This document shows, piece by piece, positions 1-64,000 of a DNA stretch of 64,000 nt (positions within the stretch are counted from its first letter, which is position 1; the number at the start of each line of letters is the position of its first letter). A program made the translations under genes and the position numbers. A model generated the notes under the pieces. The model saw nothing but the letters and a program-made list of their open reading frames with translations, did no database searches and had not been told where the DNA came from. This stretch comes from Vicinamibacteria bacterium (GTDB taxonomy: Bacteria; Acidobacteriota; Vicinamibacteria; Marinacidobacterales; Marinacidobacteraceae). The DNA lies in assembly GCA_963422395.1 (NCBI GenBank), contig OY729431.1, positions 192,001 through 256,000 on the forward strand, read 5' to 3'.

Positions 1-81
1 CCGCACTTCCTTCGGGGTGAGGTCGGCGCGGCCCACCACCAGGGGCGGCGGCCCCGGTGCGGCGCTGCTGCTGCTGCTCAC
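1..81 (-). CDS. Partial phage gene (5' end only), hypothetical; possibly a tail assembly chaperone
   Basis: GTG at 81-79 overlaps the TGA of the upstream gene (GTGA). Reads MSSSSSAAPGPPPLVVGRADLTPKEVR and is open to the window edge. Confidence 0.4.
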   Translation of the reverse strand, partial: MSSSSSAAPGPPPLVVGRADLTPKEVR

Positions 82-1052
82 GCCGCCGCTGCGACCCCGG
101 CCTCGACGAAGGAGAAAGCCAGCCCGACCGCGCCGTGCTCGTCGTAACGGCAGCGCACCTCGGAGCGGTCGCGCGGGGCCATGGCGACCATCGCTTCCAT
201 CGCCGGCGCCACCGGCTCGCCGGGCTTCGGGACCGGCACCCGCGCCGGAGCGACCCGGATCCGGCGGCGGCTCGCCGCGTCCTCGACCGCGAGGTAGCAG
301 CGGTCGCCGATATAGAGGGTGTCCCCGGTGCGGAGGATGGGGTCCGGCAGGTGCTCGGCCCCCTGGATTTCGACGGAGAGGATGCCGTCGGACGGCAGCG
401 CGACCGCCTTCACCACCTCGACCTGGTGGTGTTTCGCGCTGCCGTCCATTTGCGAGGCGGCAGCGGCCCCGCCGCCGGCCAGCGTCACTTCGGTCCGGCA
501 GCGAATGAGCCGGCCGCCCCTTCCAGCGACCGTTACCGTGAGCGTCGAGCTCCCGCCGGCCTTCCAGTAGAGCCAGAGCGAGCGGTTCGCCCCCGAGCCG
601 TACACCGGATCCAACTTGAGAACCTGGTCGTTCGAGGCGGCGGCGGTGACCGAGTCTGCGTTCGCCACCTCCAAGTGCAGCCGCTTCCGGCCGTTCCTGG
701 GGAGGTGGATCGTCGCCGGGAGGCCGGTGCAGGACACTGCGAGCGGGTCGCGGCTCGCTTCATCTTCGGCGCCGAACCGGCCGAGGCTGCCGCGCACTCC
801 GGCGCCGTGCACGAGCGGGGTGACCGGGATGCGGAAGAAGACGCCGGCGTGGCGGAGCCGGGCGGCGAAGGCGAGGATGGCGGCGGCCTGGTCGCGGTTG
901 CGCCGGGGCGCGATGTTCAGCGTGCCGCCCCAGTTCCAGGCGGGGATCTGCGTCTCGACGAGGCGCCCTCCCTCGGTCTGGAGGAGGCGGGTCGTCCCGG
1001 GGAGGTCGATTTCCAGATCGCGGACGGAAACCGGAAGATCGAGGGTGGCCAC
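78..1052 (-). CDS. Distal tail (Dit-like) protein with an inserted Ig-like domain
   Basis: 324 aa. N-terminal W..GTLNIAP..ARLR and C-terminal LAFSFVEA resemble siphovirus distal tail proteins. Residues at 480-734 match the Ig-like repeats of the tail-tip gene. Confidence 0.6.
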   Translation of the reverse strand: MATLDLPVSVRDLEIDLPGTTRLLQTEGGRLVETQIPAWNWGGTLNIAPRRNRDQAAAILAFAARLRHAGVFFRIPVTPLVHGAGVRGSLGRFGAEDEASRDPLAVSCTGLPATIHLPRNGRKRLHLEVANADSVTAAASNDQVLKLDPVYGSGANRSLWLYWKAGGSSTLTVTVAGRGGRLIRCRTEVTLAGGGAAAASQMDGSAKHHQVEVVKAVALPSDGILSVEIQGAEHLPDPILRTGDTLYIGDRCYLAVEDAASRRRIRVAPARVPVPKPGEPVAPAMEAMVAMAPRDRSEVRCRYDEHGAVGLAFSFVEAGVAAAA

Positions 1053-1074
1053 GGTGCGGGAGGGGGTAAGTGTT

Positions 1075-1653
1075 TCACTCGGCGGGAGGGCCTTCGCCTC
1101 CGGGGAGGGTCCAGGCGCCTTCGTCGTCCTCGATACGGCACACCGCCCCGCGCCTTTCCAGGGTGCGGAGGCGGGAACGCGCCGCCGGCGCGGAGAGTCC
1201 GAGCGCGGCGGCGACTTCGCCGGCAGTGCGGGGCCCGGCGGCCAGCTCCGCCAGCACCGCGCGCTGGGCCGGGGTGAGCGAAACGAGCCGCGGGCCGAGG
1301 GGGGCTTCGTCGAGCGGGGGCGCTTCGGCCGGCGATGGAGCGGCTTCGGCCGGGGGCGGCGGGAAGAGCGCGGCGAGGGCTCGGCTTCGGCGCGGGAAGA
1401 AGTCGGGGACGGCGAAGAAGTCGAGGTCGCGGCTCATCAGGAGCGCGTAGGCGCGGGTGCGGTGGCCGGAGCGAGCGGCGCGGGCGGCCGGGCCGAAGAC
1501 GGCGGTGCGCTGGTTTTCCGGGGCGGCGGCGGCGATCTCGGTCAGGCGCGCTGCCGCCGGGCTCAACCGGCGCCGGCGCTTCGGCTTCGAGGGTGGAGTC
1601 GGCGAAACCTTCGGCGGAGCCGGTGCCGCCTGCTTCTCGGGAGAGCCGCCCAT
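1075..1653 (-). CDS. Winged-helix DNA-binding protein
   Basis: C-terminal LTPAQRAVLAELAAGPRTAGEVAAALGLSAPAARSRLRTLERRGAV is an ArsR/MarR-like wHTH; the N-terminal half is Pro-rich. Confidence 0.7.
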   Translation of the reverse strand: MGGSPEKQAAPAPPKVSPTPPSKPKRRRRLSPAAARLTEIAAAAPENQRTAVFGPAARAARSGHRTRAYALLMSRDLDFFAVPDFFPRRSRALAALFPPPPAEAAPSPAEAPPLDEAPLGPRLVSLTPAQRAVLAELAAGPRTAGEVAAALGLSAPAARSRLRTLERRGAVCRIEDDEGAWTLPGGEGPPAE

Positions 1654-1907
1654 CGTCGGCAGAATTTGGCCGGTCCCGGCGCGTCTCGCCGGCGCCCGGC
1701 GATTCCGGGGCGGCCCGGAGGAAATGCGCGCCTTCGGCTCGAACCCGCGAATCCTGGGGGATCGCCGGGAAAAACGAGGCCCGGAAGCGCGCGTAGAACG
1801 GCGTTTCGGGCCGCGGCCCTACCCGTGCTGCCCGGCGAATTCGGAGGCCGTTCAGGAGGCCGGTCGCATTCCGATCGCCCGGGACGGATTCCGGGATCGG
1901 AGGGTGC

Positions 1908-2600
1908 TCAGAAACCCGCGTAGTGCGGCGCGGCGGCGAAGATGCGGCGGATGTAGCGGCGGGTCTCGGTGCAGTGGCGGGCGGCGCGGAGGCAGTTCGC
2001 CTCGTCCTCGATGTGCTCGAACCAGTGCCGCCGGTCGCATTCGCCGCGGCTTCCGCAGCGGCGGGCCTCGCGGAGCATCCAGCCGTAGCCGGCGTTGTAG
2101 CTGCCGAGGGCGAGAGCGAGCGCGGCGGCAGCGTCGGCGGTGCGGGGGCGCCAGAGCGTCTCCCAGCGCTTCAGCAGCCGGCACTGCGCCGCCACTGCCC
2201 AGCGCGGATCGAGTGGGCCGCCCCAGTCGGCGAGCTCGGGATACCAGCGGCGCAGGTCGGCGGCCGTCGGGGCGGTGATCTGGGCGAGGCCGCGGGCGAG
2301 GCCGGAGTCGGCCGCCGGGTTCCCGGAGGACTCCGCCATCATCTGGGCGGCGAGGAATGCCCGCCCCGAGGCGCTGAAGCCGCAGCGCTTCCCTTCGCGC
2401 CGGATCAGCTCGCGCCAGCGGAGCGCCCGGCCCGGCGGCGGCCCTTCGAGGAGCGACGCACCGGCGGCGGGGTTCGGGGGGGCGGCGGGGGGCCGAAGGA
2501 GGGGAGCTGCCGCTGCCGCCGTGACCGCGAGGGCGAGCCCGGCGCCCAGGAGGGCGGCGAGGCCCCGCGCCTGGAGGCCCCGCGCCTGGTTGCCGCTCAG
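1908..2600 (-). CDS. Lytic transglycosylase (SLT) endolysin with N-terminal hydrophobic/signal segment
   Basis: SLT motifs LAAQMMAES, GLAQI, SYNAG and ETRRYIRRI. The frame is open upstream of ATG 2342 through GLAALLGAGLALAVTAAAA to a CTG at 2600 overlapping the upstream stop. Start uncertain. Confidence 0.8.
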   Translation of the reverse strand: MSGNQARGLQARGLAALLGAGLALAVTAAAAAPLLRPPAAPPNPAAGASLLEGPPPGRALRWRELIRREGKRCGFSASGRAFLAAQMMAESSGNPAADSGLARGLAQITAPTAADLRRWYPELADWGGPLDPRWAVAAQCRLLKRWETLWRPRTADAAAALALALGSYNAGYGWMLREARRCGSRGECDRRHWFEHIEDEANCLRAARHCTETRRYIRRIFAAAPHYAGF

Positions 2601-3109
2601 CGGAAGGTGACCCCGATCTCGATGGCGGCCCGCCGCTCGGTGACGGAACGCGCGCCCGAGACGACGACCATGGTCTCGCCCTGGTGGCGGACCTCGATGT
2701 CGCTGCCGGCGAGCGGAGGATGCGCGGCGGCGCCGGTCGCGGTCCAGGGGTCGGGGGACGGGCGCCGCCAGTCGCTCGCCGTCAGCCGGAGCATCACGAA
2801 GTCGGTGAGATGGTCGAGCAGCTCGGCATCGCCTTCGGCGGCAGCGAAGGTCAGGCCCAGGCGCACCCGCGCACCCTCCGGCTCTTCGTCCACTCCGTCG
2901 AGGGTGGCCACCGCGTAGGGGGTTCGCGCCGACTCCGGCGCCGCACCCCGGAACACTGCGGGCGGTGCGGGCGGCGGCAGCCGGCCGTTACGGCTCGCAT
3001 CGGAGTCGCCGGCGTCCGGCGCCGCCGCTTCGAGGCGTGCTTCCCGGAGCGCGTCCATGGCGAGGTAGCGGCAGGCGTCGAGCGCCCGCACCCCGATCGA
3101 GGCGATCAC
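2597..3109 (-). CDS. Tail terminator-like (DUF3168-like) protein
   Basis: GTG at 3109 overlaps the TGA of the head-closure gene. 170 aa with VFRGAAPESARTPYAVAT, like the AP..A..PY motif of tail terminators. Confidence 0.5.
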   Translation of the reverse strand: MIASIGVRALDACRYLAMDALREARLEAAAPDAGDSDASRNGRLPPPAPPAVFRGAAPESARTPYAVATLDGVDEEPEGARVRLGLTFAAAEGDAELLDHLTDFVMLRLTASDWRRPSPDPWTATGAAAHPPLAGSDIEVRHQGETMVVVSGARSVTERRAAIEIGVTFR

Positions 3110-3525
3110 CCGACGCTCACCGGATCTGTGGGCGGTGGCGCCGGTTCGGCGGGGGGCGATTCTGCGGGTTCTGCGGGGCCGGCGGCGGTGAGCGGCAGCT
3201 CGATCAGCCGGGGGCGGTTCTGGGCTCCCACCCGGCGCGGCGGCCCGCAGTCCCAGCGCCGCCCGCGCCCCAGGACCACGCTCGTCTCGTCGAGCCCGGC
3301 CAGCGGGCGCAGGGTGATCGTCGCGGTCATCCGGTCGCGCTGCCGGTCGAAGTCGTCCGCCGGCCCCCCGCGCCCGTCGCGCCATTCGCAGGGGATGCGC
3401 TGGTGGACGGTCTCGGTCCAGCGGGCCGCCCCGGAGGCGGCGTCCGGCGGAGCCGGCGAGCGGAGGATCACGGCGATGCGGGAGTTGAAGCGCTGCGCCA
3501 CCGTGCGGCGCGGGAGCTTGCCCAT
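3106..3525 (-). CDS. Head closure / head-tail adaptor (SPP1 gp16, HK97 gp7-like)
   Basis: 139 aa with RFNSRIAVI...SGAARWTETV...IPCEW...TITLRPLAGLD...V...GRRW...LIEL pattern. Confidence 0.55.
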   Translation of the reverse strand: MGKLPRRTVAQRFNSRIAVILRSPAPPDAASGAARWTETVHQRIPCEWRDGRGGPADDFDRQRDRMTATITLRPLAGLDETSVVLGRGRRWDCGPPRRVGAQNRPRLIELPLTAAGPAEPAESPPAEPAPPPTDPVSVG

Positions 3526-3547
3526 CGTTCCGTCTCGCGGCGCCGGA

Positions 3548-4045
3548 TCAGGGCGGGCCCCAGTCGAGGCTCTCGGGTTCGACCGGCTGCACCACATCGA
3601 GGGCCCGGTCGCCGCCGCCGGGGAGGATCGGACCGTAGCGCGCGCCGCTTTCGCGGGCACCCGCCGCCGGCGACTCGATCGTGGCGTCCCAGTGCCCGCC
3701 GCTCGCGGCGGCCGCGACCAGCCGCCCTTCCCAGCTCCCGACCTGGGACCAGTGGACGCCGTCCGGGGACCAGACGGCGCGCACCGCCGCGGGGTAGCCG
3801 GCTCCGGTGTTCCGGGCGATGTCGCGCATCACCGCCCCGGGCAGCCCGCCGAGGCGGATCCGCGCCGACGGCGGCGCCGAAGAACCGGCGGCGGTCGGGG
3901 TGACATCCACCTCGAGCACCAGCCCGCGGGCGGGGCGGTACACCTTCCCGGCGAACTCCAGCTCGGCGTCGCCGGCCCAGAGGTGGACGACTCCCCCCTC
4001 CGACTCCTCAGCTCCGAGCGAAACGAGGTCGGCGCTCAACGGCAT
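3548..4045 (-). CDS. Baseplate hub / minor tail protein
   Basis: 165 aa with HLWAGDAELEFAGKVY and a C-terminal GDRALD..V....LDWG typical of short siphovirus hub proteins; GAGGA RBS upstream. Confidence 0.55.
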   Translation of the reverse strand: MPLSADLVSLGAEESEGGVVHLWAGDAELEFAGKVYRPARGLVLEVDVTPTAAGSSAPPSARIRLGGLPGAVMRDIARNTGAGYPAAVRAVWSPDGVHWSQVGSWEGRLVAAAASGGHWDATIESPAAGARESGARYGPILPGGGDRALDVVQPVEPESLDWGPP

Positions 4046-4254
4046 GTCGCGGTCCTCTGCCGGCGTGGGGACGGGTCGGCGGGTGGGATTCTGTCAGTAG
4101 GGGCGGGTTCGCCGGCGCGCGCGGGTCTGCTACTTTCCGTTTCGTGGAGGACCGAAACTCGACGACGCGGCAGCTCCCGGCAGCAGGGAAGAACGCGATT
4201 CGAGCCCCGGCCTTCGGATTCGAGAGCGCCGCCGGCGGGCGGAGGGGGTGAGTC

Positions 4255-4674
4255 ATGTCGTTTCTGGCCAGCATGGGAACCGGGTATATCTCCGGCAAGG
4301 TGTGGCTGTGGGCCGCCCTCATCACCTGCATGGGCGTTGCGGCCACGCTGCCGGACTGGATGCTCTACCCCACTTTCGTCGCCCTGCCGCTCCTCTACTT
4401 GTGGTCGCTCAGAGCGTCGACGCGGGCGGCTCGGATCGTGCGAGGAGAGGGGGCCGGCGTCCTGGAGACTTTCGATGCCAAGTTGGAGGTCGCGCTCAAG
4501 GTGCCGATCTTCCTCATCGTCTTCTGGGGCGGCAGCGGTGCCATCGCGCTCTTCAAGTCGCAGATGACGGTGTATCTGTGGTGGGCCGCAATTGTGATCT
4601 TCTTCGGCATCTGGATATGGCAGAGGCTGCATTCCGAGGCGGTGGAAGAGGGATACGAAGACGAGTACGACTGA
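4255..4674 (+). CDS. Hypothetical multi-pass membrane protein (moron-like)
   Basis: 139 aa with about four hydrophobic segments and an acidic tail (EEGYEDEYD); GGAGG upstream; followed by a GC hairpin at about 4677-4700. Confidence 0.65.
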   Translation: MSFLASMGTGYISGKVWLWAALITCMGVAATLPDWMLYPTFVALPLLYLWSLRASTRAARIVRGEGAGVLETFDAKLEVALKVPIFLIVFWGGSGAIALFKSQMTVYLWWAAIVIFFGIWIWQRLHSEAVEEGYEDEYD

Positions 4675-4720
4675 TCCCTGAGCCGCCGGCCGCTCGGGGG
4701 TTTCCGGTTACGCTACGGCG

Positions 4721-4963
4721 ATGGTTTCCTCCGAATGGTTCCAGCTCGCCGCGGTCGTCACCATCGTCGGGGCGGGGCTCGCGGTGGTCCGGTCTTTCTG
4801 GCGGCTCGAGCTGGCCTTGCAGAAGCAACTGACCGAGCTCTCCACCGCGATCTCGCACCTCGCGGATGTCGTCCTGGATATCCGCAAGGAGCAGCGGCTG
4901 CTGCTCCGCGACCGCGAGCGCGATGTCGGGCGCCGGGAGGCGCTGGCCGCCACCCACAAATAG
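4721..4963 (+). CDS. Small single-TM coiled-coil protein, holin-like
   Basis: 80 aa: one N-terminal TM (WFQLAAVVTIVGAGLAVV), then a heptad-like helix and a charged C-terminus. Confidence 0.5.
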   Translation: MVSSEWFQLAAVVTIVGAGLAVVRSFWRLELALQKQLTELSTAISHLADVVLDIRKEQRLLLRDRERDVGRREALAATHK

Positions 4964-5001
4964 AGCCGGAGCGCCGGGCCGGGGAAGTCAGCCCGGCGAA
5001 G

Positions 5002-5418
5002 TCAGAGGCCGAGCCGCTCGGCCATCCGGCCCAGCGCGCGCTCGACGGCGGCTTCCCCCGAGTGCTCGACCGCCTGCTCCGCCCAGCGGTTGCCGGCGAC
5101 CGGCCCCGCCCGGTGGTGGGTGAAGCCGCGCGAGGTCCAGATTCCCTGCGGCGCCATCTTCACCGAGGCGCGCGCCACCGACGGGTCGCGGCTGCGCCCG
5201 GCCTGGACGCGCACGCTCCGGGCGAGCGGGATTTCGGCGCCGATGCTCGACTTCGCCCGCGGCCGCCGCTGCCGGGGAGCGGCGCGGCGCACCGCCCGCG
5301 CCAGCTCGACCGCCCCGGCCCGCGCCGCCGCCCGCATCACCCGCCGCCCCGCGCGCCGGTCCAGCCGCGAAAGCTCCGCCTGCAGTTCCGCCGCCCCGGA
5401 GAGTTGCGCGTCGAGCAC
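5002..5418 (-). CDS. HK97 gp10-like tail completion protein
   Basis: 3' part of ORF 5002..8259 from GTG 5418: LSGAAELQAELSRL...VMRAAARAGAVELARAVRRAAP...GFTHH...VAGNRWAEQA. Confidence 0.65.
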   Translation of the reverse strand: MLDAQLSGAAELQAELSRLDRRAGRRVMRAAARAGAVELARAVRRAAPRQRRPRAKSSIGAEIPLARSVRVQAGRSRDPSVARASVKMAPQGIWTSRGFTHHRAGPVAGNRWAEQAVEHSGEAAVERALGRMAERLGL

Positions 5419-5505
5419 CGGAGGAGGGTACCCGGGGCGGGCGGCGGGGTGTCCGGCCCGCCGGGGCGGGTGACGGGCGGCGGGTAGCGGGTACCGTTTC
5501 GGGTC

Positions 5506-7488
5506 GTGGCCGCCCCGAAGAACCGCCGCCTGGTCGTCGACCTCGTCGCCCGGACCTCGAAGTTCACCAGCGGCCTCGACCGCAGCCGGAAGTCCCTCGA
5601 CAAGTTCCAGCGGAGTTCCCGTGGGTTGAAGGGGGAGCTGGAAGGGATCGATTTCAAGGAGGTGGCGGAGGGTGTGACCGCTTTCGCCCGGGGCGCCGTG
5701 GAAGCCCTCGAAAAGGCGGCGTCTTTCGGCGACACCCTCGCCAAGCTCTCCGACCAGACCGGCTTCTCGGTCGAGCGGATCCAGGGGATGCGCCACGCCT
5801 TCGAGCTGGGCGGGCAGTCGGTCGAGCGGACCGACGAGGCGCTGAAGAAGTTCACCGTCAAGCTCGGCGAGATGAAGGCCGGGACCGGCGAAGTCGTCTC
5901 CGGCCTGGAAAAGCTGGACCCGAAGCTCCTCGATCAACTGCAGCGGGTGAAGGACGGTTCCGAAGCCTGGGATGTGCTCATCCGGCGGGTGGGCGAATAC
6001 GACACCGCTACCGAGAAGGCGGCGACGCTCAAACTGTTCGTGGGCGAGCGCCGGGCGACCGAGCTGGCGCGGGCACTCGAAGGCGGCGTCGAGGCCATCG
6101 ACGCGGCGACCGCGAAACTGCGCGGCGCCGGCATCCTCATCGACGAGAAGGCGGCGGCGCGCGCCGAGGAGCTGGCCGACAAGCTGACCGAGATGCGGAC
6201 GACCTGGCAGGCGGGCTTCTCCCAGGCGATCCTCCAGAACTCGGACCGGATCATGGAGGTTCTGAAAGACATCGAGAGGATCATGCCGGGGATCGTCAGG
6301 CAGCTGACGGCGGTGGTCGAGAAGTTCGCTGCGGTGCTCGGCCCGCTGCTCGCGGACGATTTCCGCGGCTCGCTGATGCGGATCGCGGCCTTGACCGCCG
6401 GCGGATACGGCGTCACCAAACATCCCGCCGGCGCCATCGGCGGTGCGGCCATCGGTGTCGTGGTGGAATCCGGGAGCATTCTGGATGACGTCGAGGAATG
6501 GTTCAGGGACATGTATGAGCGCGACAGGATTCACACCGAGGCTTATGTGAGGGATATGTTCGGCGGATCCGGAAGTGCAGAAGCGGCATTCGCCGAGAAA
6601 ACAGAAAAGATGGATGAACGGCTCCGGCAGTTCGCGCGGGATTTGGAGAATCGGGGCGGCCCTCTGAATTCGATCGTCGAGCCGTTGGCCGATGGAATCG
6701 CGGACGCCGCCGCGGCGAGAGTCGAAGCGGAGCTCGCCCAGGCGGAGCTCGCCCAGGCGGCCCTCGCCCCGCCTCGAATCCAGCGCCCGGCCCCGCTGCC
6801 TCTGCCGGAGATCCCGGCGCGCGTTCCGCTCACTCTGCCCGAGGAGTGGCTCCGCCCGGAGAAGCCGCCGGAGAAGAGCTGGGCGGAGCTGATGCGGCAC
6901 CCGGCGGTGGCGGCGCTCGCGAGTGTCGAGCCGCCTTCGCCGCCGCCGCCGGAGGCGCGGGAATGGCTCGCCGACCTGCTCCGGGAGCAGGAGGAGTTCC
7001 TCGCCCAGCAGGAGCGGATCCGGGAGTCGATCCGCTCCTTCGGCGACGCCTTCGACGACGCGCTCCACGACGCGATCCTCGGCACCGAGAGCCTGACGGA
7101 CGCGCTGAAGGAGCTGGGCCGCACGATCGCCTCCGACCTCCTGCGGAACTTCGTCACCGGTCCGATCTCCGACTTCCTGTCTTCGTGGATCTCGGGGAGC
7201 CTCGCCTCCCCCGTTTCCACCTTGCCGGCGGGCGGTTCCTGGAACCTCCGCCCGGTCGCGCCGAACTGGTCGCCCTCCGGGAGCAGCCTGATCGGCCGCT
7301 CTTCGGCACCGCCGGTGACCGTCGGGCCCATCAACCTGAGCGTCCAGTCCACCGACGGGCCGGGGGTCACCCGCGCGCTGCTCACCGCCGAGCCCCACTT
7401 GACGCGGGCGGCGCACGACGGGGTGCTCACCGCCATCCAGGAGCCGGGGCCGATGCGCGCGGCGGTCGCCGACGCCGCCCGCTACTGA
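5506..7488 (+). CDS. Tail tape measure protein
   Basis: 660 aa helical protein. N-terminal LVVDLVARTSKFTSGL, LAKLSDQTGFSVERIQ and C-terminal FGDAFDDAL...SLTDALKEL resemble lambda-like tape measures. Confidence 0.85.
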   Translation: MAAPKNRRLVVDLVARTSKFTSGLDRSRKSLDKFQRSSRGLKGELEGIDFKEVAEGVTAFARGAVEALEKAASFGDTLAKLSDQTGFSVERIQGMRHAFELGGQSVERTDEALKKFTVKLGEMKAGTGEVVSGLEKLDPKLLDQLQRVKDGSEAWDVLIRRVGEYDTATEKAATLKLFVGERRATELARALEGGVEAIDAATAKLRGAGILIDEKAAARAEELADKLTEMRTTWQAGFSQAILQNSDRIMEVLKDIERIMPGIVRQLTAVVEKFAAVLGPLLADDFRGSLMRIAALTAGGYGVTKHPAGAIGGAAIGVVVESGSILDDVEEWFRDMYERDRIHTEAYVRDMFGGSGSAEAAFAEKTEKMDERLRQFARDLENRGGPLNSIVEPLADGIADAAAARVEAELAQAELAQAALAPPRIQRPAPLPLPEIPARVPLTLPEEWLRPEKPPEKSWAELMRHPAVAALASVEPPSPPPPEAREWLADLLREQEEFLAQQERIRESIRSFGDAFDDALHDAILGTESLTDALKELGRTIASDLLRNFVTGPISDFLSSWISGSLASPVSTLPAGGSWNLRPVAPNWSPSGSSLIGRSSAPPVTVGPINLSVQSTDGPGVTRALLTAEPHLTRAAHDGVLTAIQEPGPMRAAVADAARY

Positions 7489-7518
7489 CAGCCTGTCTGT
7501 GGTCGACCTGCTCACGCG

Positions 7519-8190
7519 ATGATCGTCCCGAGGAACTGGCGCACGCTCGCCGACGCCTGGATCGTGGACCGCGCCACCATGGTGGACCGGCTCCGCGCCG
7601 ACGCTGCCGACCGCGCCGCCGTCGAGGCCTCGGTCGAAGCCGCCGAGACCAGCGTCGAGACGCTGTGCGGCGGCCCGCTCCGTCTCGCCGAAGTGGTGGT
7701 GCGGCTGCCGCGCGGGGAGAGCCTGACCGCCGGTCCGCTGCACCTTCGCGGCGGCCCGCTCCGGCACCTGATCCGGATCGAGGCGGAGGCGGCGTCCGCC
7801 GGCAGACCTTCCCTCACTCCGACCGCCCTCGCGTCGCTCCGTCGGGAAGGGGACCCCGAGGTGAAGCCCGCCGAAGCCGGCTACCACTGGAGCGGCCAGA
7901 CGATGATCGGCCCCGGCGGCGGCGCGGTGCGCCTCGCCTGGGTGCAGCGCTGGCGCGGGCAGGTCCCGCACTTTTCCGAACTCGATCTCTCCGGTCTCGG
8001 GGAGCCGTCGGGCTTCTCCGCCTTCACGCTCTACGCGCAGGTCGGCTGGGCCTCCGGCGAGCAGCCGGGCCCGATCCGCGAAGCGGCCATCCTGCTCGCG
8101 AGCCACGCCTACGACGGGGCGAGCGGAGAGGCCGCGACCCGCGCCGCCGAGCGGCTGTTGGAGCCGTTCACCGCGGCCTGGACCGCGTGA
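7519..8190 (+). CDS. Head-tail connector (phiE125 gp8 / HK97 gp6-like)
   Basis: 223 aa with DRLRAD...AAETSVETLCG and VGW....PGPIREAAILLASHAYD...AERLLEPF. Confidence 0.7.
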   Translation: MIVPRNWRTLADAWIVDRATMVDRLRADAADRAAVEASVEAAETSVETLCGGPLRLAEVVVRLPRGESLTAGPLHLRGGPLRHLIRIEAEAASAGRPSLTPTALASLRREGDPEVKPAEAGYHWSGQTMIGPGGGAVRLAWVQRWRGQVPHFSELDLSGLGEPSGFSAFTLYAQVGWASGEQPGPIREAAILLASHAYDGASGEAATRAAERLLEPFTAAWTA

Positions 8191-8206
8191 TGATCCGGTC
8201 GGCACT

Positions 8207-8272
8207 ACCCCCCCGGGGGGGTGAAAGGTCGGGCGCACGGCACGCGAAACCGCGCCCAACCTCCGCTTTCAC
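8207..8272. other. Palindrome plus long inverted repeat; candidate cos/packaging site
   Basis: Perfect 16-bp palindrome ACCCCCCCGGGGGGGT (8207-8222), then GTGAAAGGTCGGGCGC...GCGCCCAACC..CTTTCAC (8221-8272), in the non-coding gap upstream of terL. Confidence 0.45.
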
Positions 8273-8305
8273 GGATGTTCGCTCGAGCGGCGGCCAGCCA
8301 ATGCG

Positions 8306-8575
8306 ATTTCCGTTGATACTCTCGGGATTCCGCCGCATTGCCCCGGAGTTCGCCGGAGATCGCCGCTCTCGGGGGAACCGCCCGGCCCCGCGCCCCGGCG
8401 CCGGCCCGGCGCGGAATGCCGTGAATTCGTTGCGGCTCTCGGAGATTGCCGCCCTCGCCAGCGGCGGATTTCCGCCGTCCCCGCCGCCCGGCCCGCCCTC
8501 TTCCGAGCGCGGTTTCTCCGCACGCTTGTTCGCCCATTCCCCCGATGGAAACCGTTGCGGCTCTCGGGGATTTCT
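8306..8575 (+). repeat. Three dispersed copies of a CGTTG(CGG/ATA)CTCTCGG box
   Basis: Copies start at 8311, 8428 and 8553. A fourth related copy at 12171-12191 matches 8306-8326 at 17 of 21 positions. Confidence 0.6.
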
Positions 8576-8683
8576 GGAAGGCGCTTCCAGCGGCGCTCCG
8601 GCGGGAGTTCGCTTTTTCGCGGTTTGCGGAAAAATGTTCCCCGTGCCGCAAAAGCCGCCGGTCGCGCGGGAGGCCGTCCCTCG

Positions 8684-9061
8684 ATGACTGCGGAACCGTC
8701 TTGCCCGCCGCCGAGCTTCCGGCCCCGGTCGCGTCTCGCCGCCGCCGTGACCCACATCCTGGTCGCCGGCGCGGCGCTCGGGATCGCCGTCTGGATCGAG
8801 AACGAGAGCTTCCTGGTGGAAGCGCATCCCTGGCGCCTGCTCCGCGCCACCTCGGTTCTCGCCTGGCGCGCGGTGTGTGCGGTCTCGCTCTGGCGGATCG
8901 TGGACACCTGGCTGCTGCCGTGGATCTCGCTTCGCGCGGTGGTCTTCGGGGAGCGCGGCTGGGCGGAGGTCGAGCCGCGGACACGGGCGGCGGTCGCCGG
9001 CGTCTGGGCGGCCGCCCCGCACCTCTGGGTGCTCGCGTTCGTGCTGGCGAGCCCCATCTGA
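8684..9061 (+). CDS. Putative holin (2-3 TM)
   Basis: 125 aa with three hydrophobic segments (HILVAGAALGIAVWI; VLAWRAVCAVSLW; AVAGVWAAAPHLWVLAFVLA), directly upstream of terL. Confidence 0.55.
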   Translation: MTAEPSCPPPSFRPRSRLAAAVTHILVAGAALGIAVWIENESFLVEAHPWRLLRATSVLAWRAVCAVSLWRIVDTWLLPWISLRAVVFGERGWAEVEPRTRAAVAGVWAAAPHLWVLAFVLASPI

Positions 9062-9150
9062 CGGCAGGCGTCCGGGCGGGGAGCGTTCCGACGGCAGGGG
9101 TCCGGACGAAAGGGATTCCGTCAACAGGGATTCCGGCAACAGGGATTCCG
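9061..9150 (+). repeat. Six degenerate 15-bp tandem units
   Basis: acggcaggcgtccgg / gcggggagcgttccg / acggcaggggtccgg / acgaaagggattccg / tcaacagggattccg / gcaacagggattccg, in frame with terL. Confidence 0.75.
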
Positions 9151-9162
9151 ACAGGGGGCGGG

Positions 9163-10851
9163 CTGACCCGCGATTGGAGCGCCGAGGCCGCCGCCTACGC
9201 CGCGGCGGTGGACCGGGGGGTCTGGGTCCGGCCGGTGGGCCGCTTCGAGGTCGCCCGCTGCCGCCGCTTCCTCGCCGGCTCGAAGCGCTGGACCTTCCGC
9301 CCGGCCGCCGCCAACCACGCCGTCGAGTGGATCTCCCGGACGCCGCATGTGGTCGGCGCCTGGCCGACCCCGCTCCTCGAACTCGCCCCCTGGCAGATCC
9401 TCACTCTCGTCGAGCTGTTCGGCTGGGCGGACCCCGAGACCGGCGAGCGGCGCTTCACCCAGGCCTACATCAGCACCGCCCGCGCCAACGGGAAGACCTC
9501 GCTGGCCGCGCTGATCGGCCTCTACGAGTTCGTCTCCTCACCTCCGGGCGCGCGGGTGGTCTCGGTCGCCACCACCCAGCAGCAGGCGCAGATGGTGGTG
9601 GACATCGCCAGCGAGGTGGTTCGGCATCCGCGGAGCGCCTGGATCGTCCGCGACCACGGCCTCGTCGCGCGGGCGAGCCGCCTCGAACGCCGTGCCTCCG
9701 GCGAGATGCGCGCCCTGGCCTCGCGCCGAACCTCGCTCGAAGGGCTCGTCGGGCTCCGCCTCGGAATCGTGGACGAGATGGCCTCCCACGGGAACGACGG
9801 GGTGCTCAAGGTCATGGAGTCGGGGCGGGGCAAGATGGCCGACACCTGGACGCTCGTCACCACCACCGCCGGCGAGAACGCCGAAGGTCCGGGCTACGAC
9901 CACGACCGCGCCTGCCGCACGGTGCTCACCGGCGACCAGGAGGGCCCCTGGGCCGAGACCCAGTATGTGGTGGTCTGCGCCCTCGACAAGGAAGACGACC
10001 CGCTCGACCCCACCGTCTGGGAGAAGGCGGCCCCGCTCCTCGGCTCTTCCGCCCCGCTCCGCCGCATCTACCGGCAGGAGGCGGACAAGGCGGCCCGCTT
10101 CCCCGGCGACCGCGTCGAGTTCGAGATGAAGCGGGTGAACCGTTGGCGCCGGGCGGCCGCCGCCTGGATCGACCGCGACCTGTGGGCGCGGTGCGCCGAC
10201 GAGACGGTCTCCTGGGAGGCGATCCAGGGAGGGCCGGTCTCCGTCGGCGGCGACCTCGCCGGGCGCCAGGACATCACCGCCATCGCCGCCTGCTGGTTCC
10301 GCGGCCAGACGCCGCTTCTCGCCTTCCGGCTCTACCTGCCCGAAGAGTCCATCCCGAAGCTGGCCGATGGCCGCCCCTGGATCCGCGACTGGGTAGAGTC
10401 TGGCCACCTCGTTCTGACTCCCGGCGACTGGATCGACCATGCCTTCATCCTCCGGGATCTGCGCGAGCTCGAAAGCCGCGCCACCATCTTCAAGTGCTAT
10501 CTGGACCAGTACTCGGGCGCCGCGTCGCTCGCCGTCGAGCTGACCGAATCGGGGATCGAGACGCAGCTGCTGGCGAAGACCGCCCGCAACTACGGGACGG
10601 CGTCGCTCGACTTCGAGGCGCGGATCAACACCCGCCGGTTGGCGCACGACGGCAACCCGTGCGCCGCCTGGATGGTCGGTAACGCGGTGGTGGACCGCCG
10701 GATCGACGGTTCGATCCTGCCGAAGAAGGTGTCGGCGGCGTCGCGGGAGAAAATCGACGCGGTGGACGCGGCCATCCTCGCGCTCATCGCCGCGAGCGAT
10801 GTCGATCTGCTCGGCGCCAGCGGCGGCGACGAGCAGGCGATGGTGGTCTGA
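9163..10851 (+). CDS. terL: Terminase large subunit (HK97/Terminase_1 type)
   Basis: LAPWQ adenine motif, Walker A ARANGKT, Walker B GIVDE, coupling motif TTAG, nuclease GGDLA...DITA and KIDAVDA. Start uncertain (CTG 9058, CTG 9163 or GTG 9208). Confidence 0.93.
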   Translation: MTRDWSAEAAAYAAAVDRGVWVRPVGRFEVARCRRFLAGSKRWTFRPAAANHAVEWISRTPHVVGAWPTPLLELAPWQILTLVELFGWADPETGERRFTQAYISTARANGKTSLAALIGLYEFVSSPPGARVVSVATTQQQAQMVVDIASEVVRHPRSAWIVRDHGLVARASRLERRASGEMRALASRRTSLEGLVGLRLGIVDEMASHGNDGVLKVMESGRGKMADTWTLVTTTAGENAEGPGYDHDRACRTVLTGDQEGPWAETQYVVVCALDKEDDPLDPTVWEKAAPLLGSSAPLRRIYRQEADKAARFPGDRVEFEMKRVNRWRRAAAAWIDRDLWARCADETVSWEAIQGGPVSVGGDLAGRQDITAIAACWFRGQTPLLAFRLYLPEESIPKLADGRPWIRDWVESGHLVLTPGDWIDHAFILRDLRELESRATIFKCYLDQYSGAASLAVELTESGIETQLLAKTARNYGTASLDFEARINTRRLAHDGNPCAAWMVGNAVVDRRIDGSILPKKVSAASREKIDAVDAAILALIAASDVDLLGASGGDEQAMVV

Positions 10852-10862
10852 CCCTCCGAGAC

Positions 10863-12086
10863 ATGCCGACCCTCTTCGAACGCATCCGCGGCCGCTGGCC
10901 CTGGAATGACCGGGCCTCTCCAGAGAGCGGGGAGGCCGAAGAGCGGGTGGATGCCGGGGGCCCTCCGACGACGCTGTTCGGCAGCGCCGGGGTAGAGGAG
11001 GTGCTCCGCACCGACATCGGCTGGCGGGCGATCTCGGTGAACGCCGGCTCGCTCGCCGCCCTGCGCCTGCGCCATGTGTCGCTCGACGACCGGGGCGAGG
11101 AGGCCGCCCCGATCCCTGGCTCGCGCCTCCAGGCGATCCTCGACGAGCCCTCGCCGGGCACCCTGCAGGCCGACTGGCTGGCGCTGATCTCGGAGCAGCT
11201 CGACACCGAGGGCGAGGCGCTGGTCTTCATCCACCGCGACCGCCGCGCCCGGCCGCGCGAGCTCGAAGTGCTGCGCAGCCTCGAGAGCCAGGCGGAGCGC
11301 ATCGAGACGCCCCAGGGGAAGGTGCGCTGGCGGCTGCGGCTCCGCCGCGGCCGGACGCCGGTGACCTGCGACCACGGCGATGTGATCCACATCCGCGGTC
11401 CGCACTGGGGCCGCGGCCCGTTCGGCGGCGCCGCTCGGCCGGGGAGCTTCGCCGCCGGCACCGCCGCCCGCACCCATGCCGACGCGGTGACGCGGCTGCG
11501 CGAACTCTCCCGTTCGGCGGCTCTCCACGCCCGCACCTCGCTGCGCGGCGAGGCGCTCTCCAAGCTGGGAGAGCAGTACCGGCGGAACGAGCGCCGCGAC
11601 CTGCGCTTCCTCGGTGCCGGGATCGATGCGATCTCCCCTACCGGCCCGCAGGCGGGCGACAAGCTGCTGCTCGAAATCTCCGAGTTCGCCGGCCGCCAGC
11701 TCGCGACGGTGTACGGCGTTCCGTTGCTGTTGCTCGGCACCGGCGCCGCCGGCAGCTCGGCGCTCGGCGCCGGCGGCATCCACGAGCTGGCCGCCGCCTA
11801 CGAGCGCTGGACCCTGCGCCCCCGGCGGCTCCGCATCGAGGCCGCGCTGGAACAGCGGGTGCTCCGCAACCGCCGGGGGCCGGGAATGGAGGGCGTCCGC
11901 TTCGAGGCGGCGGCGGAGGTCCAGACCCCGACCGAGAAGGCGCAGGTGACCGAGGCGCTGGCGGCGAAGGCCGGCATCCTCACCCGCGACGAGGCCCGCG
12001 CCCGCCACGGCTACGCCCCGCTCGGCGGCGCCGCCGGGCACGAAGTGGCGCGTCCGGCGGGCACCCCGGGACCCTCTCCGGCCTGA
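10863..12086 (+). CDS. Portal protein (HK97 family)
   Basis: 407 aa directly after terL with GEALVFI.R, DVIHIRG, LATVYGVP..LL and ILTRDEARARHGYAPL. Confidence 0.88.
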   Translation: MPTLFERIRGRWPWNDRASPESGEAEERVDAGGPPTTLFGSAGVEEVLRTDIGWRAISVNAGSLAALRLRHVSLDDRGEEAAPIPGSRLQAILDEPSPGTLQADWLALISEQLDTEGEALVFIHRDRRARPRELEVLRSLESQAERIETPQGKVRWRLRLRRGRTPVTCDHGDVIHIRGPHWGRGPFGGAARPGSFAAGTAARTHADAVTRLRELSRSAALHARTSLRGEALSKLGEQYRRNERRDLRFLGAGIDAISPTGPQAGDKLLLEISEFAGRQLATVYGVPLLLLGTGAAGSSALGAGGIHELAAAYERWTLRPRRLRIEAALEQRVLRNRRGPGMEGVRFEAAAEVQTPTEKAQVTEALAAKAGILTRDEARARHGYAPLGGAAGHEVARPAGTPGPSPA

Positions 12087-12096
12087 CCTGCCCTCC

Positions 12097-12118
12097 GGCG
12101 GCGGGGGAAACCGCCGCC
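12097..12118 (+). terminator. GC hairpin after the portal gene (no U tract)
   Basis: GGCGGCGG-GGGAAA-CCGCCGCC. Confidence 0.3.
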
Positions 12119-12250
12119 CGCCGGCGGGAGCCGCCCTTCGCGGGGAACCGGACGAATTCCGCCGGGGGGTATTTCCGTCGACTCCCTCGGGCCGCTTCCG
12201 TTGCCCTATGATCCTTATCGGACAGCGGCGCTACTGGACACCCCTCCGCC

Positions 12251-13138
12251 TTGCCCCGCCGCCTCCGCCCGCTCTCCAGTCTGGTCGAGGCGATCTCCCG
12301 CCTCCCGCAGACCCCGCCCCGGGCCGCGTTCGCCCCCGGCATCCGGGGAGAGAACGGAGGGCGCGTCGAGGGCGGGCCGTCCGAAGCCGCGCCGGCGGGC
12401 GACGGAACCAGCGTCCTGGTGTACGGCCCGATCGGGAATTCCGGGCGGGACGAGTTCGAGCAGATGTTCGGGGGCGGCATCGCGCCGGAAGAGGTCGTCG
12501 CCGCCATCCAGCGGATCCGCGCCGGCGGGCGTCAGCCGGTGGTGCGGATGGATTCGCCGGGCGGCTCGGTGTTCGGCGCTGCGGCGATCGCCAGCGTGGT
12601 CGAGGAGACCGGCGCGCGCGTCCACATCGACGGCCTCTGCGTCTCCGCCGGAATCCTGGTGCTGCTCGGCGCCGAAGAGCGCACCGCCAGCCCGGCGGCG
12701 CGGCTCATGGTCCACCAGGCCTCGCTGACCGCCCACGGCACCGCCGCCCAGCTCCTCGAAGCGGCCGCGGTCGTCGCCGACATCGATTCGATCTTCGTCG
12801 AGCGGCTCACGGCGATGACCTCGCTCGACGAAGCAGCCGCGAAGCAGGCACTGCTCGAGAGCACCTGGTATTCCCCGGCGGCGGCCGCCGCCATCGGGCT
12901 GATCGCCGCGCCCTCCGCCGAGAAGGGATTCCCTGCAGGGAAGTCTGCAGGGAAGTCCGCCGAGAAGAAGACCGCCGCCCCCGCTTCCTCGCCTCGACCC
13001 GCCGCCGCCCACCGTCCGCCCGAAGCCGCCCCCGCGCGGACCGCAACTCCCGTCCCGGCTGCGGAGCTCACCGCCGCCGCCGCCCTCGCTCTCCGCCGCG
13101 CCGCCCAGATCCGCGCGGCGGCCGCCGCTCTCCGCTGA
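12251..13138 (+). CDS. ClpP-type (S14) prohead maturation protease
   Basis: VYGPIG, MDSPGGSV, IDGLCVS (catalytic Ser), LMVHQ (His) and ESTWYS...A...GLI; Ala/Pro/Lys-rich C-terminal tail. Confidence 0.88.
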   Translation: MPRRLRPLSSLVEAISRLPQTPPRAAFAPGIRGENGGRVEGGPSEAAPAGDGTSVLVYGPIGNSGRDEFEQMFGGGIAPEEVVAAIQRIRAGGRQPVVRMDSPGGSVFGAAAIASVVEETGARVHIDGLCVSAGILVLLGAEERTASPAARLMVHQASLTAHGTAAQLLEAAAVVADIDSIFVERLTAMTSLDEAAAKQALLESTWYSPAAAAAIGLIAAPSAEKGFPAGKSAGKSAEKKTAAPASSPRPAAAHRPPEAAPARTATPVPAAELTAAAALALRRAAQIRAAAAALR

Positions 13139-13158
13139 CACAGGAGGTTTCCCGCCCC

Positions 13159-14613
13159 ATGCCCCTCGGCCATTCCGACATCCAGGCGCTCCGCGAGCGC
13201 CGCATCGACCTGACGAACCGCGTCCAGGAGGGCGCGGCAGAGCTGGCGGAGCTGGACGCTCTCGAAGGGGAGGAGCGCGACGCCGGCGCCATCGCCGCCA
13301 AAGCGCAGCAGCTCCTCCGGGTCGAGGACGCCTACGACGAGGCCGACGCGGTGTACCGCGCCCAGGACCGCGCCGCCCGCGTCAGCGCCGCCGCCGAAGC
13401 CGCGGGCGAAGACGACGAGCCGGCGAGTGCGGCCGAGCTGCTCCACGAACGCGCCTTCCTCGCCTACCTCCAGGGGGGGATGCCCCAGGCCCTCGATGTC
13501 GTCGGCCCCGAGGCCCGCACGGCGCTCCAGACCGTCCCCGGCCGCGAAGACCCCCGCCTCGAAGGGATCGTCCCCGACTCCGCCCGCGCCGCCGCCTTCT
13601 CCACCCCGAGCAACGCCGTCCTCTTCCCACCCTCGACCGTCCGCATGATCGAGCGCATCCGCAAGGCCTACGGCGGCGTCGAGCCCTACGCCCGTCGGAT
13701 CAGCACTCCGGACGGGCGCCAGCTCGACTTCCCGGTCTTCGACCGCGCCAGCCGCGGCAAGGGGCAGGCGGCGGTCAAGGCGGAGAGCGCCGACGCCGGG
13801 AGCGCCGACTGGACGAACCTCACCAAGGTGTCGCTCGGCAGCTATCGGGTCCCCTCCGGCATCCTGCCGGTGCCCCGCGAGGCGGTGCGCGACGCGGTCA
13901 CCGACCTCGAATCCTTCGTCGCCGAGGAGCTGATCGAGGATGTCGCCCGCGCCGAGGCCGAGATGCTGATGACCGGCCCCGGCGAGACCGCCCCCACCGG
14001 CCTGGTCACGGCCACCAGCGGCGTCAGCGCATCGCACTATGTCTCGCGGACCGACACCGGCGACCCCAAGACCACGCGGAAGTGGTTCTTCCGTTGGGAG
14101 GACGCGACCGCGCTCTTCTACGCCATCGACAAGGCCTACCGTGCCGCGCCCAATTCCGCGCTGGTCGTCGGCGACGGGATGCACAAGGCGCTGATGCTGC
14201 TCCACGACAACGACAACCGGCCGTTCTGGCAGCCCTCGTCGGTGGCGGGCGAGCCCGACCGCTTCCGCGGCAAGCTGGTGATCGAGGACTTCGGAATGCC
14301 GGATGCGGTTCCCACCGAAGAGGGAGAGGTCGCTCTCGGCGTCTTCGGCGATCTGCGCTGCTTCTTCGTCCGGCGGGTGGGCTCGATGATGTTCGAGCGC
14401 TTCACCGAGAAGTACGCCGAGAAGGGGCAGCTCGGGTTCATGGTCACCAGCTGGCTCGATTCGAAGATCAAGACGAAGAATGCCTTCGCGGTGCTCCGGG
14501 CGAGCGCCATCGGAACCGACGCCGGCAAGACCGGCTCGCTCGGCCTCGCCGACGCCGAAAAAGTCAAGGGCGTCCAGCTCGGCAGCAAGGTGATCGCGAA
14601 CAGCGACGGCTAA
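13159..14613 (+). CDS. Major capsid protein (HK97 fold)
   Basis: AGGAGG RBS then ATG 13159. N-terminal coiled-coil scaffold domain; VPREAVRDA..DLESFV, G.G...PTGL, D...RPFWQPS...G.PD.FRG, GVFGDL and YAEKGQLGF. Confidence 0.92.
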   Translation: MPLGHSDIQALRERRIDLTNRVQEGAAELAELDALEGEERDAGAIAAKAQQLLRVEDAYDEADAVYRAQDRAARVSAAAEAAGEDDEPASAAELLHERAFLAYLQGGMPQALDVVGPEARTALQTVPGREDPRLEGIVPDSARAAAFSTPSNAVLFPPSTVRMIERIRKAYGGVEPYARRISTPDGRQLDFPVFDRASRGKGQAAVKAESADAGSADWTNLTKVSLGSYRVPSGILPVPREAVRDAVTDLESFVAEELIEDVARAEAEMLMTGPGETAPTGLVTATSGVSASHYVSRTDTGDPKTTRKWFFRWEDATALFYAIDKAYRAAPNSALVVGDGMHKALMLLHDNDNRPFWQPSSVAGEPDRFRGKLVIEDFGMPDAVPTEEGEVALGVFGDLRCFFVRRVGSMMFERFTEKYAEKGQLGFMVTSWLDSKIKTKNAFAVLRASAIGTDAGKTGSLGLADAEKVKGVQLGSKVIANSDG

Positions 14614-14640
14614 GAAGCGCCCCTCGGGGAGGAACGAAAC

Positions 14641-15435
14641 ATGACCGCAGCCATCCGGCCGCAGCGCTACGCGGCAGTGGACGCCGAGCGCCTCCGGTTC
14701 CAGCTCTGGAAGGACTCCCAGTGGCTCGACATCGCCGGCGTCCGCTCCTACTCCGGCCCCGACCGCACCGCGAACGAGTGGGCGGTCGGCGGCCCCCACA
14801 CCGAGGGCGAGGACTACGAGCGCGGCAAGACCGTCTTCGGGACGATGCAGCTCGATCTCCTCTGGTCGCCGCTGGTCGAGGGGCAGGCCGAGCTCGAGAA
14901 GATCTACTTCTCGGCGGATGAACGCCGCTTCCGGGTGATCCACCGGGGCGGCGGACGGGACGCCCACAAGGGCGACGGGACGGCGAGTCCGGGCCGGGCG
15001 CTCTCCGGCGCCGTCACCGGCAACTCCAAGGTCTTCACGGTAGCGAAGCAGGCGGGCGGGAACAGCGACGAGGGCACCCGCCGCACGAAGGTCCTCGCGG
15101 GCTACGACCTGGCGCAGCGCGGCGGCGGGATCGGCGTCGGCGTCGGCCTGAAACGGGGCAAGACCTATCACTTGGTGGTGATCGAAGATGTCACCGCAAA
15201 GCTCACCGCGAAGGTGCGGGCGGTGCCCGGCAAGGAACTCGCCGACATCGCCGCCGGCGAGTTCGTGGTGATGAAGCTGCCGCTCACGATGGAGTTCCAG
15301 GCCGTCGTCCAGGCGATGGGGATCTCCGTCCCCAGCGGGCAGGCGGGCTCCGGTTCGACGACGCTCCGGCTGAACAGCAGGCCGGACTACGGGATCGACG
15401 AAGAGAGCGCCCAGACGATCTACGACGGGCAGTAG
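14641..15435 (+). CDS. Major tail tube protein with an internal insertion
   Basis: IAGVRSYSGP...G...FG.MQLDLLWSP...GQAEL......ERRFRV, then about 110 extra residues, then LTMEFQAVV....SV......STTLRLNSRP. Confidence 0.7.
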   Translation: MTAAIRPQRYAAVDAERLRFQLWKDSQWLDIAGVRSYSGPDRTANEWAVGGPHTEGEDYERGKTVFGTMQLDLLWSPLVEGQAELEKIYFSADERRFRVIHRGGGRDAHKGDGTASPGRALSGAVTGNSKVFTVAKQAGGNSDEGTRRTKVLAGYDLAQRGGGIGVGVGLKRGKTYHLVVIEDVTAKLTAKVRAVPGKELADIAAGEFVVMKLPLTMEFQAVVQAMGISVPSGQAGSGSTTLRLNSRPDYGIDEESAQTIYDGQ

Positions 15436-15487
15436 CGGCCGGGAGATCCGGGCGCTTCTCGGGCGGTAGCCGGCCCTTCCTCTCCCC

Positions 15488-18400
15488 GTGGGTTTCTGGG
15501 CCAGTCTCTTCAGCTGGGGGACGCTCCAGAGCGCCCTCATCGCCGCCGCCATCAGCGTCGGCACCCGGGTCGCCTACCACCTCCTCTCCGACAAGAAGGG
15601 CCTGGACCCGCGCGAGCGCGAACGCTGGCAGCCGCAGACTCCGCGCTCACCCGCCGAAGTTCCTCGGCGGGTGATCGTCGGGCGCGCCCGCGTGGGCGCG
15701 ATCAATGTCTGGTATCGGGTGGACCGCGCCGCCGGAGCGCTCCATTCGCTCTGGATCGTCGCCGACGCCGACGAGGCCGACAACCAGCTCGGGATCGTCG
15801 AGGTGGAGGTGGACTCCTACCGCGTTCCCCTGGCTGCTGCGGACGCGGATCCGCTGCATCCCGTCGGGGCGAACCGCCGCGAGGAGATCGGCGCCCGCGG
15901 CGGCGACCTCGATGTCGTCTTCGACGGCAGCGGCGAACAGATCGGCAACACCCGGCTGCGCGAAGCCGGGTTCGAGCCCAGCGGCCTCGACGCGCCGAAC
16001 ACCATCGAGGGGGTGGCGTGGCTGCTGGTGACGCAGCGCAATCCGCTCGAAGGGAGCTGGAAGAACCGGGGGCTGCCCGAGGTCTTCGCCACCGTCCAGC
16101 GCGTCCGGAAAGGCGGCGACGGCAGCGCCCAGGAGAACCCCGCCGCCCTCGCCGGGTGGTGGCTCGCCCGCCACTCGGTGAACACCGACGCTGCCTCGCT
16201 CGCCGCCGCCGAAGCCGCCTGCGCCGAGATGATCGTGAACGGCGACGGCCAGGCGGTCGCCCGCTTCCGCTGCGGCGGCATGATCGAGAGCATCGATCCC
16301 TTCTGGCGGGTGGTGCGCGCCTTCGAGGAGGCGATGGACGGGCGCATCCTCATCGGCGGCGACGGGCTGGCCCGCTTCTACGCCGGCGTCGCCAGCCCGC
16401 CGACCGCATTCCTCATCGAGGACACCGTCGGGGCGCCGACGGTGCAGCACGAAGGGCGGCGGCGCGAGCAGCGCAACATCCTCCGCGCCCGGATCCGCGC
16501 CCACTCCGATCCCCGCCGCCGCGGCGCCGAGGTCACCGTCGAGCGCCGCGTCGAAACCTCGATCGAGAAGATCGGCGAGTGGGCCCACGACGCCGGCTTC
16601 CTCCGCCTGGTCGCCCACGAAGGCCAGGCCCGGCGGCTGCTCGCCAGCCAGCTCCGCCGCTCGCAGCGCCCGATCGTCGTCGCCGCCACCCTGCCGGAAA
16701 CCTTCGACACCGTGCGGATGCGCGCCTGGCAGCGCGGCAGCGTCCACCTCGACGCCCTCGGCGCCCGCGGTCCGTTCCGCCTCCTCGCCGACCCGAAGTG
16801 GAACCGCAGGGCCGGAACCGTCGCGGTCGAGTTGATCGAAGACCCGACCGCCCTCTACTCCGACTCCGAGGACGCGACGCTCTCGCCGCGGAACGAGCCG
16901 TCCGAGGAATACGAGCTCCCCCCGCCGGAGAACCTGCGCGCCGACGCCGACGCGGTGGTGCAGCACGACGGCACGGTCTCGGTGCAGACCGAGGTGGAGT
17001 GGGATCCGCCGCCCAAGCTCGCCCGTTGGGTGCTCTTGCAGCTCCGGCGGCCGCCGAGCACCGTCTGGGGGGACGGCTATTCCGGCCCCGCGGCCGGCCC
17101 GGCGCTGCTGACCTACACCCCGCCCGGCCAGGCCCTCGCGCTGCGGGCGCGGTTCTTCGACCCGCGGGGCCGGCGCTCCGAGTGGTCCAAAGTCCTCTCC
17201 TTCACCCCGGGCGGCGACCTGCAGCCGCCGGCGGTGCCGGAGAACCTGACCGCCGAGCCGCTGTCCGACACCACTGCGCTCGTCACCTGGAAGCCCCCGC
17301 CGGATCCGGACTACGCGAGAGCGGAGCTCTTCGCCGCCGAAGCCGACGCCGCCGCCCCGGACGCCGAAGACGCGGCCGCGCCGCGGGCCGGCGACTCGGG
17401 AAACGCCGGCGAAGGCATCCAGCAGGGGGTCCTCACTCTCGAAACCGGAGCTGCCTTCGTCTGGGCGCGCGCCCTCGACCACAGCGGCAACAAGTCGGCC
17501 TGGATCGGGCCGGTGCTCGCCCGCGCGAAGCCCCCCGCGACCGAAGTCGATGTGCAGATCCTCTACCGCCGGTCGCGGATCCGCCCGCAGCCCCCGCCCG
17601 ACCTGCCGCTCGATCAGATCTCCCAGACCGACTGGATGGCTGACTTCAACTCCGTCGGCGCCCTGACGGTCGGCGTGTCGCTCTGGCAGGCCAACCGCAC
17701 CGTCCTGCTCTCCCGCGCCGCCGCCGGCGCGGATCCGAGAGTCCTGAGCCGCTCCGCCTGGCAGGTCTCCCTGGCGGTGTCCGCCCCTTCCCTCGAGGAC
17801 AAAGTCGAACCGGGGAATCAGCGGGCCTTCTCGAACCAGGCGGCGAAACCGGTGAAGCCGATCTACCAGCCGGGCGAAGACGACGGCTGGGCGGTCGGCG
17901 GTCCGCTGACCAAGTGGACCGACCAGGCGAGCGGGGTCCTCTGGTACGGCAACGACCGCTGCGACGGGACCGGGGACGCCAAGTGGGTCGTCCACCGCAC
18001 CGCGACCAAGACCCAGGAGTTGATCGAGGGGGACGAGTACACTCCCCCGCAGCACGACGCCACCCCCTGGAGCGAGGTGGAGAGCTACACCCGCTCCGGA
18101 CCCGGCCCGCAGCCGCAGCCGAAGGACCTCCCCGAGATCCTGGTCGGCGAGACGAAGACCTTCACCGTCGGGGAAAACCCCTTCGCCGACGCCGCCGACT
18201 CCGACGAAACCGCCCCCGACCCCTCGGTCAGCGTAACGATCGAGCGGGAGAGCACCGCCACCGCCACCGTCTCGACGGCATGGCAGAACGACATCCTCGA
18301 GCTCTCGATCACCGGGGGTTCGGTGGGGGTGCTGGTGGTGCGGGTCACCATCAGCGCCCCGCAAAGCGGGCGCCTCGACGAAGTGAGCAGCTTCCGGGTG

Positions 18401-21379
18401 CGGGTGGTCGCCCAGAAGAAGTCCGGCTCGACGGTGAAGATCGATGGGGTCCCGGACACGCTCAACCTCCGCCCGGGCGAGACCCGCGACGAGGACTTCA
18501 CCGTCCAGCCGGCGGCGGCGGTCACCCGCGTCGCGGCGATCGGCTCGGCCGCCGCGATGCTGACCGCTTCGCTGCCGGACAACGACGGCGGCGCCCGCCG
18601 GCTGCGGATCGCGGGCGAGCAGAACCGGTCTCGCAAAGACAGAGAAGCGGTGGTGACCGTCACCGCTGAGCTCGCGCTCGACGACGGTTCGACGGCCAGG
18701 GACTCGGCGGAGCAGACCGTCACCCTCGAACCGGACCCCTGGATCACCCTGCGCCGGGGGCCCAGGATCGAATTCGAGCCCGAAGGGGGCGTCCACTACA
18801 TCCGGCTCGACTACGGCCCCAAGCTCTCCGACCGTACCTCCCGCTTCGAAGTCGTTATCGCTTCCGGGGATGCGGCGAGCACTGCGTCGGTGAGCATCGA
18901 CCAGTACGGCGCCGGCGGCCGGAAGCTCGACGACGCCCTGCGGTTGGTCCTGAACGACAACCGAAGCGGCCGGCAGCAGCTCAGCGGCAGTGTCCGGGTG
19001 TGGCACCGACAGACCTACCAGGGCACGACCATTCGGCGGAGCGCCTCCGCCGACCTCCTGGTCACCGTGAAGCCCGGCGAGAAATCGCCGAAGGGGCCGG
19101 GAATCCACGACCTGCCCGGGAAGGAGGAAGTCGCCGTCGGCGAGACGAAGACCGTGACCTACGAGATCGAGGTCGCGGGCGGGGTGGAGAACCTGACCGC
19201 CGGGAACCTCGCCGTCAGCGTTCCGGTGGGCGCCCACCGGGTAACCGTCCAGCCCGACCCGGCGCCGGCGAAGGGAGCTACCCGCAGCTTCCGGGTGACC
19301 GGTGTCCAGGCCGGGAGCGCGACGGTGACCGTGACGCTGACCGACAACGAAGGGCAGCAGGTCTCCGAGGATTGCGTCGTCGAAGTGACCGGGCCCGCCG
19401 CCCCCTCCTGCTCCGGCCTGCCGGAGCGGGTCACCTTGACCCCGGGCGTCTCGCGGCGGCTGGCCTTCACGGTGGCGAACGCTTCTTCGGTCGCTGCCGC
19501 CGCCTCGAACGCCAATGTCTGGGTCGACCAGATCTACAGGAGCGGGGCGAACCGCTCGTTCTACCTGAGATGGAAGAAGGCCGGGAGCGCGACGGTGACC
19601 GTCACCGTCACCGGTGCGGGCGGCCGCGACACCTGCCTGATCGCGGTCACGCTCGAGCCGCGGACCGGCCCCTCCTGCTCCGGCCTGCCGGAGCGGGTCA
19701 CCCTGGCCCCGGACGAATCGCGGCGGCTGGCCTTCACGGTGTCGAACGCGGCTTCGGTCGCTGCCGCCGCCTCGAACAGCGATGTCCAGGTCGGCCAGAT
19801 TTACGGGAGCGGGGCGAACCGCTCGTTCTATCTGGACTGGAAGCGGGCCGGGAGCGCGTGGGTGACCGTGCGCGTCGCCGGTGCGGGCGGCCAGGTCGTG
19901 AGCTGCCGGATCGAGGTCACGTTGTCGCCGCGCCCGATCGATCTGCCGTCGAGCGACACCCTCCGGGTCGGCCAGAGCCGGACCTATTCCATCACCGTGG
20001 CGTCCCGGCGGCAGCTGCGGGTCGAGACCTCGAAGAGCGGCATCGTCAGGGCGTCGCTCAGAGGGGGGACCGGCGACACCCGGCGGCTCACGGTGGAGGC
20101 GCTCGCGGTGGGAGTGGTGGATGTGACCGTAACCGCCGCCGGCATCCGGGGCGGGGATCCGAGTTCCGACACCGTCACGATCACCGTCGAAAAGGCGGTG
20201 CTGCACGCCGAGATCAGCGGCCTCAAGGGCTCGTTCGAAATGGATGTCGGCGAGACCGACTCCGACAGCTTCACGGTGCGGAACACTTCGGGCGTGTCGG
20301 TGTCCTCTGCCGCCAGGAGCATCGCCACCGCCAGCGTGTCCGGCTCCGGCAGCTCGCGGACCCTGCGCGTCACCGGGAAGAAGAGGGGCCGTACCACGGT
20401 GACGGTCACCGCCGCCGGAACCGGCGGCGGCCGCCCCGCCGAAGAAGATCGGGATGTGGAGGTCACCACCGCGGCGGTGCCGGACGCCGAGATCAGCGGC
20501 CTCGATACCTCGGTCACTCTGGATGTGGACGAGACCGACTCCGACAGATTCACGGTTCGGAACACTTCGGGCGTGTCGGTGTCCTCTGCCGCCAGGAGCA
20601 TCGCCACCGCCAGCGTGTCGGGCTCCGGCAGCTCGCGGACCCTGCGCGTCACCGGGAAGGCGGGGGGCCGGACCACGGTGACGGTCACCGCCCGCGGGAG
20701 GAGCGGCGGGGAGGACGCCGAGGAGGATGTGGATGTGACCGTGAACGCGCCGACGGTGTTGGATGCCGAGATCAGAGGCCTCGTTTCCAGGCTGCCGGCG
20801 ATGGATGTCGGCGAGAGCGAAACCGATGGATTCACGATTCGGAACGCCTCGCGGGTGACGGTGCACGGATGGGACCGCGACATCGCCCGCGCCAGCTTGT
20901 CCGGCTCCGGCAGCTCGCGGACCCTGCGGGTTACCGGGGTGTCGGCGGGCGATACGACGGTGACCGTCACTGCCTACGGGAAGAACGGAGGCGCGAACGC
21001 GGCGAAGGATGTGGAGGTGACCGTCAACCCGCCGCCGAACCCGCCGCCGACGCTCACCGCTCTCTCGTCCGCGTACGCGCTGAAGACCTACCCGGACAGC
21101 GGCTACTCCATCACCGAGTACTACTCGGTGTCCCCGACTTCCACCACGGTGAGCGTGTCGAGCTCGAACACCTCGCTCGTCAAGATTCGGCAGAACGACA
21201 CCACGGGAACGACTCGTAACTTCTCCGTGTGGGCGGCGGGCCAACGTACCGGCAGGGCCACGGTGACGGTCACCGCCCGCGCCAACGGGAAGACGACCAC
21301 GAGGCGGATCCTGGCCACCGTGGCGAAGCCGGGGACTCCCGATCCCGATCCCGATCCCGATCCCGATCCGATCGCCTGA
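15488..21379 (+). CDS. Tail tip / central fibre protein with FN3 and multiple Ig-like domains
   Basis: 1963 aa. N-terminal PRRVIVGRARVG, ENPAA and RFRCGG (tail-tip-like); FN3-like PPPENL...WDPP and PPAVPENLTA...VTWKPP; many Thr/Val-rich Ig-like units (G.ATVTVT); terminal DP repeat. Confidence 0.85.
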   Translation: MGFWASLFSWGTLQSALIAAAISVGTRVAYHLLSDKKGLDPRERERWQPQTPRSPAEVPRRVIVGRARVGAINVWYRVDRAAGALHSLWIVADADEADNQLGIVEVEVDSYRVPLAAADADPLHPVGANRREEIGARGGDLDVVFDGSGEQIGNTRLREAGFEPSGLDAPNTIEGVAWLLVTQRNPLEGSWKNRGLPEVFATVQRVRKGGDGSAQENPAALAGWWLARHSVNTDAASLAAAEAACAEMIVNGDGQAVARFRCGGMIESIDPFWRVVRAFEEAMDGRILIGGDGLARFYAGVASPPTAFLIEDTVGAPTVQHEGRRREQRNILRARIRAHSDPRRRGAEVTVERRVETSIEKIGEWAHDAGFLRLVAHEGQARRLLASQLRRSQRPIVVAATLPETFDTVRMRAWQRGSVHLDALGARGPFRLLADPKWNRRAGTVAVELIEDPTALYSDSEDATLSPRNEPSEEYELPPPENLRADADAVVQHDGTVSVQTEVEWDPPPKLARWVLLQLRRPPSTVWGDGYSGPAAGPALLTYTPPGQALALRARFFDPRGRRSEWSKVLSFTPGGDLQPPAVPENLTAEPLSDTTALVTWKPPPDPDYARAELFAAEADAAAPDAEDAAAPRAGDSGNAGEGIQQGVLTLETGAAFVWARALDHSGNKSAWIGPVLARAKPPATEVDVQILYRRSRIRPQPPPDLPLDQISQTDWMADFNSVGALTVGVSLWQANRTVLLSRAAAGADPRVLSRSAWQVSLAVSAPSLEDKVEPGNQRAFSNQAAKPVKPIYQPGEDDGWAVGGPLTKWTDQASGVLWYGNDRCDGTGDAKWVVHRTATKTQELIEGDEYTPPQHDATPWSEVESYTRSGPGPQPQPKDLPEILVGETKTFTVGENPFADAADSDETAPDPSVSVTIERESTATATVSTAWQNDILELSITGGSVGVLVVRVTISAPQSGRLDEVSSFRVRVVAQKKSGSTVKIDGVPDTLNLRPGETRDEDFTVQPAAAVTRVAAIGSAAAMLTASLPDNDGGARRLRIAGEQNRSRKDREAVVTVTAELALDDGSTARDSAEQTVTLEPDPWITLRRGPRIEFEPEGGVHYIRLDYGPKLSDRTSRFEVVIASGDAASTASVSIDQYGAGGRKLDDALRLVLNDNRSGRQQLSGSVRVWHRQTYQGTTIRRSASADLLVTVKPGEKSPKGPGIHDLPGKEEVAVGETKTVTYEIEVAGGVENLTAGNLAVSVPVGAHRVTVQPDPAPAKGATRSFRVTGVQAGSATVTVTLTDNEGQQVSEDCVVEVTGPAAPSCSGLPERVTLTPGVSRRLAFTVANASSVAAAASNANVWVDQIYRSGANRSFYLRWKKAGSATVTVTVTGAGGRDTCLIAVTLEPRTGPSCSGLPERVTLAPDESRRLAFTVSNAASVAAAASNSDVQVGQIYGSGANRSFYLDWKRAGSAWVTVRVAGAGGQVVSCRIEVTLSPRPIDLPSSDTLRVGQSRTYSITVASRRQLRVETSKSGIVRASLRGGTGDTRRLTVEALAVGVVDVTVTAAGIRGGDPSSDTVTITVEKAVLHAEISGLKGSFEMDVGETDSDSFTVRNTSGVSVSSAARSIATASVSGSGSSRTLRVTGKKRGRTTVTVTAAGTGGGRPAEEDRDVEVTTAAVPDAEISGLDTSVTLDVDETDSDRFTVRNTSGVSVSSAARSIATASVSGSGSSRTLRVTGKAGGRTTVTVTARGRSGGEDAEEDVDVTVNAPTVLDAEIRGLVSRLPAMDVGESETDGFTIRNASRVTVHGWDRDIARASLSGSGSSRTLRVTGVSAGDTTVTVTAYGKNGGANAAKDVEVTVNPPPNPPPTLTALSSAYALKTYPDSGYSITEYYSVSPTSTTVSVSSSNTSLVKIRQNDTTGTTRNFSVWAAGQRTGRATVTVTARANGKTTTRRILATVAKPGTPDPDPDPDPDPIA
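19406..19925 (+). repeat. Tandem duplication of an Ig-like module (2 copies, 267-bp period)
   Basis: SCSGLPERVTL...SGANRSFYL.WK.AGSA...C.I.VTL starting at 19406 and 19673. Confidence 0.9.
20207..21030 (+). repeat. Tandem triplication of a second Ig-like module (279-bp period)
   Basis: AEI.GL...DV.E...D.FT.RN...SGSGSSRTLRVTG...TTVTVTA at 20207, 20486 and 20765. Segments 20270-20380 and 20549-20659 differ at only 2 positions. Confidence 0.9.
21338..21367 (+). repeat. (CCCGAT)5 microsatellite encoding a Pro-Asp tail
   Basis: Read directly from the sequence at the end of the tail-tip gene. Confidence 0.85.
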
Positions 21380-21421
21380 TCCGGGGCGGCGGCGGGCCGG
21401 GGGGCATCGAGGGGGAGGGGC

Positions 21422-21742
21422 ATGGCGCGCGCTCCCCGCTGGCGGCGCGATCCGTCGGCGCGCGTCCGGCGCCCGGCGCGGCAGCCCGCCTCGAAGCGCG
21501 GTTACGGCCGCGACTGGCGCCCGCTGCGCGACGAGGTCCTCGCCGCCGAGCCGCTCTGCCGCCGCTGCCGGGCGGCAGGGCGCACCGCCGCCGCCGAGCT
21601 GGTGGACCATGTGATCCCCGTCGAGATCGCCCCCCAGCGCCGGCTCGACCCGAAGAACCTGCAGCCGCTCTGCCGTCCCTGTCACGGCGAGAAGACCGCC
21701 GAGGACCGCGCCCGGTATCGGCAGGAGATCGCCGGATGGTGA
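21422..21742 (+). CDS. HNH endonuclease (HK97 gp74-like terminase accessory)
   Basis: KRGYGRDW..LR..VL..EPLCRRC...VDHVIP......D..NLQPLCRPCH.EKT. Confidence 0.92.
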   Translation: MARAPRWRRDPSARVRRPARQPASKRGYGRDWRPLRDEVLAAEPLCRRCRAAGRTAAAELVDHVIPVEIAPQRRLDPKNLQPLCRPCHGEKTAEDRARYRQEIAGW

Positions 21743-21924
21743 AACAATGTTCGGGTGGAGAACGGACGGCGGCGGTGGACCGGGGAGACAGCTGAAGGGC
21801 GGGGGATCGGAGTGCGTTTCCGGTTCGATCCAGGCGGTTCGTTTGCGCGCGCGCGCCCTTGTGTTTGCTCCCGAAATGTTTCGGTAGGGCGCGGAGCGGT
21901 GGTTGGGGTCCGGTGGGCTGCTAA

Positions 21925-23712
21925 ATGAAGGGAAATAGGGGGGTTTCGGTGAAGTCTGAGCTGGGCGCGGCGGCGGATGGGGCGTCAGCCACCCCCAGAA
22001 ATCAGCCCCTCACTCTCTTCGGGGGCGCAGTTCCGCCGGCCTCTTCTCCGGACGAAACACCCGCACTTCCGGCAGCGGAGCCTCCGTTGTCGGAACGCCC
22101 CGATCCTTCGGAGAGCTTCGGGCCAGAGAGGGGAAAGCTGGAGGGTGGAGAGCTGGAGGGAGAGCCGGAAGAGGGAAAGCCTGAGATAGAACCAGAGCCA
22201 GGAATGGCCGCCCCAGACGCCGGCGCGGCGCCGGTGGTCGAGTCCGTGGTCGAGCCCGCTGCCACCGGCGCCGCGAAACCGAAACGGCCGTCCCCTGAGG
22301 CCGCCCCGCACCCGGAAAGCCCTTCCGTATCCGATTACCAGGTGCTCGCACTGCGCTATCGGCCGCAGACTTTCGCCGACCTGGTGGGCCAGGAAGCGAT
22401 CGCGCGCACCCTCCAGAATGCGATCCGCAAGGGTCGGATATGGCATGCCTTCCTCTTCGCCGGACCGCGGGGCGTGGGCAAGACGACCACTGCCCGGATC
22501 CTCGCCAAGGCGCTCAACTGCTCCGAGACCGGCGGTCCGAATCCGGAACCCTGTGGTGTCTGCCCCTCCTGCCGGGAGATCGCCGGCGGTTACTCCCGGG
22601 ATGTCCCCGAGATAGACGGGGCGAGCAACAACAGCGTGGAGAAGGCGCGGGAGATCATCGAGACCGCCCACTACACCCCGGTCCGCGACCGATTCAAGAT
22701 CTTCCTCGTGGACGAAGTCCACATGCTGAGCAGCGGAGCGTTCAATGCACTGCTCAAAACCCTCGAAGAGCCTCCCGGTCATGTGAAGTTCCTCTTCGCC
22801 ACCACCGAGATCCACAAGATTCCCGACACCATCCTCTCCCGCTGCCAGGAGTTCGAATTCCGGGCGGTGCCGCAGCGCGCGGTGGTGGACCGGCTCCGCC
22901 ACATCGTGGACGACCAGGAGTTCGGGATCGAGCCGGAGGCGCTGGCGCAGATCGCCCGATTCGGCCAGGGCAGTTTGCGCGATGCGGTGTCGGCGCTCGA
23001 TCAGGTGATCGCCGCGGTGGACGGCACGGTGAGCGCCGGCGATGTCAGCGAAGTGCTCGGCGTTCCGGATGTCGCGATGTGTCGGCGAACCGCCGAGGCG
23101 ATCCAGCGGGGAGACCGCCGGGCGGTGTTCGAGGTCGTGGAGGAACTCGTCGTCGAAGGGCGGGACCTCAAACACTTCGTGACCCTGCTCATGCATTACC
23201 TGCGCGATGTAGTGGTCGCCCGGGTGGCTGCTGACAGCCCGGATCTCCTCGAGTGGCCCGGCGAGCGCGATCAGCTCGCCAGCTTCGCGGAGAAGTTCAG
23301 CGAGGAGGATCTGCTCCGCAGTCTCGATGTCCTCACGAGGAGCGAGGAGGGGCTTCGCTGGTCTCCCGAACCGCGTTTCCACCTCGAGATGGCCCTTCTC
23401 AAACTGGTGGAAATGCCGCGCCTCGCGGCTTTCGACCGACTTCTCGAAACGCTCGACCAGTCCTCGGAACCCGCTGCCGCAACGAAATCCGTGCCGCCTC
23501 CCGGGCTTGCGCAGCGGGGGACCCCAGACCTCCGGGACTCCCGGCCGCCCCCGCCGGCAGTCGTCGACGAGTATCAGAAGACCTTCGGAGGCACTATCGT
23601 TTCCACGAAACCGCCGCCTGCTCCGCACCGTCTCGCCGGGGCGGACGATCCGTCGGGCGGCGACGGACACGGCCCGGACCGCGGTCACCCGAGCGCTGGA
23701 GGAAGAAGATGA
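21925..23712 (+). CDS. dnaX: DNA polymerase III subunit gamma/tau
   Basis: YQVLALRYRPQTF, GPRGVGKTT, zinc-binding Cys cluster, IDGASN, DEVHML and SRC. Start uncertain because of a long acidic Pro-rich leader (alternative ATG 22203). Confidence 0.96.
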   Translation: MKGNRGVSVKSELGAAADGASATPRNQPLTLFGGAVPPASSPDETPALPAAEPPLSERPDPSESFGPERGKLEGGELEGEPEEGKPEIEPEPGMAAPDAGAAPVVESVVEPAATGAAKPKRPSPEAAPHPESPSVSDYQVLALRYRPQTFADLVGQEAIARTLQNAIRKGRIWHAFLFAGPRGVGKTTTARILAKALNCSETGGPNPEPCGVCPSCREIAGGYSRDVPEIDGASNNSVEKAREIIETAHYTPVRDRFKIFLVDEVHMLSSGAFNALLKTLEEPPGHVKFLFATTEIHKIPDTILSRCQEFEFRAVPQRAVVDRLRHIVDDQEFGIEPEALAQIARFGQGSLRDAVSALDQVIAAVDGTVSAGDVSEVLGVPDVAMCRRTAEAIQRGDRRAVFEVVEELVVEGRDLKHFVTLLMHYLRDVVVARVAADSPDLLEWPGERDQLASFAEKFSEEDLLRSLDVLTRSEEGLRWSPEPRFHLEMALLKLVEMPRLAAFDRLLETLDQSSEPAAATKSVPPPGLAQRGTPDLRDSRPPPPAVVDEYQKTFGGTIVSTKPPPAPHRLAGADDPSGGDGHGPDRGHPSAGGRR

Positions 23713-24014
23713 TCTCGAAGTTCATTCAGGCCACGAAACAGATGGGCCAGCTGCGCAAGTTGAAGCGGCAGCTGGAGTCCCTCGAGAGCGAGGGGGCGGC
23801 CGGCGCCGGCATGGTCCGGGTGCGGATGAACGGAGCCCGGCTGGTGCGCCGGGTGACGATCGACCCGGAAGTCGTGAAGGGCGGTGATGTGGAGCTTCTC
23901 GAGGATCTGGTGAAAGCGGCGGTCAACGACGCTTCCCGGAAGGTCGATCAGCAACTGCAGGCGCAGCTCGCTTCGGCGGAAGAGTTGGGACGATCGGTGG
24001 CCGGCCGCCGATGA
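23709..24014 (+). CDS. ybaB: YbaB/EbfC nucleoid-associated protein
   Basis: EGAAGAGMVRV.MNG...IDPEV....DVELLEDLVKAAVNDA; ATGA overlaps with dnaX and recR. Confidence 0.93.
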   Translation: MISKFIQATKQMGQLRKLKRQLESLESEGAAGAGMVRVRMNGARLVRRVTIDPEVVKGGDVELLEDLVKAAVNDASRKVDQQLQAQLASAEELGRSVAGRR

Positions 24015-24610
24015 ACGGCCTGCCGGAGCCACTCGTCGAGCTCATCGACGAGCTGAAGCGGCTCCCCGGCATCGGGGAAAAGTCGGCGCAACGGATCGCC
24101 TTCCACTTGCTTCGGGCGAGCCCGGAACGCGCCCGCTCCCTCGGCGGGGCCGCCGCCGCGCTCCACGAGCAGGTTTCTCGTTGCGATGTCTGCGGCAATG
24201 TCACCGATGTCCAGCCGTGCGTTTTCTGTCGCGATCCGGGTCGCAGCGACCGCGTCCTCTGTGTCGTCGAGGACCCCGCGGACATCGACGCGGTCGAAAA
24301 GGCCGGTGCGTTCACCGGTCGCTACCATGTTCTCGCTGGGAATGCCCTTCCGCGCCAGACCTCCGAAAGCGACGACCGGCGGCTCGCGGCACTGGTGCAC
24401 CGCGTCCGCGAGGGCCGGTTCGAGGAAGTGATCGTGGCCACGAATCCCACCCACGACGGGGAAGCTGCCGCTGCCTGGCTCGCCCACCTGCTGAAGCCCG
24501 AGGGCATTCGGGTGACCCGGATCGGGATTGGCATCCCGATGGGCAGCGAGATCATCCACACCGACCAGACCACCATGGCCGAGGCCCTCCAGCATCGCAG
24601 CACACTCTGA
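24011..24610 (+). CDS. recR: Recombination mediator RecR
   Basis: LKRLPGIGEKSAQRIAFHLL, C4 zinc finger and TOPRIM VVE...EVIVATNPT.DGE. Confidence 0.96.
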   Translation: MNGLPEPLVELIDELKRLPGIGEKSAQRIAFHLLRASPERARSLGGAAAALHEQVSRCDVCGNVTDVQPCVFCRDPGRSDRVLCVVEDPADIDAVEKAGAFTGRYHVLAGNALPRQTSESDDRRLAALVHRVREGRFEEVIVATNPTHDGEAAAAWLAHLLKPEGIRVTRIGIGIPMGSEIIHTDQTTMAEALQHRSTL

Positions 24611-24863
24611 CCGATCAGGGAGCGCTGCCGAGCGGCTTCGCTCGCCCATCTTTTTCATTTGCGGTGTCGGGGCTGCATCGGGTTGCTGAAGCTGGGAATG
24701 CGCCCAACGCGAGCAGGGTGATCGACCTGCCGGTGCTGACTGTCATACCTCACCAAGTCGGAATGTGAGCACATCGGTGAACTCGGATCGACGCATTCTG
24801 GGGAGAGGAAAGCCGCGGGCCGGGATATGCTCCCCGGCCCTTGCGGCGAGCGCCCGTTTGCGA

Positions 24864-24935
24864 TCCACGGTAGCTCAATGGCAGAGCAGCGGACTGTTAA
24901 TCCGTTGGTTGTAGGTTCAAGTCCTACCCGTGGAG
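24864..24935 (+). tRNA. tRNA-Asn (GTT)
   Basis: Acceptor TCCACGG/CCGTGGA, D arm GCTC..GAGC, anticodon loop CTGTTAA, T loop TTCAAGT; CCA not encoded. Confidence 0.96.
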
Positions 24936-25025
24936 CCGGGCGCCAGCGACCCGCTGGGAGAAACGCACTCCAGCGTGGGGACGAAACCACCGCCGCCGGT
25001 TTTTCGGAGTGGATGCCCGGAACCG

Positions 25026-26117
25026 ATGCGCCGCCCCGACCCCCCGCCGTCCCGCCCTCCTGCCGCTCCGATCTTGGCGGCCTCGATCTTGGCGGCCTCG
25101 ATCTTGGCGGCCTCGGTCCTGGCGGTTCCGGCAGCGGGGGAAGAGACCGCCCCGCCAGCGGCGGAAGAGACCTGTCCGGCCCCCGCGCAGGATGCTCCCG
25201 TCCCCGACCCGAAGCCGCTCGTGGATGTCCACTTCCGGCTGCGGGGGCGCTTTCTCGACGAACTCGCAGACCTCGGCGACACTCAGGTCCAGCGCCTTTC
25301 CGCCTGGACGGACACGACGATCGGTGACCGCATCCGGGCTCGCGCCACCTACGACTTCGGCGCGGTCCGCATCCACGACCTCTGGATCCAGTACGACATC
25401 GGCGGGGGGCTGCGCCTCCGGGCCGGCCGCAGCTCGCCGCTCTGGCTCGCCGAGTTCACCGACGCGCCCCATGCGGTCCAGATGGTCGGCGCCGCAGTCG
25501 GCGCGGCGCTCACCCGGCCGCGCGAGACGGGTGTCTTCTGGTTCTTCGACCGGGGGCCCTACAACGCCCGATTGCACTTCGTGAACGGAAGCGGCTGGGA
25601 GGCGGACGGCAACCGCCGGAAGGATGTGCTGGCGAGCGCCGGCCGCTCCTTCGACGCCCTCGGGGCTTCCTGGAAACTGGACGCTGGCCACTACGATGGG
25701 CGCGACGGTCCGGACGGCGCGCTGATCCCCAGGCGGCAAACGGGTTTCCACCTCGACGGCGGATTCGAGCCCGGCCGCTTCTTCTTCCGCGGGGCGGCTT
25801 TTCGGCGCGAACAGGACGGCCGGAAGCATTTCGGCGGTTTCGCCCGCATCCGCAAGCGGTTTCCCCAAGGGCTCTGGGGGGCGTTGGAGTTCGGTTCGGA
25901 ATCGAATCGGGGATCCGAAGAAGCCGGATTCGAAGAGGACCGACCCGAAGACTCCGGCCGCGCCAGCTATTGGATCGTCGGGACCCGCTACGAGCTTCCC
26001 TGGACGCTCACCTATCTGGCGGCCGACTACCGCCGCCGCTTCGGCACGGTCTCCGACCACGAAGTCCTTCTCGTCTTCCAGTGGATTCTCGACTTCCGGA
26101 ATCCGCGGCGGAACTGA
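25026..26117 (+). CDS. Outer-membrane porin (OprO/OprP-like)
   Basis: Signal-like N-terminus, beta-strand pattern IHDLWIQY...LRLRAGR, RETGV, NGSG...DGNRRKD, and C-terminal LVFQW. Confidence 0.6.
   Translation: MRRPDPPPSRPPAAPILAASILAASILAASVLAVPAAGEETAPPAAEETCPAPAQDAPVPDPKPLVDVHFRLRGRFLDELADLGDTQVQRLSAWTDTTIGDRIRARATYDFGAVRIHDLWIQYDIGGGLRLRAGRSSPLWLAEFTDAPHAVQMVGAAVGAALTRPRETGVFWFFDRGPYNARLHFVNGSGWEADGNRRKDVLASAGRSFDALGASWKLDAGHYDGRDGPDGALIPRRQTGFHLDGGFEPGRFFFRGAAFRREQDGRKHFGGFARIRKRFPQGLWGALEFGSESNRGSEEAGFEEDRPEDSGRASYWIVGTRYELPWTLTYLAADYRRRFGTVSDHEVLLVFQWILDFRNPRRN
25070..25114 (+). repeat. Three perfect 15-bp tandem repeats GATCTTGGCGGCCTC (ILAAS) in the signal region
   Basis: Read directly; a fourth degenerate unit follows. 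Confidence 0.9.
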
Positions 26118-26189
26118 ACTTCCGCCCGCTTCCATCGTTCCGTTTCTTTTCTTCCGACTACTCCCGAATCGTCCCAGGAGGCGTTCCGC

Positions 26190-26684
26190 ATGGCCAAAGC
26201 GAAGCACTACATCCCCGACCGCACCCACGCGGTCACCCCATACCTCGTCGTCCATGACGGACAGGCCGCGGTCGCCTGGTACCAGAAGGTGTTCGGCGCC
26301 GCGGTGGACTCGATGATGGAGGGAGAAGGCGGCGTCGTGATGCACGCCGAGCTCCGGGTCGGACCGGCGCAGGTGTACCTGGCGCAGGAGCTCCCGGGTC
26401 CGCCGGCGGACGCCGGCTACATCTCGCCGAAGAATCTCGGCGGCACCACGAGCTCCGTCCACCTCTATGTCGAGGATGTGGACGCGGTGCACCGCCGCGC
26501 GGTTCAGGAAGGGGCGCGCGAGATCCAGCCTCCCGAGGATCAGTTCTGGGGCGACCGCTTCTCGACCATCGTCGATCCCTTCGGCCACCGCTGGGGGATC
26601 GCCACCCACATCGAGGATCTCAGCGAAGCAGAGCTCGAGGCGCGGGCCGCGAAGGCAGCGGCCGAGTTCGCCGCCGAAAGCTGA
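26190..26684 (+). CDS. VOC/glyoxalase family protein (PhnB-like)
   Basis: VTPYLVV....AVAWYQKVFGA, MHAELRVG, LYVEDVD and DQFWGDR....DPFGHRW. Confidence 0.9.
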   Translation: MAKAKHYIPDRTHAVTPYLVVHDGQAAVAWYQKVFGAAVDSMMEGEGGVVMHAELRVGPAQVYLAQELPGPPADAGYISPKNLGGTTSSVHLYVEDVDAVHRRAVQEGAREIQPPEDQFWGDRFSTIVDPFGHRWGIATHIEDLSEAELEARAAKAAAEFAAES

Positions 26685-26722
26685 ACCGGCCGGGCTGCGG
26701 CCGGCGCGGAACGATCCCGCCC

Positions 26723-28573
26723 TCAGAGCGTTCTGAGGAACGCGATCAGGGCGGGCAGATCTTCGCCAGCTACCTCGACTCCGTGCCCCGGATGGACGCG
26801 GAAGACCTCTTCGAGCGAACCGGCCGAGCCGTCGTGGAGCAGCCGGCGGCGGAGCCGCACTCCCCGCAGCGAAGGCGGGTTGAACCGATGGTTGCCGAGC
26901 TCGTCGGCGAGCCCCACATCGTGGGCGCCCGGCGAGGTGTACTCCGGGGCGCGGTGGCAGCGGTCACAGGAATAGCGGGCGAAAGCTTCTCGTCCGCGCG
27001 CCAGCAGTCCGCCCCCCGGCGGTGCCGCCGCTGCGGCTGCAAACGCCGGCAATTCCAGAGTTCGCAGGTAGGCCGTCAGATCCCGCACTTCCGCAGCGGC
27101 CAGCGTTCGCCCGCGGAGGGTGGTCCGCACCGACTGGACCACCTGGTCTTCGAGCCGCCGGATCTGCCCGTCCCACGCCCACGGCTTCGTGTCGCGCACC
27201 CCCAGGAGCGAAAGCACCCGCTTCGGCGCGCCGTAGTTCCCGTCGCCGAGGGTGTCCGAGAGCCGGTGGTTCGTGTGCCCGCGGGTGTGGCAGCTCGCGC
27301 AGCTCATCCACCCCCGGAGCGAGAGACTCGCATCGTGGAACAGCATCTCGCCCCGGTCGGCGGCGGTCAGCGGTGCGGGCGGACCGAGCGGTGCTCGGGC
27401 GATCTCCTGCTGCAGGTCGAGGGATACCACCGAGATGGAATCGGAACGGGTGTTCGCCACATAGAGCCGGCCGCCGCTTCCCGAGACCATCGCCGAAGGG
27501 CCGCGGCCCACTCGGACATGGCTCGTCTGGCGGGCGTCCACGGCGCCGAAAGCCAGCCGTCCGACCCCCGAGAGTGCTACCGCCAAGCGGCCGTCCGCTC
27601 CTGCGATCAGCGCCGCTGGATCCCCCGAGGGCGTCAGCACATTGCCGAGATCGAGCACCCGAGTGCGCCGCTCGAGGCGCGGACTGCCGGATCGGAGGTC
27701 GTCCACCGGCAGCAGGCTGACGCTGTTCGTGAGGAACACCCCCCAGCGGATGTCGTCCGAGCTGGTGTGCATCCCGGAATGGAGTTCCTGGTGCGCTACC
27801 GCGACTCGCGTTCCCCCGGGAAGCAGCGCCAGGCCCCGCAGGTTGTGGGCGCTCAGCTCCCGGACCCGGAGCACCTGTCCGTCTTCGGCTGAGACCACCG
27901 CGAGGCCGCCGGCGAAACCGTCGGCCGCCAGCAGCGTCCGGTCGTCGAGGAAGAGCAGTTCCTGCGCCTCGAACGGCAGCCCGGCTTCGGCCCGCGGCGT
28001 CTCCAGACCGCCCGGGCCATCGAGGTCGTACAGCACCACCCGGCGGGACCAGAGACAGGACACCGCGAGGGTTCCGCCCCGAAGTGCGGTGCGCATCGGA
28101 TGGCGGCAGGTTGGAAACGCGGCGGCGACCTCCACGAGCGGGGTTTCGACCGCGGTCGGGAAAGGAACGGGGCCCCGCGGAGGCGCCGGCGCGACCCGCA
28201 GCAGCAGGAGCGCGTGGCGTTCGTGGTCCACGGCGACCACTGCGGGCGCGGGCGGCTTTCCCGCGCTGCCGGAACGGGTCGGAAGCGGCTCGAGGTCGGT
28301 GATCTCGCCGCCGACCGCAGTTTCCCCCAGCAGGATCAGGTCGCCCGTGCGGATCACACTGACCGAGCCGGAGCGGTTTCCCACCAAGAGCAGTTCGTCC
28401 GCCGCTCGCCCGACGATGGCGAGCGCCTGCGGCCGCTTCGGGGCGTCCGCCGCGAAAGGACCTTCGGCCGCGGCGAGAACTCGGGGAAACGCCGGAGCGA
28501 GCGGCGGCAGCGCGGCGGCGGCCAGCGTCAACGCGAGCCGGCGACCGGGAAACCGAATCCGCATCCGGCGCAT
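26723..28573 (-). CDS. Secreted YVTN beta-propeller plus di-heme cytochrome c (peroxidase-like) protein
   Basis: Signal peptide, LYVANTRSDSISVV, two CxxCH motifs (CASCH, CDRCH), PSLRGV and HDGS. Confidence 0.85.
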   Translation of the reverse strand: MRRMRIRFPGRRLALTLAAAALPPLAPAFPRVLAAAEGPFAADAPKRPQALAIVGRAADELLLVGNRSGSVSVIRTGDLILLGETAVGGEITDLEPLPTRSGSAGKPPAPAVVAVDHERHALLLLRVAPAPPRGPVPFPTAVETPLVEVAAAFPTCRHPMRTALRGGTLAVSCLWSRRVVLYDLDGPGGLETPRAEAGLPFEAQELLFLDDRTLLAADGFAGGLAVVSAEDGQVLRVRELSAHNLRGLALLPGGTRVAVAHQELHSGMHTSSDDIRWGVFLTNSVSLLPVDDLRSGSPRLERRTRVLDLGNVLTPSGDPAALIAGADGRLAVALSGVGRLAFGAVDARQTSHVRVGRGPSAMVSGSGGRLYVANTRSDSISVVSLDLQQEIARAPLGPPAPLTAADRGEMLFHDASLSLRGWMSCASCHTRGHTNHRLSDTLGDGNYGAPKRVLSLLGVRDTKPWAWDGQIRRLEDQVVQSVRTTLRGRTLAAAEVRDLTAYLRTLELPAFAAAAAAPPGGGLLARGREAFARYSCDRCHRAPEYTSPGAHDVGLADELGNHRFNPPSLRGVRLRRRLLHDGSAGSLEEVFRVHPGHGVEVAGEDLPALIAFLRTL

Positions 28574-28635
28574 TCTACGAAAGGAACCGCCGTTAGAATT
28601 CCGGATCGTTTCCATACCGAACCGAGGTACCTCGA

Positions 28636-29391
28636 ATGACCGAATCGATCATGATCGAGGCGCGCGATCTCAGCAAGTTCTACGGGCCTTTCGTGGCGGT
28701 GGAGAAGGTGCGCTTCCAGATCCCGCGGGGGCAGATCGTGGCCTTCCTGGGGCCGAACGGCGCCGGGAAGACCACGACCATGAAGATGCTCACCGGCTAC
28801 TTGGCGCCGAGCGAAGGGACGGCCGAGATCGCGGGGTTCGATGTTCGCCGGGACCGTCTGGAGGCGGCCCGCCGGCTCGGCTATCTGCCGGAGAACGGGC
28901 CGCTCTATCCCGACATGACCCCAGGAGAGCTGTTGCGCTTCTTCGGGGAGGCGCGGGAGATTCCGGCGGCCCGCCTCTCCTCCCGCATCCGCGAGGTCGC
29001 TGCGCTCTCCGCCCTCGACCAGGTTCTCGAAAAGCCCATCGGGAAGCTGTCGCGCGGCCTGCGCCAGCGAGTGGGGCTCGCCCAGGCGCTGCTCCACGAC
29101 CCCGAGGTCCTCATCATGGACGAGCCCACCGCCGGGCTCGATCCGAACCAGATCCGCGAATTCCGGCGCAACATCCGCCGGCTGGGGGCGGAAAAGACGG
29201 TCCTGATCTCCACCCACATCCTGCGTGAAGTGGAAGCGGTCGCCGATCGAGTGCTGCTGGTGAACGGCGGTCGGCTGGTGTTCGATGGAGCGCCGGCGGA
29301 CCTCGAGCGGAACGGTTCGATGGAGGACACCTTCTACGAGCTCACCGGAGCGCCTGCGGGCGCCGCCGCCCGGCAAGGAGAGGCCGCCTGA
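28636..29391 (+). CDS. ABC transporter ATP-binding protein (GldA-like)
   Basis: GPNGAGKTT, LSRG..QRVG, DEPTAGLDP and STH. Confidence 0.93.
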   Translation: MTESIMIEARDLSKFYGPFVAVEKVRFQIPRGQIVAFLGPNGAGKTTTMKMLTGYLAPSEGTAEIAGFDVRRDRLEAARRLGYLPENGPLYPDMTPGELLRFFGEAREIPAARLSSRIREVAALSALDQVLEKPIGKLSRGLRQRVGLAQALLHDPEVLIMDEPTAGLDPNQIREFRRNIRRLGAEKTVLISTHILREVEAVADRVLLVNGGRLVFDGAPADLERNGSMEDTFYELTGAPAGAAARQGEAA

Positions 29392-32114
29392 TGCCCGGCC
29401 TCGTGGAGATCCCCCGAATCCGCCGTCCGGTGGTGGCCGCGCTCATGCGGCGCGACCTCCGCATGTATTTCTCGAATCCGTCGGGCTATGTGTTCCTGAC
29501 GCTGTTCATCCTGCTGAGCGCGGCCGCCGCCTTCTGGCAGGACCGCTTCTTCCTGAACAACCTGGCGAATCTGGATCAGCTGAACGGACTCTTCCCGTAC
29601 CTCCTGGTGTTCTTCATCCCGGCGCTCACGATGTCGGTCTGGGCCGAAGAGAAGAAGCTCGGAACCGACGAACTGCTGCTCACCCTTCCCGCCAGCGATG
29701 TGGAGATCGTGCTGGGCAAGTACGCCGCGGTTCTCGGGGTGTACGGAGCGGCTCTCGCACTGTCCCTCAGCCACGCGCTGGTGCTGATGTTCCTCGGCAA
29801 CCCGGACCTGGGCCTGCTGTTCGCGAACTACCTCGGCTACGCGCTCCTCGGCGCCGCGCTCGCCGCCGTCGGCATGGCGGCGTCGCTCCTGACCCCGATC
29901 CCGACGGTGGCCTTCATCCTCGGCGCGTTGGCCTCCGTGGTCCTGGTGCTGCCCGAGGCCCTGCTCGGCAGCTTCAGCCCCGCGCTCGCGCGGCTTGCGG
30001 CCCCGGTGTCCGCGATCGTCCACTTCGAGGAGTTCGGCCGAGGGGTGCTGCCGCTGACCTCGATCCTCTACTTCGCGGCTCTCGCCGGGTTCTTCCTCTA
30101 TCTGAATGTGCTGCTGATCGGCCGCCGGCACTGGCCGCCTGTTGCCGACGGTTACCGGATGACCACCCACCACGCGGTCCGCGCGGTTTCGGTGGCGCTC
30201 GCGCTGCTGAGCGCGATCGTGCTCGTTTCCCGGCTCGGCCTGCGCCTCGACGCGACCGCCGAGCGCCTCCACTCACTTTCTGCCGAGACCCGCGAGCTCC
30301 TGCGGGGGCTGCCCGCTGACCGGCCGGTGTTCGTACAGGCGTTCCTGAGCCCCGAGGTTCCCGAGCCGCTCGTCCAAACCCGGGCTACGCTGGTGAGCGT
30401 CCTCCGCGAGATGGAATCGGTGAGCGGGGGGCGGGTGCAGGTTCTCCTCGAGGACACCGAGCCGTTCACCGAGGCGGCGCGCGAGGCCCGAGAGAAGTTC
30501 GGGATCGTCGCCCGGCAGATTCCGAGCGTGACCTCGGCCCGCACCGGGGTCAGCGAGGTCTTCATGGGGGTCGCCTTCACCTGCGCCGCCGAGGAGCAGG
30601 TCGTCCCCTTCTTCGACCGCGGCCTTCCGGTCGAATACGAGCTGGCGCGCAGCATCCGGGTGGTGGCCGACACCGAGAAACGGCGGATCGGAGTGATCTC
30701 GAAGGAGATCCGCATCTTCGGCGGCCTCGACTTCCAGACCATGCGCTCCACTCCCGAGTGGTCGGTGGTGGACGAACTGCGGAAGCAGTACGAAGTGGTC
30801 CAGATCCAGCCCAATTCGAGGATCACCGAGGAAGTGGACGGCCTGCTCGTGGTGCTGCCCTCGACGCTCGCCGAAGACGAAATGGCGAATGTCACCGATT
30901 TCCTCCGGACCGGCGTTCCCGGGCTCCTGCTCGTGGATCCGCTGCCGGTAGTCGACCTCGGCCTCGCGCCCTCGGAGCCCCCCGGTGCGGCACAGAACCC
31001 GTTCATGCGGCAGGGGCAGCCGCCGCCCTCGCCGAAGGGCGATGTGCAGTCCTTCCTCGCCGGCCTCGGGATCTCCTGGGATCCCGGCGGGATCGTCTGG
31101 GACGCCTACAACCCCCATCCCGATCTCGGCCACCTTCCGCCGGAGGTCGTCTTCCTGGGTGAGGGGAACGGCAATCCGGAGGTCTTCGCCGCCTCTTCGC
31201 CGGTGAGCGCCGGGCTCCAGCAGGTTGTACTGATCTATCCGGGCTATTTCGAGCCGCTCGCCGGATCCACCGCAGAGTTCGAGCCCCTGCTGACGACCGG
31301 TGAGATCTCCGGCGCCTTCCCCTATTTCCAGATGGTGCAGCGGAACTTCCTCGGCTCCCAGTTGAATCCCAACCTTCCGCACCGGCCGGACCCGATGACC
31401 TATGCGGTGGCTGCCGAAGCCCGCACTTTCCGTCCGCAGGATGCGGGCGCGGAGGCAGAGGGGGAAGGCGCTCCCGACCCGGCGGACGGTGAAGCGGACA
31501 GCACCCGCGTCATCGCGATCGCCGATCTCGACTTCATTTCCGAACAGTTCTTCGAACTGCGCCGGATCGGGCCGCCGAATTTGAACTTCGACAATGTGTC
31601 CTTCTTCCTGAACGCGATGGATGTTCTCATCGGGGACGCCTCCTTCGTGGCGCTGCGGAACCGAAGGGTGCGGCACCGGACTCTCGAGGCGGTGGAATCG
31701 CGGGTCCGGGCTTTCACCGAGCAGCGCGCGATCGGGGAGGACGAAGCCGAAGAGAGCGCCCGGGAGGCCCTGCGTCAGGCGCAGGAGCGGCTCGACCGCC
31801 GGGTCGCCGCGGTGCAGGAGCGCGACGATCTCGACGCCCAGGCGAAACAGATCATGGCGCGAAATCTCGAGGAGGTGGAGAACCGCCGGTTCACCGTCCT
31901 CGAAGCGAATATCAATGCCGAAAAGGACATCCAGATCCGGGCCAGCGAGGAACGGATGGAGTCCCAGATCCGCCGCATCCAGAGCGGCATCCGCACTGCC
32001 GCAGTGCTGCTCCCGCCGATCCCGGTGTTCCTGCTCGGAGTCTGGACCTTCGTGCGCCGGCGGCGCACCGAACGGGAAGGAGCGGCGGCGGCGCGCCGCC
32101 TGCGCCAGTCATGA
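29391..32114 (+). CDS. Fused ABC-2 permease / GldG-like auxiliary protein
   Basis: N-terminal multi-TM domain (AEEKKLGTDELLLTLP), then RLDAT.ERLHSLS..T and EYELARSI, coiled coil and a C-terminal TM. Confidence 0.85.
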   Translation: MPGLVEIPRIRRPVVAALMRRDLRMYFSNPSGYVFLTLFILLSAAAAFWQDRFFLNNLANLDQLNGLFPYLLVFFIPALTMSVWAEEKKLGTDELLLTLPASDVEIVLGKYAAVLGVYGAALALSLSHALVLMFLGNPDLGLLFANYLGYALLGAALAAVGMAASLLTPIPTVAFILGALASVVLVLPEALLGSFSPALARLAAPVSAIVHFEEFGRGVLPLTSILYFAALAGFFLYLNVLLIGRRHWPPVADGYRMTTHHAVRAVSVALALLSAIVLVSRLGLRLDATAERLHSLSAETRELLRGLPADRPVFVQAFLSPEVPEPLVQTRATLVSVLREMESVSGGRVQVLLEDTEPFTEAAREAREKFGIVARQIPSVTSARTGVSEVFMGVAFTCAAEEQVVPFFDRGLPVEYELARSIRVVADTEKRRIGVISKEIRIFGGLDFQTMRSTPEWSVVDELRKQYEVVQIQPNSRITEEVDGLLVVLPSTLAEDEMANVTDFLRTGVPGLLLVDPLPVVDLGLAPSEPPGAAQNPFMRQGQPPPSPKGDVQSFLAGLGISWDPGGIVWDAYNPHPDLGHLPPEVVFLGEGNGNPEVFAASSPVSAGLQQVVLIYPGYFEPLAGSTAEFEPLLTTGEISGAFPYFQMVQRNFLGSQLNPNLPHRPDPMTYAVAAEARTFRPQDAGAEAEGEGAPDPADGEADSTRVIAIADLDFISEQFFELRRIGPPNLNFDNVSFFLNAMDVLIGDASFVALRNRRVRHRTLEAVESRVRAFTEQRAIGEDEAEESAREALRQAQERLDRRVAAVQERDDLDAQAKQIMARNLEEVENRRFTVLEANINAEKDIQIRASEERMESQIRRIQSGIRTAAVLLPPIPVFLLGVWTFVRRRRTEREGAAAARRLRQS

Positions 32115-33568
32115 CCGGAATTCCGGGGAAGGAGAGCAACCAGATGAGTGAAGATCGGACGCCTTCGGCCGAAGGCGCGGCAGCCGAGAAGTCCGAAGCG
32201 AAATCCGCCGGACCCGAGCTGCGGCGCACCCAGACGATCGCCGGTGCGGCGCTGCTGCTGACCGTGCTCGCCGCAGTGAGCGCCCCCCGAAACCCGGAAC
32301 CGAGCGACTTCGTGGATCTCGGTGACCGGTTCTTCCCGGGCTTCGAGGATCCCGAGGAAGCCAGATCGCTCGAAGTCATCGAGTTCGACGAGGCTACTGC
32401 CGAGGCGATTCCGTTCCGGGTCCAGAACGAGAACGGGATCTGGACCATCCCGAGCCATCACGACTATCCCGCCGACGGCAAGGACCGGCTGGCGCAGACC
32501 GCCGCCGGGATCATGCTGCTCGAAAAGGACGATTTCCGCTCCGAGAATGTGTCAGACCATCCGGCGCTCGGCGTAGTGGATCCGCTCGACGAAGGCGCGG
32601 TCTCGCTGGTCGGGCGCGGCCGGCGGGTCACGGTGAAGGGCAGCGGCGACCGGGTGCTCGCCGACCTCATCATCGGGCGGCAGGTCGAGGACCGCGAGGG
32701 CGCCTACTTCGTTCGCGTTCCGGGCCAGAAGCGGGTCTATGTCTCGCAGCTCGGCGTGGACATCTCGGCCGAGTTCGCCGACTGGATCGAACGCGACCTG
32801 CTGCTCATGGACCGGAACCGGGTGGAGGCGGCGGTTCTCGAGGACTACACGATCAACGAGCGGACCCTTCAGGTGGACCGGCGCGCCCGCCTGGAGTTGT
32901 CTCGGGTGGATGGCGAGTGGACCGCCGAAGGTCTCGGATCCGACGAGGAAGTGGATTCCTTCGAGATGAACGAGTTGCTCCGGGCTGCCGACGAGCTGGA
33001 GATCGTGGGTGTCCGACCCAAGCCGGCGGGGATCGCGGCCACTCTCACCGGCGAGACCGCCGGGGTATCGAACGCCGACATCCTCTCGCTCCAGAGCCGC
33101 GGCTACTACCTCACCCAGGGCGGCAACCTGCTCTCGAACGAGGGGGAAGTCCGGATCGAGACCGATGAAGGAATCCGCTACACCTTGCGCTTCGGCGAAG
33201 TGCTGTACGGCCGCGGGGAAGCGGTGAGCGCGGGCGCTGCAACGCCGGAGGCCCGGACCTCGACGGGTCCCGCAGAGAACCGCTATCTCTTCGTGACCGC
33301 GGAGTTCACTCCCTCCCGCTTTCCCGAGCCGCCGCGCCCCCCGAATCGGGACTACCAGGACAAGCCCTCCGACGAACTCACCGACGCAGACCGCGAGAAC
33401 CGCGACCTCGGCCGCGCCTTCGACCGCTGGGAGGAGGATGTCCGGCAGGGCCGGGAACTCGAGGAGACGCTCACCCGCCGTTTCGCCGGTTGGTACTATG
33501 TGATCTCCCAAGAGAGTTTCGAGAACATCCGCAAGACCCGCGGCGACCTGATCCGCGACGAGTCCTGA
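32111..33568 (+). CDS. DUF4340-like protein associated with Gld-type ABC transporters
   Basis: N-terminal anchor, W...SHHDYPAD, LIIG.......YFVR and DWIERDLL. Alternative start ATG 32144. Confidence 0.75.
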   Translation: MTGIPGKESNQMSEDRTPSAEGAAAEKSEAKSAGPELRRTQTIAGAALLLTVLAAVSAPRNPEPSDFVDLGDRFFPGFEDPEEARSLEVIEFDEATAEAIPFRVQNENGIWTIPSHHDYPADGKDRLAQTAAGIMLLEKDDFRSENVSDHPALGVVDPLDEGAVSLVGRGRRVTVKGSGDRVLADLIIGRQVEDREGAYFVRVPGQKRVYVSQLGVDISAEFADWIERDLLLMDRNRVEAAVLEDYTINERTLQVDRRARLELSRVDGEWTAEGLGSDEEVDSFEMNELLRAADELEIVGVRPKPAGIAATLTGETAGVSNADILSLQSRGYYLTQGGNLLSNEGEVRIETDEGIRYTLRFGEVLYGRGEAVSAGAATPEARTSTGPAENRYLFVTAEFTPSRFPEPPRPPNRDYQDKPSDELTDADRENRDLGRAFDRWEEDVRQGRELEETLTRRFAGWYYVISQESFENIRKTRGDLIRDES

Positions 33569-33629
33569 ATCCCGGCCCCCGGCCGAACCCCTTCCGGCGC
33601 CGTTCGGTCCGCCGTCCGAGCCGCGGATG

Positions 33630-35492
33630 TCACTCGGAACGCGCGGCCGTCATGAAGCGTGGCTTCCGTGAGTCGTCTCCCTTGATCAAAGCCTCGATTT
33701 CGCCGAGGTCTTCCAGAAACTCCTCTCTGGACACCTCCGTATAACGCCAGCAACTCAGTGTTGGCGATGCAGGTGTGGTCTCGATGGTTTGCCTCGAGAG
33801 GTGCAGGTTTTCTTCTGCGTTCTCGCTCTCGTCAACGGCCCAGGACGCTACTGCCAGACATTGAGAGAAGTTCGCCCCTTCGGTTTCGTTCTCCTTCGCG
33901 CGAGCCAACTCGACGACGCGTCGAAACGGCTCTTGCCGAAGCGTCCCGGTCGCTCCCCAAAGCGCCATCCCGTAATTGAACGCATCGACGATCGCCATGT
34001 CATCGACCGTACGTTCCTGCCGAGCCAGAAGCGCCACCGCTGCCTCGCACCGCCCTGAGCTGAGATACAAGAGACTCAGATTATGGATTGCGTGCCAGCG
34101 TGCAACCTCTGGCAGTTCGGAATCGTGCTCGATCGACTCCAGAATGGCTACCCCGACGTCCTTCTTGCCGCGTTTCCCGAGTTCGGCTCCCACGAATGAC
34201 CGGTCCATCGCGTCCAGCGATTGGATGCCGACTGTCTCGATGAGCGTCTCGACGGGAACTGCGGCCAACTCCAGAGCCTCCCTAACCTGCCAGGGGTGCG
34301 CGGAATCGCTCTCCAACACGCGCATTGCGTCTCGGGTCGCGCCTGCGGAGTCATCGTGTTGGGTGCGAGCCCGCGCCCGGTGCAGCAGCGCATCGGGCTC
34401 GCGGCAACCGATTTCGATCGCCCGGTCGAACAACCGCGCTGCATCTGTCTGCCGCCGCTGATCATCGTACAGTTCGGCGACCTGGTACAGAACCTCTCCG
34501 TCGTTGGCATGTTCCTTTTCGATCTGCTCGAGTTTCCGATCCCGATCCTGCGGAGAGTCGCGAAAAGCACTGCGATGCCAGCGAGGACGCCTGACCGAGC
34601 CACGTACATAGGACAGTGCGCCATCCCGATCGGAAAGGTTGCCGCTGACGATCTTCTCGATGACTGTTCGGTATTCGCTCGCAAGCCGACTCTTCGGGCG
34701 GTCCCGGATGAACACGGCCTGGTTCAGGAGTGCCAGGCTGTCGTACCGATGCACGATCACGGGATCGCGATCCATGGAGAGTTCTTTCCGAAATGCTTCG
34801 ATCTGCTTTCGGAGAATCTCGTCCTCGTCGTCCAGATCCGGCACGTTGGACATGACGAAGTGCAAGGCGATCTGCTTCTTCCGCGGCGTTTCGGCCTCTG
34901 CACGAATCTCGCGGACGACCTTGGTCAGGCCGCGCAGATTTTGTTCGTTGGGAAAGAAAACGACCACGACTGCATCGGGGAGCTGCCGCGTACAGACGCC
35001 TCCGGTGTCGGTATGCCCGGTTCGAGAATCGACCAGCACCCAATCTGCTCTGATGACTTTTTCCCACTGCGCTTTGAGATCCTCGAACAGTAGGTAGCCA
35101 TCGTGTTTTTCGTAGAGTTCAGCCCAGTCGATGTCCCGGAAACGCACTCCGTAGTCTCTCTTCTGCGAACCGGCCGGCATGACCCAAAGCCCACCCCCAT
35201 CCTGACCGGCTTGGCGCAACTCGTAGATGAATTCTGCTGCATCCGGCGCCTGGCCGGTTTCCAGGTATCGACGGACGAAGTCAACGATTCCGGGTGTCTT
35301 CTCAGTGGGGCGCAGCATTTCGAAGGACTCGAGGCCGGGAGCCTCCAGATCGAAGTCCACCGCGAGTACCCGTCGTCCCCGCTTCGCAAGATCCACCGCC
35401 GCGTTCACCATCGCCATCGTCCGGCCGACTCCTCCCTTGAACGAATAGAAAGTAGTGGTGTACACAGGGAATCCTCGTCGAGTCTCAGGCAT
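33630..35492 (-). CDS. ParA/MinD-like ATPase (KGGVGR variant) fused to a TPR-like helical domain
   Basis: TFYSFKGGVGRT, VLAVDFDLEAPGL, VLVDSRTG and PNEQNL.G, followed by about 300 aa of TPR-like helices. ATG 35492 overlaps the antitoxin stop. Confidence 0.85.
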   Translation of the reverse strand: MPETRRGFPVYTTTFYSFKGGVGRTMAMVNAAVDLAKRGRRVLAVDFDLEAPGLESFEMLRPTEKTPGIVDFVRRYLETGQAPDAAEFIYELRQAGQDGGGLWVMPAGSQKRDYGVRFRDIDWAELYEKHDGYLLFEDLKAQWEKVIRADWVLVDSRTGHTDTGGVCTRQLPDAVVVVFFPNEQNLRGLTKVVREIRAEAETPRKKQIALHFVMSNVPDLDDEDEILRKQIEAFRKELSMDRDPVIVHRYDSLALLNQAVFIRDRPKSRLASEYRTVIEKIVSGNLSDRDGALSYVRGSVRRPRWHRSAFRDSPQDRDRKLEQIEKEHANDGEVLYQVAELYDDQRRQTDAARLFDRAIEIGCREPDALLHRARARTQHDDSAGATRDAMRVLESDSAHPWQVREALELAAVPVETLIETVGIQSLDAMDRSFVGAELGKRGKKDVGVAILESIEHDSELPEVARWHAIHNLSLLYLSSGRCEAAVALLARQERTVDDMAIVDAFNYGMALWGATGTLRQEPFRRVVELARAKENETEGANFSQCLAVASWAVDESENAEENLHLSRQTIETTPASPTLSCWRYTEVSREEFLEDLGEIEALIKGDDSRKPRFMTAARSE

Positions 35493-36021
35493 CTCTGAGC
35501 TGGTAGGCGCTCTGTTCGACCTGGAGCCGGTGGATCTGCCTGGTGTCGAGTACGCGGAAACGCGGACGCCGGCCGGCCGTCGGGGCATCCGGTTCCGCAT
35601 CCAGTTGCCGCAGCGTCCAGATGTTGTCGGCTGAATAGAGCAGCCGAAGATATCGGTCGTTCGCCTGGTTCTGGATAACGATGCCGTGTTCCCACCGGTG
35701 CAGGGTCGCTTCACCAAGGCCGGTGACCTCGGCGAACGCGGTGCGGGACAAGCCGTGGCGGTCCCTGATGGAACGCACTTGTCGGGGCGTCAGCAAGCCG
35801 TGATGTATGCAGACCGCCTCATGCTTCAGCCGTTCCGCCTCATGACCAAGAGACGCGGCGCTGCACGACACGCAGACCTCGACCGGGATACGGGCGCTCA
35901 ACTCGGTGGCGGATTCGTCGGCACCATAGGTGAAGGTGTAGTCGGACCACTCCGTGCGAACCGGTGCGCCGCACTCGAAGCAGGCGTCGGGCATCGTGGA
36001 TGCTTCGCTGCCAGATGTCAT
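35485..36021 (-). CDS. MqsA-like antitoxin (zinc ribbon + XRE HTH) with C-terminal extension
   Basis: CFECG...CVSC zinc ribbon; LLTPRQVRSIRDRHGLSRTAFAEVTGLGEATLHRWEHG...Q..ANDRYLRLL; ATGA overlap with the toxin. Confidence 0.88.
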   Translation of the reverse strand: MTSGSEASTMPDACFECGAPVRTEWSDYTFTYGADESATELSARIPVEVCVSCSAASLGHEAERLKHEAVCIHHGLLTPRQVRSIRDRHGLSRTAFAEVTGLGEATLHRWEHGIVIQNQANDRYLRLLYSADNIWTLRQLDAEPDAPTAGRRPRFRVLDTRQIHRLQVEQSAYQLRDA

Positions 36022-36383
36022 GGTGCATCGTCTCCCTTTCTCTTGTCGGAATAGTGGAAGCTGCGCCCCCAGATGCGCCCGGAGAGCAGTTCCACCTTCA
36101 CATAGAGCCGCGGCCGGTTCACCTCGAGAAATATCTTCATCACGTATGCAGCGGCTCCCTCCGGCCGCCGCAGACAAATGACTTCCACCTCTTGCCTTTC
36201 CTCGATCCGGGTCGCGATGAGATCCCACGCACCGGCGTCAGTGAACGGAAGCCCGCTGTCCGGGCTGATCACGGTCTCCGGACGCCAGTTGGTCGGACGG
36301 GTCGGCGTGGAATGCGATTTCCGTGATCGAGGGCGGCGGGCGAGGACGGCGATCTGCCGGCGGACTTCTTCACGGATCACCAC
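36018..36383 (-). CDS. MqsR/RelE-superfamily toxin
   Basis: About 120 aa ending LYVKVEL......RSFHYS, typical of MqsR-like RNases; lies upstream of an MqsA-like gene. Confidence 0.72.
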   Translation of the reverse strand: MVIREEVRRQIAVLARRPRSRKSHSTPTRPTNWRPETVISPDSGLPFTDAGAWDLIATRIEERQEVEVICLRRPEGAAAYVMKIFLEVNRPRLYVKVELLSGRIWGRSFHYSDKRKGDDAP

Positions 36384-36638
36384 TAGGGATATCTATCATG
36401 TGAGAGATAGCTCCACATAAATAGTTCAACAGAATTTGAGATTCTATCAAATGATCGTGTATTGCGACGCAACGCGACTTGGCTTGGGTTCTCACCGGGG
36501 CGCCATTCGGACCGATGGAACGCCGGTCTCCCGGGCAACAGGCCGTTGGGAGAAAAGCGCGTCATTTGTTTTCAAACGATGATTTAGCGTATGTGATATT
36601 GGACATTCAATGCCATACCGTTCCATATTTCATCTTCT

Positions 36639-36977
36639 ATGCCGTCCCGCCATGATGCGTCGCTGCCGCTCCCAGTGCTCCCCATCCTCCGAAAGCTGGG
36701 CGCCGACCTCCGCGATGCCCGCCGCCGCCGCCGCATCCCCACCGCGCTCATGGCCGAACGGGCCATGCTGAGCCGAACCACCCTCCACCGGATCGAACGC
36801 GGGGATCCCGGAGTCGCTCTCGGCAACTACGCGAGGGTTCTCTTCGTCCTCGGTCTCCACCGGCGGCTCGGCGATCTCGCCGATCCGGGGCAGGATGTCG
36901 TGGGCCTCGACCTGGAAGCGGAGCGCCTGCCGCAGCGCATCCGCCTTCGCGATCACCTGTTCGACTCGGAGGGGTGA
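36639..36977 (+). CDS. XRE-family HTH antitoxin (HipB-like)
   Basis: LGADLRDARRRR......AERAMLSRTTLHRIERGDPGV; directly upstream of the hipA remnant. Confidence 0.85.
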   Translation: MPSRHDASLPLPVLPILRKLGADLRDARRRRRIPTALMAERAMLSRTTLHRIERGDPGVALGNYARVLFVLGLHRRLGDLADPGQDVVGLDLEAERLPQRIRLRDHLFDSEG

Positions 36978-36979
36978 CG

Positions 36980-37793
36980 ATGGATCGCCGGGTCTTCCTG
37001 TACTGCGGCCGCGGCGACTTCGACGAACCGATCGGACGCCTGTGGCTACGGGTTCGCCGGGGCCGGGGCCGGGGAACCGCTTCCTTCCAGTACGACCCCG
37101 GCTGGCTTCGGCATCCCGACCGCTTCGCCATCGAACCCGTGCTCGAACTGGGTCCAGGCGCGCACCACACCGAAGCCGGGCAGGAGTCGTTCGGAGCGTT
37201 CAGCGATTCGGCGCCCGATCGTTGGGGGCGAATGCTCCTGCAGCGCGCCGAGCGGCGCGACGCCAGGAACGACGGGCGGACGCCGCATCCCGTTTCTCTC
37301 CGCGATGACCATGCTGGGAGCGAGGGACCGCGAGCCGCGCTCCTACCCCGAAATCGCCGACGCCCTCCGCCGCTACGGCGCGGCGCCTGCGGCCGACCTG
37401 AAGGAGCTCTGGCGACGGATCGTTTTCACCGTGCTGATCTCCAATCGCGACGACCACCTTCGCAACCACGGGTTTCTCCGCCGCGGCGCCGGGGGATGGC
37501 GCCTCTCCCCCGCCTACGACCTGAACCCCGTCCCGGCGGACCTGGGCGGCAGGAATCTCACCACCCCGATCCGCTAGGGGGACGACCGGGCGAGCCTCGA
37601 GCTCGCCCTCGAGACGGCTTCGTACTACGGCCTCGCCGCCCGCGAGGCCCGCGAAATCACCCGCCGGGTGGCCGACGCGGTCCGTGGATGGCGCGGGGAG
37701 GCGGCGTTCGGCGGCCTCGGACGAAGCGAACAGGACCGCATGGAATCGGCTTTCGAACACCCCGATCTGCGCCGCGCAACCGCCCTCGGCTAG
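36980..37793 (+). pseudogene. hipA: HipA-family toxin kinase pseudogene
   Basis: The N-terminal domain (SFQYDPGWL...FSDSAPDRWGR) jumps out of frame near 37300 to the C-lobe (NRDDHLRNHGFL, WRLSPAYDLNP). The central kinase region is missing and there is an in-frame TAG at 37575-37577. Confidence 0.88.
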
Positions 37794-37930
37794 CTGTGAT
37801 CTTGTCGTAGGTTGTTCACGCGAGCCCGATGCCCGAAGCTCATGGGCATCCACGCCCCTCAGCACAAGGAGCAACCCGCAGGAACATCATCGCTCGTCTT
37901 CCCCCTGAGCAACATGGTGATTTTGCACAG

Positions 37931-39448
37931 CTAGTCGAGAGCCGGCGCCGCGAACTCGCGGAAGCCGCCGTCGGCGATCAGCGCGGCGATGTCCGCGATG
38001 TCGCGGGCGAGGGAGCGGTCCTCGGTATAGGGCGGCGAAATCGCGCGAAGTTTTTCGACCGCTGCTTCGATGGCGTCGGAACTCCGGGCCGGGCGGCGGA
38101 ATTCGAGACCCTGGGCGGCGGCGAGCAGTTCGATGGCGAGGATGTTCTGCAGGTTGTCGAGCATGTGATGGAGCCGCCGCGCCGCATGGGTCGCCATGCT
38201 GACATGGTCCTCCTGGTTGGCGGAGGTCGGAATGCTGTCCACGCTCGCCGGATGGGCGATGCCCTTGTTCTCGGAAGCGAGTGCCGCCGCGGTGATCGCC
38301 GCCATCATGAAACCGCTGTTGAGCCCGCTGTCCCGGACGAGGCATGCCGGGAGGCCGCTCTTTTGCGGGTCGAGCAGCAGCGCGCTGCGGCGCTCGGAGA
38401 GCGATCCGATCTCGGCGATGGCGAGCGCCAGGTGGTCGGCGGCGAAAGCAACCGGTTCGGCGTGGAAATTGCCGCCGGAAAGGACCTCCCCCGAATCGGC
38501 GAAGACCAGCGGGTTGTCGGTCACCGCGTTGGCTTCGGTCTCGAGGAGCGCCAGGACCTGGCGCAGCACATCGAGACAGGCGCCGATGACCTGGGGCTGG
38601 CAGCGGATGGAGTACGGGTCCTGAACCCGATGCGGCGCGGCGGCGGCGGCCGGGATTCCGCTGCCGCGCAGCAGCTCGCGTAACACCCCGGCGACGGCGA
38701 TCTGTCCGCTGTGGCCGCGGACCCGCTGGATGCGCTCGTCGAACGGGACCTCGCTGCCCTCGACCGCATCCGTGGACATCGCGCCCGCCAGCAGTGCCGC
38801 GGCCAGCATCGTTTCCGTGCGAAACGCCGCGGCGAGAGCGAGCGCCGTGGACACCTGGGTCCCGTTCAGGAGCGCGAGTCCTTCCTTCGGCGCCAGCCGG
38901 ATCGGTTCCCTGCCGGCCCTGGCGAGCGCATCCCGCGCGGGGAGAACCTCTCCGTGCACCCGGGCCTCGCCTTCGCCGATCAGCACGCTCGCCAGATGGG
39001 CGAGCGGGGCGAGATCGCCCGACGCTCCGGCAGAGCCCTGTGACGGGATCCGCGGATAGATCTGATGCTCGAGGAGGGCGCCGAGTGCCTCGACCAGCTC
39101 GAGGCGCACCCCCGAATGACCGCGGCCGAGGGCTGCGGTCTTCATCAGGATGGTGAGGCGCACGACCCGGTCGTCGAGGTCCTCGCCGACCCCCGCCGCG
39201 TGGGAGCGAACGATGTTCTCCTGCAGCCGGTGCAGCTCTTCGTCGGGGATCCGCACCTCGGAAAGGTGCCCGAAGCCGGTGTTGACGCCGTAAACGGCTC
39301 CGCCCCCGGCGATCGCTCCGCGGATCGTTTCGGCGGCGGCGTCGATCCGCCGGCGTGCGCCGGCGTCGAGCCCGACCGTGAGGCGGTCCCGCCAGGCCGC
39401 CCGCAGCCCTGCGAGCGATAGCGGCGAGCTCCCGATGGCCAGTCTCAC
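37931..39448 (-). CDS. hutH: Histidine ammonia-lyase
   Basis: [12 protein letters not shown] motif [25 protein letters not shown] and [10 protein letters not shown]; GTG overlaps the hutU stop. Confidence 0.96.
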
Positions 39449-41160
39449 GAGCCGGTCTCGGAGGAGGACTTCGCGCCCGGGATCATGGGCAGGTCGAGCC
39501 GGTGTTCGCGGGCGCAGGCGATGGCCTCTTCGTAGCCGGCGTCGGCGTGGCGCATGACTCCCGAAGCCGGGTCGTTCCAGAGCACCCGCTCGATCCTGCG
39601 GTCGGCCGCTTCGCTGCCGTCGCAGACGATGACGAACCCGGCGTGCTGCGAGTAGCCCATCCCGACGCCGCCGCCGTGGTGGATCGAAACCCAGGTCGCA
39701 CCGCTCGCGGTGTTGAGCAAGGCGTTGAGGAATGCCCAGTCCGAGACCGCGTCGGAGCCGTCGCGCATCGCCTCGGTCTCTCGATTCGGGCTCGCCACCG
39801 ACCCGCTGTCGAGGTGATCGCGGCCGATGACGACGGGAGCCTCGAGCTCTCCCCGGCGCACCATCTCGTTGAACGCCAGCCCGAGAAGGTGACGCTGGCC
39901 GAGGCCCACCCAGCAGATGCGGGCGGGCAGCCCCTGGAAGCGAATGTGTCGGCGCGCCGAATCCAGCCAGTCGTGGAGACGGCGGTCGTTCGGGATCAGT
40001 TCCGCGACGCGGGCATCGGTCCGGTGGATGTCCTCGGGATTTCCCGAAAGCGCCGCCCAGCGGAACGGGCCGATCCCGCGGCAGAAAAGCGGCCGGACAT
40101 AGGCCGGCACGAAACCGGGGAAGTCGAACGCGCGCTCGACGCCGGCGTCGAGCGCCTGCTGGCGGATGTTGTTGCCGTAGTCGAAAGTCGGGACGCCGGC
40201 CTCGTGGAAGCCGAGCATGGCGCGGACATGCGCTGCGATGGAGGAGGCGGCCGCCGCGGCAACTCCGTCGGGATCGCGGGCTCGGCGGGTCCGCCACTCT
40301 TCGACGGTCCAGCCGATCGGCAGATAACCGTTCGCCGGATCGTGCGCCGAGGTCTGGTCGGTTACCGCGTCGGGCCGGACGCCGCGGCGCAGGATTTCGG
40401 GAAGGATCTCGGCGGCGTTGCCGGCGAGGCCCACCGATAGCGGCGCGCGGGCCGCCGCCGATCTCCGGATCAGCGCGAGCGCCTCGTCCACCGTGCGGGC
40501 GCTGGTGTCGAGGTATCCGGCAGCGATCCGCCTGGCGATCCGGTCCGACTGGCACTCGACGGCGAGCAGCGAGGCGCCCGCGATCTTCGCCGCCAGCGGT
40601 TGGGCGCCGCCCATGCCGCCGAGTCCGGCGGTGAGGATCCAGCGCCCGGAGAGGTCGCCGCCGTAGTGCTGGCGGCCCATCTCCGCGAAGGTCTCGTAGG
40701 TTCCCTGCACGACGCCCTGGCTGCCGATGTAGATCCACGATCCGGCGGTCATCTGGCCGAACATCATCAGCCCCTTCCGGTCGAGTTCCCGGAAGTGCTC
40801 CCAATTCGCCCAAGCGGGCACCAGGTTGGAGTTGGCGATCAGCACCCGCGGCGCGTCGAGGTGGGTTCTGAAGACGCCGACCGGCTTGCCGGACTGGACC
40901 ACCAGGGTTTCGTCGGCCTCGAGTTTCCGGAGAGTGGCGAGGATCGCCTCGTACGCCTCGTGATTGCGGGCCGCCTTGCCGATCCCTCCGTACACCACGA
41001 GGTCTTCCGGACGCTCCGCAACCTCCGGGTCGAGGTTGTTCATCAGCATTCGGAGCGGCGCTTCGGTCAGCCAGCTCTTCGCCCGGAGCCGGCGCCCGGT
41101 CGGGGCCCTGATCACCGCCTCGACCGTCGTCTCGGCCGTCGAGGTCTGGACGGTCTTCAT
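39445..41160 (-). CDS. hutU: Urocanate hydratase
   Basis: [41 protein letters not shown] and [17 protein letters not shown]. Confidence 0.97.
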
Positions 41161-41203
41161 CGCGTACCCTCCCGCGAGGCGGCGCCGGCATGCGTTCCGG
41201 TCT

Positions 41204-42576
41204 TCAGCAGCCGTCGGAAAGCCGCTCCATCGCCGCCGCGAAGCTTTTCGCCGCCGCGGCGCGGTCTCGGTGTTCGCCGCCCATCACCCGCCAGTCACCA
41301 TGGACCATGACGCGCTCGATGGGCAGGCGATAGCCCGAGAATATCAGTGCGTCGAGCAGGGTGGAGGGGTCGTGCCCCACCAGCATCGGGTCTTCGTCGT
41401 CGAGCGTCACGAGGTCGGCGGGGGCGCCTGGATGGAGCCCGTCCGCTGTCTGGCCGCTCGCCTGGGCGCCGCCGGAAAGAGCGCACCGGAACAGTTCCTG
41501 CCCCACCTGAGGTTCCCCGAAGGAAGTCACATTGCGGGACCGTGAACGGAGGCGTTGCCCGTATTCGAGCCAGCGCAGCTCCTCGAAGGGGTCGATCGTC
41601 ACCTGACTGTCCGAGCCGATCGCGATCCGCCCGCCGCCCCCGAGAAAGCTCCGGAGCGGAAAGAGGCCGTCGCCCAGATTCGCCTCGGTGCTCGGACAAA
41701 GACACACCACCGCCCCCGAGCGGGCGAGGTCGTCGGTTTCCCCGCGGTCCAGGTGGGTGGCGTGGACGAGGCACCAGTGCCGGTCCACCTCGAAGTCGTC
41801 GAGCAGCCAGCGGACCGGCCGCCGCCCGTGCATGGCAATGCAGTCGTCCACCTCGCGCTGCTGTTCGGCGATGTGGAGATGGATCGGCGCGCTCCGTTCG
41901 ACGGCGCGGTCCACGATCCTTCTGAGCGACGGCTCGGAAACCGCGCGCAGGCTGTGCGCCCCGATGCCGACTGCTGTCCGACCGTCAGCCGCACCCGCGG
42001 CGCTTTCCTGATGGGCGAGAAAGGTCTCGATGTCCATCGCGAACCGCCGCTGACCGCCTTCGGGGGCGGCGCCGTCGAATCCGGCGCGCTCGTAGAGCAC
42101 CGGGACATAGAACAGCCGGATGCGGCGTCGCGGGCGGCGCGGCGGAGCGCTCCGAACATGGCGTCCGGATCGGGGGCGCCGGCGGCGTCCGAAAACAGGT
42201 AGTGGAACTCGACGACCGAGGTGTAACCGCTCGCGAGCATCTCCACGAACGCCTGCCGGGCGATGGCGGCGAGGCTCTCCGCGTCGAGTCGGCCGGCGAG
42301 GGCGTACATCCGTTCGCGCCAGCTCCAGAACGAATCCCCGCCTGCCGGCGACCGGCGTTCCGTTCTGCCGACCAGCGCGCGCTGGAACGCATGGCTGTGG
42401 GCGTTCCCGAGGCCGGGAATCACGATTCCTGCGAGGAGATCGACGGGCGGGGCCAGCGGAGGCGAGGGCGGGGAGCGCACCGAGACCTCGGCGATCTTCC
42501 CTTCCTGGACGACCAGCAGCACATCGTCCGCCCATCCCTGCGGCAGCAGGGCGCGCCGCGCCAGAATCCGGGTCAC
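41204..42576 (-). pseudogene. hutF: Formimidoylglutamate deiminase, frameshifted
   Basis: The N-half (NAHSHAFQRA, DSFWSWRE, EFHYL) and C-half (AHSLRAV, HIAEQ, CPSTEANLGDG, GSDS) lie in different frames, with the break near 42120-42126. Could be a sequencing error. Confidence 0.85.
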
Positions 42577-42653
42577 CGATTTCTCCACCGGGACCCGGTG
42601 CACGGTAGGGGCTGGTATTTCCGGCAGCGAAGAAGCAGGATCGGGCAGCGTTC

Positions 42654-44153
42654 ATGGACCCTTGGGAGCTGCTGCTGATCGACGCCCGCGTCGCGACGAT
42701 GTGCTCCGGGCGTCCCGGCGCCCCCGCCTACGGAGCGATTTCGGACGGGGCGCTGGCGATCCGGGACGGGGTGATCGCCTGGGTGGGGTCGAGATCCCGG
42801 TTGCCGGCGAACGGAGCCGCGGAAATTCGTTCGCTCGAGGGACGCTGGCTCACTCCGGCGCTGGTGGATTGCCACACCCACCTGATCTTCGCCGGGGACC
42901 GCGGCGCGGAGTTCGAACGGCGGATCGGGGGGGCGAGCTACGAGGCGATCGCCGCTTCGGGCGGCGGCATCATGGCCACGGTTCGGGCCACCCGGGCGGC
43001 CTCCGCAGAGGAGCTCCACCGAGGCGCGCTCGACCGCCTGCGGGCGATGGCGGCTGCCGGGGCCGCGACCGTCGAGATCAAGTCGGGTTACGGCCTCGAC
43101 CTCGAAACCGAGATTCGGATGCTGGAGGCGGCACGCCGCCTCGGCCGAACCTCCGGACTCACGGTACGAACGACGCTCCTCGCCGCCCACGCGGTCCCGC
43201 CCGAGTTTCAGGGCCGGCCCGATCGCTACCTCGATTTCGTGGCCGGGGAACTGATGCCGCGGGTGGCCGCCGCCGGTCTGGCGGACGCGGTGGACGCCTA
43301 TTGCGAGCGGATCGCGTTCCATGCCCCGCAGATCGCCGGGCTCTTTCGGCGCGCCCAGGCGCTGCGTCTGCCGGTCAAACTGCACGCCGACCAGCTCGGC
43401 GACGGGGGCGGCGCAGCGCTCGCGGCCCGTTTCGGCGCGCTGTCCGCCGATCATCTCGAGTACACCTCCGCCGCCGGAGCCGCCGCTCTCGCCGAGGCCG
43501 GCACGGTGGCGGTGCTGCTTCCCGGCGCCTGCCTGACCCTCGACGAATCCCGCCGTCCGCCGGTCGGCGAGCTGCGCCGGCGAGGGGCGAAGGTGGCAAT
43601 CGCCACCGATTGCAATCCCGGAACCTCGCCGCTCACCTCGCTGCCGGAAGCGATGGCGCTCGGCAGCCGCCTCTTCGGCTTGACCCCCGAGGAGTGCCTG
43701 GCAGCGGTGACGCGCCATGCCGCCTGCGCGCTGGGGCTCGGCGGCGATCGCGGCACGCTCGAAGTGGGGAAACGCGCCGACATCGCGATCTGGGACATCG
43801 CCCATCCGCGCGACCTGTCGTACTGGCTGGGATGTTCACCGCTCGCCGGTCTGCTGGTCGCCGGTCGGGACCATCCCTGGGTTCGGAAGACTGGGAACAC
43901 GGCAGGGAAGACGACCGGAGATCGGGGCACTCAACCGGGGGAGGCCCGCGAGAGCGCCTGCCGGCAGCGCGCCGCGTCTTCTCCCCGTCCGTTTTCGGCG
44001 AGGACTTCGCAGGCGTCTTCGAGCGCGGGCCGGACGATGGCCGAGAGTTCCTCGCCGGCTTCGATCATCGCCTCCCAGCCGCGCACCGCTTCCCCGAGAT
44101 GGAGCAGTCCTTCGCGCTCGCCGAGGCGGTGGAGTGCACGTCCGAGCCGGTAG
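42654..44153 (+). CDS. hutI: Imidazolonepropionase
   Basis: DCHTHL, GGGI..TV.ATR, EIKSGYGL, HADQL, SADHLE and ATDCNPG. Homology ends near 43870 but the first stop is at 44153. Confidence 0.94.
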   Translation: MDPWELLLIDARVATMCSGRPGAPAYGAISDGALAIRDGVIAWVGSRSRLPANGAAEIRSLEGRWLTPALVDCHTHLIFAGDRGAEFERRIGGASYEAIAASGGGIMATVRATRAASAEELHRGALDRLRAMAAAGAATVEIKSGYGLDLETEIRMLEAARRLGRTSGLTVRTTLLAAHAVPPEFQGRPDRYLDFVAGELMPRVAAAGLADAVDAYCERIAFHAPQIAGLFRRAQALRLPVKLHADQLGDGGGAALAARFGALSADHLEYTSAAGAAALAEAGTVAVLLPGACLTLDESRRPPVGELRRRGAKVAIATDCNPGTSPLTSLPEAMALGSRLFGLTPEECLAAVTRHAACALGLGGDRGTLEVGKRADIAIWDIAHPRDLSYWLGCSPLAGLLVAGRDHPWVRKTGNTAGKTTGDRGTQPGEARESACRQRAASSPRPFSARTSQASSSAGRTMAESSSPASIIASQPRTASPRWSSPSRSPRRWSARPSR

Positions 44154-44902
44154 CGGATTTCCGGATCCCCCGGTGTCTGTTCGATGGCGAGCCGGTAGGG
44201 CTCGATGGCCCGCCGGAGGTCTCCGGCGTCGTCGAAGGCGACGCCGGTCCGATGATGGGCGGCTGCTCGGGAAGTGCGCCGCTCCGCGGCCGCGGACCGC
44301 GCCGCCCGCAGCGTTTTCGGGTCGCTCGCGAGCAGCGCCAGGATTTCCCGATGCTCTTTCTTCCGGGCGAGGCCGATCGCGGTCTCGCCGTTCGCCGCTG
44401 CCGCGGCCGGATCGGCGCCGGCGGCGAGGAGGAGCCGGACGGCTTCCAGCTGTCCCCGATCCACTGCGCTCAGGAGCGGAGTCGCTCCCCAGCGCGCGGC
44501 CGCGTTCACCTCGGCCCCGGCCGCGAGCAGCAGCCGCATCGTTCCGAGATGCCCCCCGAGCGCGGCCCGATGGAGCGGGGTGATTCCGTTCTGCGCGGGA
44601 TCGTCCACCGCTGCTCCCCGTTCCACCAGGAACCGGACGAAACGCTCCCGCCCGAGCACCGCCGCCACATGGAGCGCGGTCATGCCGTTCGGTGCCTTCT
44701 CGTCCACGGCGAGTCCAGCCCGGAACAGCGCTTCCATCGCCTCGAAATCACCGTCGCGCACGGCGTGCAGAGCGCCTTCGAGGCGCGGGTCGAGCCTCGC
44801 CGGCTGCCCGGCGCCCGCCGCTCCGCACAGCATCCCGAGGAGCCAAAGCGACCCGAAGCGGCAGATCCTCCTCCGCCGATCGGGGCCAGGAAGGACAGGC
44901 AT
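43931..44902 (-). CDS. Secreted ankyrin-repeat plus TPR protein
   Basis: Signal-like N-terminus, four ANK repeats (GMTALHVA, GITPLHRA, GATPLLSA, GETAIGLA) and C-terminal TPR-like helices. Confidence 0.85.
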   Translation of the reverse strand: MPVLPGPDRRRRICRFGSLWLLGMLCGAAGAGQPARLDPRLEGALHAVRDGDFEAMEALFRAGLAVDEKAPNGMTALHVAAVLGRERFVRFLVERGAAVDDPAQNGITPLHRAALGGHLGTMRLLLAAGAEVNAAARWGATPLLSAVDRGQLEAVRLLLAAGADPAAAAANGETAIGLARKKEHREILALLASDPKTLRAARSAAAERRTSRAAAHHRTGVAFDDAGDLRRAIEPYRLAIEQTPGDPEIRYRLGRALHRLGEREGLLHLGEAVRGWEAMIEAGEELSAIVRPALEDACEVLAENGRGEDAARCRQALSRASPG

Positions 44903-45020
44903 CGATACGGTTCGGCGAAGCGTTCGCTCCCCGCAGCGTACCGCGTCCGCCGTGCGGTCGGGAGGGGGGCCGGAGGCGGCCCGGCGCGGAACCGAAGCGC
45001 GGCCGCAACCCGCCGGTAGA

Positions 45021-45680
45021 ATGGGATCCGTGAAGGTTCGCGAGCGGGGCGCCGGGGCACGCGGCCGCCGGGATTTCCTGCGGACCTCGGGAGCGGCAGT
45101 GGCCGCAGTTGCGGCTCCGCAGGCGGTGGCGGCGAAACAGCAGTCCGGGCCCGCGCGCCAACTCGACCTGGGGCTTTTGCGAGCGGTCGCCGAAGTGGTG
45201 CTGCCTCCGGAGATCGGCGCGGGCGGCATCCGGGAGGCGCTTCGGGATTTCGTTCGATGGCTCGACGGATTCGAACCGGTAGCGGAGCTGCCGCATCCCT
45301 ATCTCTCCTCCGACGAGGTGCGGTACGGCCCGCCCGACCCGGCGCCGATGTGGGCATCGCAGCTCGAAGCGCTCGATCTGCTGGCGAACCGGCGCTATGG
45401 CGTCGGCTTCGTGTCGCTGCCGCCCGCGAGGCGGCGGAACCTCGTCGCTGCCGCCCTCGAAGGCCATGCGCCCGACGGTCGCCTTCCCGCGCCCGGCTAC
45501 GCGACGCAGGTGGCTCTCGGATTGATGGCCCGTTTCTATTCCCGCCCCCGCGCCGCCGACCTCGCCTACGGCGTCCGCATCGGGGCGGCGGCCTGCCGCG
45601 ACCTGGCTTCGGGGGCCGATCGGCCCCCGCCGCTCGACCGGGCGTCCGGCACGCCCGGGAAAGCCGTCGGGAGCAGCTGA
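45021..45680 (+). CDS. Tat-exported partner of GMC oxidoreductase (gluconate 2-dehydrogenase subunit 3-like)
   Basis: RRDFLR Tat motif, LRAVAEVVLP and YG..FVSL....R; directly upstream of the GMC gene. Confidence 0.7.
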   Translation: MGSVKVRERGAGARGRRDFLRTSGAAVAAVAAPQAVAAKQQSGPARQLDLGLLRAVAEVVLPPEIGAGGIREALRDFVRWLDGFEPVAELPHPYLSSDEVRYGPPDPAPMWASQLEALDLLANRRYGVGFVSLPPARRRNLVAAALEGHAPDGRLPAPGYATQVALGLMARFYSRPRAADLAYGVRIGAAACRDLASGADRPPPLDRASGTPGKAVGSS

Positions 45681-45683
45681 CTC

Positions 45684-47279
45684 ATGGCCCAGATCATCGA
45701 GACGGATGTCGCCATCCTGGGCGCTGGAATCAGCGCCGCGATGGTGGCGGAGCGGATCGCCGAGGACACCGATGCCTCGATCGCGGTGATCGAGGCTGGA
45801 AACCGGATCTTCGACTTCGAAAACCGCTTCGACACCCGCCGCCGCTTCCTCGACTACGGGGAGAACCCCTACCGAGGGGACCACATCCCCGGGCACGACT
45901 GTCGGAACATCCAGTCGCGTTCCATGTCGGTGGGCGGACTCGCCATGCACTGGGGAGGCACCACCCCCCGCTACTCCCCCGAGGATTTCCGTCTCGAGAG
46001 CCTCTTCGGGGTCGGCCGCGACTGGCCCATCGCCTACGAAGACCTCGAACCGTTCTACCAGGAGGCCGAGGAACGGATCGGAGTCGCCGGCGAACCGGGT
46101 CCGCCTGCATACGACCCGCGCTCGGGCGCCTATCCGATGGCGCCGCTCCCGACCTCCTGGAACCTGGCGCTCGCCCGGGAGTGGGCCGAAAAATCCGGGA
46201 TCCCCTACTGGCGGAACCCGGTGTCCAAGAACTCGCGCCCCTTTCGGGGCCGCCGGGAGTGCCTTCGCTGCGACACCTGCTCGATTTGCCCTACCGGGGC
46301 CAAGTACAGCCCCGACTTCACCTTCCGGAGCCTCCTCGACGCCGGACGGATCACCCTCCACGACCGCACGATGGTGCGCCGCCTCCGCGCCGGCGCCGAT
46401 TCGGACGCCATCGAGGAGGCCGAGGCATTCCACCGCGACCGGCCGGACGATCCGGTCCGGATCCGCGCCCGGCACTTCGTGCTCGCCGCCGGATACGCCT
46501 GGTCGTCCCATCTGTTGCTGCTGAGCGCCGGCGGCCGGTTCCCCGACGGCATCGCAAACCGTTCCGGAACCGTCGGGCGCTATCTCACCGGGCACCGCTG
46601 GGTGAACGCCTTCGTTTCGGTCCCGATGCGCCTCTATCCGGGGGTGTACCGCCAGGACAGCCTGCTCTCGAAGCGTTTCCAGCACCAGGACGCCGAGGCG
46701 CAGCCGGACGGCAAGTACATCCGCCACGACCTCCGCATCTGGGAGTCGGACTTCGGCCGGCGCGCACGAATCCGCGGCGGTCGCGGGGAACTCCTGCTCG
46801 GCGCCGCCGCCCTCGACGACTGGAGACGGAGGATCGGGACCGGTGCTTTGCGGATGCGCGGCTACTACGATGTGATTCCGGCGCGGGGAAGCGCCCTCAC
46901 TCTGGAGCCCGCACGGAAGAACCCCTGGGGCGACCCGCTGCCGCGCATCGATTTCGCAGACGATCCGGTGTCTGCGGAGCTTCGGGGTTACACCGAGCGA
47001 AAGATCGAGGAGCGTTTCCGGAAGATCCTTCGCGCCGGCGGCGGCGGGGAGATGCTGGACATCTCCTTCGCCTCGGACTACGACCACCCCGGCGGAGGCT
47101 GTCGGATGGGGGAGGATCCGGCGAACAGCGTCGTGGACGCCTGGGGCCGCGCCCACGACCACGAGAATCTCTGGGTCGCCGGGGCGCCGACGATCGTCTC
47201 TTCGGGCTGCAACAACGGCACCCTCACCTTTGCTGCTCTCTCGCTCCGCACTGCCGCGCACCTCGCCGCCGAAATCTGA
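45684..47279 (+). CDS. GMC-family oxidoreductase
   Basis: GAGISA FAD motif, VGG...HW.G, C..C..C..CP.GAK, HPGGGCRMG.DP..SVVD and N.TLT. Confidence 0.92.
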   Translation: MAQIIETDVAILGAGISAAMVAERIAEDTDASIAVIEAGNRIFDFENRFDTRRRFLDYGENPYRGDHIPGHDCRNIQSRSMSVGGLAMHWGGTTPRYSPEDFRLESLFGVGRDWPIAYEDLEPFYQEAEERIGVAGEPGPPAYDPRSGAYPMAPLPTSWNLALAREWAEKSGIPYWRNPVSKNSRPFRGRRECLRCDTCSICPTGAKYSPDFTFRSLLDAGRITLHDRTMVRRLRAGADSDAIEEAEAFHRDRPDDPVRIRARHFVLAAGYAWSSHLLLLSAGGRFPDGIANRSGTVGRYLTGHRWVNAFVSVPMRLYPGVYRQDSLLSKRFQHQDAEAQPDGKYIRHDLRIWESDFGRRARIRGGRGELLLGAAALDDWRRRIGTGALRMRGYYDVIPARGSALTLEPARKNPWGDPLPRIDFADDPVSAELRGYTERKIEERFRKILRAGGGGEMLDISFASDYDHPGGGCRMGEDPANSVVDAWGRAHDHENLWVAGAPTIVSSGCNNGTLTFAALSLRTAAHLAAEI

Positions 47280-47360
47280 GCGGGAAGGTTCGCCGACCGC
47301 CTTCGAGCCGCCGGCGAGTTGGGAATCCTTGGACCGGGACCATGAGAAAGGAATGCCGCC

Positions 47361-47768
47361 GTGTTCTTCACCCTGCTGATCGTCACCTTCCTCATCGCCC
47401 TCGGCGTGTCCTTCGGGACGGTGCAACTCTTCAGACGCCCCGTCGCCTCCATCCTCGGGCGGATCGTGGCTGGGGAGCTGAGCGGGGCCTGGCGCCGCTA
47501 CATCGAATTCGCCGCGTATGTGGTCGGTATCTCGGGAGGGGTCCGCATCCACGAGCTGGAGCGGTATATCTCCGCACCCCACCGGGAAGAAGAGATCCTG
47601 GTTCTCAACGCTGAGCGCTGGACGCTCGAGATCTATCGGACGGTCATTCAGACGCTGCAGGGGATCGCCTGGATGTTCCTCGTGGTCTTCGTGGTAGCGC
47701 TCCTGGCGTATGTGTTCGCCCGGGGTTTCGAACTGCGGCGCGGCGGAGGTTCGGCAGCGAGGCCCTGA
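47361..47768 (+). CDS. Hypothetical membrane protein
   Basis: 135 aa with three hydrophobic segments and host-like codon usage. Confidence 0.75.
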   Translation: MFFTLLIVTFLIALGVSFGTVQLFRRPVASILGRIVAGELSGAWRRYIEFAAYVVGISGGVRIHELERYISAPHREEEILVLNAERWTLEIYRTVIQTLQGIAWMFLVVFVVALLAYVFARGFELRRGGGSAARP

Positions 47769-47885
47769 TCTGGCCGATGGATCGGACCGCTGGAGCCGGC
47801 CTGCTGGACCGGTGTCGTTGACCGGGTTCCCGATCGGGGATCGCTGATCCGGGTTGTCGATCCGGGCATACACTCGGGCCCGACC

Positions 47886-49133
47886 ATGATCCTGCCGCCG
47901 AATTCCCGCTCGTTCCTCTTCGCCGCCGCCCTCGCGGCGTTCGGTTCCGCCTGTGGCGGCGGCGAGAATCCGGATCCGGGCTCCGGGAGCGGGGCGCTGG
48001 TGCTCACGGCCGACCGGGTGTTCGATGGTCGCGGCGGCGTATTCGAGGGCTACGGAGTGGTGATCCGGGACGGTCGGATCGTTGCCGTTGCACCTGCTGC
48101 CGATCTGCCGGCGGGCGGCGAGCGGCACGCTTTTCCCGGGGGTTCGATCCTCCCCGGCTTCATCGACACCCATGTGCATCTGGGCTGGCACTTCGGGGAG
48201 GACGGGCGTCTCGCACGGGGGGCGCCCCCGGAGGTGACCGCGTTCCAGGCGGTGGAGAACGGGTTGCGGATGCTGGAAGCGGGCTTCACGACGGTGCAGA
48301 GCCTGGGGGAGCCGGTGGACGGAGCGGTGCGGGACGCCGTGGCGCGGGGAGTGGTTCCGGGCCCGCGGATCCTGACCTCGATGGGGCAGGTCTCCGCGCG
48401 TCTGGGGGGGCCTGCGGAGCTTGCGGCGGAGGTGGATCGGCTCGCCGACGCGGGGGCGGACGCGATCAAGATCTTCGCTTCGGCGAGCATTCGGGTCGGC
48501 GGAGGTCCGACGCTCTCCCGAGAAGAACTCGACGCCGCCTGCGGCGCGGCGACCGCACGGGGGCTCCGCACTCTCGTCCATGCCCACGGCCCCGAGAGTG
48601 CTTCCCGCGCCTCGCGGGCCGGCTGTACCACCATCGAACACGGTGCGCTCCTCGACCGGGAGACGCTGGAGCTGCTGGCGGCGAACGGCACCTGGTACGA
48701 CCCGAACATCTACCTCATCTTCGCCAACTACTTCGAGCACCGGGACCGTTACCTCGGCATCGGGAACTACACCGAAGAGGGCTTCGCGGCGATGGAGTCC
48801 GGACGGGTGCGGGCGATGGAAACCTTCCGCATGGCGGTCGGGATCGAAGGGCTGAAGATCGTGTTCGGCACGGATGCGGTGGCCGGCGCCCACGGCCAGA
48901 ACGCGCGCGAAGCGGTGGCGCGGGCGGAATCCGGAGGCCAGGCGCCGGGAGAAGTGATCGTGGGGATGACTTCGCGGGCCGCCGCCTCGCTCGGCCTCGA
49001 AAACGAAATCGGAACCCTCGCTGCGGGGTATGCCGCCGACCTGGTGGTGGTGGACGGCGATCCGGCGGCGGACATCGAAGCGCTCCGCCGGGTCCGGCTG
49101 GTGATGCAGGACGGCCGCCGCTACTCCCGCTGA
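47886..49133 (+). CDS. Amidohydrolase family lipoprotein (Xaa-Pro dipeptidase-like)
   Basis: Lipobox GSAC, PGFIDTHVH, HAHG, IEHG, FGTDA and ADLVVVDGDP. Confidence 0.88.
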   Translation: MILPPNSRSFLFAAALAAFGSACGGGENPDPGSGSGALVLTADRVFDGRGGVFEGYGVVIRDGRIVAVAPAADLPAGGERHAFPGGSILPGFIDTHVHLGWHFGEDGRLARGAPPEVTAFQAVENGLRMLEAGFTTVQSLGEPVDGAVRDAVARGVVPGPRILTSMGQVSARLGGPAELAAEVDRLADAGADAIKIFASASIRVGGGPTLSREELDAACGAATARGLRTLVHAHGPESASRASRAGCTTIEHGALLDRETLELLAANGTWYDPNIYLIFANYFEHRDRYLGIGNYTEEGFAAMESGRVRAMETFRMAVGIEGLKIVFGTDAVAGAHGQNAREAVARAESGGQAPGEVIVGMTSRAAASLGLENEIGTLAAGYAADLVVVDGDPAADIEALRRVRLVMQDGRRYSR

Positions 49134-49927
49134 GTCGGATTGCGGGAGGGGTCCGGCAGCGGTCGGCGCATCACGATCGTCGGCGTGCCGCCGCTCCACC
49201 CGACGCTGGCTTCCATCCCGTAATTCTCGGCGATCGCCGCTTCGGTGACCGCTTCGCGGGGTGGTTCTGCCGGAAGCAGCCTCCCCGCGCGCATCCAGCA
49301 GACCCGATCGGCGTAGCGGGCGGCGAGCAGCACATCGTGCAACACGACGAGCGCTCCGCCGCCGCCGTCCACGAATCGCCGGATGAAATCCATGATCCGG
49401 TGTTGATGCCGGGGGTCGAGCGCACCTACCGGTTCGTCGACGGCGAGGAGTGGAGCTTCGGACGCGAGAACCCGGGCGCAGTGGACCCGTGCGAGCTCGC
49501 CCCCCGAGAGGGTGTCTGCGGTCCGGTTCGCCAGCGGCCCGAGGTCGCAGGCTTCGAGAGCGCGTCCGACCGCTTCGGAGTCGTCTGGTCCGAGGCGTCC
49601 GAGCGCGGTGCCGTAGGCGAACCGGCCGAGAGCCACGAGATCGCGCACCCGGTTCGGCCAGGCGAGCGGCCGGCGCTGGGGGAGATAGGCGATGCGCCGC
49701 GCCCGCTCGGCCGGGGGGAGCCGCGCTGTATCGCACCCGGCGAGCTCGCTCGATCCCCCGGAGCGCGGGATGAGTCCCAGCGCCGCCCGGACGAAACTCG
49801 TCTTGCCGGCGCCGTTCGGCCCGAGGAGCGCCACGAATTCGCCGGATGCGAAGGTGAGGGAAGCTCGCCGCACGAGTTGCCGAGCTCCGGCGGCCACGCT
49901 CAGCCGCTCGGTCCGCAGCTCAGCCAT
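49121..49927 (-). CDS. Cobalamin/siderophore ABC transporter ATP-binding protein
   Basis: GPNGAGKT, LSGGE, DEP..ALD..HQ and VLHD. Confidence 0.9.
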   Translation of the reverse strand: MAELRTERLSVAAGARQLVRRASLTFASGEFVALLGPNGAGKTSFVRAALGLIPRSGGSSELAGCDTARLPPAERARRIAYLPQRRPLAWPNRVRDLVALGRFAYGTALGRLGPDDSEAVGRALEACDLGPLANRTADTLSGGELARVHCARVLASEAPLLAVDEPVGALDPRHQHRIMDFIRRFVDGGGGALVVLHDVLLAARYADRVCWMRAGRLLPAEPPREAVTEAAIAENYGMEASVGWSGGTPTIVMRRPLPDPSRNPTQRE

Positions 49928-50909
49928 GAACCGTCCGCCGCCGCGCTGCGATCCAGACGAAGACCGGCGCGCCCAGCAGAGCCGCCACTACCCCCAACTT
50001 CAACTCGGTGGCGGTGGGCGCGAGCCGGACGCCGATATCGGCGACAGCGAGGATCACTCCGGCGAGGAGAGCGGAAGGCAGCAGGCTGCGCGCCGGATCG
50101 TGGCCGAGGAGCGGCCTGGTGAGATGCGGCGCCACGATCCCGACGAACCCGATGACCCCCGCGATCGAGACGGCGGCGCCAGTGGCCAGACCGGCCCCCA
50201 GCACCACCGCCAGCCGCTGCCGCCGCAAGTGGAGCCCGAGCCCGGCCGCCGCTTCTTCGCCGAGGGTGAGCACCGATAGTCCGCGGCGGGCAGCGAACAG
50301 CAGCGCGAGCCCGGCTGCCAGAAAGGGAGCGGCGAGGAACAGGTCGGGAAAGCTCCGATTGGCGACCGAACCCAGCATCCAGTGGACCATGTCGGATAGA
50401 GAGAACGGATTGGGGGCCAGGTTGGTGAGCAACGCCATCACCGCCGCGGCGAAGCTCGAAAGTCCCACGCCGACGAGGATCAGGGTCAGCACCGAATCGG
50501 TGCGGACGGCGGCGAGTGCGATCACCACGGTGGCGGCGAGCGCTCCGAGGATGGCTGCCAGCGGCAGGATGAGGGCTCCGCGAGCCGCGAAGCCGAAGTA
50601 GAGCGCGAAGGTCGCCCCGAGCGCCGAGCACGCCGAGACCCCGAGGACGCCGGGTTCCGCGAGGGGGTTGCGGAGCAGCCCCTGGAGCGCCGCCCCGCTG
50701 GCTCCGAGCGCGGCACCGACGAAGAGCGCCGCGAGGGCCCGAGGCAGGCGGATGTCGAACACCACCGTGCGGTCGCCCGGCGAGCCGCCGCCGAAGAGCA
50801 CCGCCGCGGCGTCGCTCGGGGACAGCTCGGTAGGGCCGATGAGGCAGGCAGCGAACACCGTCGCGGCTGCGGCCGCCCCGAGGCCGAGATTCAGCCGGGT
50901 TTCACCCAT
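49920..50909 (-). CDS. BtuC/FecCD-family permease
   Basis: IRLPRAL, LQGLLRNPLAEP, EEAA..LG and IGFVG.VAPH. Confidence 0.93.
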   Translation of the reverse strand: MGETRLNLGLGAAAAATVFAACLIGPTELSPSDAAAVLFGGGSPGDRTVVFDIRLPRALAALFVGAALGASGAALQGLLRNPLAEPGVLGVSACSALGATFALYFGFAARGALILPLAAILGALAATVVIALAAVRTDSVLTLILVGVGLSSFAAAVMALLTNLAPNPFSLSDMVHWMLGSVANRSFPDLFLAAPFLAAGLALLFAARRGLSVLTLGEEAAAGLGLHLRRQRLAVVLGAGLATGAAVSIAGVIGFVGIVAPHLTRPLLGHDPARSLLPSALLAGVILAVADIGVRLAPTATELKLGVVAALLGAPVFVWIAARRRTVHG

Positions 50910-50912
50910 CGG

Positions 50913-51776
50913 TCATTCCGGAGGGCGGAGCCGTTCCGAGGGTCCTGCGCTCCCCGCCAGCGCTTCGACCGCATCCACCAGGAACCAGCCGCCGCAAGCA
51001 GTCCAGGCGCCTTCGAGGAAGACGACCGGCCCCTGTTCCAGACGGCGCCGGGCGACGGGATGCCGGGCGGCGCTCCAGGCGCCCTGGTGGGCCTCCGCAG
51101 CTTCGTAGAACGCCGCGGCGATCCGATCGGGGCGCTCATGGGCGAGCCGTTCCAGCGGGAGCTCCCGGTAGCCGGGCTCCTGCTGGAAGTTGGAGTAGCC
51201 GGCGGCCTCCAGCAGTTCGTGGACCAGTGTCCCCGGACCGGCTGTGACCCCGCCTGGAGTCATATAGAGCGCGGCACCTCGACGGCCGGCGCCAGAGACC
51301 GCGGCGAGGCGGGCGTCCATGGCCTCCACGAGAGCTCTCCCGCGTTTTCGGGCGTCGAGCGCGGCGGCGGTCTCGAGGATGACCTGGCGAACTCCCGAAA
51401 GGTCCGCGCCGAAGCCGATCTGGACCACCGGAACTCCGGCCCGTCCGAAGAAAGCGCCTGCGTGCGGGCCGCCGCCGTAGGACCGGACGATCAGATCCGG
51501 CGAGAGCGAGAGCACTTCTTCGGCGCGCGGCCGCACCTGAGGAAGCCCTCGAGCGCGCTCCCGCAGGTAGGAGAAGCTGGCCTGCGAATCCGGCGAGAGC
51601 GCAAGGATCCGTTCCCGCTCCACGAATTCGAGCACGAATTGATCGGCGCAGTAGTCGAGGCTCACCACCCGCCGCGGCTCCGCCACCACTGCGCCACCCC
51701 TTCCCTGCGGCGGGAAATCCCGACAGGCCGGAAGCGCGAGCGCCGCGAGGATCCAGCCGACGAGCAGCGGGAGCAA
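50913..51776 (-). CDS. BtuF-like periplasmic binding lipoprotein
   Basis: 3' part of ORF 50913..53861: lipobox LPAC, PRRVVSLDYCADQ, EEVL.L.PDL and TAGPGT. Start (TTG 51776) uncertain. Confidence 0.82.
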   Translation of the reverse strand: MLPLLVGWILAALALPACRDFPPQGRGGAVVAEPRRVVSLDYCADQFVLEFVERERILALSPDSQASFSYLRERARGLPQVRPRAEEVLSLSPDLIVRSYGGGPHAGAFFGRAGVPVVQIGFGADLSGVRQVILETAAALDARKRGRALVEAMDARLAAVSGAGRRGAALYMTPGGVTAGPGTLVHELLEAAGYSNFQQEPGYRELPLERLAHERPDRIAAAFYEAAEAHQGAWSAARHPVARRRLEQGPVVFLEGAWTACGGWFLVDAVEALAGSAGPSERLRPPE

Positions 51777-51794
51777 CCTGCGGGGGAGGCTACC

Positions 51795-52178
51795 ATGCGT
51801 CTCATGGCCCGGCCGGAGAAGAGCGACCGCTTCGGCGGCGTGCTCGCCGCGGTGTCGGAGGACCTCGTCGGCCTTTCCGAGACCCCGGAACTGGCTGCGG
51901 AATTGGCCGCCGAGCTCGACCGTTTGAGCACGGAGATCCGGAGCCTGCGTCCCGACTACCCGCTCGCCGCCGGGGTAGCGGCGGCGCTCCGGATGACCGA
52001 CGGGGCTGCCTCGGCGGCGGCGCCGCTGGTGAGGCTCGCCGCCGAGATCCTCGCGGATCACGCTCCGAGCTCCGGTTGGGGCCGCACCGATCTGCTGGAC
52101 TACTTCGAAGGCCTCGGTACCGAACGCACCGCTGGCTTCCTCGAGGAGGCCGCCCGGGTTCTCGCCCGTCGCAGGTAG
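51795..52178 (+). CDS. Hypothetical helical protein
   Basis: GGGAGG RBS then ATG 51795; 127 aa; fills the gap between two minus-strand genes. Confidence 0.55.
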   Translation: MRLMARPEKSDRFGGVLAAVSEDLVGLSETPELAAELAAELDRLSTEIRSLRPDYPLAAGVAAALRMTDGAASAAAPLVRLAAEILADHAPSSGWGRTDLLDYFEGLGTERTAGFLEEAARVLARRR

Positions 52179-52204
52179 AGATCTCACCCCGCCGCCGCGC
52201 GGGA

Positions 52205-54391
52205 TCAGAAGGTCTTCAGCCAGGTCAGCTTCATGACCCCGGTGCGGCGGGTCCAGCGGTGGATGCGCGGGTCCAGCGCGTCGTCGGTCAGGTAGCCGGT
52301 GTCCAGCACCAGAAAGAGGTCGCTCCCGGGAGTGTGGATCCAGTCCAGCCGGATGTTGGCCTGCAGCTCTTTCGAGAGGTTGTCCCACTGGACGAGCGCT
52401 CCGGAAAACAGCTTCCGGCTGACCGCAGCCTGGATGTCGAGCCCCACTAGCGTGGTGGTGAAGCCGCCGTCCGGCACCGGAAGCGAAACTTCGTTCCGCG
52501 CGATCCGGCCGGCGAGCGTGAGGTGAGGCCCGGTCTTGAGGCTCAACCCGCCGGCGAGGCGAGTGCGCCGGCCGCCCCAGAAGCTCCCGATGGCGGTATC
52601 CGCGGACACGGAGAACATCCGGCTGTCGTTCGTGCGCGCACCCACCTCCCACGACCGGAACCGATAGTCGCCGGGAGCCAGGACCCGGCCGCTGATCGAA
52701 GCCGGGCCGTGGAGCCGCTCGAACCGGTCGTCGAGGGTGAGCAGGACGGCTTCGCCCGATTCGAACTCGAAACTCAGGTGCGAGCCGGCCTGGCGCGACT
52801 GCAGCTCGCCGTCGGTTCCCTCGGTCCGGTCTCCGCCCACCCAGACCGACGCGCGCCGCGCCCAGCCGCTCCCTTCGAAGCGGGGCTTGAAGGCGGTCCA
52901 GAGATACCACTGGTCCTGGTCCGGCCGCCGCACGAACCCGAGTCCCGGATCGAACGCCTCGCCGATGTGGGTGCGGCGCAGGCGGAGGGCGTAGCGGTCG
53001 TTCTCCAGCGCCAGGGCTGCCCGCGCCGCGCCCGCGTCCATTCCCGGCTCGCCGTCTGCTCCAGAAAGCAGCCGGGCCCCCCAGAGCCGAAGCTCGGAGC
53101 TGCTCCAGAAGCGGGCGGCGAAGTCGGCGCCGGCGACCCGGTTCGTGCCGCCGCCGCTTCGGTCGAGGCTGGTCAGGATTCCTCCCACCGTGGTCCGTTC
53201 GCCGAGGTTCGCCTGCAGCCGGACCACGGAGTTCCAGGCGGCGGCGCCCGCTTTCCCGCCGCTGCCGGAGTCGTCGGTGCGGAGGGTGAGAGCTCCGATG
53301 GAGATCGGGCCGGCCTGGCCGGTGAGCCGTCCGCCGCCGAGGATGTTCCCGTCGAGGCCGACGCGGCGACTGAAGAAGACCTCGGTCTCCCCGGGGGTCC
53401 CGAACTGGAAGAGGCCGGCGCGTTCGAGGAAGAACTCCCGTTTCTCGGGGAAGAAGAGGTCGAAACGGGTCAGATTGATCTGGACATTGTCGGTCTCGAC
53501 CTGGGCGAAATCCGTGTTCCAGGTCAGATCGAGGGTGAGGTTCGATGTCAGCCGGTACTTGAGGTCCGCGCCGGCCCGCGACTCGCGCTCGATCCCGGTT
53601 TCCCCCGCGGATTGCTGACCGCCCAGCGTCGCGTAGGGCTTCAGTTCGAGGTGCCGGCCGCGGCGTACTCCCCGGAGGCCGGTGAGGGGCGCGTATCGGG
53701 ATACCTGCGCGATGCCCGCCCGGTAGTCTTGGCCGATGTGCGGCCAGACGACGGTCTCGTTCTTCCGCCGGATCGAGCGCAGGAACGCGATCCCCATGAC
53801 CGGCTCCTCCACATCGGCGAACCGGATCGTGGTGAAGGGGATCGCCATTTCGAGAACCCATCCCCTGGGGTTCACGGTCGTCTCGGTCGTGAACACGCCG
53901 TCCCAGTTCCAGTCTTCCCGGTCGAGGCTCTCGTCGGAGAGCAGAGCGTCGTCCTGGGTGCCGAGCGCCCCCACTTCGAAGATGTAGGCGTTCCGCCGGT
54001 CGTGGTAGGTATCGAGGCCGAGGATCACCCGGTCGTCCTTGTCGATCCGTCCGCCTCGCTGCAGGATGGCGCGGCGGATCCGGTCGGGCTCGCTATCGAA
54101 CAGCGAGAACCCGAGATAGAGCGCGTCTTCGTCGTAGGCGATCCGGACTTCGGTCCGTTCGCTCGCCGGCGCTCCGTCCACCGGGTCGCGCTGCCGGAAA
54201 TCGGTGATCGGAGAGATCGCCGCCCAAAACGGCTCGTCGAGCACGCCGTCTATCCGAGGGGGAGTCTCGATGCGGGTGGCGTGCGCGGCCGGTTCCGCGG
54301 CCGTGAGGGGCTGCCGCTCGCTGGCGAGAGCCCCCTTCGCCGAATTACAGGCGGCGAGCGCCGCGAGCGACAGGGCGGCGGCGCGGTGCAT
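52205..54391 (-). CDS. CBM9-like / DUF5916 outer-membrane protein
   Basis: Signal peptide, PRIDGVLDE..W, TEVRIAYD...LY, EMAIPF, NTDFAQVE.D...INLTRF.LFFPEKR.FFLE and C-terminal KLTW. Confidence 0.85.
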   Translation of the reverse strand: MHRAAALSLAALAACNSAKGALASERQPLTAAEPAAHATRIETPPRIDGVLDEPFWAAISPITDFRQRDPVDGAPASERTEVRIAYDEDALYLGFSLFDSEPDRIRRAILQRGGRIDKDDRVILGLDTYHDRRNAYIFEVGALGTQDDALLSDESLDREDWNWDGVFTTETTVNPRGWVLEMAIPFTTIRFADVEEPVMGIAFLRSIRRKNETVVWPHIGQDYRAGIAQVSRYAPLTGLRGVRRGRHLELKPYATLGGQQSAGETGIERESRAGADLKYRLTSNLTLDLTWNTDFAQVETDNVQINLTRFDLFFPEKREFFLERAGLFQFGTPGETEVFFSRRVGLDGNILGGGRLTGQAGPISIGALTLRTDDSGSGGKAGAAAWNSVVRLQANLGERTTVGGILTSLDRSGGGTNRVAGADFAARFWSSSELRLWGARLLSGADGEPGMDAGAARAALALENDRYALRLRRTHIGEAFDPGLGFVRRPDQDQWYLWTAFKPRFEGSGWARRASVWVGGDRTEGTDGELQSRQAGSHLSFEFESGEAVLLTLDDRFERLHGPASISGRVLAPGDYRFRSWEVGARTNDSRMFSVSADTAIGSFWGGRRTRLAGGLSLKTGPHLTLAGRIARNEVSLPVPDGGFTTTLVGLDIQAAVSRKLFSGALVQWDNLSKELQANIRLDWIHTPGSDLFLVLDTGYLTDDALDPRIHRWTRRTGVMKLTWLKTF

Positions 54392-54632
54392 TCGCAGGCA
54401 GGAGCTGTCCGGGATCGGACCCCTCGCTGCCGCACCGAAGACCGGTCGTGCTGCCGATGCGCAGGATCGCCGGGTCCGAGCGGTTCGGCGGCGCGCATGG
54501 TACGCCGCCCTTGCCGGCGGCGTCGGAATTACACTGGAGGCATGCCGGAGTCCCGCCGCAGGTTCGCATGAGTGCCGGTACCCCGAGTCCATTCGTGAAG
54601 CGGTCCGCGGCCGTTCGTTCCGGAGGTACCCC

Positions 54633-55931
54633 ATGCTGCAACGGATTCATGTGAAGGGTTACAAGTCTCTTCACGATGTGGAAACCTCGTTGCCGCAGCT
54701 CGTCGTCCTGTTCGGACCCAACGCGGCCGGGAAGAGCAACTTCCTGGACGCCCTGCAGCTTCTGGCGAGCCTCGGAACGAGCGACACCCTCAAGGACGCC
54801 TTCGATCCGCCGTATCGCGGCAAGGCGATCGAGTCGTTCACCATCGGAGATCATGGGATCAAGGGGCTGATCGAGCAGGAGCGGCTGACTTTCTCCATCG
54901 AAGCCGACATGGAGCTGTCGCGTGCGGTCGTGGATTCGGTGGACCGGCAGATTCGTGCGATGCGTCAGCCAGGCGGCCAGCCGGCGCCAGGCAAGGCGGC
55001 GAAACCACCGTCTCGCGTTCGCGAGAAGAGCCTGAGGTATCGCGTCGAGATCGAGATGCTGCCGGCGTCTGGAATCCTGCGGGTCGCCGACGAGTACCTG
55101 GCGGCTCTGAACTCGAAAGGCGAGCCGACCAAAAGCCGGAAACCCTTTCTGGAGCGACAGGGCGAGAAGATCCACCTGCGGCTCGAAGGACAGGCGCATC
55201 CCACCTACTACGACCTCCGCCTCGACCGGACGATCCTCTCGATGCCGCACTACCCGCCACACCATCCGCATCTGGTGGCGGCGCGCCGGGAGCTCGAAAG
55301 CTGGCTCTTCTTCTACTTCGAGCCGCGCGAACGGATGCGCGCGCTCAACCCTATCAAGGAAACGCGCCACATCGGGTTCATGGGCGAGGATCTGGCCGCC
55401 TTTCTCCGAACGCTTCAGGCGCTCGATTCTCGGCAGTTCGAAGCGGTGGAACGGTCCCTGAAACTGCTGATTCCGAATATGGACGGCATCGAACCGGCAG
55501 TGAACGATCTGGGTGAGGTCGAGCTTCGCTTGCGGGAAAACGGCGTCGCCATCCCGGCGCGAGTGCTGTCCGAGGGAACCCTGCGGATGCTCGGGCTGCT
55601 TGCGCTCGGCGGCGTCGCCGAGCCGCCATCGCTCGCAGGGTTCGAAGAGCCGGAAAACGGCGTTCATCCGCGCCGGATCGAGCTGATCGCGGAGCTTCTG
55701 AAAACGCGCCGGAGCATCGGCGAGACCCAGTACATCGTCACCACGCACTCGCCGGTCCTGCTGGACTGGCTTCCGGAAGCATCCCTCTTCGCGGTGAGCG
55801 CGGACGCGCGGCGGACGCGCGTCCGCCCGTTGCGGGTGATCGGACCGCTTCACCGGAGGAGGCAGGTTTCCGACGCGTTGGATGAGCTCCCGGTCTCGGA
55901 TCGCGTGCTGCGCGGAGACTTCGATGCGTGA
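54633..55931 (+). CDS. ABC-type (AAA_21/AbiEii-like) ATPase
   Basis: GGAGG RBS; IHVKGYKSL, GPNAAGKSN, LSEGT, EEPENGVHP and TTHSP. Confidence 0.9.
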   Translation: MLQRIHVKGYKSLHDVETSLPQLVVLFGPNAAGKSNFLDALQLLASLGTSDTLKDAFDPPYRGKAIESFTIGDHGIKGLIEQERLTFSIEADMELSRAVVDSVDRQIRAMRQPGGQPAPGKAAKPPSRVREKSLRYRVEIEMLPASGILRVADEYLAALNSKGEPTKSRKPFLERQGEKIHLRLEGQAHPTYYDLRLDRTILSMPHYPPHHPHLVAARRELESWLFFYFEPRERMRALNPIKETRHIGFMGEDLAAFLRTLQALDSRQFEAVERSLKLLIPNMDGIEPAVNDLGEVELRLRENGVAIPARVLSEGTLRMLGLLALGGVAEPPSLAGFEEPENGVHPRRIELIAELLKTRRSIGETQYIVTTHSPVLLDWLPEASLFAVSADARRTRVRPLRVIGPLHRRRQVSDALDELPVSDRVLRGDFDA

Positions 55932-56502
55932 TGTCGTGCTGTTCGGGGAGGACACCGCTCATCGGGAAATCGTCGGACGCATCGTTCAACGTCTCGCTCG
56001 ACAGCACGATGTGGTCGTGGAGCTCGACTGGAGGACCGCTGTGGGAGGGCATGGCAGAGTCGTCGAGGGGGTCCAAGCCTACTTGCGCGATCTCGAGTGG
56101 CACGAGTCTCTTCCCGATCTGATCGTCGTCGCCGCCGACGCCAACTGCAAAGGACGGAACGAGCGGCTGAAAGAGATTCGGCCGCCGGCGCCGCCGGCAC
56201 CGATGGTTTTCGCCATTCCCGATCCTCACATCGAGCGCTGGCTGCTTCTCGACGGTGCTGCATTCAAGGCCGTGCTCGGCCGCGGCTGTCAGGCGCCCGA
56301 CCTGAAATGTGACCGCGGCCGCTACAAGGAACTGCTGATCAAGGCCGTGATGGATGCCGGAGTCCGCCCGAACCTCGGCGGCATCGAGTTCGCAGACGAC
56401 ATCATGAGGAAGATGGATCTTTTCCGCGCCGCCGGGATGGACGCTTCGTTCCGGCATTTCATGGAGGATTTCTCGCGTATCCTCCGGACTTGGGCATCCT
56501 GA
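55924..56502 (+). CDS. DUF4276-like TOPRIM-fold protein
   Basis: VLFGED, VAADAN and IP...IERWLL.D; overlaps the ATPase stop. Confidence 0.7.
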   Translation: MRDVVLFGEDTAHREIVGRIVQRLARQHDVVVELDWRTAVGGHGRVVEGVQAYLRDLEWHESLPDLIVVAADANCKGRNERLKEIRPPAPPAPMVFAIPDPHIERWLLLDGAAFKAVLGRGCQAPDLKCDRGRYKELLIKAVMDAGVRPNLGGIEFADDIMRKMDLFRAAGMDASFRHFMEDFSRILRTWAS

Positions 56503-57245
56503 TGGCAGACCTCCGGCTCCCGGTGCGCGGCTCCGCGGAGAGGCGCGTTCGCACGGTTTCGGACCGTGTCCGGAATCTCCTGATCCGTCGGTTCGGGGCC
56601 GCGGTGCTGACGGCCGCCGCTTTCGGGCTCTCGGCGGCAGCCCCTGCTTCAGGGGGGCAGCACGGGGAACGGACGGTGCGGGTCGTCCTCGAGACCGCTC
56701 TCGGCGAGGTCGAGGTGGCGCTCTATCCCGAACGAGCCCCGCTCTCGGCGGCGCAGTTCCTCCGGTATGTGGACGGAGGGCACTACGACGGCGCCGCTTT
56801 CTACCGCGCCACCCACACTGCTTCAGGGGATGCCCACGATGTGGTGCAGGGGGGATTGCGCAGCCTGCCCCTGCTCACCGGCTCCGAAGGGGGTGCGGAG
56901 GCCGAGCTGCCGTTCCCGCCCGTCGCGCACGAGACCACCGGCGCCACCGGAATGAGCAACGAACGGGGCGTCCTCTCCTACGCCCGGAACGGACCGGGCA
57001 CTGCGAATTCGGAGTTCTTCTTCAATCTCGGGAACAACCGCGTTCTGGATACCGGCGCGGGCGATCCGGGCCGGGACGACTTCGGCTACGCGACTTTCGG
57101 GCGGGTGCTCCGAGGCCTGGAAGTGCTCGACGCGATCCACCGGCTGCCGACGGATGCGCCCGCGTCCAACGAGGTCGTCCAAGGGCAGATCCTGAACGAG
57201 CCGGTGAAAATCCTCCGCGTGCGCCGCTCCGAATCGATGCGCTGA
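56502..57245 (+). CDS. Cyclophilin-type peptidyl-prolyl isomerase
   Basis: AP.SA.QFLRYVD.GHYDG..FYR, VQGG, SYAR..PGTANSEFFFN and GYATFGRV. Confidence 0.92.
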   Translation: MADLRLPVRGSAERRVRTVSDRVRNLLIRRFGAAVLTAAAFGLSAAAPASGGQHGERTVRVVLETALGEVEVALYPERAPLSAAQFLRYVDGGHYDGAAFYRATHTASGDAHDVVQGGLRSLPLLTGSEGGAEAELPFPPVAHETTGATGMSNERGVLSYARNGPGTANSEFFFNLGNNRVLDTGAGDPGRDDFGYATFGRVLRGLEVLDAIHRLPTDAPASNEVVQGQILNEPVKILRVRRSESMR

Positions 57246-57309
57246 CCAGCCCCGCGCCGGCGGCGGCCGCACCGTAAACGGCGTCCAACAGCCCCACCTC
57301 CACAGGCTG

Positions 57310-60300
57310 TCAGCAGCAGCGCAGCTCGTTCGCACGCCGCTCCAGTCGCCCCGCTGCGACCAGTTGCGCCGCCATCTGCTCGACCAGGGCTCTCATGTCC
57401 CTTCCCGGGCGAAGGTCGAAGATCCGTGCCACCTCGTCTGCACACTCGGGCGCCGAGATGCCGACGCTTCGTTCGACCGCCAGGAGGATCGCCGTTCGCA
57501 CTTCCGCGGGGGGAAGCCTCTCGACCTTGCGGAGACCCGCGGACCCCACGGCTCGGCGGTCCCTGACCGGCACTTCCTGGTCCTCGACCCGGCGGTGGAG
57601 GAAGCGGTCGGCTTCGCCGCCGTTCCAGTGGATGCGGCGCATTTCGACCGCCCGTCGAATGGCTGCCTCCACGCTGGACCGGATCCTCGATCCCGTCCGC
57701 CGGTAGCCCCAGAGGGAACAGAGCCGCCTGACGACCTCGTCCTCGTGGACGGGTCCCTCGACCTCCACGATCTGCGCTACGTGTCGTTCCAGACAGGCAG
57801 GTTCAGCTTCCCACAGCTCGCATCCACCGCTCTCCGGGATCACGAAGTCCGATTCCCGATACGGGCGCAGGTCCAGGCTTCGGCCCGGCGCCCCTTCCGA
57901 GCGCACCACCGGCGTTTGCGGCGGGGGCGCCGCCCCGCTTCCGGCGGAGGCGCCCCCGGTTCTCGTCCGCTCGATGGCTTCGAGCAGTTTTTCCAGCTCG
58001 CGGTCACGGCCGTAGAACCAGTCGGTGCTCCAGATCCGGTGGAAAGTCCACCCTTTCTGCTCGAGCACGCTCTGGCGCAGGCGGTCCCGCTCGCGAGCCC
58101 AGTTCGAAGAGTGATACCGAGCTCCGTCGCATTCCACCGCGAGCAGGAATCGCCCTGCGTCGTCCGGGTCGTACACCGCGAGGTCGATGCGGAAGCCGGC
58201 GGAACCTACCTGGGCAGCCACCCGATACCCGTGGCTCTGCAGTGCGCTGGCGACTGCCTCCTCGAAAGGGCTGTCCGGCTCGCCGCCGGTCGGAATCGGA
58301 ATGTCCATCTCACCGGTTTCGGCGTATTGCAGGTATCGCTTCAGTACGCGCGGGCCGGCGCGGCGCGCCGTGTCGAGCCGGATGTCGTCGTGCCGGATCG
58401 AAGCGAAGACGCGGCACGACTTGCGCGCCCGAGTGAACAGCACATTGAGCCGCCGCTCTCCTCCCTCGCTCGAAACCGGCCCGAAGTTCTGCGAAAAGTA
58501 GCCGTCCTCGTCCTTTCCGTAGCCGATCGAGATGAAGATCACATCCCGCTCGTCGCCCTGGACATTCTCGAGATTCTTCACGAAGAACGCTTCGTCCTCG
58601 CCTTCTCGGCAAAACGCCTCGAGCTCGGAGAATTCGGCCCGCCGGAACTCCATCCGGTTGCGGATCGCGTCGCGCTGCGCCACCGAAAGCGCCACCACGC
58701 CGAGGGTTTCTCCGGGGTGTTCTCGGGCGTGGACGAGCACCGCTTCGGCGACCGCCTCGGCCTCCTCGGGGTTCCGGCGGCTCCTGCCCCGCTCATAGAC
58801 CCCGTTCACCGGGACGAAGCTCAGCCCGGTTCGATCTCCCGAACTGCGGGGGCTCGGCGGGAAGACCAAGCGGTCTTCGTAGAACTCGTGGTTCGAGACC
58901 GCGATCAACGAGGGATGTTGGGACCGGTAATGCCAGCGCAGCATGCCCCCCGGCATCCCCCGCGCCTCGCACAGCGACAGGATGCTCTCCATGTCGCCCG
59001 CCTGGACGGCGTAGGGGTCCTCGTCGTCCTCTTCGACGGCCACTTCCCGATCGAAGAAGGAGGTCGGCGGCAGCTGCTTCTGGTCGCCGACGACGACGAG
59101 CTGGCGGCAGCGCATCACCGCACCCATCGCATCGGCGGGGCGGACCTGACTCGCTTCGTCGATCAGCAGGAGGTCGAAAGTGAGCCTTCCGGGTTTCAGG
59201 TACTGGGCGATCGAGAGCGGGCTCATCAGGAAGACCGGCTTGATGGCGGCGACCGCCTCCCCGGCATCGTCCAGGAGCTGCCGCAGCTTCAGGTGCCGCT
59301 TCTTCTTGGCGAGCTCTCTGCGAACGAGGCCGATCTGTCCGGCGGCTCCGAGGGGCAGCGCCTGGAAGTGCTTCAGGGCGACCTGCCCTGCGGTCAGATC
59401 CAGGAGCTTCCGGTCGAGAGCCTTGAATTCTTCGACCTTCCGGGTTCGGTCCTCCCCGTCGATCGAATCGAGCTGTGGTTCGCCGGCGCGCAGGCGATTC
59501 CACACCGCTTCGGCGCGCACCCATTCCAAGGTCTGGCCAGCGTGCTCGACGCTCAGTCGTCCCTCTGCCAGGTGTTCCCGAAATTCGTCGAGGCCCAACT
59601 CGGAAACACCACGGGCCGCCGCGCTCAGCCGGTGCCAGTCCTCGGCCCCTTGCGGGTCTGCCGCCCAGGAGCTCAAGCGTTCCCGGAGCGTGACGAGCGG
59701 GATCGCCTCGGCATTCTCCACTCCGAAGGTCTCTTTCAGGTCGAGCTCCACGAGGGCGGCGATCTCGTCCCAGGCGGCCGGCCACGCCGAGAGGGCTTTC
59801 TGCAGGCGTCCGGCGAGCGAGCGGAGGGCGCTTTTCGGAGGAATCGCCGCCAGTTGCTCCCGGGCCGCGGCCGCCGATCCGAGCCGCTCGGCTTGCGCTG
59901 CTGCCCAACGAAGCGCAGGCAACAGGGTTTCGACTTTCGTTTCCTCGTCCGACCAGGAGTGGCCGAAAATCTCCCGTCCGGCGGGGGCGTCGTCCTGACG
60001 GATCGCTTCGGCCGACCGGCGGCATTCGAGGAGTCGGTCGAGCAACGCGAGCCGTTCGCGGTGATCCAGCTTTCGATCAGCGGATCGCTGTGCCGAGCGG
60101 AGCTGGCCGGCGGCATCCCGATATCCGGCGTCGAACCAGCGGAACCACCCCTTCCCGCTCTGGGCGATGCGGCTGCGGACTTCGTCCCACTCCTGCGAAA
60201 GCGCGTTCTCCGTGACCTCGGACCGCAATCCATCGCGAAGCGACTGAAAGGAGTGGACGGTCTGGCAGAGGGTGATGGATCGATCGAGACGGCTGAAGAG

Positions 60301-62046
60301 CGCTGGGTTCTCCAAGAGGAGTTCCCTGGTGCCGGAGGGCTGTTCGCTCAGGCTGCCCAATAGCTCGAGGGTGCTTTCGATTGCTTCGAGGTGCGTGGCT
60401 CCGGTGCCGTGCACCGTCTGAAATTCCTCCTGCAAGGCGTCGAGTCGGCCGATTCCGACCCGCAAGGCGTCGGTGAGCCGCTTGCGGTCCATCGGGCCGA
60501 GCCTTCGGCGGACGCCGCGCCACCGGTGCCCGCGCTCGCTGCCGTGTTCGCCGGTCCGCTCGGCCAGGGTGCGGACCGCCGCAGCGCGTTCTTCGAACTC
60601 GTCCCGGCTCCACCCCGCCGAGCCGGCAATGCGAAGGTCGGGCGGCGGACAGGCCTGCTCCGCGAGGGCGGCGAGCCGACCGAGAACTCGGTACGGCGTC
60701 TCGCCGGTCGTTTCGTCCACCCGGTGGAGCAGTGCCGAGAGCTGATTCAGCGCATCTCGGACCTGGCGCAAGCGCGCGTACTCGTGCTTCCCCACCTCGG
60801 CAGGTCTTCCCAGATCGAGCGTCCGCTTGAGGTCTTCATAGACCAGCCGCCGGTTGGCCTTGTGCGAATGCAGCTCCAGGCAGAGCGGTCCCAGGCCGCA
60901 GCGAACCAACCGGTCGTGGACGACATCGAGTGCGGCGCGCTTCTCGGCCACGAACAGGACCCGCTTTCCGTCCAGTACGGCGCCGGCGATCATGTTGGCG
61001 ATAGTCTGGGATTTGCCGGTGCCTGGGGGGCCCTGCACGACCAGATTTCGACCCTTGCGGGCGGCGGCGAGGACCTGGGTCTGTGAGGTGTCGGCGTCGA
61101 GGATGTGCCCGAGCTCCTTGATGTCCGGGAATCGCCGGTCGAGATTTTCATCTGCGGCGAAGAGGCTGGCGCCGGGCTCGAACCCGGTGCCGCCGAGCAG
61201 CTGTTCCATTCCGCTTCCCGCGCTGTCCGGATTGAGGTTCTCGGGATCGAGGTCCCGCCACATCAGGAACTTGGCGAAGGAGTAGAAGCTCAGCTCCATG
61301 GTGTTCGGAAGTACGCGCCAGCGCTTTTGCGGCGATACCGCGCTCGCGACCCGTTCGAAGTAATCGGACGGCAGCCATTCGTCGTTCTCCGGGAGGTCCG
61401 GCAGCTTCAGTCCGAAGTCGTTCGTGAGCTTGGCGCCGAGCGACAGGTTCGGTTCGAGGTCCTGATCCCGGCGGGTCAGCCGGAATCTCCCTTTGGCATT
61501 GCTCCGTTCGATGTCCACCGGCAGCAGGATCAGCGGCGCGTGCCTGGCGAGCTCCGAGGAATCGCTCTCGTACCAGCGCAGGAAGCCCAGCGCCAGGAAC
61601 AGCACGCTGACTCCCTGTTCCTCTTCGACCTCCCGGGCGCTGCGGTACAGATTCAGGAGCCGCTTCTGGAGTCGGTCGGGCGTCAGCCGCGTCTGGAGGA
61701 TCCGGTCCACATGGTGCGCGGCAGGGGGTGTGCTCTCGCCCTGACCGTTCGGTAGATAGACATCCTCCTCATCTTCGTCGGAGGAGGCCGCCGGGGCTTC
61801 GTCCTGACTCGGCGCGAAGCGCATCTGCTTGCCCTGGAGGTGGAGGATCTCGAAGATCTCGTCGGAGAGCTCGTCCACGACCGCCAGCTGTCTGCCGCGG
61901 TCCTTTCCGACCGGAGAGTGGATCAGCCGGTTGCGAAGCGAGATGTCGAGGAGCTTTTCGCGTAGCTTTTCAAGCGCCGCCGCGGTCTCGGGACTCGGTT
62001 GCTCAGCCGTTACCGAACCCCCCTTCGATTCGCCCGCCGCCATCAC
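57310..62046 (-). CDS. DUF4011 - SF1 helicase - Vsr-like nuclease - DUF3320 protein (Hhe-like)
   Basis: KLLDISLRNRL, EEQG...LFLALGFL.W, QGPPGTGKSQTI, MSPLSIAQYL, DEASQ, GDQKQLPP, HYRS, QGDERD, SPFEE.V, ECDG..YH and RIWSTDW. Confidence 0.9.
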   Translation of the reverse strand: MMAAGESKGGSVTAEQPSPETAAALEKLREKLLDISLRNRLIHSPVGKDRGRQLAVVDELSDEIFEILHLQGKQMRFAPSQDEAPAASSDEDEEDVYLPNGQGESTPPAAHHVDRILQTRLTPDRLQKRLLNLYRSAREVEEEQGVSVLFLALGFLRWYESDSSELARHAPLILLPVDIERSNAKGRFRLTRRDQDLEPNLSLGAKLTNDFGLKLPDLPENDEWLPSDYFERVASAVSPQKRWRVLPNTMELSFYSFAKFLMWRDLDPENLNPDSAGSGMEQLLGGTGFEPGASLFAADENLDRRFPDIKELGHILDADTSQTQVLAAARKGRNLVVQGPPGTGKSQTIANMIAGAVLDGKRVLFVAEKRAALDVVHDRLVRCGLGPLCLELHSHKANRRLVYEDLKRTLDLGRPAEVGKHEYARLRQVRDALNQLSALLHRVDETTGETPYRVLGRLAALAEQACPPPDLRIAGSAGWSRDEFEERAAAVRTLAERTGEHGSERGHRWRGVRRRLGPMDRKRLTDALRVGIGRLDALQEEFQTVHGTGATHLEAIESTLELLGSLSEQPSGTRELLLENPALFSRLDRSITLCQTVHSFQSLRDGLRSEVTENALSQEWDEVRSRIAQSGKGWFRWFDAGYRDAAGQLRSAQRSADRKLDHRERLALLDRLLECRRSAEAIRQDDAPAGREIFGHSWSDEETKVETLLPALRWAAAQAERLGSAAAAREQLAAIPPKSALRSLAGRLQKALSAWPAAWDEIAALVELDLKETFGVENAEAIPLVTLRERLSSWAADPQGAEDWHRLSAAARGVSELGLDEFREHLAEGRLSVEHAGQTLEWVRAEAVWNRLRAGEPQLDSIDGEDRTRKVEEFKALDRKLLDLTAGQVALKHFQALPLGAAGQIGLVRRELAKKKRHLKLRQLLDDAGEAVAAIKPVFLMSPLSIAQYLKPGRLTFDLLLIDEASQVRPADAMGAVMRCRQLVVVGDQKQLPPTSFFDREVAVEEDDEDPYAVQAGDMESILSLCEARGMPGGMLRWHYRSQHPSLIAVSNHEFYEDRLVFPPSPRSSGDRTGLSFVPVNGVYERGRSRRNPEEAEAVAEAVLVHAREHPGETLGVVALSVAQRDAIRNRMEFRRAEFSELEAFCREGEDEAFFVKNLENVQGDERDVIFISIGYGKDEDGYFSQNFGPVSSEGGERRLNVLFTRARKSCRVFASIRHDDIRLDTARRAGPRVLKRYLQYAETGEMDIPIPTGGEPDSPFEEAVASALQSHGYRVAAQVGSAGFRIDLAVYDPDDAGRFLLAVECDGARYHSSNWARERDRLRQSVLEQKGWTFHRIWSTDWFYGRDRELEKLLEAIERTRTGGASAGSGAAPPPQTPVVRSEGAPGRSLDLRPYRESDFVIPESGGCELWEAEPACLERHVAQIVEVEGPVHEDEVVRRLCSLWGYRRTGSRIRSSVEAAIRRAVEMRRIHWNGGEADRFLHRRVEDQEVPVRDRRAVGSAGLRKVERLPPAEVRTAILLAVERSVGISAPECADEVARIFDLRPGRDMRALVEQMAAQLVAAGRLERRANELRCC

Positions 62047-62094
62047 CGGGCGATTCTACGGGCGAGGAGCCCAGCGCCCTCGCGTCGGCCGGCG

Positions 62095-63666
62095 CTATGC
62101 CGGTCGGTCCACCCGGACTCCGTGCTGGGTTCCGGCGGCCACCCGGATTCCGGTTGCCCACCGCTCTTCGTCGGTCTTCTCCTCGACGGTCGGGACGAAG
62201 AACCAGTCGTTCTGGACGCGCTCGGGGGTGAGGTCGAGGATGCAGTAACCGCGATGGAACGCCTCGCCGAACTTCATATGCGGGTTGGCGCCGAGAATCT
62301 CCTGCACTCGCGGGACGATCGCCTCCTCGCTGCCGAGCTGGCGGAGCAGCGAGCTCGGCGAGGACACTGCGGTCGTGACGAAGTCCACCCCGTACGAGCC
62401 GGCGCCGGTCTCCCGGTCGTATCCCGAGAAGGGATCGCGGGGCAGGTCCATCCCCCATGACTGGTGAACATCCCCGGTGAGGACCACGAGGTCGCCGATC
62501 CGCTCGCGCTCGAGAAAGTCGAAGAGACGGTTGCGGCTCGCGCGGTAGCCGTCCCACTGGTCGGGGTTTTGCGGCTTGCCGCCGGAGTCGAGCATCGGCC
62601 CCATCATCACCTGCTGGCCGAGCACTCGCCAGCGCACGCTCGCCGACCGGGCCGCAGCGAGCTCGCCGTAGAGCCACTGCTCCTGCCGCGCCCCGAGCAG
62701 CGAACGCCCGGGGTGCGCCATCCCCTCTGCATCGCCCCATTCCGCCTGGCGCGAACGCCCGATCAGCCGGGTGTCCAGCATGATGAGATCGAGCAGCTTG
62801 CCGAAGCGGAAGGTCCGGTAGGTGCGCTGGCTGGGCCAGGGCTCGGGCTCGCGTATCGGCATCCATTCGAAGTACGCCCGGACCGCGGCTTCCCGGCGAA
62901 GGAACCAGTCGCCTTCCTCCTCTTCCGGTTGGTGGTTCTGCGCCCCATCGGTCCAGGCGTTGTTCGTGATCTCGTGGTCGTCCCAGACGCAGAGGAACGG
63001 ATGCTGGCGGTGGACTTCCTGCAAGTCGGGATCGGACTTGTACTGGGCGTGCCGTGTCCGGTAATCGGCGAGGGTGGTGATCTCCTTGTTCGGCATCGGC
63101 GCCCGTCCGAACCGGGTCCCGTCGCCGTAGTCCCGGTTGGGGTACTCGTAGAGGTAGTCCCCGAGGTGGAGCACGGCGTCGAGATCCGGGCGTTCGGCGA
63201 TGCGGCGGTACACATGGAAGTAGCCGAAGGGCAGGTTGGAGCAGGAGACGAAGGCGAGCCGGGCGTGCTTCGGGTTGGGTGGCAGGGTCTTCGTCCGGCC
63301 CACCGGCGACCGTTCCCCGAGGGCCTCGAAGCGGTAGTGCCAGGTAGCCCCGGGGGTCAGCCCCGGCGCCGTCACCTTGACGGTGTAATCCCGCTCCGGC
63401 CCGGTCGCGGTCTCTCCGGCAGCGACCACTTCCCGAAGTCCGGGGTCGCGCGCGACCTGCCAGTGCACGGCCACCCGGTCATCGGACGAACCCGAGACCC
63501 GCGTCCAGAGCAGCACCCGGTCGGCGAGCGGATCGCCGCTCGCCACCCCGTGCCGGAACACTCGTTCCTGCCCGAGCACCGGGAACGCTCGAACGAGCGG
63601 CAGGCCGCCCGCGGCGGCGGCCGCCCGCGCGGAGTGGGTGAGGAAGTGTCTGCGATCCATCGTCAT
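62095..63666 (-). CDS. phoD: Alkaline phosphatase D
   Basis: Tat motif RRHFL, FRHGVASGDP, HLGDYLYE, WDDHE..NN, LDTR, DQWDGY and TGDVH. Confidence 0.93.
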   Translation of the reverse strand: MTMDRRHFLTHSARAAAAAGGLPLVRAFPVLGQERVFRHGVASGDPLADRVLLWTRVSGSSDDRVAVHWQVARDPGLREVVAAGETATGPERDYTVKVTAPGLTPGATWHYRFEALGERSPVGRTKTLPPNPKHARLAFVSCSNLPFGYFHVYRRIAERPDLDAVLHLGDYLYEYPNRDYGDGTRFGRAPMPNKEITTLADYRTRHAQYKSDPDLQEVHRQHPFLCVWDDHEITNNAWTDGAQNHQPEEEEGDWFLRREAAVRAYFEWMPIREPEPWPSQRTYRTFRFGKLLDLIMLDTRLIGRSRQAEWGDAEGMAHPGRSLLGARQEQWLYGELAAARSASVRWRVLGQQVMMGPMLDSGGKPQNPDQWDGYRASRNRLFDFLERERIGDLVVLTGDVHQSWGMDLPRDPFSGYDRETGAGSYGVDFVTTAVSSPSSLLRQLGSEEAIVPRVQEILGANPHMKFGEAFHRGYCILDLTPERVQNDWFFVPTVEEKTDEERWATGIRVAAGTQHGVRVDRPA

Positions 63667-63687
63667 GGTGCGGGCGATGCGGCTTCG

Positions 63688-64000
63688 TTATCGGCTCTGC
63701 CGGTCCGTGGTCGTCTCTCGGTGCGACGGGGCGTTCTTCACATGACGCTCCAGCCATTCTTGCTGTTCCCAGAGGGTGTGCAGCACCGACTCGCGGGCGG
63801 CGTAGCCGTGGCTCTCGTGGGGGAGCATCACCAGGCGCGCTAACGCTCCGTGGCCTTTCAGCGCGTGGAAGAAGCGGCGGCTCTGGATCGGGAAGGTGCC
63901 GGAGTTGTTGTCGGCGGCGCCGTGGATCAGCAGGATCGGCTCGTTCACCTTTTGGGCGTGCATGAAGGGGGACATACGGAAATAGATCTCCGGGGCCTGC
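63688..64000 (-). CDS. S9 (prolyl oligopeptidase family) peptidase, C-terminal fragment
   Basis: SPF..A.K...PILLIHG.AD.N.GT and LPHESHGY (catalytic Asp and His); runs off the window edge. Confidence 0.88.
   Translation of the reverse strand, partial: QAPEIYFRMSPFMHAQKVNEPILLIHGAADNNSGTFPIQSRRFFHALKGHGALARLVMLPHESHGYAARESVLHTLWEQQEWLERHVKNAPSHRETTTDRQSR

Follow-up and report, generated by a model that had tools for sequence, protein, structure and literature searches.

What kind of element carries a nearly complete set of siphovirus virion genes, out of the usual order and spread over both strands, directly upstream of dnaX in a Vicinamibacteria bacterium? A sequence-only reading of the locus had offered two answers, a host-domesticated or GTA-like particle system, or an unusual phage lineage. 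The cluster occupies positions 1-21742 of a 64,000-nt stretch (the window). We find that 1-21742 is very probably the late part, with the virion and lysis genes, of a single 32.2-kb temperate siphovirus-type prophage running from tRNA-Ser to dnaX, the cluster forming its right-hand two thirds.

The region 1-21742 has about 72% GC, which gives long spurious ORFs in every frame. Genes were therefore called by third-position GC periodicity (GC3), and their products were searched with Pfam, PHROG and NCBIfam HMM profiles. Two spurious minus-strand ORFs (5002-8259 and 15647-21685) each lie antisense to genuine genes. Finer GC3 frame plots and translations led us to reject the plus-strand ORF 5090-5473 in favour of a minus-strand gp10-like gene. 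The features are as follows.

1-81, minus: 5′ end of a tail assembly chaperone G candidate; full gene at genome 191512-192081, 189 aa (GC3 frame; function read from sequence)
78-1052, minus: putative Dit-like protein, 324 aa, with an Ig-like middle domain (phrog_1302 distal tail protein, E 1.1e-3; ESM 0.78)
1075-1653, minus: MarR-type wHTH protein, 192 aa (PF12802, E 6e-9; phrog_1687)
1908-2342 or 1908-2600, minus: SLT lytic transglycosylase, endolysin (PF01464, E 4.9e-6 on the long form; phrog_669 endolysin, E 6.9e-19)
2597-3109, minus: putative tail terminator, 170 aa (fold match of an AF2 model)
3106-3525, minus: orphan of 139 aa, head-closure candidate (GC3 frame; position and sequence reading only)
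3548-4045, minus: tail protein, 165 aa (phrog_2048 'tail protein', E 8.7e-4)
4255-4674, plus: protein of 139 aa with about four hydrophobic stretches, lysis or membrane candidate (GC3 frame, translation)
4721-4963, plus: protein of 80 aa with one hydrophobic stretch (GC3 frame, translation)
5002-5418, minus: putative HK97 gp10-like tail completion or Neck1 protein (PF04883, E 1.4e-3; phrog_5, E 1.9e-4; GC3 0.95-0.97 in frame)
5506-7488, plus: tape measure protein (TMP), 660 aa (nine PHROG TMP families, best E 2.8e-18)
7519-8190, plus: putative head-tail adaptor, 223 aa (phrog_442, E 5.8e-5)
8191-8680: non-coding gap with repeats (coding periodicity absent)
8681-9061, plus: holin-like protein, 126 aa (three hydrophobic stretches in the translation)
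9208-10851, plus: TerL of the HK97 / ST64B-like type (PF03354, PF20441; phrog_9, E 1e-112)
10863-12086, plus: portal (PF04860, E 6.6e-26, profile positions 4-320 of 321)
12251-13138, plus: head maturation protease, ClpP/S49-like (PF00574, E 1.1e-12; phrog_94, E 1.1e-21)
13159-14613, plus: HK97-fold major capsid protein, 484 aa (PF05065, E 4.3e-34, positions 2-278 of 280; phrog_10, E 7.5e-46)
14641-15435, plus: putative tail tube, 264 aa (PF16461, E 5e-3; phrog_41; ESM Atlas neighbours)
15488-21379, plus: tail tip / central fibre, 1963 aa (phrog_5616 tail fibre, E 3.6e-19; phrog_31 central fibre J, E 1.5e-13; Big_2)
21422-21742, plus: HNH endonuclease, 106 aa, the final gene of the element (PF01844, E 5e-9; phrog_144, E 1.2e-26)
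21743-21948: right junction zone, containing the dnaX start and upstream signals
21925-23712, plus: dnaX (strong HMM support)

The hallmark ORFs are uninterrupted and span their profiles; TerL, portal, protease and capsid score above the Pfam cut-offs over their full length. HMM matches and open frames thus bore out the claim of an intact siphovirus virion gene set on both strands. The capsid ATG is preceded by AGGAGG, and the gene at 13159-14613 is the sole PF05065 match in the genome, which holds one TerL and one HK97 capsid in all. TerL is on record in its 547-aa form. The TMP also matched the NCBIfam RcGTA_tape family weakly (22.4 bits against a cut-off of 220), the only RcGTA family match among the 16 proteins scanned. 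The giant tip protein combines a J-like region with C-terminal tandem Ig-like repeats, encoded by tandem repeats of 279 nt and 267 nt. HMM support is strong for TMP, TerL, portal, protease, capsid, the giant tail protein, HNH, SLT and the wHTH protein, whereas the sequence matches lend moderate or weak support to the gp10-like, tube, adaptor and Dit-like assignments. The PF04883 score of the gp10-like protein is 20.0 bits, against a cut-off of 21.4. The ESM neighbours of the tube protein carry the lambda-type TTP families Phage_TTP_11/12 and Phage_tail_3, at 0.91-0.94. The Dit-like protein has an ESM lead to T5 pb9 families, gave Ig-domain matches only among 1.84 billion protein representatives, and yielded an unusable AF2 model (pLDDT 40); its Ig domain resembles the repeats of the giant tip gene at the DNA level.

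The product of 2597-3109 retrieved nothing but itself in the protein-collection search. Performing single-sequence AF2 modelling (pLDDT 62) followed by Foldseek, we obtained top rows that were tail terminators (E 4e-3 to 5e-2), with VIA Z-scores of 8.4-6.3 to Douge, NF5, the RcGTA virion 6TBA, T5 p142 and lambda gpU. Since Z 6-8.4 is middling by the scale of the tool, we place weight on a list dominated by terminators, and the model gives moderate or weak support to a tail terminator. The frame of the SLT gene lacks ATG, GTG and TTG between CTG 2600 and ATG 2342 (its first 86 codons). This ATG lies 3 codons ahead of the catalytic Glu; the frame stays open up to CTG 2600, which overlaps the stop of the upstream gene, and the protein begins with a hydrophobic stretch. 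The 189-aa gene matched no Pfam, NCBIfam or PHROG family; from its sequence we read it as a G/GT-like tail assembly chaperone G. In the -1 frame it runs on without a stop across the small ORF that follows (genome 191165-191392), as in the G/GT layout. The protein at 1075-1653, with its C-terminal MarR-type winged helix, is the sole HTH protein recognised; it may be a regulator or, conceivably, TerS.

Most gene labels of the earlier reading held up in this way, except that 'head closure', 'hub' and 'holin' gained no support from the tools. The head-closure candidate (3106-3525) matched no family in Pfam, NCBIfam or PHROG and retrieved itself alone among 5.8 billion clusters. At 165 aa, the product of 3548-4045 is small for a hub. 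The holin-like protein had no Pfam or PHROG match, and the 4255-4674 protein had no Pfam match. Among the proteins scanned, we recognised no repressor, no TerS family (Pfam, PHROG, NCBIfam) and no sheath family (Pfam, PHROG).

The plus strand reads TMP, adaptor, membrane protein, TerL, portal, protease, capsid, tube, giant J-like tip and HNH, and the minus strand carries the gp10-like, tail protein, terminator, SLT, wHTH, Dit-like and G/GT-like chaperone genes. The strong calls suffice to establish that the order is non-canonical, with TMP upstream of TerL and the J-like gene directly after the tube gene, just as had been claimed from the letters. The GTGA overlaps at 78-81 and 3106-3109 and the CTGA overlap at 2597-2600, also noted earlier, are real in the DNA. 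Apart from such overlaps, the odd junctions consist of 22-52-nt gaps, and they contain no gene fragments or repeat scars.

The earlier reading had allowed that the order might be an assembly artefact. It is real, because contigs from three studies cross the junctions. Logan contigs of run X1 span 3000-6255 and 6792-15928, and those of run X4, with SNPs, span 3000-6821, 6792-13149 and 13151-15928; contigs of runs X5 and X6, which come from other studies, cross some of the junctions. The HNH-dnaX junction is bridged in each of the four runs (X1, X4, X5, X6). The contig joints had only about 20 letters on one side and were taken as GC-rich chance matches. The joint 3000/19738 connects opposite strands; an Ig-domain inverted repeat (19544-19777) lies near its right side, but the partner arm of that repeat (511-734) falls outside the contig-mapped stretch.

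As the genes at the odd junctions overlap or pack tightly, we infer that the scrambled order is the native plan of the phage, with several divergent and convergent late units, and not a product of decay. We found no relative arranged in this way, so that only tight packing and intactness speak for a native plan; the literature, at the level of abstracts, yielded nothing on such a gene order. The alternative put forward at the outset, a phage lineage with a non-canonical plan, is nonetheless the one favoured, given that independent assemblies repeat the order, the junctions are tight and no close relative turned up.

The earlier statement that no TerS, integrase or replication gene is visible holds inside the window. 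Further left, at a distance of 8-10 kb, are an integrase and a replication gene. A tRNA-Ser(GGA) gene (L001:9486-9574) has its 3′ end at genome 181574, with 10.4 kb between it and the window, and 172 nt past the gene begins a P4-type tyrosine integrase of 642 aa with Arm-DNA-bind_3, Phage_int_M and Phage_integrase domains. Its C-terminal catalytic domain reads uninterrupted. The protein has three tandem arm-binding domains, where one is usual in P4-type integrases. A DUF3631 replication-type protein comes next, and these two genes plus small orphan genes form a left arm that is rightward throughout. Between this arm and the leftward block, which also includes a coiled-coil protein beyond the chaperone, lie 600 bp of low-GC DNA, a control region containing iterons and hairpins.

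In 12 of the 14 same-family genomes with a dnaX locus, tRNA-Ser(GGA) lies within 1.5 kb of dnaX. The site is empty in 11 of the 14, with the tRNA gene upstream of dnaX and co-oriented with it; dnaX there starts about 10-40 nt from the tRNA with ATG (7 of the 11) or GTG (an eighth) and a conserved LFG motif. In the present genome (G000), the two genes lie 32.3 kb apart, with 32.2 kb inserted between them. Judged against the 11 relatives, dnaX appears to have had its ancestral start replaced. The element may accordingly have lost its right end and may no longer be able to excise.

We searched for the repeats that integration would leave. The right junction (21743-21948) holds no copy of the tRNA 3′ end. 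Allowing up to 3 mismatches, the tRNA 3′ end found nothing above chance in the window or the genome, and genome 183000-218000 holds no copies of the tRNA or its flank as exact 14-mers or as 16-, 20- and 24-mers with 1, 2 and 3 mismatches, respectively. The two element boundaries share no k-mers above chance, and local alignments score no better than shuffles. Thus, there is no attL/attR repeat of at least 11-14 nt above chance, and a shorter core would be indistinguishable from chance. Two candidates were rejected: the shared 8-mer CCCGAAAT as an att core was not above chance, and the imperfect repeat CGGGGATCGG..GTTTCCGGTTCG (189305, 213800) as an att pair scored 30 against a shuffle maximum of 33.

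The hallmark proteins did not recur in close relatives. The capsid is found in none of 24 same-family genomes; among 41 genomes, only the present one and an unpublished genome (G033) match, the latter weakly (E 2.5e-8, 29% identity). TerL is found in none of 54 other same-order genomes; across the same phylum, 9 of 400 other genomes have a match, each at 27-31% identity. Its best phage match has 33% identity. TerL relatives amounted to 1 locus in genome contigs (27%), 7 in viral contigs (24-34%) and 4 in metagenome contigs (25-34%), and the homologue search of protein collections added two matches at 26-27%. Hence, no collection searched holds a close relative (TerL identity at most 34%), and no syntenic relative was retrieved from genome, viral or metagenome contigs or protein collections.

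The element is also foreign in composition. Its GC content is 72.6% compared to 68.4% for the genome, with no 32-kb window equalling it, and its tetranucleotide distance is 0.188, where 32-kb windows taken every 40 kb average 0.070 and reach 0.171 at most. The empty site in relatives, the absence from relatives and the foreign composition together lead us to a horizontally acquired prophage. Comparing the runs with the window, we find that the listed coding indels are mostly in frame, including a 12-nt deletion in X4 and X5 and a +3 insertion in X4. In X5, the portal gene has lost 1 nt at 11114. In the giant gene, none of 15 X1 differences falls at a second codon position (among 40 of 295 differences listed).

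These observations are best explained by a prophage that a P4-family tyrosine integrase would have inserted between tRNA-Ser and dnaX, splitting a pair that is adjacent in relatives. It would extend from the tRNA-Ser(GGA) 3′ end (genome 181574) to just upstream of dnaX. From left to right it would comprise the rightward left arm, the low-GC control region, the leftward block, a mixed middle of two rightward membrane-protein genes and the lone leftward gp10-like gene, and a rightward block with TMP, adaptor, holin-like protein, TerL, portal, protease, capsid, tube, giant tip and HNH. The late genes would then be read as several divergent and convergent transcription units. Consistent with a temperate prophage, there is an integrase at its target, an insertion relative to an empty site, head and packaging hallmarks, and genes for a non-contractile tail with no sheath. 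Standing against this are the attR, TerS and repressor that were not found, the start of the SLT gene, the portal deletion in X5 and the replaced dnaX start.

Several of these points would fit a defective prophage that has become anchored by losing attR and possibly right-end genes such as TerS, has acquired its order partly after integration and makes no infectious particles. To the missing attR repeat, the missing TerS, the altered dnaX start region, the SLT gene without a canonical start and the 1-nt portal deletion one may add that the HNH-dnaX junction is the same in the runs of three studies, as expected of something immobile. We regard this as possible, and we doubt it because the hallmark ORFs are full length against their profiles, the integrase is intact, the odd junctions are tight or overlapping with no fragments or scars, and the listed indels mostly keep the frame; in addition, the unameliorated composition leaves little time for several clean rearrangements. 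It is quite unlikely that two elements lie in tandem, a P4-like integrative element or satellite (genome 181575-189300) beside an older, integrase-less phage remnant (189900-213750). The integrase and primase-type arm does resemble satellites and integrative islands, a 600-bp low-GC gap divides the halves, and the imperfect repeat sits at 189305 and 213800. That repeat, however, scores inside the shuffle range, and the internal boundary has no tRNA-derived repeat. Very high GC3 is common to both halves, as is a CAACAGG motif that occurs in the gap and ahead of TerL; the virion half lacks any further integrase or replication gene.

The domesticated system of the original reading, GTA-like or PBSX-like, would make particles that carry host DNA or kill competitors. 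It could account for a complete-looking virion set with intact ORFs, the attR that was not found, the same junction in samples of three studies, the absence of second-position changes among the listed X1 differences in the giant gene, and the match of the terminator model to the RcGTA virion chain 6TBA_4A (Z 7.7). We nevertheless judge it very unlikely: an integrase and a replication gene are attached, the capsid recurs in none of the 24 same-family genomes and TerL in none of the 54 same-order ones, the site is empty in 11 of 14 relatives, the gene order is unlike that of RcGTA, and the sole RcGTA family match falls far below its cut-off. Furthermore, the stretch is the most foreign 32 kb of the genome by GC and tetranucleotides, which speaks against a long stay in this genome and hence against long-term selection having kept the ORFs intact. 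The reading had itself named a lysogeny and replication module with an att pair left of the window, sporadic among relatives, as the case that would overturn it. The module is there and the distribution in relatives is nil, while the att pair was not found; the domesticated or GTA-like view is therefore not supported. A variant that we hold to be unlikely joins the two ideas: a prophage of an unsampled siphovirus lineage, its virion genes natively arranged in several divergent and convergent units, would have lost attR and become fixed in the species, with the virion genes under purifying selection, in an early domestication (PBSX- or GTA-like) before amelioration.

Among known systems, the temperate prophage that we favour stands close to HK97-like temperate siphoviruses, namely HK97 itself and the ST64B / E. 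coli vB_EcoS group, from which the best TerL matches came. It shares with them the HK97-fold capsid, protease, portal and PF03354/PF20441 TerL, as well as the gp10-like neck protein, HNH, tape measure, tube, terminator, J-like tip and tyrosine-integrase lysogeny. It differs from them in a TerL of only 30-33% identity, in TMP and adaptor genes placed upstream of TerL and in a tip gene that directly follows the tube gene. Neck and tail genes occupy the opposite strand, 10.5 kb separate HNH from TerL, and no TerS was recognised. Like RcGTA, it has a small siphovirus-like set of genes that includes a very large tip protein; the terminator model aligns to 6TBA_4A, and the TMP matches RcGTA_tape weakly. 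Unlike RcGTA, it has an integrase and a replication gene, a tRNA site that is empty in relatives, no counterpart in relatives, foreign composition, another gene order on both strands and an RcGTA family score a tenth of the cut-off. Locus conservation, an integrase-free cluster, RcGTA families and a co-directional TerS-to-tip order are thus all wanting.

P4-family integrase islands and prophages at tRNA genes share the Arm-DNA-bind_3 N-terminus and an integrase immediately 3′ of an intact tRNA; the three tandem arm-binding domains and the far boundary without a tRNA-end direct repeat set the present element apart. Capsid-forming PICIs are phage satellites that encode a capsid, portal, TerL and HNH of their own and take their tails from a helper phage. 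They resemble the element in that an integrase and a primase-type gene precede HNH and the HK97-type genes for head and packaging. The present element differs in its full tail set (TMP, tube, terminator, Dit-like and 1963-aa tip), its lysis genes and its 32 kb. The full tail set means that it is no tail-less satellite, and since the genome has no second TerL or HK97 capsid, there is no helper of that type in it.

As a prophage, the element is of an ordinary kind, unusual only in its gene order and in the absence of known close relatives. It explains a 32-kb high-GC island and takes one GTA candidate off the list. Its genes for tail, neck, head and lysis look complete as a set, yet are split over both strands and out of the usual order, and its accessory proteins are orphans, three of them with no full-length homologue in the protein collections searched. 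If the order is native and the phage viable, the strict synteny of siphovirus late operons would be unnecessary for assembly, and methods that annotate by synteny would give such phages wrong labels. With attR missing and the dnaX start rebuilt, the locus offers a small case study of how a prophage may be anchored beside an essential gene.

The HK97-like TerL together with the gp74-like HNH had suggested cos-type ancestry, a reasonable reading that may hold. HNH adjacent to the terminase genes is the rule in HK97-type cos modules. Of such a module, we find TerL and HNH; TerS was not recognised, and HNH starts 10.5 kb downstream of the TerL stop. Packaging would be HK97-like, with its site possibly within the repeat-rich 8191-9207. 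The gap 8191-8680 is a candidate late promoter or packaging site. It holds two copies of GTTGCGGCTCTCGGrGATT, which occurs nowhere else in the genome, and three GGGATTCCG repeats follow the holin-like gene at 9112-9150.

The cluster at the left of the window forms the late region of a prophage of about 32 kb that was acquired horizontally, integrated at a tRNA gene and now lies between tRNA-Ser(GGA) and dnaX. The first 22 kb of the window have about 72% GC, so mechanical ORF lists give long open frames on both strands. We called genes from third-position GC periodicity. The antisense ORFs at 15647-21685(-) and at 5002-8259(-) beyond 5418 were rejected as composition artefacts, while finer frame plots and translations upheld the minus-strand gene at 5002-5418.

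Features of the element (window positions unless marked as genome or L001, the DNA left of the window; strand; support for the call where graded)
genome 181486-181574: tRNA-Ser(GGA)
L001:9746-11674 (genome 181746-183674): P4-type tyrosine integrase, 642 aa, beginning 172 nt after the tRNA
L001:17280-17900 (genome 189280-189900): low-GC (53-59%) non-coding stretch of 600 bp between early and late arms
genome 191165-192081 (window -835..81), minus: 189-aa gene spanning the left window edge, including the next ORF; G/GT-like layout
78-1052, minus: Dit-like protein, 324 aa; weak
1075-1653, minus: MarR-type wHTH; strong
1908-2600, minus: SLT; strong
2597-3109, minus: terminator; moderate
3106-3525, minus: orphan, 139 aa
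3548-4045, minus: tail protein, 165 aa
4255-4674 and 4721-4963, plus: two membrane-protein genes (p139, p80)
5002-5418, minus: gp10-like; moderate
5506-7488, plus: TMP; strong
7519-8190, plus: adaptor; moderate
8191-8680: non-coding gap, 490 bp
8681-9061, plus: protein with three hydrophobic stretches
9208-10851, plus: TerL; strong
10863-12086, plus: portal; strong
12251-13138, plus: protease; strong
13159-14613, plus: capsid; strong
14641-15435, plus: tube; moderate
15488-21379, plus: J-like tip protein, 1963 aa; strong
21422-21742, plus: HNH; strong

The sequence-only reading had described a near-complete virion gene set in shuffled order on both strands, and this set is real. The hallmark ORFs are full length, and the GTGA and CTGA overlaps are present in the DNA. 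The strong calls by themselves establish the non-canonical order: TMP precedes TerL, and the tip gene comes immediately after the tube gene. The terminator call comes from a single-sequence AF2 model (pLDDT 62), for which the Foldseek and VIA lists were mostly tail terminators (Z 6.3-8.4), including Douge, NF5, RcGTA 6TBA, T5 p142 and lambda gpU. No tool backed the labels "head closure", "hub" and "holin".

The window sits in one 2.91-Mb contig, and we read 20 kb further left. The order there is a host AcrB-type gene, tRNA-Ser(GGA), the integrase, a 167-aa ORF, a large ORF with DUF3631, several small orphan ORFs, the low-GC stretch and leftward virion genes. The integrase frame is uninterrupted and carries three tandem Arm-DNA-bind_3 (DUF4102) copies N-terminal of its catalytic domain, with pairwise alignment scores of 138-147 (BLOSUM62). 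Judged by its residues, the N-terminal part of the DUF3631 ORF reads like a primase-polymerase, with no HMM hit. The low-GC stretch contains TTTTCAACAGG iterons, about 17 consecutive G residues and hairpins from repeated GGGAGGGCCGGTGT arms (two per strand), and may be an origin or control region. Thus, the integrase and replication genes that the sequence-only reading could not see lie in the DNA to the left; neither a TerS nor a repressor was recognised in the element.

Searching dnaX in 24 relatives and scanning the dnaX loci for tRNAs, we found tRNA-Ser(GGA) inside the 1.5-kb dnaX flank in 12 of the 14 same-family genomes having a dnaX locus; it was not found within that flank in the other two (G007 and G001). 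It is upstream of and co-oriented with dnaX in 11 of the 14, and inverted in G014. In 8 of these 11, a start codon with the conserved LFG motif after it lies roughly 10-40 nt from the tRNA end, and two same-order genomes share the adjacency. In the genome under study, 32.3 kb separates the tRNA from dnaX, so the element is an insertion into a conserved tRNA-Ser/dnaX junction (32,168 bp, measured to the HNH stop). Orthologous clusters beside dnaX, as a domesticated system would predict, were not what the relatives held: in 11/14 the junction lacks the element.

Composition points the same way. The element has 72.6% GC against 68.4% for the genome, higher than any 32-kb genome window, and its tetranucleotide distance to the genome is 0.188 (same-size windows: mean 0.070, maximum 0.171). 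It is foreign, unameliorated DNA, which argues against long residence and hence against the intact ORFs being a product of long-term host selection. With an integrase, replication genes, foreign composition and a site empty in relatives, the suggestion of a domesticated or GTA-like system falls.

The capsid protein was found in 0/24 same-family genomes; among 41 genomes it matched only its own and, weakly (E 2.5e-8, 29% identity), the unpublished G033. TerL was found in none of 54 other same-order genomes and in 9 of 400 other same-phylum genomes (27-31% identity), counts that cover the genomes searched, which did not include another species of this genus. In a phage collection, TerL reached at most 33% identity (best: E. 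coli vB_EcoS phages and Salmonella ST64B, all HK97-like); it reached 24-34% in IMG/VR, GTDB representatives and JGI metagenomes, and 26-27% in a word-indexed protein search, where two neck proteins matched only themselves. Scanned in full with HMMER against 1.84 billion representatives, the 324-aa protein gave only Ig-domain matches. The genome has a single TerL and a single HK97 capsid.

Could the order be an assembly artefact? We aligned Logan contigs of four public runs (X1, X4, X5, X6) to 3000-22900. X1 is nearly identical to the reference and may be the source sample; two of its contigs cover 3000-6255 and 6792-15928. X4, from the same study and with SNPs and indels, covers 3000-6821, 6792-13149, 13151-15928 and 16009-19431. 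X5 and X6 come from two further studies and span the p139/p80/gp10, adaptor/gap/TerL, capsid/tube/tip and HNH/dnaX junctions, the last being spanned in all four runs. The local order is therefore reproducible, which speaks against an artefact. The best reading is a phage lineage with a non-canonical genome plan: the gene set is complete and intact, junctions are tight and free of repeat scars, and the composition has changed too little to leave time for several clean rearrangements. No relative was found that would confirm this plan, and the listing and abstracts of a literature search held nothing on the gene order.

X4 diverges patchily from the reference (at 12445-13629 and 15685-17935), and stretches of 3.8 kb elsewhere match it exactly. 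Across the contigs of other runs, divergence is patchy (0.4-1.2%) and limited to the protease-capsid and tip genes. The indels listed in coding DNA comprise an in-frame 12-nt deletion at 12933 (X4, X5), an in-frame +3 insertion at 13070 (X4) and a 1-nt deletion at 11114 within the portal gene (X5). The table lists 40 of 295 differences; by hand count, 15 of those from X1 lie in the giant tip gene and none is at a second codon position, which hints at purifying selection. The same gene has tandem repeats of 279 nt (three copies) and 267 nt at 19398-21033.

At the right end, attR was not found: at the thresholds used, no part of the tRNA or of its flank recurs in genome 183000-218000, and the element boundaries showed k-mer sharing and local alignment scores at chance level only. 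Relatives have no counterpart of the DNA from the HNH stop to the LFG motif. This DNA (21743-22010) now supplies the dnaX start, ATG 21925 or GTG 21949, so that start and upstream signals adjoin the prophage end; in relatives, by contrast, the start codon lies 10-40 nt past tRNA-Ser. Two explanations of the missing attR remain, a recombination core too short for detection and a deletion of the right junction, which would have anchored the prophage.

Several genes and repeats are unusual. In the 189-aa gene the -1 frame is open through the next 75-aa ORF, a layout as in the G/GT tail chaperone frameshift; a canonical slippery heptamer was not identified there. The SLT endolysin frame opens at a CTG overlapping the terminator stop (CTGA, 2600(-)), and its first 86 codons lack a canonical start, the first ATG/GTG/TTG being at 2342, three codons ahead of the catalytic Glu; translation may begin at a non-canonical, coupled start, or else the start has been lost. 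Within the gap at 8191-8680, the 19-mer GTTGCGGCTCTCGGrGATT occurs twice, 125 nt apart, and it is absent elsewhere in the genome. Just upstream of TerL are three GGGATTCCG repeats with 15-nt spacing, sharing a CAACAGG motif with the low-GC iterons. The repeats in 8191-9207 are candidate late-promoter or packaging signals. The Ig-like domain of the Dit-like gene (511-734) is 71-73% complementary in DNA to the tip-gene Ig repeats (19544-19777).

Elsewhere in the window, 33000-37500 has lower GC (61-63%) and few ORFs passing the coding-frame filter, and may be another foreign island. An AAA_21/AAA_15 ATPase lies at 54204-55931 and, on the opposite strand at 57310-62046, a 1578-aa protein with DUF4011, helicase (AAA_11/AAA_12), MTES_1575 nuclease and DUF3320; both are presumably defence-type.
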